Below are positions 1-64,000 of a stretch of DNA of 64,000 bases, one piece after another. Origin of the DNA: Octopus vulgaris (Eukaryota); NCBI GenBank assembly GCA_951406725.2, contig OX597823.1, positions 37,758,001 through 37,822,000 on the forward strand, given 5' to 3'. The translations under genes were made by a program, and so were the position numbers. Numbering within the stretch: position 1 is the stretch's first letter; every line of letters begins with the position of its first letter. Under the pieces are notes generated by a model. The model saw only the letters and a list, made by a program, of their open reading frames with translations. It did not search any database and was not told where the DNA came from.

Positions 1-308
1 ATGAGTGAAATATATTTTATTGACATGAGTATGTGCAAGCATGGCTGTGTGGTTAAGGAGCTGGCTTCCCAATTACATGGTTTTGGGTGGCACCTTGGGC
101 AAGTGTCTTCTACTATAGCTCCAGGCAGAATAAAGGGTATTTGAGTGGATGTGATAAAAAGATACTGAAAGGAACCAGTGTGTGACAGTATATATATATT
201 CTAATGTTCACAGAGCCATACCTGTACCAATTATATACATATCTACCGAACTATATATATATGCATAAATGTAATTGTTTTCCCAAATAAACAGCACTTC
301 ATGTCTGA

Positions 309-389
309 GGCTCTGATGAAGCTATAAGGTGTTACTCAGGCACTCAAGTATAAGCCCACTGCATCTTATAGCAGAAACAGCTGAAAGCT
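309..389 (+). ncRNA. Degenerate type I hammerhead ribozyme motif (Penelope-like)
   Basis: ggct-CTGATGA-a-gctataaggtg...catcttatagc-a-GAAA-cagctg-aa-agct; cleavage triplet reads GAA instead of GTA. Confidence 0.55.
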
Positions 390-1309
390 ATTGAAGTTCA
401 TAAGATAATTGTTTATTCCTTTGTTATTTCATTTTCTTAATATTCCTCAGTAGTTGACTAATGCTCCTTTCTGAAGTACATGTATTCTGAGTTCTATACT
501 AAGTTATTAGTTTCACAATGCCTAAGCAATACACACATACACAATCAAATTCATGATCATCATCCAATGTCCATGCTCCATGCTGATATAATCTCAATGA
601 TCTCACACACATACATCATATGTGTGTATGTATGTCTCCTTGCCTTGACATAGTGTGTTAGTTGTAAATGAGTGCCACTTGTTTCTAAACTTTTGAGAAA
701 ACATATCTGACCATGGTGAATTACCTTGATTGGAAATAGGTAAAGGTTAGGAACAAGAAGGGCAGCTGGTCCTAATAAATCAACCTTAAATTTCATCTGG
801 CTCACACAAGCATGGAAAACAACAATGACAGTAATGATAGAAGGCTGAAAGTTAACAACAGTATGATTTGAACTCATCAACTAAGTGGGTAGAAATAGAC
901 ACTAAGCAGTATTTATAAAAATAATTGTTGCTAAAATAGGCACAGGGAATGACATTTTAAGGAAGGAGCTAGCTGGTACCATCAACCCCAGTACTGGACT
1001 GGTGGCAGAATTTAAATATAATAATATATTGTAAAGTGATTGGCATTAGGAAGGACATCTAGCCATAGAAACCATGCCAAAACAGACAATAGAGTTTGGC
1101 ACAGCACTCCAGGTTGCCAACATAGAGAATGGATGATAAACAATGATGAATAATGATGTTTTACACTTATACTACTACTGCTACTAATAATAAAAATAAT
1201 GATTTCTTATTAATATCATCATCATCGTCATTTGACGTCTGTTTTCCATGCTGGTTTGAGAAGATCTGGTGTACCACAGAGTTGCATTGTGCTCCATAAA
1301 GATTAAGCT

Positions 1310-1542
1310 TCGCCGGTGGCACGTAAAAAGCACCATCCGATCGTGGCCGTTTGACAGCCTCGTCTGGCACCTGTGCCGGTGGCACGTAAAAAGCACCCAC
1401 TACACTCATGGAGTGGTTGGCGTTAGGATGGGTATCCAGCCGTAGAAACATTGCCAGATCAGACTGGGCCAGGTGCAGCCTTCTGGCTTCCCAGACCCCA
1501 TGTTAGCATGGAAAACGGACGCTAAACGATGATGATGATGAT
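1310..1542 (+). mobile_element. 5'-truncated RTE-type LINE 3' end with (GAT)n tail
   Basis: Same ~60-bp units and 3' sequence as 61480-62134. Confidence 0.8.
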
Positions 1543-3467
1543 GAAGCAAAGGTAAGACAAATGATAATAAAGCTAGATTAACACCTAACTACACAATTTA
1601 CTACAGCTTTGTGTTAAGCACTAGAGAGAAAAAATTCTTCAAATTATTCCCCAATCGCGCAGAAAATTAACATTGCTATAATAGATTTGAAAATAAAGTT
1701 AACCGCTCAATTTCCCCATTATTAACTAGTTTCCATTGTATCAAAGAAAAGAAAAAAAGTGAACGAACGAGTTTCCAACAAATCAAAAGAACCTATCGAT
1801 TAGAAATCTCAGAACCATATATACAAACCAATTCTGAGAGGGTACAATTCTAGTGACTATACTTAACTGCACAATATATTGAGAAATTTTCGATATAATT
1901 ATAATTCCTCGATATGGGCGTTTACAGAATTTCGTTTCATGCAACCTCTGTAAACTGTTAACATTAAAAAAAAATATTCACCTATTATTTGATAAAATGT
2001 GGAATCTGTGTGCAAATTGGTGAAATGTACATTTCACCATATTGAGGAATTTATCGTCTAAACAGCGTTTTCAGTCTGAAGGTTTTTGCTATTAAAACCT
2101 AGAGACGTAAAATACGCAAATGTCAATAAAAATATTGGGTCTTAACAACCAAACTTCCTCCCCTTTACCTACTCTTCCAATTCCTCAAAGAGGGAACATT
2201 TCCACAAAAAAGGAAGGAAAACATTTGGAAATTGTTACAAAAGACCAGCTTAGCGGTTTCGACATAAAAAATACCAATAATGATGATTTATGGTGAGGAG
2301 ACGTAAGACCTTGTAGAAACGAGCAATATCATATTGGTACCAGTCAACACCGAGCCTATGATTAAACGTATTCCATCCATGACCATGTCAGAGATGTGTA
2401 ACTGGGACTACAGTATCTAAAGTGTCCTCACATTTTTTAAGAGTATGATTAGGGGAAGGTTTATTCGCTATTTCTAACAGACCAATAGACAAACAATATA
2501 GAGGATCAGTAACTGGTGAATAATACCTATTTTACCAATACCGGAAGGATGAAAGGGAAGGCCCAAAGTCGACAGGGGAAAACCGACCTCTGTAATTATG
2601 GAGTTATGTATTTGATCACATTCTACTTTTCTTGTCTCCAAGAAACTACACGAATGAAATGTCTACAAAAGGAGAAGGTAATATTGATACTGAAAAGTGA
2701 CTGAGAACAAATAAGGAAATCTTCGTTTCATTTAAAGAAGTTTATGTATTTGGTAGAATTCTCTTTCGTCCGATAACTGGAACAATATTTCAAGAATAAG
2801 GCTCTAAAATATTTGGTCTTTTACAATATTTAATACATACAAAAACAGGAAAAGAACAGCGATCTAATTAGGTAGGCGTTAGAATGTATTTAAGTAGTTG
2901 ATGACCATTATGATCTGTTCAGAATTATAATTTACATCATAAAATATAGAGAGAAAGGAGGGAGATCGAGCAGAGAAGTGGATTAAGATAATCCTAGTAA
3001 GTTAAATACAACAAAGACTGAAGTAACAAAATACACGAAATGCTAAGTAAATAAAACTAACGAAGACATATGAATGATATACAATGTTGAAATTTGATCT
3101 TGTTGCAGATTAATAGAAGACAATTGCTTAATATAATTGATTATTATAGCAAGAAGAGTGTTATATCCAGGATTGACGTCATTTAAAGTAAAGGAACAAA
3201 GATTATGAAATCGCCTCTCAGATGTGACTGTTTTAATAAATAAAAATAAATACAAAAAGAAAAATACATCTAATCAAGGAAAACATCAAACCGTAATTAA
3301 CGAAGAATATAAGCCGATATTATAAAGAATTCTCAATAAAAAATCTTTTCAGAAAAGACAATTATAGAACACAATGCCAAACTGGCCAATAAATATTTGT
3401 TATAATGTTTATAAACATAACATGAAATATATAAATATCAGCAATAATTACAACAAAGCCTACAAAT

Positions 3468-4000
3468 ACTTACCTTTAAATAATTATTTTTGTTGGAAGT
3501 TTTCACAAGAAATATAATCTGGCAAAATTTGTAAAGTTATTTGAATGAAAGAAAATCATTTATTTGAAGAAAACCAGATTTTTAAAAACTATTGACACCT
3601 TATTATCTCCCTTGACTAAAGAACCTGAAAAGGTAGATGAACCGTATCACGATGTCTTGAGTATTCTGATTTGTTGAATTTTGTTTGCTAAAATAACAAG
3701 CTTTTTCATTGGTTTAACTTACTGTAGTATCTAACTAGTCCGTGTAATTAATTATCTTGATAGTTCTATTTTTTCAGATCATTTATAACAACATGGAGCT
3801 GTAGACAGGCATCTATTTATTTATATATAACGCATTTTGTGAACAAGAGCGTCGTTGGTTACAAGGATCCAATGGACTAATTGATGGTCCAATGTATTTA
3901 CGTTCATGAAGTAACAAGGAATCATGAATGCAACACAGACGGAATAAATAGCACCGGATATTTTTATTAGTTTGCACCGATTTAGCTATTTTTCGCGCCG
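3468..4000 (-). promoter_or_regulatory. Possible promoter and first exon of a leftward gene
   Basis: Consensus donor AG/GTAAGT on - strand at 3475-3468; locally CpG-richer non-repeat DNA with CCAAT boxes and E2F-type TTTCGCGC at 3991-3998. Confidence 0.3.
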
Positions 4001-4095
4001 TAATACATATCTGAGAATATTTTCAATAGTAAATATCAACAAAATATAAACACACACATTTATATGTGTATTTGTGTGATGTATATATATATATA

Positions 4096-5162
4096 TTTAG
4101 TACACAAACTTCGATAAGTAAATTTTGATCCTTTCACCCGCACAATTTTCACTAAGAAAGAAAAAAAAAACTCGCATTTTTTGCGTGGAATCAAGTACCA
4201 TGACCGAGGCTAATGCAATTTCGCACCTCTCCTTGAAAAATGCATTTTTTGGAAAAAAAATTCGGATTCCTACGTTATAGATATCGGAGACTACAAATAT
4301 GCAAAAAAAATTCTTTTTTATTTCATCACTCCTTTCCTTCACCCAATTTAAATTTTTGATTTTGTTTACTTTAAAGAAATCGTAGCGACTTGACGAACAC
4401 ATGCAAATCAAAATTAAATACAAAAACATTAAAGTGAAAAGAACTAGCGTTTTACTTGTGTTTGCCTTAAATAATCGTAAATAATAATTTAATGTAATGT
4501 AAATACACCAGCAAAACAAGCATTAATGTTTAATAATTAATGTAATAAAGATGCAGCACGGATTTTTGTCAGTGAACAGGTCGCGGTCTTATAGCGACGA
4601 AAATATTTTGACAAATAAAACTTAAATGTTGAAGTGAATCGAACGGCTTCTGTGTGTTTCTTAAATAGCTTACAAACACCTTCCACGCTGCAATTGTTTT
4701 CGTTCCAGCACACGATCTCAGATCAAATCACTTGCTATGCAAGTACATCTCTGTTATAAAGTTTAATGGTAAAATTCAGTAGGGGCTCAAATTTCACCCT
4801 TCCCCCAATTTTAAATTTTGAACTTTTTCATCCATTTATTTATCTATCTGTCAATATATCCCTGTCCGTTCATTCATAAAATATATTTGTTAACTAAATG
4901 TGGCGGTCCTAGAGAAGACGGTGTTACTGTTGTTTTTAACCCCAGGAAGACATTCATATTCTCTTATTCTTTTACTTGTTTCAGTCATTTGACTGCGGCC
5001 ATGCTGGAGCACCGCCTTTAGTTGAACAAATCGACCCCAGGACTTATTCTTTGTAAGCCTAGGACTTATTCTATCGGTCTCTTTTGCCGAACCGCTAAGT
5101 TACGGGAACGTAAACACACCAGCATCGGTTGTCAAGGAAGGGGACAAACACATACACGCACG

Positions 5163-5225
<63 letters not shown>

Positions 5226-6325
5226 GACGGGCTTCTTTCAGTTTCCGTCTACCAAATCCACTCACAAGGCTTTGGTCGACCCGAGGCTATAGTAGAAGAC
5301 ACTTGCCCAAGGTGCTACGCAGTGGGACTGAACCCAGAATCATGTGGTTGGTAAGCAACCTATACATATCTATATGCTTATTGAATTTAGAATTTTGAAA
5401 ACATGGTTTCTTGCATATTCGGAATCTCCGTCATCTAAAACATACAGAAAAAATTTCGAAAAAGTTCAAAATTTTAGGGGGTGGGGTAGAAGCGGGGAGT
5501 GGGTTTAAACATTTTTTTTATTGCATATTCGTAATGTCCGACATCTAAAATGTAGGGATACGAAAAAATGCATATTTCAAGGAGAGGTGCGAAACTGCAT
5601 TAGCCCACCCCACCCTAATATGCTGCAAACTCCTTATTTTTATTCAGGAAAAAAGTGGTGTTGGTGGAGAAATATTTTTTTTTCATTGAATGAATTCCGG
5701 TGACCTCCAAATATACTACAAAACCCCTTTCTGGGTTCGGAAAACGGGCTGGGGTTATGTGGAAGCCTCGGAAATTTAGCAACGAACCCCCATTGATATT
5801 TTCACCCGCACGATTTTCACTAAGAAAAAAATTTAAAAACCTCGGATTTTTTGCATGGAATCAAGTACCCTGACCTAATATGCTGCAAACCTCTTATTTT
5901 TGTTTAGAAATATTGGAAATTTCTTCTTTTTTTTGTTGACTGAATTACAGTGACCTAATATGCTACAAAACCCTGTTTTGAGTCCGGAAAACAGGGTGAG
6001 GTGGAAGCCTCGAAATTTCACCTCACCCCCATTTTCAAATATTTTTTGCTATTTCTTTCTTTACCCATAATTTTGGATAACATTTTGCAGAAATGAATTT
6101 TCGAGAGAGTGTGGATTACATTAGACTAAAAATTCAAAGAAGTTTGAAATGAATAAGTGAAAATGCAGAGGTTATAGAAGTTAGTGGTAACGAAGTGTGT
6201 GGAGAGATAAAGAATGATAAATAATTCATCAAAAAAAAAAAACGTTAGAGTTTTTGCAGGTGTGTGTGAAACGAAGTAAAACAAAAATATCTTTTTCTTA
6301 CCTCTTAAAATACCTGGATATAATA
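4096..6325. repeat. Non-coding interspersed element with internal duplications (possibly Helitron-like), with nested SINE
   Basis: ttcacccgcac.attttcactaagaaa...tggaatcaagtacc occurs at ~4133 and ~5801; gacctaatatgct recurs. Confidence 0.4.
4964..5360 (-). mobile_element. tRNA-derived SINE with internal (CA)/(TA) microsatellite
   Basis: B-box-like gggttcagtccc on - strand; related copies at ~35-190 and 57241-57690. Confidence 0.8.
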
Positions 6326-6332
6326 TATATAA

Positions 6333-6685
6333 TCATCATCATCATCGTCGTTTAACGTCCGTTTTCCGTGCTAGCATGGGTTGGACGATTTGATCGGGGT
6401 CTGGGAAGCCAGGAGACTGCACCAGGCTCCAGTCTGATCTGGCAGTGTTTCTACAGCTGGATGCCCTTCCTAATGCCAACCACTCAGTGAGTGTAGTGGG
6501 TGCTTTTTACGTGCCACCAGCACAGGTGCCAGGGGAGGCTGGCAGTGGCCATGATCGGTTGGTGCTATTTATGTGCCACCAGCATGGAAGCCAGTCAAGG
6601 CGGCACTGGCTTTGGCCACATTCAGATGGTGCTTTTTGCATGCCACCGACACGAGTATCACAACTACAATTTCCATCTGATTTTA
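6333..6685 (-). mobile_element. RTE-type LINE 3' end
   Basis: (CAT)n at left followed by the shared family sequence and diverged 60-bp units. Confidence 0.8.
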
Positions 6686-6689
6686 GTCC

Positions 6690-9600
6690 TTTTCAGGTCT
6701 ATCCACCAATGGCTGTTGACGATTGCATCTGCCAACTCTCGATGGACTAAGTTGATAACCCAGTTTCTGAAAGCTTGGCGCACCAGGAAGGACACGTTCT
6801 GCTTCCAGTAACCAGGGCCCTGTTTGTGGATCCTATCTATGTCAACTGTACAGATCACAAATTTATGTTCTGTGTAGCCAACGACTTTGAAATGTGGACA
6901 GCTTATACTACTTCTATCTACAGGCCTACAAAATACTCTATCTAGATATGATCTGGAAGACCCGATGTGGTTTGCCCATGTCCACATTGGTACATTCAGG
7001 TAATCTAGTCAGTACTTGTCAGCCAACTGGAAGCAGCTGAGCAGGCTTGTGTGGTTTTTACCCCTTTCCTATCAGCTAGCCCCACCCTATCCAGGTGTGC
7101 ATCCAAGATAGCATTCCAGTCACACACTAACATTAAAGAGCATGATGTCCCAAGGAAAACCTCCAAACATCTGAAGAAATCTAACTGCCCTGCTCCTGTG
7201 GGGCCATAAACAGCAACTAGTCTAAAGGTACTGCCTTCACTGTCACTCACATCCAGGACCACCGACTTACCTTCCAGGTCCAGGAAGATTGTCTGAACTT
7301 CGAGATCCAGGCCTTTTTTAAACAGCACTGCCACCCTACCTCCCATTCTGGGTGGACTAAGAGATGTGTAGATCTCATAATTGTCGAAAATGGGTGCAAG
7401 ATCCCATGTTGGAAATCCTGGTCTCCCTAGCTGCTGTCACATCCAAACCTAGCAACCTGAGGTCATTGAGCAAGTGAACCTGCTTCCAGGGTGACTTCAG
7501 GCTGTGAACATTTATGCATCCTACTCTGGCAATCAGCATGATGGCTCGAAAGGGTTGAGGAAAAGAAGAAAAAAAAACAGTTCCTGGAGCTGTTGGCAAC
7601 CCAGTGACCCAGACTCCAGATCTGGTTCCTCTGAGAAACCAGCTAAAAGCCTCTTGATAGCGCAGACATTTGGCCTTCCCATGTCATGTGAGAAGTCCCT
7701 CTGAGTTTCTTTATATAATTTGAGGAGTAACCATATTAACATTAAATGATCCAGAACTTTAAGGGTACTAGTGTCATAAATTTCACCCTCTCTCACAATT
7801 TGCTTGTTTTTGGCTATGAGAGCCAACAAATTTTTGTTGGCTCTCCTCATGAGCACATAGTTTGGTGTTTCCTTGTAGGTGACTGAGATTTCTTGGGGTG
7901 GGGTGGGGCTACACGTGGTTGTGTGTGCAATGGTAGATTTGGTTGGGGATGGTGGTACTGGTGTTGTTTGTGCTGTTTCTATGTTTGATGTGCTGGGGAT
8001 TCTGTGTGTTTGGGTGTTGGTGTCGGTTCTTTTGTTTCCTTTGCCTTTTTTGTTTTTTTCACTTTGTGGGGTTCTTTGTCATCTTCACTATGGGATGAGA
8101 AGTGGCTAGTATCTGTATGGTCTGTCTCAGGGAGTGTGTCTGAGTGTATGCTTGAGAAAGGGGTGAGGGTGATTGGTTTGAGAGATACACCGGTTGGTTT
8201 TCCCCGTTGTATGGGGTTCATGTGCTTCTGTTGTTGTTGTTGTTATTGGAGGTGAGGCTGCAGGTGTGGCCATGCACCTCCTGAATTTTGAGGGCAGAAG
8301 GCTCTCAGGTGGCTTGTGGACCCACACTTGTCACATCTGGGCTTCCTGCCTTACACAATGACACACCATTCTACCCTGTTGGGCAGCTGGATCAGGTCCA
8401 GGATCTTCTAGATATTCTCTGGTTTCACATGGATTAATATCTCCAGTTGATCCTGTACCAATTCTCCCTTCTGCTCCTTTTTACCTCCAGGAGTGCCTCC
8501 AGATCCTGCATAGCACAGGCAATGATCCACCAGATGTTTAAACCTGGTTGCACACCGTTTACCCTAATTTTTGTCATTCTCTTCAAGAAGTAGGTGAGAT
8601 ACAGGACCTGCTCCTCAGCCCACTGGAATGAAACTGCATGTCTTTGCACAAGGACTTCACTTTTAAAGAGAACCTCAATGTTGGCAAATTGCCTCCCTCT
8701 CTGCATGAGAGTCACATCATCATCATCATCGTTTAATGTCCGTTTTCCATGCTAGCATGAGTTGGACGGTTCAACTGGGGTCTGGGGAGCCAGAAGGCTG
8801 CGCCAGGCCCAGTCTGATCTGGCAGTGTTTCTACAGCTGGGTGCCCTTCCTAACACCAACCACTCCATGAGTGTAGTGGGTGCTTTTTATGTGCCACCTG
8901 CACAGGTGCCAGACGAGGCTGGCAAACGGCCACGATCAGATGGTGCTTTTTACGTGCCACCGGCACGGGGACCAGACGAGGCTGGCAATGGCCACAATCA
9001 GATGGTGCTTTTTACATGTCACTGGCACGGAGGCCAGTCAGGGCAGCGCTGGCAATGCCCACGTTCGGACGGTTCTCTTACATGCCACCAGCACTGGTAT
9101 CACAGCTACAATTTCCATTGATGTTGATCGATTTCGGTTTTGATTTTCACATCTATTAAAATTTCTCTGAGGGCCTTCTTCACATGACTAATGGAAGCTA
9201 TTTCGAATCTCTTACATTTCCATGATACACATTTAAAATACACTGTCTTTCCTTCTTTTGCCTCTATTATTTCAGAAGGTATGAGCAATGATGCCTTACC
9301 CAGCAACAACTTTGATGATGTCTTTTGCTTTTGAAAGTTCTAGAATTTTGTCCTTGAGAGGAAGTGTAAACATTTCCTTCTTTGTGTTTGCTACATCAGC
9401 AAACCTCTTGTTTTTGTTGTTGCTGTTGTTACTGCTGCTGCTGCTGTTGCCGTTGGTGGTAATGGTGGTGGTGTTGTGGTCACTTTGCCACCCTCCACAC
9501 TACTGTCACTACCTTCAATTGTAGTATTATTTTCTCCACTGAAATCCATTGTGTTCTGAATTGCATTGCTGTTGCTAATATTACTACTACTACTTCCACA

Positions 9601-10045
9601 GCTGTCTCTGCTGCCATTGTTGTCTCCACCACTGCCACTATCATCGCCAGCACTGCTGTTGCCAATGCTTTCACTGTTGCTACTATGAGGTGGACTTTGA
9701 ACTTTGGTACCCTTCTTTTTCTCCTCCCCCTCTCCAGTAATGTTTTTAGTAGCTGAGAGAAGAGGAGGGAAATCTTCAGTATTCAAAAGACTTTTTTGAG
9801 GAGGGGCAGCTTTTTTCTTAAATCTTCCAAGATGTGTTCTGCCATCTTGTTAATTTATATTGTATTAAAATGTCCACTAAATTTATTTGGGCTGAATATT
9901 ACCCTGCTAGGGGCTAAACAAACACAGGTACCCAAAGCCAGGTCCCTAGTGTTTCTATTAACAAACTGCAACAAATAGTTGTAAACTAAAGTTTTAAGCA
10001 AAATTTACTTTGTGCCTTCAAAAATACATCTGTCGTGTTCAGCAG
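6690..10045 (-). mobile_element. Degenerate Tx1/L1-like non-LTR retrotransposon (ORF1 + APE endonuclease, RT missing)
   Basis: APE motifs GCINVHSL, RETR, VAVYGP, DWNA, SYLDRVF, TEHKFV across frameshifted ORFs 7599-6664; ORF1 pieces with RKPRCDKCG knuckle. Confidence 0.8.
8719..9146 (-). mobile_element. RTE-type LINE 3' end nested in Tx1-like ORF1
   Basis: TSD TCACATC at 8712-8718 and 9147-9153. Confidence 0.85.
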
Positions 10046-10079
10046 TAAATAATAATAATAATAATAATAATAATTCTTT

Positions 10080-10540
10080 CTCCTGGCAGCACAAGGCTTT
10101 AAATTTGTGGAGAGGGGACTAGTAGATTACATCGACCCCCAGTACACAAGTGGTATTTAATTTATTGACCCTGAAAAGATGAAAGGCTAAGTCAACCTCG
10201 GCGGAATTTGAACTTAGAATGTACAGACAGAAAAAATTTTGCAAAGCATTTTGGCTGGCGTGCTAATGGTTCTGCCAGCTCACTGCCTTAATAATAATAA
10301 TGATGATAATAATAATAATAATAACCCTTTCCCTTATAGGCACAAGGCCTGATACTCTGGGGGAGGGGTTTAGTCAATTACATCGATCCAAGTGCGTAAC
10401 TGGTACTTGTTTCATAGGTCCTGAAAGAATGAAAGGCAAAGTTGTCTTCAGCAGAATTTGAACTCAAAATGTAAGGACAGATGAAATGCATCTAAGCATT
10501 TTGCCTGGTGTGCTGATGGCTCTGCCAGCTTTCCACCTTA
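10080..10540 (-). mobile_element. Two tandem tRNA-derived SINE copies separated by (AAT)n
   Basis: Both read ggcagtgagctggcaga...agttcaaattc.gc.gag.t.gac.t.gcctttcat on - strand; same family at 14811-15020, 41015-41200, 42965-43155. Confidence 0.8.
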
Positions 10541-10561
10541 ATAAATTAAAATAATAATAAC

Positions 10562-13500
10562 TTCATCGATGCCTAGGGTCTCCCCGAGGACATCATCACA
10601 CTTTCCCACTACTAATCCTCTGTATATAGCTAATGCAGAACATCCACCAATCCTATTGCCTGTAGAGGACAGTGAGCGCCTGACAACATTCTAAGAACCA
10701 GATGCCCAGTCTTGGCCTATTCTTTACCCAGCACTGCAGCTCTATCAAGGAGATGAGCTGTGGAAAGGTGTGTCTCACAAATGGAGCCCAAACCTTCTAG
10801 AAATCGTTGCGTGACTTGAGTGTGTGTCTGCACATCAAAAGCCACGGTATGCCTAAGCCACCATGCAGAGGGGGTTGGCAGCAGACCACCTGTCCCTTCC
10901 ACAAGAAAATAAATAGAATACACTTCAATCTAATCAATCAGTAACTGGGCAAGGCAGGACGGTCAGATGATAAATAATGACAGAGGTGATGTAGGCATTC
11001 ACTACCTCTGCCCGACCTTGCAGTGACAACTTGCTCTCTACCCATTTCTGGATAAGAAAGGCTACCCTGTTCATCACCTCTTCCCAATTTTTATCCACCT
11101 GGAGGTCGGGACCAAACCAGACCTTGAGTAGTTTAACTGGTCTGTGTCCAATGACACCATTCAACTGCATCACTTTGCCTCTTCAGGTGCCCAGTCACAA
11201 TCCCACTGACTTGTTGGCATTGATTTTGGTCCCTGCAGCTGATTCTTATTCGCTTACAATAAACCTGACCGTCTCCATTTCGGAGGCATCTAACACCATT
11301 ACAGTGATGTTGTCCACATATGCCAGCATTGCCCTCCCGAGTCCAATTTCAAAGGGGGGGGGGGCTCTTAACTGTTCCAACTCCCACAGCAGTGGCTCGA
11401 GAGGTGACAGCGGTGATAATGGGCAGCCCTGATGGACTGAACATGCGATACTAAATGGTTCCAATAGGAACCAATTTGGGATCTGTGTAGCCAACCAATT
11501 TTAATTGTGGACAACCCATGCTATCCCCATCCTCTGACCCACTGTGGTTGTTCCATGTGTGGACATGGAACAACCACAAATCCAGTCAGCACCTGTCAGA
11601 AACCTGGAAAGTCCTGAGCAGGTTTTCGAGGCTTTTACACCCACTTCTGCTATGTATTAAACCCACACAGTCCTTCTGTGCAGCCAAAATACTATTCCAG
11701 TCTTCCAAGAATGTTTCTAGATGCCTGAAGAAATCTGGTCATCCAGCCCCTGTTGGGGCATAAATCAACACTTATCTAAAGACACCACCTTCACTGCCAT
11801 TCATGTCCAGGACTACCACCCTACCATCCAGGTCCAGGAAGATAGACCATACCTGGAGATCTAAGGATTTCTGGAATAGCACTACTACACTGCTACCTAC
11901 TCCCAATAGACCACAAGATGTGAATACCTCGTAGTCCTCGAAAATGGATGCCAGAGTATATTTTCTGGGGATCCTTGTTTCACAAATGGTAGCCACATTC
12001 AAATCAAACGACCTGAGATCATTAAGCAAGCTACCCTGCTTCCAAGCTGATCCCAGGCCACACATTCACACACCCCATTCTCAGCACAGTCATGCTAGTC
12101 AGAGAAAGAAAATGAGAAGATTACTCACTTTGATTTTTGAGAAGCCTGGAAGTTCCAAGCCTCTTTACTTGCAAAAATTTTTTAAAAGGCCCTTCCAACA
12201 GCCTTTTATCAAGTGGTTTTTAAAAAAATCTCCATACTACATTGGAATCTTTCCTTTATAGTTTTATAAGTGTCTGATGATGTTTTAATTAAAAGTCTGT
12301 CTTTGGGGATTTTGTGGATGAAATCCTCAAGATCCTTTCCCACTGCCTCTATTTTGTTTTTGTTTTGATTTACAAAATCCACCAATTAACTATTGCAGTT
12401 GTTCACAACAGTGAAATTGATGGATACATTTCGTCTACAGTCTGATGAAGTTAAGTAATTGGTTGCTTCTGTGTTTCTGTGATTTCATGCTGTTGTTGAT
12501 GATGTTGCTGTTTTTGAAGTTGTTGTTGTTTTTGTTGGAATGGTTACAAATTGTGTTGCCATTGTGGTTTCAGTATATGTTTTTGTTGAGTTCTTGGAGT
12601 AGGGCTATGTACTCTCCTCCTCTGTTGTCACTGTGATACATTGATTGTTCAGCTCTTCTATCTCCATGTCTTTGCAGTTGATGTTGGTTTGGGAAGTTGA
12701 GCATCCAGGAGAAGCTTGCTTTTCTGTGGCAACCAGGGGTAGACTCTTTCTTTGTCTTAGTTTGGTAGTGGGTGTGTGCATGAGTGTGGGTTAGGTGTAG
12801 GAGTCTTGAGCAATTGTTCATGATTTTGCATTTGTGGTGTTTGTAGTGTTGGCAGCAGTGGGAATTTAGTTTTTCTTGTTTCAGAGCCTTTAAGTGAGTT
12901 TACAAATCCACATGTGTGACATCTTGGCTTTCTACACTCCACTAACACTGACAAGTGAGACCCATCCGGGAGATTGATTAAATCGGGCAGCTGGTCAATA
13001 TGGTCCTGCTTGCATTGTAAGGTCAGTTCCATACCTATACCTGACCAGTTTTGCTTAGGTAGTTTCTTGACCTCCAATATTGTCCCTTCATCTTCTTCTA
13101 AGCCTGCCAAAATGGCCACCACTAATCAGGTAATGGATATTTCTGGCGGCACATTCAGCACCCTAATCTTAGCAAGGCATTGGTCACTATAACTGGGGAT
13201 TAAAAAAAAGTAGTCATTCCTCAAAGTGGTTGTGGACTTGCACCTGGCTTCTTCTTCCATCCCCAAATCTCACCTCAATAGTTCCAAAATTCTTTCCTCA
13301 AGTGATGTGGGTCTTTTGTTCTCACACGTGCCCAAGGCATTTTTGCATTTCACTTTCAGGAGCATTTTCCACCCAGCATGATTTAACTCCGATGCTGCGG
13401 TATGTGACAGTCCATCTTAAGATATTTTCTATCACGCTGGTTTAGAGTTACCCTTCTCCCATTCCTTTTTACAATTTTCTTTGCCATTTTAAAATCTTCT

Positions 13501-13890
13501 TCATCTCTGCAAAGATTTTCCATATTTCTCGTCAGAAATGCAAAAGAAACGGAGGTGATATTCACATTTTTATGTTTCATTTCTTTTGTATTTTGTTGTA
13601 GCTGTTGTTGTTGTCAACACCAAAATTTTTGATTTTGCTTAGAGATGAAACATTATTCACTTTGGTGACATCATTAAATTCAGGCCATGCAATATTCTTG
13701 TTCTCATTTTATATTCTGATGAGGAACGTGTTCTTTTGTCGAATTTTATCAGTGATCTTTAACTGAATAATCAAAAAAGTAAAATATAATTTTTTTCCGA
13801 AAGTTGCTAAGATTTAAAAAATTATAGATGCACTTTCCTGCAAAACAGTGGGTGTTTCTACACAAAATACTGTCTGCTCACTCCAGATAA
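10562..13890 (-). mobile_element. Second degenerate Tx1/L1-like element (ORF1, APE, internally deleted RT)
   Basis: ORF1 CRKPRCHTCG; APE ICETR; RT SVHQGCPLSP, AYVDNIT, KLSLQGRAEVVN. Confidence 0.82.
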
Positions 13891-14810
13891 TCTCAGTGAT
13901 GCAATGATAACAATAAAATGAAAACACAGGGACTTAGAAGGCCAGAAAGATTACAAACAATGTTTCAACTTATGGAGCTCCAAATTTCCATGACTTTACA
14001 GTATGGCAGCCATAATGATGATAACGATGATGATGATGGTGGTGGTGGTGGTGATGATACACTTATCAGTGGAACCATTGCTTATGATAGTGTAGTGTTG
14101 TTTCTGATGAAACCTATTGAACAGCTACATGGGTTAAGTGATTGAGAATTTAGTGATGTGGCCAGCTGTTACTTTCAGAAAACCAATATTTGTGGTTTTA
14201 AATGTCAGGTTTTCAGAATGGAATCAAGTGCCATACTGTTCTGACACTTCATCCAGATTTTATAATCAGTTGATTTATTGTCTTAGACATCTCTCTACCA
14301 CATTGGCAATTATAATTAATCGTTTCTCAAAATGTCACAGTTTTATTGGGAATGTTAGCAGAGATTAAGTGACATTCATGCCTTTCTCAAGAATATTAGC
14401 AGTGCACATAAACTGAACACATTTTAACCAATAGCTACCTGTTTTTTAGACTTGACTGAGTGGTTCTTTACCATTTATTCAAAGGAGCTCACCACTATTG
14501 GGGAGAGCCTAGTTGGACCCTCACCTGGTAATATACATAAAAAAAAATTACAGTACCAACTGGTATCAAAACTTACTGAATATAGAAGAAGCTGTTCCTA
14601 TTGATATATTTATCAGTTGAGTACTTCTCAACCTGACACAAAGTAATCTCTACCCAACCAAATGAAAATAATATTGAAGTTTTCATTCTTCTCCATTATC
14701 ATCGAATAGCCATTTTGATAATGTTTCTTTCCATGTCACTCATTCAACTCTGATTTATTTTATACCAGACATTTTAATGTTCCCTTTATTTCAATATTTC
14801 TCTTCCCCAA

Positions 14811-15020
14811 GGCAGTGAGCTGGCAGAATCATTGGCACTCCAGGCAAAATGCTTAGTGGTATTTCATTCATCTTTACATCTAAGTTCAAATTCTGCTGAG
14901 GTCAACTTAGCCTTTCATCTGTTCAGAGTTGATAAGATAAGTACCAGTTGATCAATGGGGTTGATGTAATCAACTTACTCCCTCCCTTGAATTTGCTGGC
15001 CTTGTGCCAAAATTTTGAAC
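14811..15020 (+). mobile_element. tRNA-derived SINE
   Basis: A-box-like tggcagaat, B-box-like agttcaaattc; multiple copies in window. Confidence 0.78.
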
Positions 15021-15489
15021 CAATATTTCTCTTCTGCTCTCCACTCTTTCTCTATGTCTATGTGTTTGAGGAGAGGGAAAATATTTAGATAAATTGTGCA
15101 ATGTCTCTCACCCCTTTCTCTCATTCTTTCTATCTTTATGTTCATATTACTATGCATGCATGCACATGTGTCTGTGTGTGTGCATGCATACATGCATGTG
15201 TGTGTGTGTGTTTGCCTCCAGTCCCAAAACATACTGTTGCTAAAACAGGTTGAATATCCAGTTAACCATGCCAGATAATCAGTCTCCAAACAGCTATGTC
15301 CAGTAGTCTCATTCTCCATCCTCTATATCAATGACAAGAAAATTTAGAGTTTACGACCATTTTTTTAAATGATGATTAATTCTGTATTGTGTTTCAGGAT
15401 GGTCATTGGACAAGTTTAAATAGTTTAGAAACCATCTTCATTTTATTAACCATCATGATTTGTTTGTTCCTTTTTAATTCTCACAACAC

Positions 15490-17082
15490 TCCCTCTCCCT
15501 TCTTCTATGGACCAGTACCAGTCTGTGGATCATTTGCTACTGGGTTGCAAATAAATAATTAACTTGTTGAACTTTATTGAACTTTAATTTTAAAAGATTT
15601 GTTTAAATATTCAATATTCATCTACTCAAAACTATCTATCACAACTGTAAGCACTTTTTGCAATTAAAGTATATTTTTTATTTATTTCTAACTAGCATAG
15701 ATACCTGGTGTTGCTTGGGATCAAAATGGCATAGTTTTTTATTCTTTTACTTGTTTCAGTCATTTAACTGTGGCCATGCTGGAGCACTGTCTTTAGTTGA
15801 ATAGAAAGAAAGAAAAAAAAAGAAAGAAAGAGGGTGGGAGGGAGGAAGAAATAAAGAAAAAAGAAAGGAAGGAAAGAAAGAAAGAGGGAGAAAGAAAGAA
15901 AGAACAAAAGAAAGTATGAAAGAAAGAATGAAAGAAAGAACGAAAGAAAGAGGGAAAGAACAAAAGAAAGAAAGAGGGAGGGAAGGAGAAAGAAATAAAG
16001 GAGAAAGAAAGAAGGAGGGAGGGAGAAAGAAGGAAAGGAAGGAAGGAAGGAGAGAGGGAGGGAGGGAGAAAGAAAAGAAAGAACAAAAGAAAGAGAGAAA
16101 GAAACAGAAACTATTACAGAGGGTGAGAGAAAAAGAATGAGAAGAGAAGCAGAATGAGAAAAAGGAGAGAATCAGTTGAAAACTGCAGTTTTTAGAGAAA
16201 AACCTATGTAAAACACGTTTTTTCCCTGTTTCTCACTTTACGCGGGAGCTCTGGGCAAAAAATTATAGAAATGCTGGCAAACTGAAAAATTTCACCTGAG
16301 CTTAATAGTGTTTTGCAAGATGTGATTAAAGTTATTAACTACATTTAAAGTATATGCTCTTAACTCGTGCCTGTTCGAGCAACTTTGTGAAGAGATGGAT
16401 GCAGAACATTATTCACTGAGTGAGTGCATGATCACCTGTCCCAGCTTTCAAAAGTGTTTGAACATTACTTTCCAAACACAAAAGATCTCTGGATAGGAAA
16501 GGAATTAATCTGCAATCTGTTTGTGAACAAGTCAGGTGAATCAACTTTAACCCTGATAGAAGAAGATCAGCTGCTTGCCATTACAAATGATGGTGGCTTT
16601 AAAGGTTTATCTGAGACAACTTCAAACCTTCTTGCATTCTAGATTAAAGTCAAGACAGAATATCCTGACATCACCACAAAAGCACTGAAAGCTCTGCTTC
16701 CTTTTCTAACATCCAGGGTTTTCTGCAATGACAATAACCAAAACAAAATTATGAAGTAGACTAGACGTAAGGAACACACTTTGAGTGTCATTGTCTCCCA
16801 TCACTCCCAGATGGGACCATCTAGTTTCAGGGAAACAAGCATAGGGCTCCCACTGATTCTACATTATGGTGTGTTGATATTGATATGATAATAATGTAAT
16901 AAGTATTGATTCAAAGAAACTAAACACACAAGTTTGTAGTTGGGCTGGAGCCCAGACATCTTTTTATTATTGCTTTCTTTATTGAAATGCACTTAAATTG
17001 CACATATGTACCACTACCGGTCTGCAGAAGGATTGTCCAGTATGAAGTCAGTCTGTGGTATAAAAATGGTTGGAGACCACTG
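15490..17082 (+). mobile_element. Degenerate hAT (Buster/Charlie-type) DNA transposon, interrupted by another insertion
   Basis: Transposase pieces ALNSCLFEQLCEEMDAEH, EEDQLL, KTEYPDITTKALKALLPF, RWDHLV; 3' TIR ggttggagaccactg followed by tctTAaac. Confidence 0.82.
15692..16260 (-). mobile_element. Helitron-like 3' end plus SINE tail and purine-rich low-complexity tract
   Basis: - strand reads cccaagcaacaccaggtatctatgCTAG/t; (GAAA/GGAA)n at 15800-16170. Confidence 0.45.
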
Positions 17083-17192
17083 TCTTAAACAACTCAATAC
17101 TTGAAATATTAAGAGAAACATAACCATCTGATGTGTTTATAAAGAATCTATCTACAATAAAAGAAGGACAAACTGCGCAAAGCCTGTTTTAA

Positions 17193-17411
17193 CCCTTTTG
17201 TGTTTAAACTGGCCATATCTGGCCCAGATATTCTACATGTTTTATATTCAAACTGGCGATATCTGGCCTCTCACACCTACCCGACAATGTCATTCTAAAT
17301 AAAAACAATCACATCATTGAAACCTCAAAGATATAAGATAATGCATAATTAATTCAAAACATTTGAGTGGAAAAGTATTACATTTAACAGAGTAATCTGA
17401 ACACTAAAGGG
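17193..17411. mobile_element. piggyBac-like MITE
   Basis: TTAA on both sides; termini cccttttgtgtt / aacactaaaggg. Confidence 0.7.
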
Positions 17412-18757
17412 TTAAGAGTTTTTACAGTTTCATCAGCAGTCACACTACATTTTATTACTACCATGGGATTGTACTTATAGCTACTGTTGTTATATTACAC
17501 ATGCACACACATATCTAGCTTTCACTTCTCATATAGAAAGTTGTTTTCAGCCATTGAGAATGTTTGTGAAATAGTAAATACCATTTTCGACTACATCTCT
17601 AACTGATGCTGTTCACCCTTTCTTAGACATAGGATCATATTGAGAGGTACGATTATAGTAAGCAGAGTCCACCTTGGCATGTTGCCAGTAATTTATTGTC
17701 ATTTTAATCATGTAAGAGAGAAGATGACATGTAAAATTTATCTTAGGTGGTTTCTAAGATCAGTGAAGGAAATGAAATACTGCTCTGTCAAATCAATGTT
17801 TACTCAGAGCATTGAAAATTGATTAATGTCAATGTGCAAGGCCACAGATTTAAGGACTTCAGTGTAGTTAATTAAATCAACCCTAGTATTTGAGAGGAAT
17901 TTATTTTAGAAACCCTGGAAGAATGAAAGGACTGAAAAGCAAAGTTTACCTTGGTAGGATTCAAAATCTGAATGTAATGATGTGTGATGGAATATTTAAA
18001 GAATTTGTCAAATATTTTATGGTTCTGTCAAACTGTGTCTCTCCAACACCAACTTTTTTGTCCCACATTGCTATGAAATCGGTGGTAGGGTAGTGAATTA
18101 GCAGAATTTACTGTCCTACCACTGCAGTGTTGGTTAAAATGTCATGTATTCAGTTGTGATCATGAGTTCAAATCCTGCTGAGGTTAACTTTACCTTTCAT
18201 CTTTCCAAGGTCAATAAAATAAAGTATCAGTCAGGTACTAGGATGGATATAATACTTATATTAAACACCTTAGATGTAAATGAAATTATAATAAAAGACC
18301 TAGAGTTTTTCCACTTTCATTTTAGAAAATGAATCAATTTATAAGAAAAACACAATATACTATGTACTTAACAGCCATCCATGGTTTGGTGTGTTCACTT
18401 CAAGAATGACAAAATCACATAGAACATTAATTCTGGCAGAATTAATATTGGTTGAATCAATAGAGGAAACAACATTATTGGAAGATGTCCGAAATTAAGA
18501 TGATAAGATTGTCACATAGTGGGACCAAACCCGGAACCATGTGGTTGGGAAGCAAACTTCTTAAGAATATATTGCCCATATACAGTGGTGGTTCTCTTAA
18601 GCTTTTCTCTGCCCCAACCTCAACCATTGTTTTCTTTTTCTGACAGATTTCTGAGAAGTCATTTGTTTTCCTTATTTGATTTTCCTAAAAATTCATTGAT
18701 GACATGACATAAGCTTATTAAATATTCGAAATATACTTTCACATTTCTTCTGTTCCT

Positions 18758-18759
<2 letters not shown>

Positions 18760-18788
<29 letters not shown>

Positions 18789-19261
18789 TATGCACGCACA
18801 CACACACACACACACAATGTGCACGTGGCATACACACAAAGACATACTGATGGTCAGTCTATAGAAATAGTTACATACACATAAATACACAATTACAAAG
18901 AAAAGCATATGTATATGTGTGTGTGTGTGTATGTATATGTGTATGTGCGTGTGTGTGTGTGTAAATATATATATTTATACATACATATATATGAAAATGT
19001 ACACGGTGTCATGTCTCATGAACATAAACTAAAATGCCCTTCCCCACAATCTGGCATTTGAATGCACAAATGTAATTAATGCGTGAATATATGTACACAT
19101 TCATATACACTCTCTTTCTCTCTCTGACACACTCACATATATACACATGCATACATCTACATATGTATACACATGTATGTTTATGTGTGTGTTTGTGTAC
19201 ATATATACACATAAATATATATACATATGTATATATGTACATACACATACATATAGTGATA

Positions 19262-19297
<36 letters not shown>

Positions 19298-19430
19298 TAT
19301 ATATATATATGTATATATATATGTGTGTGTATGTGCATATATGTGTGTGTGTGTGTATATATATGTATGTATGTATGCATGCATGTATGTATGTATTTAT
19401 GTATGTATGTGTGCATTTGTGTGTGTGTGA
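18760..19430. repeat. Compound (CA)n/(TA)n/(TATG)n microsatellite region
   Basis: Directly visible. Confidence 0.9.
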
Positions 19431-20526
19431 TCATGTACTAAAGTTCAGAAGTTTACACAGTATTACTCCCAGCTGTTACTTGATCATGACAAATCTGTTC
19501 CTTTTCTTGTTTGCCAGTCTTTCTTGTCTACGTAGAATGTGATCCACGTTTGTTATCTACCTCTGGTTTATCCATTTTAATCAATGCTGCCATGCAGTCA
19601 CTAATTGTCGTGTTGTCGACGTAGCTAAATGACCAAACAGCTTAACTTATCATCTGCTTTACCTCAAAAACAAATCTTGCATAGATATTACATTAGTAAC
19701 ACAAAACTGACTGGGAAAAAAAAGTACAAAATCCCTAAAAGTATTAAATATGCATATTTTCTATTAAAAAATTATCATTTTAGTGAAATATTTCACAATT
19801 TTTCAACAAGTTTTCTCTCTTTGCTTCAAATAGAAATTTGGCAAAAGAAAGGAACACCATTAAATATAAAATCATCACAACAAACTTGAGGCTTTAAACA
19901 TCAAATTATTTATTGTTTTTTAATTCAAAGAAGATTCTTCACTTTAAAGAAAGAACAGAAAGGCGAAAAAACCCCCCCAAAAACTGACAAAACCCAGGTA
20001 TTTTGAGTTCGTTCATTGATGGGAATATTAAAGATAATCAAGGATTATTACTAATTACTGAACTGATATCAAACCTGTCCAAACACATTATTTAAGCACC
20101 AGAATTGTAAGTTCGATTGTTTATTCTTTTATTTTTTTATTTGCTTCAGTCATTGGCCTGTGGTCATGCTGGAGCACTGACTTGAAATCAACCACAATAT
20201 TTATTTTTTACATTTGGTACTTATTCTTCTTTTAGTTCTATTTTGCTGAAACATTAAGTTATGGGGACATAAACAAACCATCACTAGTTTCAAGTTGTAA
20301 AAGAAAAGTACAAACACATATGCATACCCACACATATATACATTCGGACATACATACATAGATACTTAGATACATATGTACATGCATGCATACATACATC
20401 ACACAGCTACATCCTTGTTACATGAGAAAAGCCATTGCCAAGAAGACTTACTGAAATGATTCATGATTGTTGCCATGTGATGCCCTTAAATGACTTTTAA
20501 GCCCGGCCAAGCTTTTACACATTTTA

Positions 20527-22360
20527 TTACATATTAGACAACTGTGCTGGCTGACTGGCAGGAGAAATGGGTACCACCATATGCACTCTCTTAACATGTC
20601 TTTTTAGACCTCCAACTGAGAGGTACACCCTTCCACATTTTACACATATTCTGTTATGAATTTTAATAGCCACATCATTATTTATCATAGGTCGATTTCT
20701 ATTAGAATTTTGATGGCTCTCCAGGCCTGCATGACTCAAACACCTCCACACACATAAAAAGCAACACTCTCTCACTTTCCACAGGTTTAGCCCTTCTAAG
20801 TCCCCTCCTAATTCTCACATACTTCCCTCTCTCCTTCTCAAACCTTGAACAACCATCATGCACTATCTTCTTTCTCCATCCATCACGGTCTTGTGCCTCC
20901 CTCTCCAATTTCCAGCTGCAATTCCTGTCTGTGCATTTTTAAGGCTATCTTTAAACCTTAGTTTAGGCTTATGCGCTGGTCTCCTGCCATCTTCCAGCTC
21001 ATCATACAATAGCTGCTTTGGCAGTCGCCCATCACTCATCCTTACCAAATGCTCCTTCCACCACCACCAACTCAAACGTCTTTGCAAAATCATTGACTCT
21101 ATACTTCTACTGCCACTCCTCTCAAGTACCTCCACATTACTAATGGCCATTTTCCAGTTTATCCCCCAAATTTTTCTCAGACAGTATTGATGAAATCGTT
21201 CCAATTTCCTTACCTGCCTACGGTAAACAACCCATGCCTCACTTCCATATAGCAAAAATGGGAGGATGCATGTGTTATACACCTTAACTTTAATTTCTAA
21301 AGATATACTATGTTGTTTCCACAGATGTCTATCAAGCCTACTAAAAGCACTACTAGCCCTGCTGATTCTGTATGAAATTTCATCATCAAGACCAGCGGTG
21401 CTCAAGGTACTTCCTAAATAAATAAATCTAGGTACAGTCTCCAACCGTTGACCATTCACAATTATAAAAGGTTCCGCATACATCTTGGAGGGAGCGGGCT
21501 GGTACATTATAACAGTTTTTTTTATATTGATTGTTAGACCCAATGCTGCACATGTTGCAGAAATCGCATTCACCATGTGCTGCATATCTTTCTGAAAATG
21601 TGCCAACAGGTCACAATCATTTGCATACAGAAACTCAACAAGGTGAGAATGCAGAACTTTCATTTTGGCACAGAGTCTTTTGAGATTGAACAGTTTTCCT
21701 GTTGTCCTATATCAGGGCAACCTTTAAAAGGTATTGCGAAATATATAGCAAACAGTGTAGGAGCAGAAATATCACCTTGCTTTACACTATTTTCTACAGA
21801 AATTGGATCTGATAAGGTACCTCCAACATTAACTCTCAATTCCATCTTGTTATGAAATTGTCTAAGCATTCTCACAAATTTTTCAGGGCATCCTAGTTTT
21901 TTTAGGATCTCCCAAAGTGCAATTCTATTGATAGAAGCAAATATTTTTGTTAGATCAATGAAAACCTGGTATGTTCATATCCTGTTTAATGCACTTCTCT
22001 TGCAATTGTCTAGCTGAAAATAACATATCCATAGTACTCCTACTATCCACATTGCGATTCTGGTAGAACCTCATCAGCAATGTGCAGAAGCAATCTATCC
22101 AGCATTATCCCACAGAGGACCATTCCAGAAACAGCTAACAGACATGTGCCACGATAATTATCACATACATCCTTTCCACCTTTAGATTTATATAGTATCT
22201 CCATAGTTGTATCATGCCAATCCGGAGGAACCTCTTCACTTTGCCAAACTCTCTGAATCACATCCATCAACATTACACAAAGATGATCACCACCATATTT
22301 ATATATCTCTGCACCTAGTCCATCCATACCAGGGGCCTTTCCATTGTTCAGTTTCCTGAT
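20527..22360 (-). mobile_element. Degenerate RTE-clade LINE (RT + C-terminal C2H2-like finger)
   Basis: NYRGTCLL, LPESQCG, VKQGDISAPTLF, FLYANDC (YADD site mutated), FIYLGS, LLYGSEAW, RLPKQLLY, CVKCGR..LKRH. Confidence 0.9.
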
Positions 22361-22539
22361 TCCTGCTTTATTTCACATAACAAGCTTCTGCACTGTTAAT
22401 TTTTACTAAATTCCCTTACAAGCATTTGTTAAGCTATCAAACAGCCTTCTTGGCAGCTTCAGAGATGGAATTTATAGCTCTTGTCTTTGCTGAACTAGTA
22501 CCTCCAAGTTCAGTAAGAGCTTTGCAAAACAAATACCCT

Positions 22540-23110
22540 ACAAAACCCTCGCAGCCTACATCAGCTGCTTCATGATGTGCCCTTCAGCCTTGGTAATAGC
22601 AGTCTTCAGTGAAGTTATGGTATTGTGAAGATATTGATTAGTCTCCCTTACAATAACATTCAAACATAACAGTCCATGAGATTTAAAGCTGCCAAGTTTG
22701 AAGGCCATAAGTTTGGCGTTATATGATCATAAAGATTGTCTGACATCTGTCCTGGGGTTACTTGGACTTTTTGAGAAAGTGCTGAGTCTTGTTGAAATAC
22801 ATATGGCCTTCCACTGCATACTTCATTCACCCAGGGCTTAACAACTGTCACCTGCACCTTAACACACCCAGCAACATTAATTCTAAGTTGTTGACCCCTG
22901 ATTTAAATGTTTCTGCCTCTAAAATATGTGGTCTGGTTAGAAACATGACGAGAAGGGATGCAGAACATGGCAGTGGTCCCTTGGTACAACTGTTAAGGGC
23001 TGATGAATTTCCTCCTCTGGCTTATCATGTCTCTCAACCCATTAGCACCCATGGTTCGTTTTTTAGGACCAGCAGGATAATCCATCATATTTCTGCAACA
23101 CCTGTATTTT
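22540..23110 (-). mobile_element. Tc1/mariner DD37D (maT-type) transposase fragment
   Basis: FQQDSA...LNLMD with 37 residues between the two Asp. Confidence 0.75.
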
Positions 23111-23715
23111 TCTGAGATATCTTTAGTTAGTCATCAAGAATGGAGTGTCTTTCAAATATTGTAATAAAATTTTTTATATATATTTAGTATCAGATAAAGT
23201 TGTATAAAAAAAGAATTTTGTTAATAAATTCAATAAAAAAGATTTGGGCTCTAATGGGTTAATTAAGGTGGAGGTAACAAAAGTGATTTTGTCCCTGGAT
23301 GCTGAGAATCCTGGCTCTGCCTCTAGGCATAATACCTATGGTTATTGTTGTTATTCAGGGCAATGCATTTAGGTAATGTTATTTAGTTATGAATCTTTTT
23401 GTTCCGAGTTCAAACCTTAATGAAGTCAATATTACCTGTTGCCTTTCCTGCGGCAGTAAAATAAAGTGCCAGTCAAATACTAAGGACAATTTAATCATCA
23501 TCATCATCATCATCATCATCATTTAATGTCTGCTTTCCATGCTGGTATAGGTTAGACTGAAACTGGTAAGCCGAAGAGCTGCACCAGGTTCCAGTCTGAT
23601 TTGGCATGGTTTCTATGGCTGGATGCCCTTCCTAATGCAATCATCTATATCCTCCCCAAAATCTGCGACCTCATGTTAATGTTTGAATTTATTATTGTCT
23701 ACCTCTAGTATCAAA

Positions 23716-23957
23716 ATGGATATGATGCAACTATTGAAAGTTGTCGCTGTAATTACAGCTGCTCTTTTAGTATGGAGTTGTGATAATGTTTCTGCCAATT
23801 ACCTGAAACGGACCAGCAACACAGCTCTTTCTTCTTACATGAATTTAGAACAACAATTTGCTTTGGAATCAGAAATCATCAGTTTAATGCAAACCCTGAA
23901 AATAGAAGAGATGCGAGCAAAAAAAGATACAGAATTAGATTTAAACGAAATAGAAAT
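23716..23957 (+). CDS. P4HA: P4HA-like coding exon 1 (signal peptide, start of N domain)
   Basis: [22 protein letters not shown] hydrophobic N-terminus; donor GTAAGT at 23958 (phase 2); acceptor-like ctctag ending at 23708 suggests an upstream non-coding exon. Confidence 0.85.
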
Positions 23958-26900
23958 GTAAGTATTCCTTGTTTTAATTTTTTTATTTTATTGCTTTCAG
24001 GTTTCTGCTACCTGTAAGATATGTTCCATATTTACTCATGAATGATTCTAACATGTGTATAAGTCACATTCCAGTTTTTTCAGCAACAGTGTGATATATA
24101 CATGAATAAATATGGTGTTTATTATGAATTTACCACACAATCATACTCTTATATAGAGATGAATCATTTAGGTGAGGAAACTATTGTACTTAGAATTTAT
24201 AGGCTACAGTGTTTTATTTAACTGGAAACTGACCTGATTTGTGGTTGTGTGTTAAAACTGAAGTAATTACATGATTTAAAAGTCATTTTAGCAATCTAAA
24301 CACAGTTAGATTTTCTTTGTGTTTATTTCCAAGTTACAATAGGACTGTTTCATTGATCAGATTGCAATGGAGTGACAAAATCTTAGAAATTTCAATAAAA
24401 TGTAAATTCCATAGATTTTGTTAGTTAGTTACAATAGCTCTGCCATGATGCGATTGCTTATTAATTCAATGTTTGATATATAAATTCTATACTGAGATGT
24501 AGTTTATTTAACTGTGGTGAACAAGTTTACAGCTCTGAAAATGTCATCTGCAATAGGTAAGAATACTGCCTGGCAAAAAGAACATCATACTTAGAGCTAA
24601 TAATATGTTTTATGAGCTCCTGATGCTTGTATGGGAAACAGCTCAATGCAAAATAGAATCATCTTTAATTTAATTGAAAAGATGTGTTAATTATAAGACT
24701 TCATTTATTTTTGTTTCTTTTCAGTCAAGTTAATCAATCCAAAGCTGTCCATAGAGTTGTTGGCACTGATCTTGAAGAATATCTTAACCATCCTTTTAAT
24801 GCTTTCCATTTAATAAAACGGCTTTATTATCAATGGCTAAAGATCCTTAATAAAATTCTAGGGAAGAAAATTCAACACAAAGGTTTGTGTGCGGAATTAA
24901 TTTTCTTTTTGTTCTAGTTATGGTTTCCTTTTTGCTGTTCTATTTATGTTTTTCTTTCAGAGTAAATCGTTTTATATTTATTAGAACGATATGTGAATTA
25001 AATAAAACCCTAAAGTCTTGAAAAATATATATCTAGTGGAAGTGAAATGTAAGAAGAAAATCAATGTTTAAATTATATATAATGATAGATATCACTTATA
25101 TGAACTAAAAGTGTGTTTCTGCCAATGTTTACATTGATAAGCATGCACTATAACCGTGTTTACAGGGAAATTTTAGAAAAAAAAAAAAGAAAATTCATAA
25201 TTATAGAGAAGACAAAATTCTTTGCCTTTATCATAAGGGAACGAAATAGAGAGAATCAACCAATCTAAATTAAATTGTTTATTATGGTATTTTAGATACC
25301 AAATTAATTTAGTAAGCCCTGTTCTGTTACGTTTATTCCTATCCCTAAATGTAGAGTAATGATTAGAAATTCTTTTAGATAACTGAGAAGAAGAACTTCA
25401 TATATAAAAAAAGACATCAGTACCTGAAGTAATTTTACACTGGTATATAGAGTTTTTAATCTTAGAATTACTTGACATAAACTTAATTCTGTTGGAATTG
25501 ACTTCAGAGACAATAACCTTGTTTTTAATATCTCCTTACATAATATTCATCTGTTAAATAAGAACCCATTTACTAATACTAACATTAATTTAGCTAATAT
25601 TATCCATCCCCCTAGAAATATTAATAACAAGGTTATTGTCTCTGAATTCAATTCCAACAGAATTAAGTTTATGTCAAGTAATTTGTACCCCTACCATCAC
25701 TTGACATCCAATGTTGCTGTGTTTACATCCCAGTAACTTAGCAGTTCTGCAAAAGATACCGATAGAATAAGTACTAGGCTAACAAAGAATAAATTACTCT
25801 CTCTCTCCCTATCTTTATAGGATGTAAAGCTTGACTTGAAAAATCAATCAACCATATTTACATCAGCTACACACACACACTCACATATTTACCTATTCAC
25901 TTACTAGGCTCTGCCTCTGTACCCAATCACAGTAAACAATGACCCTGATGATACTGTACTGACATTAACATCAGGATGCACATCTAACAGTGTGCAGTTA
26001 ATGCTGTTGAAATGCATGTAGGTCTATGAAAGAATGCCGTAAATAACTGTTTAATAAAATTATAGATGTGTTCTTCTGATTATTATTGATACACACACAC
26101 ACACATATATGTATGAGCACCTCAATCAGTCAATCACCACCATACATCACCTCCGACCCCACACCATATCATCCTCTGCACCTCTTCCCCTCCCATCCCA
26201 ATACTATTTTTCTCCTTTGCTACTCAGAACCATCTCACTTGTTAACCATTCTTCATCCAGTAAATATTGTTCTCCACCCTCATATGTTACAATGGTCATC
26301 CCCCTCCTCCTCCCCCCTTCCCCTATCTCTCTTTCCATACATTCTTGCAGACCTCCATTTCCCCCACCCACTATTGCTCCTGCTATCTGTGGTGTTACCT
26401 AGACACCTCATCACTACTGTCTATCTCCTTGGAGATACATTTAATTCATTCTCACTCTCTCTCTCTCCTAAATGTGAGTTGCTATGTAGCTCCTCTACAA
26501 GAACCTGTTCTACTTCAACCTCTTCCCTCATTGCCTTAACCCCACTCCTCAGGTTTGTAGACTTGCAAGCAATAGTGCTTGTGGTACAAAAAAATAAATA
26601 AAGAAAGCACCCAACACACACTGTAAAATGGTTGGCGTTAGGAGGAGCATTCAGACATAGAGACAATGCCAAAGCAGACACTGGAGCATAATGCAGTCCT
26701 TCGACTCATTGGATTCTTGTCAAACTGCCAACGCATATCAACATAGAACATAGATGTTAAATGATGATGATGATGATGATGATGCTGTATAGGGATGAAA
26801 ATATGGAATATCTCTCAAAATAATTTATTGTAAAGCAATGCTTTATCATTTAATGTAACAGTTTACAAACTTATGTGATACAGTAATCCCTCGCCATATC

Positions 26901-27277
26901 GTGGTTCACTTATTGCGGTTTGTTATATAAGCTTAGGTCAATTCCTCAATTCCTCTGTGGTGTTGCTTTGCATTTATAATAAAATAAATATCTACAAATT
27001 ATAAAATAATGATAAGAAAATACAGTACAGTACTGTTTCTACTCTGTAGATTTTCAGCTATTGCAGGGTGGTTTTGGAACTTAACTCCCACAATAGTTAA
27101 GGAATTACTGTACATTATTTTCAAAATCACCACACATTAAATAAGGGGAGATCCCTAGAAGCACACATTACTTTTGTTTCAGCATTAATCTACCACTATC
27201 CACAAACAGATAATCCCATTGCTTATTTCATTTGTCATCTCATCACGGAGATGTAACAGGTATGGACTCATTCACAT

Positions 27278-27308
<31 letters not shown>

Positions 27309-27975
27309 CGCATGCACACACTCACGCACACACACATGCAGAAATACACACCTGGGTATAATTATATGAGTTCTAATTTTTCTGGTTTAATTGCTCATCT
27401 TTTTGTTTTTATTTTCTTCTTAGGTTTGCGTTTGAAGTTAGATAATTTGGTTGAGAGTTTCCCTGATGAAGAAGACTTCATCACAATTTCATGGGGTCTA
27501 GCTAGGATGCAATATCTCAAGAACATAGACCTCACACTTCTAGTGAATGGCACTGTCTTCAACAAACATTCCCTACAGAAACCAACAGTCACTGACCTTT
27601 TTCAGATTTCACGAATGATTTTTGATGAAGGAAACTTCTACACTGCTAGTCAATGGTTGCGGGAAACTCTGAAAATATGCAAGAAGAGTGGCGAGAAAAA
27701 TAAGTGTTCTGATGAGTTGCTAGATAACAAGACACTAAATATCACCAACATCTTAAATCTGTTAGCATCTTCTTTGTTTGAGGTGAGAAAATTCTGTTTT
27801 ATTGAAATAAATTTTTGTCACTCAGTTTTATGTATGTGAGTGTGTATGTGTTTTGGCATGATTTTTATGGCTGGATGCCTGTACCAAAACAGACACAGAA
27901 GTCTGGTGCCATCTTTTGCCTGGACAGCTTCTGTCAAACTGTTCAACCCATGCCAGCATTGAAAGCATACAATAA

Positions 27976-28013
<38 letters not shown>

Positions 28014-28326
28014 AAATGTGTGTGTGTGTGCATGTAAAAAGCACTCAGTCCACTCTGCATAGTGGTTGGTGTTAGGAAGGGCATCCAATCATAAAAACCC
28101 TGCCAAAACAGACACAGAAGTCTGGTACAGGGTCCTGCCTGGCCAGCTCCTGTCACACCAGCCAACCTATGCTATCATGGGAGGAGGACATTAAACGATG
28201 AGGATGATGCTGATGAGGATGTTGATGATGATGATAGGGATGATGATGATGATGATGATGATGATATGTATGTATGATTATATATATATGTGTGTGTGTA
28301 TATATATATGTGTGTGTACGTATATG

Positions 28327-28358
<32 letters not shown>

Positions 28359-29252
28359 TGTATGTATGTATGTATGTATGTATGTATGTATTCATGTATG
28401 TATGTATGTATGTATGTATGTATGCATGTATGTATGTATGTATGTATGTATGTATGTATGTATGTATGTATGTATGTATGTGTGTATCTATATATATTTC
28501 CCCCTTCATATTTTTGAAGAGGTCTTAGGCCACCAGGTTTGGGGTCTGACGATACGCCATAAGGCCAAACCCCTTATGGACAAGAAACAAGAAACCCAGG
28601 GTGACCCCATGAACCAGCCTCCCCTATTACCCTATTATTATTATCATATATATATATATATCATCATCATCATCATCATCGTTTAGCGTCCGTTTTCCAT
28701 GCTAGCATGGGTTGGACGGTTCTACTGGGGTCTGTGAAGCCAGAAGGCTTCATCAGGCCCAGTCAAATCTGGCAGTGTTTCTATGGCTGGATGCCCTTCC
28801 TAACGCCAACCACTCCGTGAGTGTAGTGGGTGCTTTTTACGTGCCACCCGCACTGGTGCCAGACAGAGCTGGCAAACGGCCACGAACGGATGGTGCTTTT
28901 TATGTGCCACCGGCACGAGGGCCAGGCGAGGCTGGCAACGGACACGAAACGGGGCGGTGCTGGCAACGGTCGCGAAACGGAAAGTTCTCTTACATGCCAC
29001 CGGCACTGGTAACACATCTGCAATTTCCATTGATCGATTTCCATTGATCGATTTCGATTCTGATCCTCACTTGCCTCAACGGGTCTTCACAAGCAGAGTT
29101 TTGACATGCCACCGGCACTGGTAGCACATCCGCAATTTCCATTGATCGATTTCGATTCTGATCCTCACTTGCCTCAACACGTCTTCACAAGTAGAGTTTT
29201 GTGTCCCAAGAAGGGAAGGTATGCATACGTAGGCCGGCTCCATCCCATGTAG

Positions 29253-29284
<32 letters not shown>

Positions 29285-30431
29285 ATTATATACATATATA
29301 CACACACAAATATATATGTATGTATATATATATATATATATGTATGTATATGTATGTATATATATATATATATGTATGTATGTATGTATATCCTTAAATC
29401 CTTAAAAATGTTTTAGCCTGAAGGCCGCGGCCATGCTGGGGCACCATATATATATATATACTTTTATTAAAGTTGCAAAATTGTCACAGAACTGTTACTC
29501 AGAGTTTCACGTTCCTGTTTGTCGGACAGATGTGATGAAAACTGAATTAAAATTGTTCTGGTACATATAATATAATGTGATGTAATTCAAATACATGAAT
29601 AAGCATTTAAATTTGATTGGGTAGTTGCTTTCCAAAACATAACAGCTACCAGTTGTGTGTTAGTGAGGACTTTGAAAATTACTAGTAATGTATATGTAAA
29701 TATAAATATTATAAGACTACTTATATGCTCACCTGTGTGTGTGTGCACATGTGTGTAGAGTGTTTTCCCTCATAACATGTACAAATATGTACAGAGTCCA
29801 CCAGAAAAATGTTTATACACTTCAAGAAAAGAAAAGAAATATTTTAATAGTAAATTTATTCAGACATCACACTATTTACAAAAGTTACCTTTAACCTCTA
29901 CAATTACAAGATTTGCTGATAGTAGTGCTCATTAGCTTCCAGATACTTATTTGGTGAACTGTTAATTGGGCAACATTAGCCAAATGGTACAGTGGGCTTG
30001 CTGCACATACCATTTCAGTTTCTTTCCAAACTGTGTAGCAGTTTGTCTGCAATGCATAACATCATTTAGGATACCCCATAATTTTTCTTGTTGAAAAATT
30101 CATCATTTACAAAAGCACATGCATGGCAGATACAAAAGATGTGCATAGCATGTCTAGGTATGCTTTGCCAGTAACAGTACCTTCAAAGAAAAATGGTCCT
30201 ATTTAAACTCTTGATGACACTCCACATCAGACATTGACCACCCCCTGTAAATTGACTGGTTTTTAAAATGCCAACCATGTTGAAAAGGCCCAACAAAAAC
30301 AAAAATGGCTAAACATGACTTGTATTACTCCCATGATGTCTGAATAAAATTAGTATTCAAATGTTTCTACCCGTTTTTCTTTTTCTGAAGTGTGTAAACA
30401 TTTTTTGATTGACTTTGTACATGCATGTGTG

Positions 30432-30481
<50 letters not shown>

Positions 30482-32039
30482 TAAATGAAATAAAACATAT
30501 GCATATATATAAACATATATGTACGTACCTACCTCTACATGTACATATACACGCATATATGAGTACAGGACACCAAAGGGACGTTGAACACAAAGAGAAA
30601 CGAAAACATAGACACAAACCAAAGGAACTGGACTTTTTTAAAAACAACAAAAAATGGAGTACAGGACAATTAACACAAAGAAAAAACCCCTTCTTCAGTC
30701 GCTATGGTTTCATCTACTCTACGTTTCGAAGGATAAAAGCGAGACGTATCTTCGACAAGAAACTTTCCTTCCTGCGAAAAGCAAATCAATTAAAATTCTG
30801 AGATCTTTTCGCAGAGGGGTAAAAAATGGTAAAAAAATGGTAAAAAAACAGGACAGTAACGACAGTACAAAAAATATAAACAGTCAAAGACAGGACAGGG
30901 AAAAACAAGATAAGAAGGGCTGTTGACGCCGAACGAAAAAAGTATTGCAAACGCAGAATTTTTTGTGAACGACAGGGGAGCAGGAAAAATGTCGTCCAGT
31001 TACTTTGAAAGGCCAGGCCAGAAAGACAGTCAGAGCGGAAGGAGATAGTACTGCCCTGGGTCAAGAGGATGGCTGCTGGAAGACCCTGTGTCTGGTAACA
31101 GGACTCTGCACCTTGCCACATAAGCCGGAGAACCCAGTCATGGCTGTCAGACAATTTTTACAGCTACATCACCCCTGACATCTAGCAACCTAGTTCCCCA
31201 GATTATTATGTGTGGGGCACAGTTAAGTGAGAGATCAACAAAACTTCTTGTAACACCAAGGATGAACTGAAGGCAAGGGTTATGACAGCATTCACCAACT
31301 TAAACAAGGAATATTACTGTGTTCATTTCTTCTGGCAAAAATTCGCATTAGTGTTCTGACAGTATCAATTGTTTAGCTAAAGCTATTTACAAATTTATAA
31401 TCAAGCAGAAAGTTCTCTGGGGTTTATGGGTGGTTCCTGTGAGTATTTTGACTCATCATACAGATAGATATATATAAAAACAATATAGGAGTGTGGATAT
31501 AGGTAGTGTTTTACTTTGTATTTAAATCCATGCAAGTGAGTGTGTACGGATAGGAAGAAGAAAAGGGAGAGAAGAAATCAAAATTGTAAGGAGAGAAGTA
31601 AAAGAAAATGGTCTTGAATTTCTTTGTTTTGATTTCAGTGTATATGTATTGTGAGAGGGAGCGTTGAGCATTTGATTTAACCTTGATCCTGGTGGGCTGT
31701 TACATTAATGATTTTATAAGCTGTAAGGAGAAGGGAGCAAATTTTTGTTTAGATGCAATAAGTTGCAATTTCTGTTCAGGCACCAGAGAAGGTGGAAAAT
31801 GGGATTAGCTTGGTATCATTAAATATTTCACATGGGCCCCTGCTGTTCTGTCAATGTTATTGCTTAAGTGGGCATGTCACTTGCTAGTGATGCTACTATA
31901 TGTTCATTGATGATCCCTGACCCCAATATAATATTGTCTTTCCTGTATGCTCAGTTATATAATAATAAAAACCACTGACAGTATTGTAGGAGCTTTTTAT
32001 GAACACACTCAAAAACATTTCACATAAACGAACTTACAG

Positions 32040-32080
<41 letters not shown>

Positions 32081-32097
32081 TAAATCTCTGAACGAGG

Positions 32098-32130
<33 letters not shown>

Positions 32131-32347
32131 CTTTGAAAAAGAGTAGAGATGGCTTTTTGGGAGAGGATATTTTTTGTGTGTATACTTGCATACATTTTTC
32201 CATTTGAAAATGGCTAATTGAAGCTCAAAACTCATATGAGAGTAACTCACTGTAAACATTATTATTATCCCCCCCCCCAAAAAAGCCATCTCTACTCATT
32301 TTTCAAATATATATAGTACTGTACCAAGAATTTTCTTTTTATTATTC

Positions 32348-32393
<46 letters not shown>

Positions 32394-35300
32394 CTAGTTG
32401 AGTTAGCAGTTGGAATAACTCTAAGGGATAAGAAAATCTAGGCTGTAAGGTTGTAAAAGTGACATGTTTAATAAAATAACAGATTAAGTTGGTTTTAGAC
32501 TTTTAAACTTTTCTTCAGCACTGTAACAAAAAAAAAAAAGATGATATGGATGCATAATTTTCAGTCTTCTCATTAATAAACAGGGAGAATTGTTAAAAAT
32601 TTCATTAACTTTTATTTGAGTAGGGACATGGTTTGGAAACTATTGATTCCAAGATTAACTAAAATATTTGTATTTTCTCTTTTATGGTCAGATGGAACAA
32701 TATGACGAAGCAGTTAAGGTTTTACAAGAACTCCTTGATGTTGGTAAGTTGGTAAACAATTTAGTTTTTGTTTGCTTTTCCTGTCTTTGGCAGAATGGAT
32801 GACTGATATTTTTTGTGGATTTATAAGATTAAATTATATCTTATAACTGGTTAATATTTTCAGGCATGGTAAAGAAGTTCACTTTAAAGCCAAGTGGTTC
32901 TGAGTTCATTTCCTCTACGCGACATTTTGCACAAAAATCTTCTCCCAGAGCCTTGAGCTGATTAATATCTTGTGAATGGAAGGGACATAAACATTTATGA
33001 GAAAGCAGAATCCAGTGTTTTGTGAACAATATGAAGCTATTGGACATACAAAACCAGTGACACTTTTTGTTCACAAATTATAACATAATAAATAATCTAG
33101 TTAAAAAATAAACAAACAAAAAAACAAATAAAAAAGGATTGATTTTTTAATGTCCTTTATTTGAACTTTGCCCAGAACTGTTGTCCAGAAACTATTTAAA
33201 GAGTATTTCAGCCCAAGAAGCCACCACAAATGTACTGTCATTTCCCTTTTAAATTCTTAATTAGTTCCTTTCTTTTTTAGTTAATCTGATAATTATTTTT
33301 TCAATATTAGGTGGAGGAATGATGAGTTAAACTAGAAAAGAACCCAGACACAGGTTCCAAGCTTTGCTTTGTGCACAAATGGCTGTCTGGTCAAGAAGTT
33401 TATTTTGCATTCATATATGTTATGGTTCCAATTTCATGGTGCAGGACTTTGGCCAAGTGTTTCTACATTAGTCTTGGATTAACTTAGGCCTGGTGACTGA
33501 AATTTGATAGATGAAAACTGTACAGAAACCTGTCATGCGTATGCATGAGTGTACAAGTATTTCAGTGAGAAAATTATTGACAAACTAGCGCATGAAAAAA
33601 AACCCACCTTGTGATTTTCATTCCAGACACTTCCTTATCATTGTCACTATAGAAAAGACAGTGAATCAATGATTGGTCCATTGGAAACCTATTTCCAACG
33701 ATGTTGTTCATAAAATAAATAACCAAATATAAATTTCAGCAATATTACACATAGACTGCTATCTTAGTCTGCTACCTTATACAGACAGTCATTGTAACTT
33801 TACAATTGTTGTCTTTAAATATAGACACTATTAACATGTAACCTTTAAATGTGGGCCCCAAATTACTTCACCACCACCACCACTACATTCACACATGGGC
33901 CCTAGATATTATAGATTAGATTTGTCACTGATTCTTGTCATTCTACCAATAAAAGTTGATATTCTTTAGAGATATTTCCTTCCAAAAAATTGCCCTTTAC
34001 CATATCTAAAATACATGCTATTTTTGTTGTAGATCCCCATAATAATCGTGCAAAGGAAAATAAGAAGTTTTTTGAGAAGAAACTGAAATCCAAAAAAAAG
34101 GCTCCAGGCAAAATGGAACCTAAAGTGCCAGAAGATTTTCAAGAGGCAAACTATGAGAAATTATGTCTGAAACAAGTTGTTCAGGTAAATTAGTTTGTCT
34201 TTTTTTACCCTTTAATGATGCAGCAATGTTTGTTTTTCAGAAAGGTATGAACATCACAATCTCACATTTCCAGTTTCTCTTAAGTTTACTTTATTGAGGA
34301 TGTGTGGGGTGGTGGTAAGTATGGATATGGTGGGTTTAATTTGGGATTGATAGTTCTAAAAGGTGGGAGCCTTTCTAAAGATGATAGAATGATTGGGACT
34401 GATTGGGGTTGATGGCATTACTGCTGATGGTATTGAAGACATCAAGATATGGTAGCATTGATAATGGATCATATGGTATCATTTATAATGAAATTGGTTA
34501 TAGTTATATTTTGAAGTCCTTAAAGTCTTAGGAGGGAAGGTGTTGTCAAAAGTCCACAGAAGCTATCTTGAATTAGAAATTTTGTGAATTAAATAAGATT
34601 GAGGAGTTAGACTTTTGTGTACTGCAAGAACACATGGTAGAGAAGAAAGTTCTACATGGCAGCAGAGTTTCTAAGGAAAGCTTGAGTGTTTGGAAGCAGA
34701 TGGGTTGATGAAATAGGATGGTTGGTGGCTAAATTATAGTCTGGATACTGCCAGTGAGTTGTAACAAGTAAAAGTTTATAATACTAGTTACAGAAAAGTT
34801 AGTGAAAAGATACAGCATATTGCTATTGCAGGACTAAGAAAATATTGATAGGAGATCGTGACAATCACTAGCTTATAGGGATAACATTTAATGGGGGTAT
34901 TTGAAAGATATTACTTTCCAGTGATGAAGTTGATGGTTGTAATGTCTGGAGGATATGAAAGTAATTTGTTGTGGGTGGCATCATTGTTAATAATGGCAAC
35001 ATTTCTGACCTTAGTTCTTGTTGTTTAGTCACAGGTTACCTTCATTGAACAGACTTGTAATCAAAAAGTATTGCCATTATGACCACTTCACTTGCTTTCC
35101 TCTGGTAAATGTATCCTTCATTTATTTAAGGTGTTAGGATGTGATTTAAAGAAGATTTGGCTGTTATTTCTAACAGTTCAAATGACTACAGAGCAGCTGT
35201 CACTCATTGTCCCATTCTGATTGTAGGTATCAATAGTGGGTAGTCTTTCAGGTAACGACTATATTTATAAGGCTAGCATGTTTATTGCCCATTAATAAGG

Positions 35301-36274
35301 ATAGTATATTTATTACAGATGATGCTTAATTTCTGCCTGTCATTATCCATACTTCTCTATCTCTCCCTCTGATTAGGACCCCTGTATAATGAGAGATTTC
35401 ATTGATTCTGTTGTTATCTGATAGACTCTTCCATTTACCCTTCCAAAATGCCAGCCATCACTCCCTCTCCCTTAGGTCACTCTTTTTTTACTGACATCCA
35501 TCACTCTCTTACCATTGTCACCTCAACTATCTGTCACTCACACGCACTTTTATCAGTGAACATTGCCTTTTTATACTTTTATCCACCACTCCCTCTATCC
35601 CCTAGCACTTATTATTGACACCTACCATACTTTATTATCTCTAATCACACCCTCATATTACCAACTATTCCTATGATTAACCATCACACACTCTCTTTAC
35701 TTGCTAGCATGTAGCTACCAAAAGTATTTCTCTCCATTTACTCTCTGCCATTACTGTCTCCTATCTCTCATTCCTCTTCCACACTCTCACCCTAGTTTCT
35801 TACTTCATACTCACACCTCTTCTTCCATCTTATCTGAGTTCATCTACTACAATCAGCCTCTCCTCTACTCATTCTATTTGTTGCATTACATGGAATGAAT
35901 GGAGACAACATTGAGTTGTAAGGACCTTTTGTCTTACATAGTGTAGGGAAACCTCACTGATGCTGGTGCCATGATTAGTCACATCTAGTATACTTTATAA
36001 AGTGGTTGGAGAAGGATAAGAGATAGTTAAGGGTTGACAAAACCCTTTAATTTCATCTATATAGTATTTATTGACAGTGACTTCAAAGTTTCAGCCAGCT
36101 AAGCCATAATTGAACTGTCCGATGATGGCTTAACCGGCCAAAACTTTGAAACCACAGTTAATACTATTCTTGCTAAAGAATAATAAGTTTGTTCTCTAAT
36201 AGAGAATTCTTCAGTTTAATATAAAATTGTCTTTATTATAACATAAAAGCAAAATACACACAAGTGTGCGCACA

Positions 36275-36312
<38 letters not shown>

Positions 36313-39300
36313 CATACACACACACATACACACACACATACACACATTTGCACATACACATGAATGTAGAAAATAAATTCTTGGTAGCATAAAGTATTGA
36401 GGAAGTGCTTCAAAGAAATTCTCCAAAGTTCCAATCATTCTTGCTTTTAAAGCTTTTCCTGTATTCTTTAAACCACCTGCAGGAACTTAGCTTTGGAATT
36501 CTCATGCTTTGTATCTTTTTGTCTTTAACAGCCAGTTGAGAAAACATCAAGACTCTATTGTTACCTACATCCGACACATAAACAGATATTATTTGGAAAA
36601 GCAGAGATTCTTAGTCTGAAGCCTCGTATTATTTTATTCCACGATTTGGTGAATAACAACATCACTGACTCAATAAAAGCACTTGGTATTAAGGAGGTGA
36701 GAGATAGATCTTTTGATATAATGATGTATGGGATTGTAAGATGGCAATCCATTCTCTTAATGAAACTAATCCTGACTTAATATTATTCAATGATTATTCG
36801 ATGTTATTCAATGATATAAGTGCAGTTTAGTCTTCTATTATAATTACTACCATTTTTAAAATGTATTGTAAGAGTACTTGACCACAATACTCTTGATTGA
36901 ATCCTTATTTTATCAACACTAGAAGGATGAAATGCAAAACTGACCTGGGTAAAATTTGAACTCAGAATGTAAAATAACACAAACATTTTGTTTTTTGTCC
37001 CAAATTCTATCATTTCAGCTAATCCATAACTTTTTTTATTGAAAAATTATCTTTACAACTTTAATCTAATGTTCTTTTATGTTGCAGCTTTGTGACTAAA
37101 CCATCATTGATATTTACATACCCAGGTTAGCCTTGATCAAGCTGACCTATGATCAAAGGGTGCCTAAACACTTGTACAGTTCTCTAAATGTTATTCTAAT
37201 GAAAATATTTTATTTAGCTTTTAATTATATAATTGTTTTTTTCTTTTTCTGATGAACAGATACAGTCAGTGCTGGAACTTAATATATACAAATATGAAAT
37301 GCAGGGGTTTGTACAGTTTTATACATTTTAATATGGAGAGTATTATTTAAACTATGTTACCTCAAGTATAGCAGTAGTATTTAATACAGTAGTGATGTTG
37401 TGTGTGTGTGTATTTAGAATATGGAATTTGCCAATGAAACAACATCATATAGATTCATGACTAAATAATTTCATTGATGAAAATATTTCAGTGTTGTTAG
37501 TTTTATAAATAAAATGTAATTTCTCTTCAGATGCATTAAATTTTTCTTTTTTGTTAATTGAGTATTTTATTCATATTTTTAGATTAAAGCAAAACAACAT
37601 TTTTTAAAATGCTACAACAGCAGATATTAAATAAAAGAATAGAAATAATATTATCAAATCAAAAAATCTCCCAGCTCTTAACAAGGAGAAAATAAAATAC
37701 ATAAAGAAAAAGAAAAGCAACAAATAAAAGTATTTCAATCAATATTTTCTCTGAAATAAATGTTGTTCAGTAAAATAAAAAAAAAGAAAGAATCTAACAT
37801 GTGAAAATGTTAAACTACAAATAAAAGATGTTTCCCCACCCCATTCCCAACAAATCACTGCTCAAAAGTAATGAATTATTGACTGTACATTGTGTTAGGT
37901 ATTGATGGTATGTCATGTTGAACATTTGTGCTTCAAGTTTCAAACAGCTGGCAGTAAATAGTGATTATTGGAAGAATGGATTAATTGTACCATGTGGCAA
38001 CTTTCATTTTATGTTAACAACAGTGGAAAAAAATATAGTGACAACTTTGACTTTTAGATTACTGTACTATTGTTAGTATTATTCTTGTTGTTAGTGCTGT
38101 TTTTTTTTGTTATTTTAGTGATGTTTATTGTTGATATTTTGTTATTTATTCAAACAAAAATGTTGAAGTAAAATTGTCTGTTATTTCTGAATGGATGTGT
38201 GTATTTGTGTGTTTGGGTATGCATGTATGTGTGTATGTATGCATGCATTACATGTATGTGTGTTTATATGTATGTATTGTACAAATGTATTGTACAATGT
38301 ATGTATGTATATATGCATGTTTATATATATCTATGTATGTAGTTAAATAAAAGTCAGGTAAAAAACCTAGTAGAATGCTATGCCAAGCTCGTCCATAGTT
38401 ATTGGCTACCTGATGTCATCATACAGTAGAATGCTCATCATTCAATCTCTTTATTGGAATAAAGGATAAGTGGCTCATCATACAGTAGAATGCTCTTGCT
38501 GTTGGGTATACATCAGAAATTCCAGAGAATTCATAAAGTTTATATAAATAGATAAATGACATTTTTTTTATCTAAAGTCACTACAATTGTTTTGACACAT
38601 TTTTTACACCTCTAGTACATTGGTGAGGTGTTGTGTAGTCATTACCACACATCGAAGATATAAAATGCACTTTGTGAAATGACAGTCGTTTCTAACAAAA
38701 GGCTTATTTAAACAAGCACCAGAGGAGGTGCATTTTAGCAGTAATACCATACGCAGAACTTGAACTTGGAGGGTTTTGTGACTGTAAAAACTAATATAGG
38801 TAGGAAGTTCTTAAAATTAGTCTCTAAACATTTTCAACCTAGCCATAAGTTTTACAGAATATTTAATAGAAGAATGGCTGAAGATTAACTATTCTTGTTG
38901 TAAAAACTTCGCCTCTTTCATTAGCCAACACAACATGAAAATAATTACAAATAACCGCAGTGCCAATTCTGATCCAAAGAATTGCAATTTCAAAGATGAG
39001 GCCACCTGTCCATTGGAAGGAAAATGTCTGGAGAAAGGGGTTGTGTATAGGGCCAAAGTACAAATAGAAGGCTCACGTGAGTACAAAACATACACAGAGG
39101 CTTCAGAAAATTCATTCAAAACCAAATTTAGTTTCCATGGTTGGATGTCCCTCCTAACACTAACCACTTGACAGAGTGCACTAAGTACATTTATTTATTG
39201 TGATATTAGTCCTAGAGAGGTTGTCATATCTTTCACAAGACTAAAGGGTCTGCTTGATCTCATATTTAACGGGTGCACTTGTGTATTTTATCATGATTCC

Positions 39301-41520
39301 AAAACCAGAGAGGACAAGGGTAAAAACATGATGGTTTGAAAGAGGTGAGGGTGAATGATGGATGCCAATACCCAATGGAGTAAAGATAGAGTGTTTGGGG
39401 TTCATCTATATCTGATGCAATTCCTTATATATATGCTTCAGGCTGGTTTTCTTGCTTATCATCCTCATTATCTCCACTGTTCTCAGTAAGAAGTTTAACC
39501 ATCATTTCTTCTTCCATTAACACCTATTACCCAGGGTCACTTGCTTTCTCTCTTTCTCATATAAATCTCTTTTCTTTTTCAGGATTTCACTTGATACAAG
39601 AATGAAATCACAGAAACAAAATGAGCTGAAAAGACATTTTGCAAATTTAAAGAACTTGGTATTCCCTCCACTGGAATCTAGTGTTATGGAGGTTTGTATA
39701 AAATATACCAGTTTATTAACAGTCACTAGTTTATTATTAATCTTAGGGATGAATGCCACAGAGTGAGAAGTTTTGCTGAGTCACTATGTTGACCTGTTTT
39801 CTAGATCAAGATGGCTAACTCACTTCACTTATGTTGCCAAAACCACTCTCAAATATCATGATATTCTGTTACGTACTTCTAAAACAGGAATCAGCAAACT
39901 TCTTATATCATCAAGCCCTTTATAGAATTGTTGATAACATATTGAGACCCATCATGTAAATTTCTAAAATAAAATTAAGAATGGCGTTGCCCCAGCATGG
40001 CCACAGCTCGCGAGCTGAAACTAGATAAAAATAAAAATAAATAAAATAAAAATAAGTACAATTAATAAAAAATTTCTTGATTCAAAAACATTAAATCCTT
40101 TGTTCTTTTATGTCATTACTACTCTTTAATGAAGAATAGTTAATGAAAATTATGGAAAGTATTTTACGAAATTGATAAATAAAAATAAAAATTCAGTTAT
40201 ATTGCATTGAAGATTTACCCCTTGGATAGCCACATAGACTTCCAGAGTTTGATATTAACCAGTTTGCTGAACTCTGTTCTAGATTACAAAATATTTGTCT
40301 TTGGTCACAGGTTTAATGATTTATTGGTAAAGAGTCCTATGATTCCTAGTATGTTTAAATCAATTTAACAGTTCATAAAATATAAACAAGAATAATTACA
40401 GTGAAGATGGAACTCAGATAAAAGTAAAAAATGGAAATGAATTTGTTGTTGGTTTCATAAATGAGTTTCCCAGTTGTTCAATCTCTTTATTGGAATAAAG
40501 GATAAGTGGCTCATTATTCCACAGACACTGTTAATGTAAATGCTCAGTGAAAGTCAGCATTGACTCAATGTGACAAAGATACTTATTAAAATTACTGGTA
40601 TCATCCATTCAAAGGACCTCCATATAGTCTCCATTAACTAAGTTTCTCTCACAAAATATGGATCTCTATCATAAAAAAACCCAAACATTTGTCAATGCTA
40701 ACCTGCAGAGAGTTTGAAACATTGACTGCATAATTGTAAAGATAATTTCTTAACCATTCAACCACATCTGACTCATTGCATGAAGCAGAAATATAAAAAT
40801 GATAACCAAAAATTAAGTGAAAAAATTAATGGAAATTAAAAAATCAGAAGAGTTTCAGACCATGTATTGATTTATTGGGTGAGATGACACTAGTTAATAA
40901 TATTACACTGGTACCACTATTACTTCTAACTCTAGGATACCATACCAAAATTATACAAATAGCTGAATGACTTAATGTGAAACATTATGTTACTGAGTTA
41001 AAATACTGCTTTATAATTTTGGCATAAGGCCAGCAATTTTGAGAAGAGGGCTAGTTGATTACATCGACTCCAGTACTCAACTGGTACTTATTTTATTGTT
41101 ATCAAACAGACGAAAGGCAAAGTCTACCCCTAAAGTATGGAAGAAATGTTGCTAAGCATTTTATCTAGTTTGGTAACAATTCTACCAGCTCACTGCCTTA
41201 CAGAATTAAAATATTGACAAGACAAACTTTTACTTCACACAAGCTCCTCTAGATGAAGGCCAATAGACTAATATTAGATTTGGTACCATATTGTCACCAT
41301 GAAAAATGACTTTGGTTCTAGCTCTATAATCTGTTTCAAAATATTTTTGGTTTTAAAACTCTTCCCAGTGATGAAATACAAATTAACTAGTTATTCTTAC
41401 AGCAATCTTTTGTCACATCATGGTTTTAAGGATCATCTTCATTGATATTTGACATAAATATTTTACAGATTCGTAACTTCGGACTCCAAGGCTTTTTTGC
41501 ACCTCTGTATGCAGTAAGTA

Positions 41521-41581
<61 letters not shown>

Positions 41582-41625
41582 GTTACTGCTACTGCTGCTG
41601 CTACTACTGCTGCTGCTGCTGCTGC

Positions 41626-41686
<61 letters not shown>

Positions 41687-44600
41687 TATTATTATTATTA
41701 TAATGATAATAATTTGTTTTCTCCAACATCTTTCAACAACTCTCTTATTGAAGAACCTTTTGAGTGTGATGGGATACTCAACCTGAAGAAAATTCTAACT
41801 AGGCCCAATCTGCAAGGTCATGCACTGTTTGTCTTGATGAGATCACCATGCTGTGCACATATGGCTGTGCTACATGTGCCTGGTGTACCCTGTTTAGACA
41901 GGTAGTCATGATGGGTATACTGGGCTTCATATACTTTACCCCAGTGTCACTTTGCTCTCCCACTCAGTAATAATAATAATAGTGATGCAGCACTAGGTAG
42001 TGGTTCTCATGGCTTCTGATTTTAACTTATTGGAAGGGTTAGCACTTATATATTTTGACTTGGCATAAAGGATGGGCTACAGCAAATATTCTGCTCAATA
42101 TCACAAATTTACTCGTCAGCTGCTTGACCATAACCACCTGAGCATGTCCCTTAGTAACCAACAACATGTGCATCTCTGAGCATGAGCAAGCGTAGTAGGG
42201 GAGCGTACTAGCCATGTGTTGAGAGGAATTTGTTGGGGTTCGAATAATTCACCACTGGAAACATGGGTATTTTGTTTATCATCCTTAAACAAACCTTTCA
42301 AATCATCATATTATCTTACAATAAGATAAACATATTGGATAATGTAATCCTAGATACACTAGACCTGAAAATAAAATGAGATGGTCATGGTTGGAATGCC
42401 TTTGATAATAGATCTGTTCAAAGAAGGTTGATTGAGGATTAAACAATAGCCAGTCCTCACAACATATACCAATGTAATTATGTTATTTACATCTATTAAT
42501 TCATGATTTAATAATGTTTCTGAATTGTTTTATTTTGCACTTTTTGTAAAATATTTTTGTTTTTGGACATGTTCTTGTATAGCAAGTGTTTTGATTTGAG
42601 ATTGTGTGCTGAAACTAAAGTGATTACAGTGTGGAAGACATAAGTTGGCCATTCAGAAACACACAGAGATAGTCAACTTCACTGAAACATTTATTTGTAA
42701 TATGATGTTAAAATTTTCATCACTCAAAACTGCAACCTGTCCACTGGCAAAATTGTGCTATTTTGAGCAACAAAAATTTTCATATTTTACAAATAAATAT
42801 TTAAGTGAAGTTGATGGTTGTTGTGTGTTTCTGAATGGCTAACTGATGTTGTTTTTTTGTCTTAAACTAATTTTTGTTTGTTCTTGATTTTCAGCCAGTG
42901 CCAACTGCAGGTGGACAAATTGGTTCTTTTTTGGTTGCTGTAAGTATCTGAAAATACTAATTTCAAATTTTGACACAAGGATAGCAAGTTCAGGGCAGGG
43001 GTTAAGTTGATTACATTGGCCCCAGTGTTCATTTGACACTTATTATTTTATTGATCCTGAAAGGATGAAAGGTAAAGCATACCGCAGTAGAATCTGAACT
43101 CAGAACTTGAAGATGGACAAAATGCTGCTAACAATTCTACTAGCTTGCTGCCTCAGTATCTAAAAATATTAACTCTTGTGTTGGACTTTCTAAGACTATC
43201 GAATGTTTTCTTTTGTAGATTATCTCTAATTCTTTATAGAAATATCTAATATTATTTCAAAGCTTGATGGTTACCTTGCTTGAAAACAGGTGAGAGTTGG
43301 CAACAAGAAGGACACCCAACCATAACAGAACTGACTCAACAAAGTTTATCTGACCTATGCAAGCATGGAAAAGTGGGTGTTAAAATAATGATGATGATGA
43401 TGATGATGATGCTTAAATTACTCATTATAATCACTAATTTGGGATGGAAAGAAAGCCAAGAGGTTCAAACTTGCTTTTAAATTAATGTTTACAATGTGTA
43501 ATAACATTTTACATTGATAATGTTAGTAGAAAATTCATTCATATAAACAGGTGGTAGAGAAATTACCTCCTCCATGTATTGTATCAGCTTTTTTTAAAGT
43601 TGTCAGGAGAATATTTAATGGAAGCCTTTAAATGTATTTGTTATTTTTATATTTTCTAGTTGAATGACGTTTTGGAAGGAACTGAAATTGTCTTCCCATT
43701 TGGCAATATTACAGCTACTGTAAAAAAGGTAAGCAATTGGCAAATTTACTCTCTCTCTCTCCCCCTCTCCCCTCTCTCTCTTTCTCTTCATCTCTCCCTG
43801 TCTCTCTCACTTCATCTTCTTTTTCTCTTATCAAAGGGTGGTGATGACTTAGGAAAATATAATGCAGGAAGGTCATGGCTGGAATGTCTTTGATCACAGG
43901 TCTGCGTAAGTCTAAATAGTAACACCACCATCATCACAACTACAGAAAAGACCCCAGTTTGTCCCTCCTATTGGTAAAGAAAGATAACAGAGACATAGCT
44001 CACAAGGTGAGAGAGCCTTGATAATAGATGAAAGAGATGTAAGAGAATGGTAATGGAGACAGTAATAGAGAGAACAGTGCTGGGAGTGGAAGTAATAGAG
44101 GGGAGAAGGAAAGAATAAAAGAATATATTTAGAAGGCCAATATGACTTTTAAGTTGAAAAAAAAATATCCACAGAGTGTGCAGGTTTGAAAAAACATTTT
44201 GTTTGCAAAATTCTGTCCTACTCTCCATACTACACAAGCTCTCTAGTGAGAATAAGACTTAATGCAGGATATCTATAAAGATATCCTGCATTAAGCATCA
44301 TCAACATGATCATTATCGTTTTAAGGTCCACTTTTCCTTGCTTCATTTGATCAGTGGGAGTTTATTGAAGAAGATTTTCATTAACTGGATACCCTTCCTG
44401 ACCCTAACTTTCACTTATTTCCTAGCAAGGTAATATTTCCCCATGGCCAGACATGTTTCCACAGAATACTGAAAATGAATGACACTGCTTGTATGACAGT
44501 GACACTCATTTACAACTATCAAGACAAAGTGCTACAAAGCTTAGGTGCATTACAATTCATTATTTTATATTGTTTTAACATTTTATTTTAAAATTTGACA

Positions 44601-47600
44601 ATGTTAATTTTAATGGAAACAATAATCAAAAACATTATCCTTTTTTTTCTTGGAACAGGGATCTGCCCTCTTCTGGTATGCTATTCATCTATACCCAGCA
44701 ATTTGCCCTATATCTCATGGTTCATTGTGGCGTAAGTTGACTCTCAGTATATTCTTCATTGATTTCACTCAAATAGTCACAACTATTGGTTGAGTATCAG
44801 TCTCTTGTTGTGTGTATATGTATGCATGAATTCAAGTATATGTGTATGTATGTATGTATATACATATATATGTATATGTGTGTATACACACACACACACA
44901 CACAAACACACATGCACATATAGACTGCAGTGTCTGTGGAGGTAAATGGTAATTATCAGTTAACTGTAAAATGCAAGCAATTATAAATAGAAATGATTTG
45001 CTTTGAGCTTTGACATATGATAGACTGTTATCTTTATCCATTAGCAAAGGCACAATGGAGACAAAAAGCGTTCTGTTTCCAACCATGATGAGGAAAAATT
45101 CTCTACTTTTACTGCAAGATTATTCAAGTGAATTCTTTGACTCATTGTAATAGAATTATTACGTTTATTAACAGCATAACACTATATGATGCTCCATATA
45201 TATGTTAAAGGTTATTCACAATTGTTATACAATCCCTGAAGATTTGATAATGAAATCTATTTATAAGGGGTTTTTGTTTTGTTTTTATAATAGATATTGT
45301 TGTTAATGAAATGTAAGATGATGTAATTAAATTATTTGTGAATACTCTCTCCAGTTTTGCTTTTTCCTATATGTAATCTATGATATTGCTATGGAGAATA
45401 GTGATTAGAAACTTAACTATAATTCACAAGATCTCTTTTTAGTTTTCTCTTTTGATATACATATAAGGATGTACTGGTTTTATCTATAATGCATTAAAAG
45501 TCAGCTTGAATCATGGCTGGCTGGTTGCTTGCTTGCTTGCTTGCAATGTTACCCAGCCCAACTGGCACATAATGGAGAAATACTATGAAATAGGTTTCCC
45601 CTGAAATGTAAACACAAATGGAATAAAATAAATTTTGCGTAAATTGGAAAAGTGGTTGTGAACATATTAGGAGTTTCAGGGTATAAATACCCAAAACAGT
45701 GCATAATTGGAAAATTCTCTGAAATTCACTTAATCTTGAAAGGGGAGAAACTGTTACCTTTCAATTAGTCACAGTGACTTGATAACAAAAAGATACAATT
45801 TGTTTTTTAACAGTAAATGTTTCTATTTTCGCTTTTGTTAAACACAGTATTTTAATCATTTAGAAATGTTTTAAAGTGAATGTGATTTCAAAAATATAAG
45901 TTGTTTGTACAGTAAGTATTTATATTTTAGCTTTCTTTAAACAGACAATAACCTAACGTTTTTAAATTTATTTTCAAGTAAATACCTTTATAAAAATTCT
46001 TTTTGGCATATTTAAAAAATATTTTAAAGTGAAAATGATGGTAAATATTTCGTAAAAGACCTGTTAACCTCAGGAAGAAATAATTTCTTTCCATAGGTTT
46101 TTTGCAAGTGCATTCACTGTATCTCACCTCCAAAGATTTGGCTGCTATTTCTAGCAAGCCCTGCTACTGCATAACAGTTATTTGCGATAAAGGACCTGAA
46201 ATATCTGTTACGTGGTAGCAGAGCATGCAAGAAATAGCAGCCACATCTTTGCTTTTCTGGGGAAAGGAGTTGTTTACGCGTGATTTCGATGTCACATTCA
46301 TGTGAAAGCATGTGAAATAACCTGGAAAAGAAAAAAAACCCCATGAAACAAAACTCCATTGCTGGGAAACTCAGGCTTTCCCAGTACCCAACAGGTCAAG
46401 GGTAGTCTAGTGTCATATAATTTTAATTAAAATTACACTATATTGTTAAATGTGTGTGTGATTTTGTACATACATACATACATACATACATACATACATG
46501 TGTATATATGTATGTGTATAAAGTCATATTATTAACGTTATATACAGTAATATTAAGGTGGCTAGCAAGTTCACACGTTTACAGGTACAATATGTTGTAA
46601 TTTAAGAAAAGTATGGTATAAATACCACTTGCTAAAAGCAAAGCCATAGCTAAAAAGAAAAAAAACACCATAAAAATTATGATAAAGATACACATGAGCA
46701 ATGCATTTAACATTTATTTCTAAAATTTTTCTAAAAATTTAACATCTATTTCTAAAATATTCACTACATTAGCTCATGTGCATTTCTAACTTTAGAAATA
46801 GATGTTAAATGCTATTTTCAACTGAAGATCACAAAGCATGTTTATAATGCAAAGTGTGAAATCAATTGGTATTGAAATATGTATTACTTATCTTTGTATT
46901 CCATTCAGAGGTAAGCCTATTTCTGAAGTGTTCATTGCATTGCTCATGTGTAATTTTTATTGTAATTTTTATGGTGTTTTTTTTTTGAGCTATGGCTTTG
47001 ATTTTAGTAAGTGCTAGTTATACCCTATTTTTCTTAAATTACTGTATATTGTGCCTGTAAAGGACTGAACTTGCTAGCCACCTTATTATTACTGTATATA
47101 ATGGTAATAATACGACTTTTATTTAAATTTTTCTTGTTTATGATAGTTTCTTTTAAGTGGAGCAGGACATTTAAAGTTAGAAATGCACATGAGCTAACAT
47201 AGTGAATATTTTAGAAATAGATGTTAAATGCTATTTTCAACTGAAGATTGCAAAGCATGAAATCAGTTGGTATTGAAACATGTATTACTTATCTTTGTAT
47301 TCCAGTCAGAGGTAAGCCTATTTCTGAAGTGTTCATTGCATTGCTCATGTGTATCTTTATAATTTTTATAGTGATTTTTTTTTTACCTATGGCTTTGATT
47401 TTAGTAAGTGGTATTTATATCCTACTTTCCTTAAATTACTATGTATGTATATATATACTGACCACTTAAAAGTGGATGTTGCAATAGAACACACAAATAC
47501 TGTAATATTTACCAACAGAGAAAACTCTCATATGCTTATTCGGTGTATAAAAGCATATCATAGCTATCATCTGCAGCAGACAATCACTGCTGCTTCTACT

Positions 47601-48812
47601 GCCAGGACCACCAGATCACATGATTTCATCCTCTTTTTGTGTATATGTATGTTGTCTGCATGTATATATATGTGTGTGTGTATGTGTGTGTGTGTGTGTG
47701 TGTGTGAGTGTGTGTGTGTGCGTGTATTGAGGCGCAATGACCCAGTGGTTAGGGCAGCAGACTCGCGGTCGTGGGATCGTGGTTTCGATTCCGAGATCAG
47801 GTGTTGTGAGTGTTTATTGAGCAAAAACATCTAAAGCTCCATGAGGCTCTGGCAGGGGTGGTGGTGAACCCTGCTGTATTCTTTCACCACAACTTTCTCT
47901 CACTCTGTCTTCCTCTTCCTATGTCTGTTATACCTATATTTCAAAGTGCCACACTGTATCATGCTGAATCTCCCCGAGAACTATGTTAAGAGTACATGTG
48001 TCTGTGGAGTGGTCAGCAACTTACACGTTAATTTCACGAGCAGGCTGTTCCGTTGATTGGATCAATTGAAACCCTTGTCATCATAACTGAGGGAGTGTCA
48101 CGACAATGTTGTATATATGTATGTATAAGTTTATGTTTGTATGTGTTTCCATGTTTATATGTATATCTATGTTTGGCTTAATATGCAGGATTATTGAATC
48201 ACATCCAGTTAATATTGTGTTTTGCACCCAAAGCAAAGATACTAAACAATTGCCGGATTAGTTTAACTGAATATAGATACCATACAGAGGTGCAATTTAA
48301 TTTCACAACCAGTGGAAGCACTGAATAATTGATATGAGGTGATGGCCTTCAAATATTAATGTTCACTGTCTTTCTTCATCTGGATATGCCATAAAACATG
48401 ATTATCACACTAAGAATAGACTGAACAGAACAGGAGACATATGGGCTAGAGAGTTGCTGAAGAGGTCCCAGGATGTGTATGAAAAATTTCCAGACAAAAG
48501 GACATAAAATAAGAATAATAATAAGCAAGTGAAGAGTGAATATATAGTGCTTGTGTTTATTTGTCAAGAAGAAAAAAATGACCATAGTGAAATATATCAA
48601 TAAACTAAGAATGTTTATAAATATTGTTGAGAAATGAACAAAAACTACATTTTCTTTAAATTACAGTTGCCTCTATTGGGTACTATGAAGGCAAAGCTAA
48701 TTACTGTCGAATGACACAGAGAAGAGCATGGGACTTGCGATGGCGACCACAAAAGAAACGGAAACCACAAGTAACTATGAGTAATACTGTTAATGAAAAT
48801 AAAAAATCTTAA
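23716..48812 (+). CDS. P4HA: Prolyl 4-hydroxylase alpha-like gene, 13 coding exons (1662 nt, 553 aa), probably catalytically inactive
   Basis: Exons 23716-23957, 24725-24882, 27424-27782, 32692-32743, 34033-34184, 36532-36696, 37260-37306, 39583-39691, 41469-41513, 42895-42939, 43660-43728, 44659-44731, 48667-48812 all have AG/GT boundaries and compatible phases, with no internal stop. Motifs [61 protein letters not shown] are colinear with P4HA. Confidence 0.88.
24725..24882 (+). CDS. P4HA: P4HA-like coding exon 2
   Basis: ttttcag acceptor; [21 protein letters not shown] matches the P4Ha_N motif; donor GTTTGT, phase 1. Confidence 0.92.
25466..25683. repeat. ~66-bp inverted repeat with ~86-bp spacer
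   Basis: 25466-25531 is the near-exact reverse complement of 25618-25683. Confidence 0.9.
25941..26024 (+). ncRNA. Minimal type I hammerhead ribozyme motif
   Basis: gacc-CTGATGA-[long stem II with cattaac/gttaatg]-GAAA-tgcatg-TA-ggtc. Confidence 0.62.
26881..27110. mobile_element. pogo/Tigger-like MITE
   Basis: TA-flanked; termini cagtaatccct / aggaattactg. Confidence 0.72.
27424..27782 (+). CDS. P4HA: P4HA-like coding exon 3
   Basis: cttag acceptor; [18 protein letters not shown] and [10 protein letters not shown] (start of TPR-like domain); donor GTGAGA, phase 0. Confidence 0.92.
28195..28495. repeat. (GAT)n and (TATG)n microsatellites
   Basis: Directly visible. Confidence 0.95.
28661..29200 (-). 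mobile_element. RTE-type LINE 3' end with a duplicated ~95-bp segment
   Basis: Family sequence; acatgccaccggcactggta...gtcttcacaag.agagtttt present twice. Confidence 0.82.
29792..30240 (-). mobile_element. Tc1/mariner-superfamily relic
   Basis: ta-cagagt terminus; - strand [18 protein letters not shown]. Confidence 0.6.
30990..31310 (+). mobile_element. maT-type (DD37D) transposase fragment
   Basis: QDSAPCH..., [16 protein letters not shown]; same family as 54512-55781. Confidence 0.75.
31620..31990 (-). mobile_element. Possible highly decayed Penelope-like GIY-YIG 3' end
   Basis: QYYIG-like stretch on - strand; no continuous frame. Confidence 0.25.
32692..32743 (+). CDS. P4HA: P4HA-like coding exon 4
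   Basis: tcag acceptor; [20 protein letters not shown] helix; donor GTAAGT, phase 1. Confidence 0.87.
34033..34184 (+). CDS. P4HA: P4HA-like coding exon 5
   Basis: tgtag acceptor; [15 protein letters not shown]...YEKLC; donor GTAAAT, phase 0. Confidence 0.92.
36061..36168 (+). repeat. Inverted repeat containing a variant hammerhead-like motif
   Basis: 36061-36110 mirrors ~36121-36168; aactgt-CCGATGA-tggc..gcc-aaaac...acagtt. Confidence 0.55.
36532..36696 (+). CDS. P4HA: P4HA-like coding exon 6
   Basis: aacag acceptor; RLYCYL...[18 protein letters not shown]; donor GTGAGA, phase 0. Confidence 0.92.
37260..37306 (+). CDS. P4HA: P4HA-like coding exon 7 (short, divergent)
   Basis: Only candidate I found that supplies the required phase 0 to phase 2 bridge; pyrimidine tract + aacag; [16 protein letters not shown]; donor GTTTGT; little sequence similarity. 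Confidence 0.65.
38787..39130 (+). mobile_element. Penelope-like element fragment (linker + start of GIY-YIG endonuclease)
   Basis: [16 protein letters not shown]...IFNR...INYSC then [27 protein letters not shown]...[15 protein letters not shown]. Confidence 0.8.
39583..39691 (+). CDS. P4HA: P4HA-like coding exon 8
   Basis: strong tttctttttcag acceptor; ISLDTRMK...PPLESSVME in the position of SAWL...AEELQ; donor GTTTGT, phase 0. Confidence 0.78.
39885..40276. mobile_element. hAT-type MITE with nested SINE tail
   Basis: TIR caggaatcagcaaact / agtttgctgaactctg; imperfect 8-bp TSD ttctaaaa / ttctagat. Confidence 0.7.
41469..41513 (+). CDS. P4HA: P4HA-like coding exon 9 (HxD position, substituted)
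   Basis: ttttacag acceptor; [15 protein letters not shown] aligns without gaps to VANYGVGGQYEPHFD; donor GTAAGT. Confidence 0.88.
41521..41712. repeat. Compound trinucleotide microsatellite (CTA)n(CTG)n(ATA)n(ATT)n
   Basis: Directly visible, starts just after the exon 9 donor. Confidence 0.95.
42895..42939 (+). CDS. P4HA: P4HA-like coding exon 10
   Basis: ttttcag acceptor; [15 protein letters not shown] aligns to GNRIATWLFY; donor GTAAGT. Confidence 0.82.
43660..43728 (+). CDS. P4HA: P4HA-like coding exon 11
   Basis: ttctag acceptor; [23 protein letters not shown]; 69 nt, same length as the paralogous - strand exon; donor GTAAGC. Confidence 0.92.
44659..44731 (+). CDS. P4HA: P4HA-like coding exon 12
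   Basis: aacag acceptor; [24 protein letters not shown]; donor GTAAGT, phase 1. Confidence 0.9.
45483..46410 (+). mobile_element. Non-autonomous Helitron-like element
   Basis: a/TCtataat 5' end; subterminal hairpins ctgggaaa..tttcccag and accc..gggt; CTAG/t 3' end. Confidence 0.6.
46816..46877 (+). ncRNA. Type I minimal hammerhead ribozyme, copy 1
   Basis: tttcaa-CTGAAGA-t-cac..gcat..atgc..gtg-t-GAAA-tcaattgg-TA-ttgaaa; 6-bp stem I, palindromic stem III, GUA triplet. Confidence 0.75.
47235..47278 (+). ncRNA. Type I minimal hammerhead ribozyme, copy 2
   Basis: tttcaa-CTGAAGA-t-tgc-aaa-gca-t-GAAA-tcagttgg-TA-ttgaaa. Confidence 0.75.
47731..48105 (+). mobile_element. tRNA-derived SINE (tRNA-Arg-like head)
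   Basis: ggcgcaatgacccagtggttagggcagcagactcgcggtc...ggtttcgattcc with A/B boxes, followed by ~300 bp of non-tRNA body. Confidence 0.8.
48667..48812 (+). CDS. P4HA: P4HA-like terminal coding exon (best candidate)
   Basis: ttacag acceptor in matching phase; [14 protein letters not shown]...NKKS-stop supplies a C-terminal Cys; similarity is weak. Confidence 0.65.
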
Positions 48813-49089
48813 TAATCTCTACAATTAATTCCTTTGTTTTTGTTGTTCTCTTTTAGTCATCTGTTCTCATTATAAATTTCTTTAAAGCAATTCTTGGTGC
48901 ATCTATGTGCTGGAAATTTAAAAAAAAAAACCCCCAGAAAACTGCATTCATGGCCTGTAAGCAATACAAAGTTACATTCACATATTTGACTGTTTGGGTT
49001 CAATTCCTTGACTGAAAATCAGCAGCAGTAATTTAGTGACAGTGAGAATCAATGCCTAAATTTTTTTTTCTTTTTAAAAAAAAAAATCC

Positions 49090-51500
49090 TCAAACAAACT
49101 GAGAAAGTTTTTTTGGGAAATGTACAATTTTGCCACTTCTAGTTTTCTTTACATTTGTAGGTGATTTTAGAATTGATTTCGCTTTTCCCTCAACATCGGA
49201 TTTGTCTTTTTCTATATCATTTTGTTTCACGTTGTGTTGATGTGTGTTGCTCATATCTCCGTTTTCATGACATGGATATTGGTTGAAATAAGCTTTTTTT
49301 ACTCTGTCGACACTGACAATTTCTTTCTTTCCATTCATTTCCAAAGTCATGGTTTTGTCTGTAACTGATAAGACTTTAAAAGGTCCGGTGTATTTATATT
49401 TCAGTGAATTATGAGCTGCATCGTTACGGACATACACATGTGTCCAAGATTTTATATCCGAAGGAAGAAAGCTTTTAACATTTTGCAATTTTCTTGTAAA
49501 AGAAGGAATATCAGTAAGAAATCTTTTTAGACGAGTTACATAATCATTAACATCTCCATTGAAAAAATTAGTTTCTTCGAACATTTGATCAGGTAGAGTT
49601 AATGTTGTTCCGTACAAAAGTTCAGCCAGAGAATATTGTAAATTCTCTTTAACAGCACTTCTAATTCCTAACAACACTACTGGTAAGGCCTCTAGCCAAC
49701 TGTTAGAATCAGAATAGGTTCTTAATGAAGATTTCAACTGTCTATGGAACCTTTCTACCATTCCGTTAGACTGTGGGTGATATGAAGTTGTACGAATTCT
49801 ATTAATTCCCAACAATTTATTGAATTCTGCGAACAAGTTAGACTCAAATTGTCTACCACGATCTGTTGTCACTGTATTTGGGATGCCAAATTTAGACATC
49901 CAATTGGTAAATAAGGTTTTTGCTATAGTTACTGCAGATACGTCTTTTATCAGATAAGCCTCGGGCCATCTCGAAAAGCGATCAACACACGTCAACAAAT
50001 ACATATTATCCTCACATACATATTATCTTATGGAGGTAAGGGTCCAACTATATCGATGTGGATATGTTGGAATCTTGCATCCGGATTTGCAAACGTACCT
50101 AATGGTGCTTTGATATGACGCTGCACTTTGGATTTCTGACATTGTATACATGACTTTACCAATGAACGAATATCCTTATTCATACCAGGCCAAACAAAAC
50201 GACTTGATATTAATTTTAACGAAGCTTCTATACCTGGATGAGATAAATTATGTAAGCTAGAAAAAACATTTTTTTAATGCTTTTCAGGCACAAATGGTCT
50301 TGAAAAACCTGTAGAAATATCACACCAAATATGTGAATTACACGAATGTATCGGCAACATTTTAAATTTTAAAGCAGTTGAATCGGAATTTTTATATAAA
50401 GAAAATTCCTTATCTGCAACTTGATCCTTAGACATTTCTTCCAAATTTATAGTGTTTAATGAGTTTAATACATCTACATTCATTCTAGAAAGTGCATCTG
50501 CTACTGAATTTTCAACACCCTTGATATAACGTATATCCACAGTAAACTGTGAAATAAAATCAAGGTGTCTAACTTCTCTCAGAGAATATTTCTCCGAAGA
50601 ATTTTTTAACGCATATGTTAATGGTTTATGGTCAGTGAATAAAGTAAATGACCTACCTTCAAGAAGATGTCTGAAATGTTTAATTGACAAATAAGCTGCC
50701 AACAATTCTCTGCTGAACACACTGTATTTAGTTTCTGGTGCCTTGAATTTTTTTGAAAAAAAAATGCTAATGGTTGCCAGGAATTACAATGAAATTGCTG
50801 TAGAACGCCACCGATTCCAACATCGGAAGCATCAACCATGAATGATAATTTCGCTTCAGGAACCTAATGGTTTAAAAGCATTGCTTTACACAGTTTCTCT
50901 TTAATTTATTTAAAAGCTTGTAATTCTGTTTCTTTTAAAGTTATGGCTTCATTTTTTCTTCTATTTTTCAATAGCTCAGTTAAGGGATATAGGGTTTCCG
51001 TAACTTTAGGAATAAACTTTCTGTAAAAATTAACTATCCCTAAAAATTCTCTGAACTTCCTTAAATTATTTGGTACAGGAAAGTTTTTTATTGCTTCAAC
51101 TTTTTCTGGTAATGGGCAAATTCCATCTTTATCTATAAGATGACCCAAAAAAGATATAGTTGTTTCACCAAAAACACATTTCAATGGATTTATCACAATG
51201 CCAAAATTCGTCAATCTTTCGAAAATTTTTTAAAATGTTCTTTATGTGTTTCTTCTGATGGACTGGCAATGAGAATATCATCTATATAAGCAAATACGAA
51301 AGGTAAATCTCGTGTTACCTTGTCCATGAATCTTTGAAAAGTATTTGCTGCGTTCCTCAATCCGAAAGGCATGCGAAGAAATTCAAATAAACCAAATGGA
51401 GTGGTAATGGCTGTCTTCGGTATATCATTTTCTGCCACAGGAATTTGATTGTATGCTCTGACTAAATCAATTTTTGAAAAAATAGTACAACCATGAGATT
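49090..51500 (-). mobile_element. Gypsy/Ty3 pol relic (RT, RNase H, integrase), no LTR seen
   Basis: [85 protein letters not shown]; several frameshifts and stops. Confidence 0.95.
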
Positions 51501-51699
51501 CCTGACTACGTTTTGGGCTTTGCTCAAAATCTTCACTTAAAACATGGAACCTATTGGGTGATAAAATTTGCTATGAATGTTCATGTGAGAAGTTATAATT
51601 TTTAGTTGTCTTTCTATAGATAATCCATTTTTGGGTAGGTGATAGAATGTGAGTGACTTCTGTGGTTTTTGTTGACATTTGAAAAACCTTGTTTTCGAG

Positions 51700-52030
51700 A
51701 CAAAATCTTAAATGTGCTCACATTTTTGACTGATCAAATAAAAACTTCTCCTGAGCATTTCTAATGACCAGTTCAAATGCATATGTTGGAGCAAAAAGGC
51801 CACAGTCATATGTGCCAACTTGGGGATTTGTTATATGAACTTGTTCAACTGTAGGAACACTGTTTGTTTGTGATGAGTAAAACATTGTTATATGTGCTAT
51901 TAGTTCCTGCGAAATTGGTAAGTTCAAACTGTCATAAATATAAACATCTCTGAGAAATTGGTCAACAAAGCAAAATGATTGATCCTGGTGTGATGAATGA
52001 ACAGAGTGCGGTGTTGGAAATTTCATATGA
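51700..52030 (-). pseudogene. Ulp1/SENP-like cysteine protease fragment, probably transposon-derived
   Basis: VYIYDSL...QVGTYDCGLFAPTYA...FDQSKM resembles the Q-x(4)-DCGLFA catalytic Cys motif. Confidence 0.5.
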
Positions 52031-52671
52031 GAAAAAATGGTCTTTTTAAAACAGTTTAACCAAAATACTGTGATTTCATTTAATCGTATTTATTTAAGAT
52101 ATTAATGAAACTTGGCCAGGCTACATACAGTAATAATAATCTCACAATAAAAAATATCTCTAAAAAAGTTTCAAAAAGAGATTAAAAACAGTTAAATGTA
52201 TTTTATTTACTCAACACAGCATTTCTCCCTCAGACTTCATCCCACGTTGTTTCCAAATTGTCATCTTCCAGTATTTCTTTTATCAGAACACTATTGTTGT
52301 TGTTAGTTTCTTTAAGAGATCTTTTATTATCTTTTCACTATGAAATCTAGTCTAGTTATTTTTTCTTTGGTTTTTTTTTTTGTGAGGATTCGGTATGATG
52401 GCTTACTTTAGCTACTTCATGGGAATAATAATTAAAACTCAACTGTAGAAGCACAATTTGTTGATTTATTTATTAGTAATGAAGATAATAAAAACTAGTT
52501 GCATGTATTTCAATCTTATCTGAATCTCTTCAGAGTGAAACTTGAAAAAAAACAAAACATTATTTCTTTTCTATTTATCATCAGTATATTATAATAAAAA
52601 TTGCTTTCTAGAAATGTGCTCTGCTTTTCAATATTCTTCACAAGCTTTTGGTGTCAAAGTCACTTCCCAGT

Positions 52672-52742
52672 TTACAAATGGGGATCTAATAAACATGGTC
52701 TTCTGAATGTTTGTCCTGCTTCTCGAATCCATTTGGTACTTA
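52672..52742 (-). CDS. P4HA: P4HA (- strand) terminal exon
   Basis: tttag acceptor; KWIREAGQTFRRPC then TAA. Confidence 0.95.
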
Positions 52743-53762
52743 CTAAATAAAGAAACAAGACAACATAGCAAAGTCTTTTGAGATGTTTCAGTATTAGAAT
52801 AATACATAGATGTAGTCTTTAACCAGTAAAACAATATAATTGGTGATGTGCAACTATCATGTGATGTTAAAACAAAGAGACAGTAACACACACATACTTA
52901 CACATGTACACACACATACACACACGCATAAATATAAACCCTTTTTTAAAAAACTTCTTTATTAATTTTCTTGCTTTCAACCTGTATATTACACTGAAGA
53001 CAGCAAAGGAATTTTATATCTCTAAGCTAGAAATCAATCTATAACTAACCGTTTAAAAAAAAATCTCTTTTTTAAAAAAGAAAATCTTTATTGAGTTTCT
53101 TACTTTCAACCTGTGCTAACGGAGTGCAAGATGTGGTTTTTAGCACCATTTGGCATCTCTCTCTAGCATGTCGGTGTTGTTTATCAGCCCCCTTTACTAT
53201 AATTATATCTATATAATTATTTATTAATATTAATTGTTACCTATATGGTTTTTATTGCATGCTGGCTACTTGATAAAATCTTTCTAATGATTTTATCCTT
53301 AATTATGTATAAATATATACATATGTATAATATATATATATATCATCATCATCATCATCGTTTAGCGTCCGTTTTCCATGCTGTTATGAGTTCGACGGTT
53401 TGACCGGGGTCTGGGAAGCCAGGAGGCTGCACCAGGCTCCAGTCTGATCTGGCAGTGTTTCTACAGCTGGATGCCCTTCCTAACGCCAACCACTCTGTGA
53501 GTGTAGTGGGTGCTTTTTATGTGCCACCAGCACAGGCTCCAGGGGAGGCTAGCAGTGGCTATGATTGGTTGGTACTTTTTACGTGCCACCGGCACAGAAG
53601 CCAGTCAAGGCAGTGCTGGCATTGGCCATGTTCGGATGGTGCTTTTTATGTACCACCAGCACAGGTATCATAACTACAATTTCCATTTGATATTTATTTT
53701 GATATTGATGTACTTGACTCAATAGGTCTCCTCAAGCACAGCAGGGGTATAAATACATATAT

Positions 53763-53795
<33 letters not shown>

Positions 53796-56700
53796 CACAC
53801 ACACACACACATGAGTGTGTGTGTGTGTGTATATATGTATGTGTGTGTATGTATATATGTATATATATATATATATGTATATATCACTTGATTGATCAAA
53901 TTATCGGATGTTGTTATGCATCACTGGTCACAATACACTTTGCATAATTTTAGCATTTGAACGATCTGCTCCACTGGCTAAGCAAGCAAGCCAATATATA
54001 TCATATATCATAAAGTCCAGAAGGTGTATTTAACAATTAACCTTTTTCACCTGACAAAGTAGTCCAAATTTTGCATTATCCTCAATGAACTTTTCGCATG
54101 TTGCATTAATGCAGACATGTCAGTAGCTTATTTATTATTAAATATGATAAGATGAGCTATTTACATGTTTTGGGATTACTGAAACAAATTTGTTGTGATA
54201 TTTTGATGTTTATTGTTAAATAAAGTTCATCATAATTTTTCTCCATCATTTATATTTTTATGCTTTCCTTATTCTTTTCTCATGTATATTACTATATACT
54301 CCATATGGTTTGTGGTATGACAAATTAAAGAGCTTTTTTAAGAGTACTATGAGATTACTTGAATCCATATAGCGTGACTTATATTTATATATACTTATAT
54401 AAATATATGTGTATATGTATGTGTGTGTGTGCGTATACACACACTTATATATACATATGCATACACACACACGTGCGCACGCACACACACACACACACAT
54501 GTATATATATACAGGATGCAGTGAATAAATTGTCTAAATTATGCAAAAATGAAAATAACACTGACATCTCATTTCAACAGATATTTTTACCAAAATTACA
54601 TTAAAATATCTTGAGATAGTAAAGAGTAAATTTATTCAACAAAATCGCCATTGGCTTCAACTGACAACTTTGGAATCTTCTTCAACTCTTTTGGATGGTC
54701 TCCTTGTTTAAGTTGGTGAATGCTGCTATAATCCTTGCCTTCAGTTCATCTTTGGTGTTACAAGGAGTTTTGTTGGTCTCTCTCTCAACTGTGCCCCATA
54801 CATAATAATCAAGGGGATTGCAGTCTGGTAAGTTAGGTGGCCAAATGTTAGGGGTAATGTGCTTGCAGAAAGCCATGACTGGGTTCTTCTGCCTGTGTGG
54901 CATGTCATAGAGTCCTATTGCCAAACATAGGGTCTTTCAGCAGCTCTCTCTTGACTCAGGCAGCCCTACCTCCTCCAGGCACTTGATGTAGGCCTCTGTG
55001 TTGAGTCTGAGGCTGTGTAGGAAAATGAACAGAGGCATAACGTTGCCATTACTAGTGATCACTCTAGACACCATGATGTTGACTGGATGTTTGATTTTTA
55101 TCACACTTGGAACATGTTTTGGGGACAGAGCAAGCCAACTGTTGTTTTAAGTGTTCACCAGCTGATCCTGGCAGAATATTTTCTGGTTTAAGAAAAACCA
55201 AAGCATGTTCAGTTGGAGGGGATACATGAGTCTGTTCAAAAGCTTTGGAACACAGATTTTCTTCTTGTCCATGATGGCTTGGGAAAAAAAAATTGATCCT
55301 TTCTCATCTTGTATGAGGAATACTGAATGTCTTCATGCACAACCTACCCGGATAAGATACTCCCATGTCCTGTGCAATGGACCTGATTGACTTGAAGATT
55401 TTGTTGTCAATCATGGCCTGGATCTCACCAACAAATTCAGGAGTTCTTTTCTTATCAGAATGATGAGAGTGAGTTTTCCAAGCCGCTATATCTTCATAGT
55501 AGCCATTAGAGTCATCCAAGTCTTTCCAAATCCTCTGCACTGTCCTCAGACTGACACCCAAACACTCTGAAATGTTCATATTAGAGCTTCTGGTATAGGT
55601 GCTAAGCAGTAGAGCATGTCGTTTCCAAATTTCTGGCAGAGGGAATTGTATCATGGACCTGTTTTTCTCATAGATGATGCCCAACTGCTCCTACAAAACT
55701 GTGTAGTCAACAAAGTCAAAAGCAATGCACATGTGCAAAATTAAAATTGTAAAATGGCAACAATTTACCCATCGCACCATGTATATATATATGTATGTGT
55801 GTTTGTGTTTGTGTGTGTAAATGTATATTTATATGTATGTATGTATATATATGTGTGTGTATATATATATATATGTGTGTGTATATATATATATATATGT
55901 GTGTGTGCATGCATACATACATATACACACACACATATATATATTAAAAGTCAGGGTACAATATGTACCTTTTTGCTAGAAAGAAGAGTTAAAACTCCCC
56001 AAAGCCACACCTCTCTCAATATTTGTTAACACGCACAGAGAATGTAGCAAATATACTAAAAGCAGTTATTTTTTTAGTATATTCGTAGTTAAGAGTGATG
56101 ACAGCTGCATTTGTAGGTGCAAGAACAACCCTGTTGTGAAGCCAATCTGGTTTTATGTATTCCATTGTAAGATTTGGGTAAACAGCAGAACATAAGTAGT
56201 TAGGGCTGGAGACATCATGGCTAATGGTGGTAGTGTCAATGTATCCATTGTCGTTGGATGCAATTTGTCCATTGCTGATTTTAAGGAGCATTTCTGAAAA
56301 CTGGATTGTAGGCTGACCCAGTAAATGGGCAGTGTAAAAACTGTAGTAGAAGATGAAGTGAAAGTAGCATAACTATTCATCAAGATTAATATCCCCCAAA
56401 GCAACGATCTTTGGTATTTGTTATTTACCTATGAGAAGGTGTTTTCACCTCCTAGAGGCAGCATTACTCATTATGTGGAAAATTTGAAGAGTCTATGACC
56501 ATCTCTGGAACATAAGTGATGCACGTTCCTAGTGTGAACAAAATCGGATGAAAATGTTAATTTTAAGGGGGATCAAGAAAAAGGCCTGTACACACATGTA
56601 CAAACACACATCTTCAGTTTTTTTATATAAAAGACACACACACACTCACACACACATATACATACAGGTACATACAGACACTTGCATGGACTATGCACCC

Positions 56701-58205
56701 ACATACACAGAGACACATACAAGCACATACATGCACAATTGTTAATGTTTAGTTACTCTAGAAAAGAATGAAAAGTTACTCTTACTCCATTTGTCACCAA
56801 ATATAACTGGGCAACCTCCATGGAGCAGACGTGTATCAGGTGTCCCATTGCGATGTAAGTTGTACCACACAGCTGCTGCACCCTAAAACAATAACAACAA
56901 CAAAAAATAAATATTAAACCATGTGGTGTGGGATTTAATTGAAGAAATTATCACAAAGTATTACATATTGTATAATTTCAAATAATGATTTCTAACTGAA
57001 ATACAAAACCACAAGCATTAGGAGAGAGAGAGCAGTCATTTATATTGATCCTAGTATATCACTGTTACAAAGATGAAAGGTTACTAGTGACAATGGAATG
57101 AATATTGGGGAATCACAAGCAAACAGTTTGAGGCATTTTGTTTGTTGCTCTACCAAGTTCGCCATTCACTGAAAAATATGATACAGTACAAGGAGTTGAG
57201 AAATTGAATTTTTATGAAACAAAAAAAAATCTTTTTATAGGTGCAGGCATGGTTGCAGGATATGAAGCTTGCTTCCTAACCACATGGTTCAGGGTTCAGT
57301 CCCATTGCATGGTACCTTGGACAAATGTCTTCTACTACAGCTTCAGGTGACCAAAGCCTTGTGAATGGATCTGGTTGATGGAAAGTGAAAGAAGCCTGTC
57401 GTGTGTGTATGTGTGTGTGTGTGTGAGTGTGAGTGTGTATGTGTGTGTGTGTGTGAGTGTGAGTGTATCTTTGTGTCTGTGTTTGTCCCCCACCACCACT
57501 TGATAACTGATGTTGATATGTTCCCTGTAACTTAGTAGTTCGGCAAAAAGGGAATGATAGAATAAGTGCCAGGCTTAACAAAAAAAAAAAAAAGTACTGG
57601 AATTGATTCGTTTGACTAAAAGTTCAAGGTGGTGCCTCAGCATGGCCACAGTCTAATGATTGAAACAGATAAAAGACAAAAGATAAAAGATACTGCCCTA
57701 CCTTGAGACTAGTTTTGGTTCTATGATGTAAACCCTCTTATTTGAGAATGTTCACATTTTAGTCAAGACCACATACATGAGAACATTTTTGCTTAGTTAA
57801 ATTAACAACAAAATTTTTATTTAATTAAAACCTCTCAAATCTTGATTGTATTGAAAAATAATTGAGATGCATAACTAATATATTTTGTCAGATATATAGT
57901 AATGAAACAGTTAAGTCAAACCTTTACGATTGGTACATGGATGTTAAGTTTCGGGAACACTGTTGCACCTCCCATTAGGACATCACTTAGCTGGAAAATA
58001 ATAAAAGATTTCCACTGGTGAAATTGGAACAAAGTTGTTAATAATACGTTTAGATTTCATTTCATATGATAATTAATACCCTTAAATCTAAAAGTTACAT
58101 CCCAATAACTTTTACACACTAACACCCATTCAAACACATGTGCAACACATATGCATACTCATGCACGCATACTTACACACACATCTATCAATCTACATCT
58201 ATCTA

Positions 58206-58251
<46 letters not shown>

Positions 58252-58901
58252 TATGACTTCTAAGTAAGTAGATATACCCATGTAATAGAGAAGCTTATAA
58301 AGCTAGTAATTTTTAGTGGTTTGTTTCGGTAAACTGACCATTCATCACAATGATATCAAATGACAACCTTAATCTATAATTCAATGAGTGGTGTGTTTGT
58401 GTATGTTTGTTTTGTTGTAGTGTGTGTGTGTTGTTTTGTCTCTGTATGTATATTTTTAGTGGTGTATGTGCATGTGTATCTATGTGTGTTTTTTTTGGGT
58501 GGTGTATGTGCATGCATGTGTATGTGTGTTATTTTGTTTCTTGAAAACATGTTCTGGAATTATATGTATTACAATGAATACAGAAATTAATACATCAGAA
58601 ATTGCTTGTTTTCCATGCTGCAGAAACATGTTGGTGATATTTAAACCAAATATGCTGTATAATTAACTGCAGAAAAAAAAAATGCAGTTGTCCTAATCTC
58701 CATATTCATTGTAATTGTCTTGGATTTACACTCCAATAAATAACACTGAGAAGCGAACCCAGTGTTTTCTCATCAGATGAATTACAGTGGGATTGCTTAC
58801 CATAAGTAATCCCAGGTGCACTTTACAACTCGATGCAGTTACTCGTATTATAACTGAGTGCGCATTTGGTACTCGGCTGAATAATTTATCCCTATATACA
58901 G

Positions 58902-58950
<49 letters not shown>

Positions 58951-59553
58951 GGTTTGAAGATGCTAGCAGAAGCAGAGGACAGAGAAGCACCAAGTTAATG
59001 CTTGGATAGGTCTAATACTAAAACTCCAACTTCTTAATCAGGGTAAAGTAATCCAACAGAATAGAAAGAAACAAAGTTTTAGCAAAGATGAAGGAGTAAA
59101 AGTGCATAAATGATTGATTATAAGTGAAAGGAATGCATTTATATGAGATGTTACATATATTTACAGAATGAAAGTAGATCTTCGAAGCTGGTTTCAAACA
59201 TTTGGTGAGTAGTTGAAATTATGATGCAAATGATGCAAATATGTGTACTTTATGAGTTTGCTTATATGCTTTTGAGACATATTGCAAAAACAAGTATCGA
59301 GAATTCTTCAGATGCAGTGAAGACACACACATGCACATGCACGTGCAGACGCACACGCACACACACACACACACACATTAATATTATATATATATATATG
59401 AATAAAAAATGGAGTTAACGCAGGTTTAAACAAGTATTTTTACTTTCTACACATGTTTCAAAAATTCCACTGATACTATTCAAATTTTTGCTGCCCTGGT
59501 AACTATTTATTTATTTTTCCGTGTTAATTGTTAACAAGGTAAAAATACACTCA

Positions 59554-59619
<66 letters not shown>

Positions 59620-60008
59620 AGCACTCCATTGGTTACGATGACAAGGGTCCCAGCTGATACGATCAAAGAAAATATTTCTGCAGCATTCACTATTTTACTC
59701 TCGTTCTGGTCTAACGACCCCCCATTTTTGTTTTTGTTGGTGTCCTTGTATGTCTCCACTGTCCTGTTTTTGTTCCCAACTTTGACCCTTCCGTAAATCC
59801 TAAATTATATTTTGGTACTTATGGGAGCAACTGTCTTCGAGCTACTGCTCGAAATGAGGAGTAGATAGGCAGCCAACAACTGATGAAGGGTTGTTCCTTG
59901 TGTTACTTGCCCTGCTTTCCATTTGTTTCTCTCGTTATTTGCATATTCAACTCATTTGTTTTTGTATTTCATGTTTGCTCTTGGTAACGTCCTGTACCCA
60001 TATATGCA

Positions 60009-60052
<44 letters not shown>

Positions 60053-63000
60053 TATTATATATATTATTTATATCCTATATATATATATAATATAAATAAT
60101 ATATATGCATATATACATATATATATGTACATACTTACATACATATGTATATACATATTCATATGTGGGCACAGGACGTAACAGAACGTAAACAACATGA
60201 AATACGAAATACAAATACGTGGTATATGAACTGTGTTTTTGAACAACGAATGAAACAAATAGAAAACTAGACAAGCGACATAAAGAACGACCCTTCATCA
60301 GTTGTCAGCTGTTTTTCTATTTCGTATTTCAAGCAATTCATGACAAGAAGTGCCTTCAACAAAACAGTTGCTCCCACAAAGCAAATTTAATAAAATTTGG
60401 GATTTTGTGGAGGGTCAAAATTGGTAACAAAAACAGGACAGTGTAAACAAACAGGAAGGGCTGCTAAGCCTAAATGAGGCAAGGTGGTGAACGCAGTGGA
60501 ATAAGCTTGGACAGGAGACAGACAAGAATGCATCTGATCCCTGCAGCTGAATCAGAAGGAAAGAAAGCAACTCAAGTTAGGAAAAGAAAGAAAGATGGCT
60601 GATGGTCACATGCGAGCAACAAGAGAGCAAAGGAGGAAGAGTGAGGGAGAGAGATGGAGAGACAGAGAATGACGAAGGGGAGAGGAAGCACATAAATGTA
60701 AAACAAGATGAAAAAATAGTACTTGAATACCAGATGTAGAGTGATATGCTTTATTAATAAAGCTTTTTTAATTTGTTAGTGGCCAGGCTGGCAGCTAATA
60801 AAATTTTTCTGTAATATAAGCATGTTCTATCCTATTTATACTATTCAACATTATCATTATGCGTTTGAGAATAAAATATTTCGGGGGCGGGTGTGCTGAA
60901 AGTGTAACTGCTAGAGTAAGAATAGCCTGGGCAAAGTTTAGAGAGCTCTTACCCCTGCTGGTGACAAAAGGCCTCTCGCTCAAAGTAAAAGGCAGACTGT
61001 ATGATGCATGTGTACGTACAGCCATGCTACATGGTAGTGAAACTTGGGCTGTGACTGCTGAGGATTTACGTAAGCTCGCAAGAAATGAAGCTAGTATGCT
61101 CCGTTGGATGTGTAATGTCAGTGTTCATAGTCGACAGAGTGTAAGTACCTTGAGAGAAAAGTTGGACCTAAGAGGCATCAGATGTTGTGTGCAAGAGAGA
61201 CGATTGCGCTGGTATGGTCATGTGGCGAGAATGGATGAAGATAGGTGTGTGAAAAAGTGCCACACCCTGGCAGTTGAGGGGACCTGTGGAAGAGGTAGAC
61301 CCAGGAAAACCTGGGTCAAGGTGGTGAAGCACGACCTTCGAACTCTAGGTCTCACCAAGGAAATGACCAGAGACCGAGACCTATGGAAGTATGCTGTACG
61401 TCAGATTACCCGGCAAGACCAGTGAGAACAATCAAAATCAAATCATATATCAGAAAGCAGGGGTTAAGTGACCCATCTGTTTGTGTCCGCTGCCAGCCTC
61501 GTCTGGCACCCGTGTCGGTGATACGTAAAAGCACCATTCGCTCGTGGCCGTTTGCCAGCTCTGTCTGGCCCCCGTATCGGTGGCACGTAAAAGCATCATC
61601 TGTTCGTGTTCGTTGCCATCCCCGCCTGGCCCTGTACCGGTGATACGTAAAAGCACCATCCGTTCGTGGCCGTTTGCCAGCTCTGTCTAGCCCCCGTGTC
61701 GGATGGCACGTAAAAGCACCATCCGTTCGTGTCCGTTGCCAGCCTCGCCTGGCCCCCGTGCCGGTGATACGTAAAAGCACCGTCCGTTCGTGGCCGTTTG
61801 CCAGCTCTGTCTGGCCCCGTGTCGGTGGCACGTAAAAGCACCATCCGTTCGTGTCCGTTGCCAGCACCGCCTGGCCCCGTGTCGGTGACACGTAAAAGCA
61901 CCATCCGTTCGTGGCCATTTGCCAGCTCTGTCTGGCACCTGTGCAGGTGGCACGTAAAAAACACCCACTACACTCGCGGAGTGGTTGGCGTTAGGAAGGG
62001 CATCCAGCAATAGAAACACTGCCAGATCTGACTGGGCCTGACGAAGCCTTCCAGCTCCACAGACCCCAGTTGACCCGTCCAACCCATGCTAGCATGGAAA
62101 GCGGACGCTAAATGATGATGATGATGATGATGATATATTTCAATACATCTCAACGCCTCTAAAAAAAAAAGCAAACTTTGTTTACATATATCGTAATTTC
62201 ACATACACACACACACACATGAATCGATAAAAAGAGAAAGAGAGACATACTTATATACTCATACATGCTTGCAAACATGCACACATGCATGCATACACAC
62301 ACACACACTCAGAGTTGCTATTACACAGTGTTGCCAGGAGTTGCATTAATAATGAAGATCATCGAGTAAGAATCATCATACGAGGGACGTTCAATAAGTA
62401 ATGGCCCTGACCCACTTGCAGTTGTTTGATCTAAGTGAAACTTTGCATGTGCAATTATTTATATCTCTATAGATTAAGTGGTAAATTACAGCTCTGAACT
62501 AATTGTGGTTTCTGATTTACAGGTATTTTAACTGAGTCAAGTGTAAAATGGAGCCAGTTGAGTGTCAAGCAGTGATCCGGTTTTTGTATTTGAAAGGACG
62601 CACACCTCGGGAGACTTTTGATGAAATGAAAGTAACTTATGCCCCATCATATGACCTTGTAAAACGCTGGCATCGTGAATTTAAACATGGTCGGAACCCT
62701 GTGGAAACAGCTCCCAGATCTGGTCGCCCCCTTCTGCCATTGATGAGGCATCTGTCCGTCAAGTTGAGGCTGCCATTTTGGAAGATCAATGCATAACTAT
62801 TCGCCAAATAGCCCATGAGGTCAAGATTAGTACCGGGTCTGTGGAAACTATTATTCATGACCATTTGCATATGCAAAAGGTGTCTGCCAGATGGATTCCC
62901 AGGTTGCTCACACCTTTCCAGAAGCAAGAACGCGTCGAGTGCTCGAGGATGAATTTGGAGATGTGCCAAGAAGATGAGTCAAAATTTTTCAGAAGACTGA

Positions 63001-63990
63001 TTACACAGGATGAAATCTGGGTCCATCACTATGATCCAGAGACCAAAGCCCAGTCAATTCAGTGGAAGCACCGTGACTCATCTCCTCCAAAGAAGGCAAG
63101 GGTGCAGCCCTCCGCTGGCAAGGTTATGCTCACAGTCTTCTGGGACCAGGACGGAGTAGTGATGACAGATTTCCTGGCAAAGGGTACCACGATTACAGGA
63201 GCCTATTATGCTTCACTTTTGAGGAAATTAAGAGAAGCTATCAAAATCAAGAGGCGGGGCAAGATCAGCAAAGCATCCTCCTCCTGCAGAACAACGCTCC
63301 GATCCACAACTCGCGTGTCGCCAGATCAGAAGCACAGGCATGTGGCTATCAACTCCTCTCCCATCCCCCCTACTCTCCTGACCTTGCACCCTCTGAGTTT
63401 CACCTCTTCCCAGCCATGAAGTTGTTTTTTGAAAGGAAAGTGTTTCCCAGATGATGCAGCCTTGATTTCTGAAGTCACGTCGTGTTGGAGGACCAAACTG
63501 GGGTCTTCTACAAAAACGGTCTCCAGAGCTGCATCAAACAATGAGATAAATGTGTAACTCTGGATGGTTCCTATGTAGAAAAAGACTAATAACTGTGCCA
63601 AGTTTCGTTGCTCTACTGCTATGTGAAGTGGGTCAGGGGCATTACTTATTGAACGCCCCTCGTACATATAATAATATACAGCAACTAAATATAACAACTA
63701 TAAATAACATGTATATAACAAGCAAATATATAACAAATATATACAGCAAATTATTTATAACAAATATATACAACAGTTATGTATAGTAAGTATATATAAC
63801 AGCTATTTATAACAAGTATATATAACAGCTATATATGATAACTATATATAACAACCATGTATAGCAAAAATAACAATAATGATTAAACAATAACAAAGTA
63901 AATACAAACGTAAAGTATAACTGTTGCAATTCTATCACCAGAATTTTGAAAAAGTGGAACGTCTTCGAATTTTGCTTTTCTGTAGTAACT
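52672..63990 (-). CDS. P4HA: Second prolyl 4-hydroxylase alpha gene, 3' part (last 4 exons; 5' part lies beyond the window end)
   Basis: Exons 63990-63910, 57990-57922, 56882-56786, 52742-52672 splice in frame to SYYRKAKFEDVPLFQNSGDRIATVILY-LSDVLMGGATVFPKLNIHVPIVK-GAAAVWYNLHRNGTPDTRLLHGGCPVIFGDKW-ISTKWIREAGQTFRRPCLLDPHL-stop. Confidence 0.95.
53343..53745 (-). mobile_element. RTE-type LINE 3' end
   Basis: (CAT)n, family sequence, and 5' edge gctgtgcttgaggagacc resembling the last codons of the RT ORF at ~61392. Confidence 0.82.
54512..55781 (-). mobile_element. Near full-length degenerate maT-type (DD37D) Tc1/mariner element
   Basis: TA-flanked imperfect TIRs; HTH ISECLGVSLRTVQRIWK; WPPNLPDCNPLDYYVWG. 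Confidence 0.85.
56070..56634 (-). mobile_element. Helitron relic with PIF1-like helicase fragment
   Basis: LLKISNG...AVYPNL...DWLHNRVVLAPTNAAVITLN; - strand 5' end TCtttatataaa. Confidence 0.65.
56786..56882 (-). CDS. P4HA: P4HA (- strand) exon carrying the distal Fe-ligand His and the 2-OG Lys
   Basis: ttttag acceptor, GTAAGA donor, WYNL...HGGCPVIFGDKW. Confidence 0.96.
57241..57690 (+). mobile_element. tRNA-derived SINE with internal (TG)n
   Basis: Same family as 4964-5360. Confidence 0.8.
57922..57990 (-). CDS. P4HA: P4HA (- strand) exon with GGATVFP motif
   Basis: ttttccag acceptor, GTTTGA donor, LSDVLMGGATVFPKLNIHVPIVK. Confidence 0.95.
59750..60450. repeat. Diverged ~270-bp inverted repeat pair flanking a (TA)-rich microsatellite
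   Basis: ctgtcctgtttttgtt/aacaaaaacaggacag, gggagcaactgt/acagttgctccc, caactgatgaaggg/cccttcatcagttg, cgtcctgt.ccca/tggg.acaggacg; related copy at 30555-30965. Confidence 0.8.
60883..62134 (+). mobile_element. 5'-truncated RTE-clade LINE: RT C-terminus, 3' UTR minisatellite, (GAT)n tail
   Basis: ORF with AWAKFREL, MLHGSETW, RLRWYGHV, RGRPRKTW; TSD ATATTTC at 60876-60882 and 62135-62141. Confidence 0.92.
61480..61965 (+). repeat. Minisatellite of 8 x ~61 bp, alternating A/B units
   Basis: cgtaaaa anchor at ~61524, 61586, 61646, 61709, 61770, 61831, 61891, 61953. Confidence 0.92.
62381..63662 (+). mobile_element. Full-length degenerate mariner transposon (irritans-like)
   Basis: TA-flanked ~37-bp TIRs cgagggacgttcaataagtaatg...; frameshifted transposase 62548-63589 with WIPRLL, TQDEIWV, SAGKVMLTVFWD, YSPDLAPS. 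Confidence 0.95.
63910..63990 (-). CDS. P4HA: P4HA (- strand) exon with GDRIAT motif
   Basis: ttttctacag acceptor, GTTTGT donor, 27 codons ending SGDRIATVILY. Confidence 0.93.
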
Positions 63991-64000
63991 CTGTAGAAAA

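Follow-up and report, generated by a model that had tools for sequence, protein, structure and literature searches.

A probable mollusc-wide clade of prolyl 4-hydroxylase alpha subunits without iron and 2OG ligands, with a member in Octopus vulgaris

Gene A of Octopus vulgaris encodes a prolyl 4-hydroxylase alpha (P4HA) protein that we take, with a probability of about 0.6, to be the octopus member of a ligand-less, mollusc-wide clade and likely a non-catalytic alpha subunit of ER collagen P4H complexes. Judged from its sequences, the clade itself is probably a real and undescribed pan-molluscan pseudoenzyme subfamily. The gene lies in a stretch of 64,000 nucleotides (the window; GCA_951406725.2, OX597823.1:37758001-37822000), which was scanned along with flanks of 60 kb (upstream) and 140 kb (downstream). 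Profile scans of this extended region found three P4HA genes only, A on the + strand and B and C on the - strand. A fourth gene, D, was found on another contig and sets a lower bound (at least one) for P4HA genes elsewhere in the genome. A PF13640 match on a further contig, which we take from its motif to be a HIF-type prolyl hydroxylase, was rejected as a P4HA.

Gene A (23716..48812, +) has 13 coding exons with GT-AG introns throughout and an intact frame of 553 amino acids, and its product is identical to the public O. vulgaris protein "prolyl 4-hydroxylase alpha-1-like". It comprises a signal peptide, an N dimer domain, a PSB/TPR domain and a dead 2OG-dioxygenase domain, and KDEL is absent. 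Exon 1 (23716..23957) contains the start codon, the signal peptide and the first dimer helix, exon 2 (24725..24882) the part of the N domain with the conserved HPxNAF helix, and exon 3 (27424..27782), which is without the intron present here in D, the end of the N domain and the start of the PSB domain. The PSB domain continues in exon 4 (32692..32743); exon 5 (34033..34184) carries N280 and C315, the equivalents of PSB Asn227 and of Cys294, and exon 6 (36532..36696) the PDI-contact equivalents C331 (Cys311), K344 (Lys328) and E346 (Glu330). Exon 7 (37260..37306), encoding the hairpin substrate loop, is 47 nt long versus 68-71 nt in B, C and D, and is followed by exon 8 (39583..39691). The HxD exon, exon 9 (41469..41513), has neither the His nor the Asp, and Phe at the Tyr421 equivalent. 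Exon 10 (42895..42939; 45 nt versus 66-81 nt) has a shortened betaII-betaIII loop, and exon 11 (43660..43728; 69 nt) encodes Ile at the Thr467 equivalent. In exon 12 (44659..44731; 73 nt) eight loop residues are deleted, the distal His and the 2OG Lys are gone and the Cys504 equivalent is present; exon 13 (48667..48812; 146 nt) encodes C519, the Cys529 equivalent, a basic tail and the stop. Three loops are trimmed, one each in the hairpin exon, the betaII-betaIII exons and exon 12, and in each case about 8-10 codons are missing with the frame preserved.

Membership of A in the P4HA family by descent is indicated by its N/TPR domains, its CAT fold and its exon structure, all of which are present. 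PF08336 (61.7 bits) and PF23558 (43.8 bits) both scored above cut-off on a 91%-identical A orthologue, and the N-domain exon of A was also matched in the O. vulgaris genome itself. PF13640 gave no match on the A protein; the CAT domain aligned with 7zsc_A in phmmer at an E-value of 4.5e-5.

Human residue numbers were taken from the available part of PMC9676403 and mapped by motif via D and the 7ZSC alignment. In that part of the source, the HxD motif, the distal His, Lys511, Tyr421 and Thr467 are the Fe/2OG ligands of human C-P4H-II. The iron triad positions (His, Asp, His) are occupied in A by Leu, Ala and Pro, and the 2OG ligand positions Tyr421, Thr467 and Lys511 by Phe, Ile and Leu. The preliminary description, made from the window alone, had called this copy dead, and the loss of HxD, of the distal His and of all three 2OG ligands bears that out. 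The loss extends to the whole clade: an HxD/E motif was found in 0/23 rows of the dead-clade alignment, Lys511 in 0/18, Tyr421 in 0/19 and Thr467 in 0/18, and the distal His was absent from 15 of 18 rows and present in three. The WYN..CP loop has 9-11 residues in 18/19 dead rows (the remaining one being without the region) versus mostly 18 in active rows. Both Tyr421 and Thr467 are present in 92/92 rows of the comparison set, and since these rows were selected for the triad and the Lys, only these two counts are independent.

The residues used for assembly with PDI are largely retained. In the structure of PMC9676403, as far as its available text goes, Cys311, Cys529, Glu330, Lys328, Cys294 and Cys504 make up the PDI contacts and the intrachain disulfide. 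The dead clade keeps Cys311 in 18/19 rows, Cys529 in 18/18, Glu330 in 17/19 and Lys328 in 18/19, as well as Cys294 (19/19) and Cys504 (18/18). In the N domain, N43, E51, K87, P104, N106, R113 and W118 are invariant in the dead rows that cover them, and several N-domain positions are more conserved in the dead clade than in active rows. The column of Ile324, which occupies the PDI b' pocket, reads L6 K5 I3 R2 of 18 in an alignment-dependent manner, and is hydrophobic in A. The kept PDI-contact cysteines, intrachain disulfide and N-terminal dimer helices fit a PDI-bound, non-catalytic alpha subunit, and the pseudoenzyme role suggested in the preliminary description thus appears plausible; folding needs by themselves may also explain why the cysteines are conserved. 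The peptide groove of the PSB domain is altered in part. In the P8 pocket, Leu and Ser mostly replace Tyr193 and Tyr196 and the Asp192-Arg223 pair is gone, which argues against ordinary collagen-peptide binding by A, while the P5 pocket (Asn227, Tyr199, Tyr230) retains its aromatics, Asn227 in 17/19 rows and an aromatic residue at Tyr230 in 19/19.

An AlphaFold model of A built on a deep alignment reached a pLDDT of 88.6, and its best matches were human C-P4H CAT and N-PSB structures, with 7zsc_A best for the CAT domain (TM 0.68 on target). About 100 of the 123 rows in this alignment are active homologues, so the predicted model is biased toward the family fold. An earlier model from three sequences (pLDDT 41.5) was set aside, and a predicted N-PSB complex of A with B, represented by its O. 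sinensis orthologue, scored 0.00 with alignments not used and gives no verdict.

A profile built from three A proteins of cephalopods, searched against 1.84 billion representatives, returned a tier of matches scoring above ordinary P4HA. Dead-clade proteins were found in 14 genera (Octopus, Argonauta, Lottia, Haliotis, Nucella, Candidula, Plakobranchus, Solemya, Sinanodonta, Ruditapes, Magallana, Mytilus, Pinctada and Mizuhopecten), together with three more proteins, and the clade spans cephalopods, gastropods and bivalves. In a FastTree analysis of 130 rows, from which 28 matches had been excluded for length and in which one Mytilus row was swapped for a longer cluster mate, the 19 dead rows formed one clade (support 100) with cephalopod and bivalve subclades inside. 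An unrooted IQ-TREE analysis of 42 selected rows, from which the HxD region, the deleted loop and the Lys column had been cut, likewise placed the 13 molluscan dead rows together (100/99). Two degenerate rows, one of them from Tubulanus and both long, joined the dead rows at 100/100. B and C grouped with Owenia and Lineus proteins (100/97), so that their clade contains annelid and nemertean members, and the canonical rest, including D, was split from the dead and B/C clades at 99/96. The dead rows are all long branches, which makes the sister group less certain than monophyly. Bivalves, gastropods and cephalopods split in the Cambrian, which would place the loss of activity in the A clade more than 500 million years ago.

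Other degenerate P4HA rows were found outside the dead clade in the 130-row tree. Dead P4HAs as such are therefore not unique, and it is the clade conserved across a phylum that is probably new. In the full-text literature searched, no dead P4HA of molluscs was described; most subscription papers, supplements on fly pseudoenzymes, and Table S1 and Fig. S1 of PMC9676403, which could list other dead P4H-alpha proteins, lie outside its coverage. The available portions of PMC12869072 and PMC7971044, which deal with P4H genes, mention no such form, and an Atlas search returned just generic 2OG-Fe(II) clusters (<=0.90).

Annotation of the flanks, as advised in the preliminary description, completed gene B and found the further paralogue C. 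B (- strand, 547 aa) has its last four exons within the window: exon 10 (63910..63990, 81 nt), exon 11 (57922..57990, 69 nt), exon 12 (56786..56882, 97 nt) and exon 13 (52672..52742, 71 nt, with the stop). Exon 12 carries the HGGCP and GDKW motifs already noticed there, with the distal His and the Lys, respectively. Exons 1-9 lie 3.8-23.6 kb past the window end, among them the HxD exon, which reads HHD at 3.8 kb; the possibility raised earlier that B too might be without HxD is thereby removed. B has the full iron triad and the 2OG ligands (His, Asp, His, Lys, Tyr, Thr), and its putative activity rests on this complete set of active-site residues, yet it has His at Tyr427 and a degenerate peptide groove, and to call it canonical, as had been done, overstates it. 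In the B gene model the exon-5 donor is weak, the junction being a predicted one, and a truncated tandem copy of exon 6 is present. Public B models are incomplete, and two from O. sinensis stop before the distal His. Gene C (- strand, 542 aa) lies 32-69 kb past the window end. Arg replaces its first His in both O. vulgaris and O. sinensis; an orthologue cluster including Sepia pharaonis has His at this position, and C may likewise be losing its putative activity. D is by its sequence the canonical collagen-type P4HA gene of octopus; its exon 1 was absent from the stretch examined on its contig.

Among the matches listed, the last three junctions of A were spliced GT..AG in contigs from 4, 4 and 3 of four public runs, whose RNA status is a guess; the contigs are uninformative on cells or levels, and depth cannot rank the genes. 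One contig of one run joins the last two exons of B, so that spliced A and spliced B occur in the same run.

We propose that the signal peptide takes A into the ER, where A, being without KDEL, is retained by PDI via the two contact cysteines and the Lys-x-Glu strand, a step that we regard as quite probable. Dimerisation of A would follow by way of its N domain, the likeliest partner being an active alpha subunit and the product a mixed alpha-alpha'-beta2 tetramer, for which we put the odds slightly below even. In such a tetramer A would contribute dimer helices in contact with the active-site loop of its partner, together with a remodelled peptide groove, and would tune stability or client choice rather than hydroxylate. 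In the tetramer model of PMC9676403, so far as the accessible text describes it, the alpha2 helix of the other subunit lies against the active-site loop, and a dead subunit could thus still tune its partner. Mixed alpha tetramers are known in nematodes according to the available part of PMC3548485; human tetramers are described in the source text at hand as containing matching alpha subunits only. Inactive CRTAP and SC65 are partners of P3H enzymes in the accessible text of PMC7619536. Among B, C and D, it is rather unlikely that B in particular is the active partner of A. We also suggest, tentatively, that an alpha subunit dedicated to a non-catalytic role has been present in molluscs since before the bivalve/gastropod/cephalopod split. 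Paired with active P4H subunits and PDI, it would have a regulatory or client-selecting part, as a P4H counterpart of CRTAP whose dimer helices act where they touch the active site of the partner. In octopus, the A-B-C cluster would then be a relic of the subfamily's expansion, with C maybe losing activity.

A could alternatively form its own A2-PDI2 (or A-PDI) complex and, with no active alpha subunit, serve procollagen or other secreted proteins rich in proline as a holdase or a sorting chaperone. The retained Asn227 and the aromatic at Tyr230 would suit such a role, as Asn227 is one of the peptide-groove residues and binds the peptide backbone in the available part of PMC12433258, and the clade-specific N43, K87, H90 and H109, which are not the residues of active P4HA, could favour pairing of A with itself. 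HSP47 is, moreover, described in the text available to us as a vertebrate protein that is absent in Drosophila. However, loss of Tyr193 and Tyr196, which are Leu and Ser in A, weakens (PPG)10 binding in human C-P4H-I (PMC12433258, available part), and both CAT substrate loops are shortened in A. We consider this explanation doubtful, although worth weighing beside that of a subunit in mixed tetramers.

An improbable alternative, corresponding to the competition for PDI considered in the preliminary description, is that A is a competitive damper which sequesters PDI or active alpha subunits and so lowers hydroxylation in some tissues. Retention of PDI-contact and dimer residues in a protein that has lost catalysis and part of the substrate groove is what such a damper would show. 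PDI, however, is abundant and largely outside the complex, as far as the consulted source text goes, so titration by A would be inefficient, and the very long conservation in three classes would seem to suit a positive role better.

The preliminary description had read A and B as products of a local inverted duplication followed by neofunctionalisation, and had noted identical intron positions in the two. The two genes do lie tail-to-tail, with 3,860 bp from stop to stop, and the spacer (48813..52671) contains a broken LTR-retrotransposon pol remnant at about 49,100-52,000 on the - strand. The sizes of the last four exons (45/69/73/146 nt in A, 81/69/97/71 nt in B), their phases (0/0/0/1 in both, all GT-AG) and the 3.86-kb gap were re-derived and are not due to chance, and along the whole genes 12/12 introns agree in position and phase. 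The same 12/12 are found in C, which has one of its own in addition, and 11/12 in D, which is without the last intron and has an extra one in exon 3; of the four introns first compared for A and B, C has four and D three. As far as these gene models go, the shared introns are ancestral and family-wide, and the match, being common to C and D too, is no evidence for a pair. Human P4HA1 carries the last intron as well as the D-type exon-3 intron, and on that comparison the absence of the latter from A, B and C would be a shared loss.

Descent of A from B through a local inverted duplication, either on the octopus or on the cephalopod line, followed by loss of activity, would account for the adjacency, the layout and the common introns. 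Against it, A is 22.5% identical to B versus 26-29% to orthologues from gastropods and bivalves, four in all and including limpet and clam proteins. A grouping of cephalopod A with B was rejected in AU tests (LG+G4, quick tree; lnL -134, p 1.5e-80); among groupings named after viewing the tree, the dead clade with B and its nearest row gave p 0.0025, and the dead clade with the D group p 0.03. A and B are, on this evidence, not each other's closest relatives, and the duplication is refuted in its recent form. The preliminary description had itself named a placement of the two genes in unrelated ancient clades as speaking against its reading, and the tree largely shows this; with a root placed among the canonical rows, the dead and B/C clades may be old sisters, which would fit an ancient tandem expansion. 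A tandem origin of the two clades before the molluscan radiation is possible, and the A-B-C linkage is most simply a trace of that old expansion. Source records of the O. sinensis A, B and C proteins fit a single chromosome. Among the 28 off-length matches, which include fused gene models, no fusion of a dead and an active gene indicating conserved linkage was found. A two-exon search for B/C orthologues returned only O. vulgaris and O. sinensis proteins, the absence of O. bimaculoides and Argonauta being weak evidence.

A reading of A as a pseudogene in decay, or as a mis-annotated locus with no functional protein, as the loss of every catalytic residue could suggest, is refuted by the conservation of A, with identities per domain of 90-92% to O. 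bimaculoides and 69-79% to Argonauta and orthologues across molluscs, and is further opposed by the open 553-residue frame across 13 GT-AG exons and the spliced contigs.

In its known form, collagen P4H is an alpha2-beta2 enzyme in which every alpha subunit is catalytic. That a dead alpha subunit has been retained in three classes of molluscs suggests a selected, non-catalytic job of the scaffold, and A offers a natural tool for asking if one alpha subunit can modulate the active site of another, which the tetramer model suggests. Dead-clade proteins bear enzyme-like database names, and matches to "P4H" in mollusc foot, mantle or muscle may therefore be the dead form.

A resembles P4HA1-3 (PF08336, PF23558; PDB 7ZSC, 4BT8) in its signal peptide, N-PSB-linker-CAT layout, fold, exons, PDI-contact cysteines, intrachain disulfide and absence of KDEL. 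It differs from them in the missing Fe(II)/2OG ligands, the three trimmed loops, the altered PSB P8 pocket and the unmatched PF13640. CRTAP and SC65/P3H4 are not known to have a dioxygenase domain. Like A, they are catalytically inactive relatives, and in the ER they act as partners of collagen prolyl hydroxylases (PMC7619536, available part), a partnership that for A is our proposal; they belong to the P3H family, whereas A has a whole dead domain with PDI contacts. The nematode mixed-alpha P4H provides a precedent for two different alpha subunits per complex (PMC3548485, accessible part), but both nematode subunits are enzymes and A is not. The nearest published case is fly CG34041, part of a Drosophila P4H-alpha expansion that, like the octopus cluster, comprises clustered divergent paralogues with one non-catalytic member. 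CG34041, however, is without the entire CAT domain and is described in flies only, in the part of PMC12340787 available to us, whereas A keeps the domain and its clade is phylum-wide.

The first iron-binding histidine of gene C, the third P4HA of the cluster, is replaced by arginine in both O. vulgaris and O. sinensis. In O. vulgaris the substitution lies on the - strand of the contig that carries the window (G000:C10), 38.3 kb past the window end (sequence stretch L004:8259-8309), and the histidine is kept at this column in an orthologue cluster that includes Sepia. The change to arginine is possibly a second, recent loss of activity. Arginine also occupies this column in one Lineus protein. 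Two of the introns of gene C, those following exons 7 and 9 of 14, are of the GC-AG type (stretches L006 and L005), and an intron that is absent from genes A, B and D lies in exon 3.

For gene B, the neighbour that keeps its catalytic residues, public models conflict around exons 5 and 6, where the exon-5 donor is weak and a truncated tandem copy of exon 6 is present 323 bp upstream (stretch L002:430-983, - strand). Its introns hold two Tc1/mariner-like transposon remnants (window 54520-55720 and 62380-63660). A broken pol remnant of an LTR retrotransposon separates the 3' ends of genes A and B (window 49100-52000, - strand), with frames that by their motifs we take to be reverse transcriptase, RNase H and integrase-like, and LINE-like remnants were located near window 6,500-13,200, 20,900-22,900 and 60,870-61,420. 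One public model gives gene A an additional upstream coding exon (window 23299-23373, + strand). Because other Octopus models differ in the N-terminal extension, the 5' exons of gene A may be alternative.

Canonical gene D carries the exon following the HxD motif as three alternative copies and a peptide-binding domain exon as two (G000:C23:22050489-22059306 and 22088489-22093546); its last two exons are fused.

Two proteins, P0033 and P0088, one of them from the nemertean Tubulanus, cluster with the molluscan dead clade. Their iron ligands are gone, the lysine and full loop are kept, and their sequences possibly represent an intermediate stage outside molluscs.
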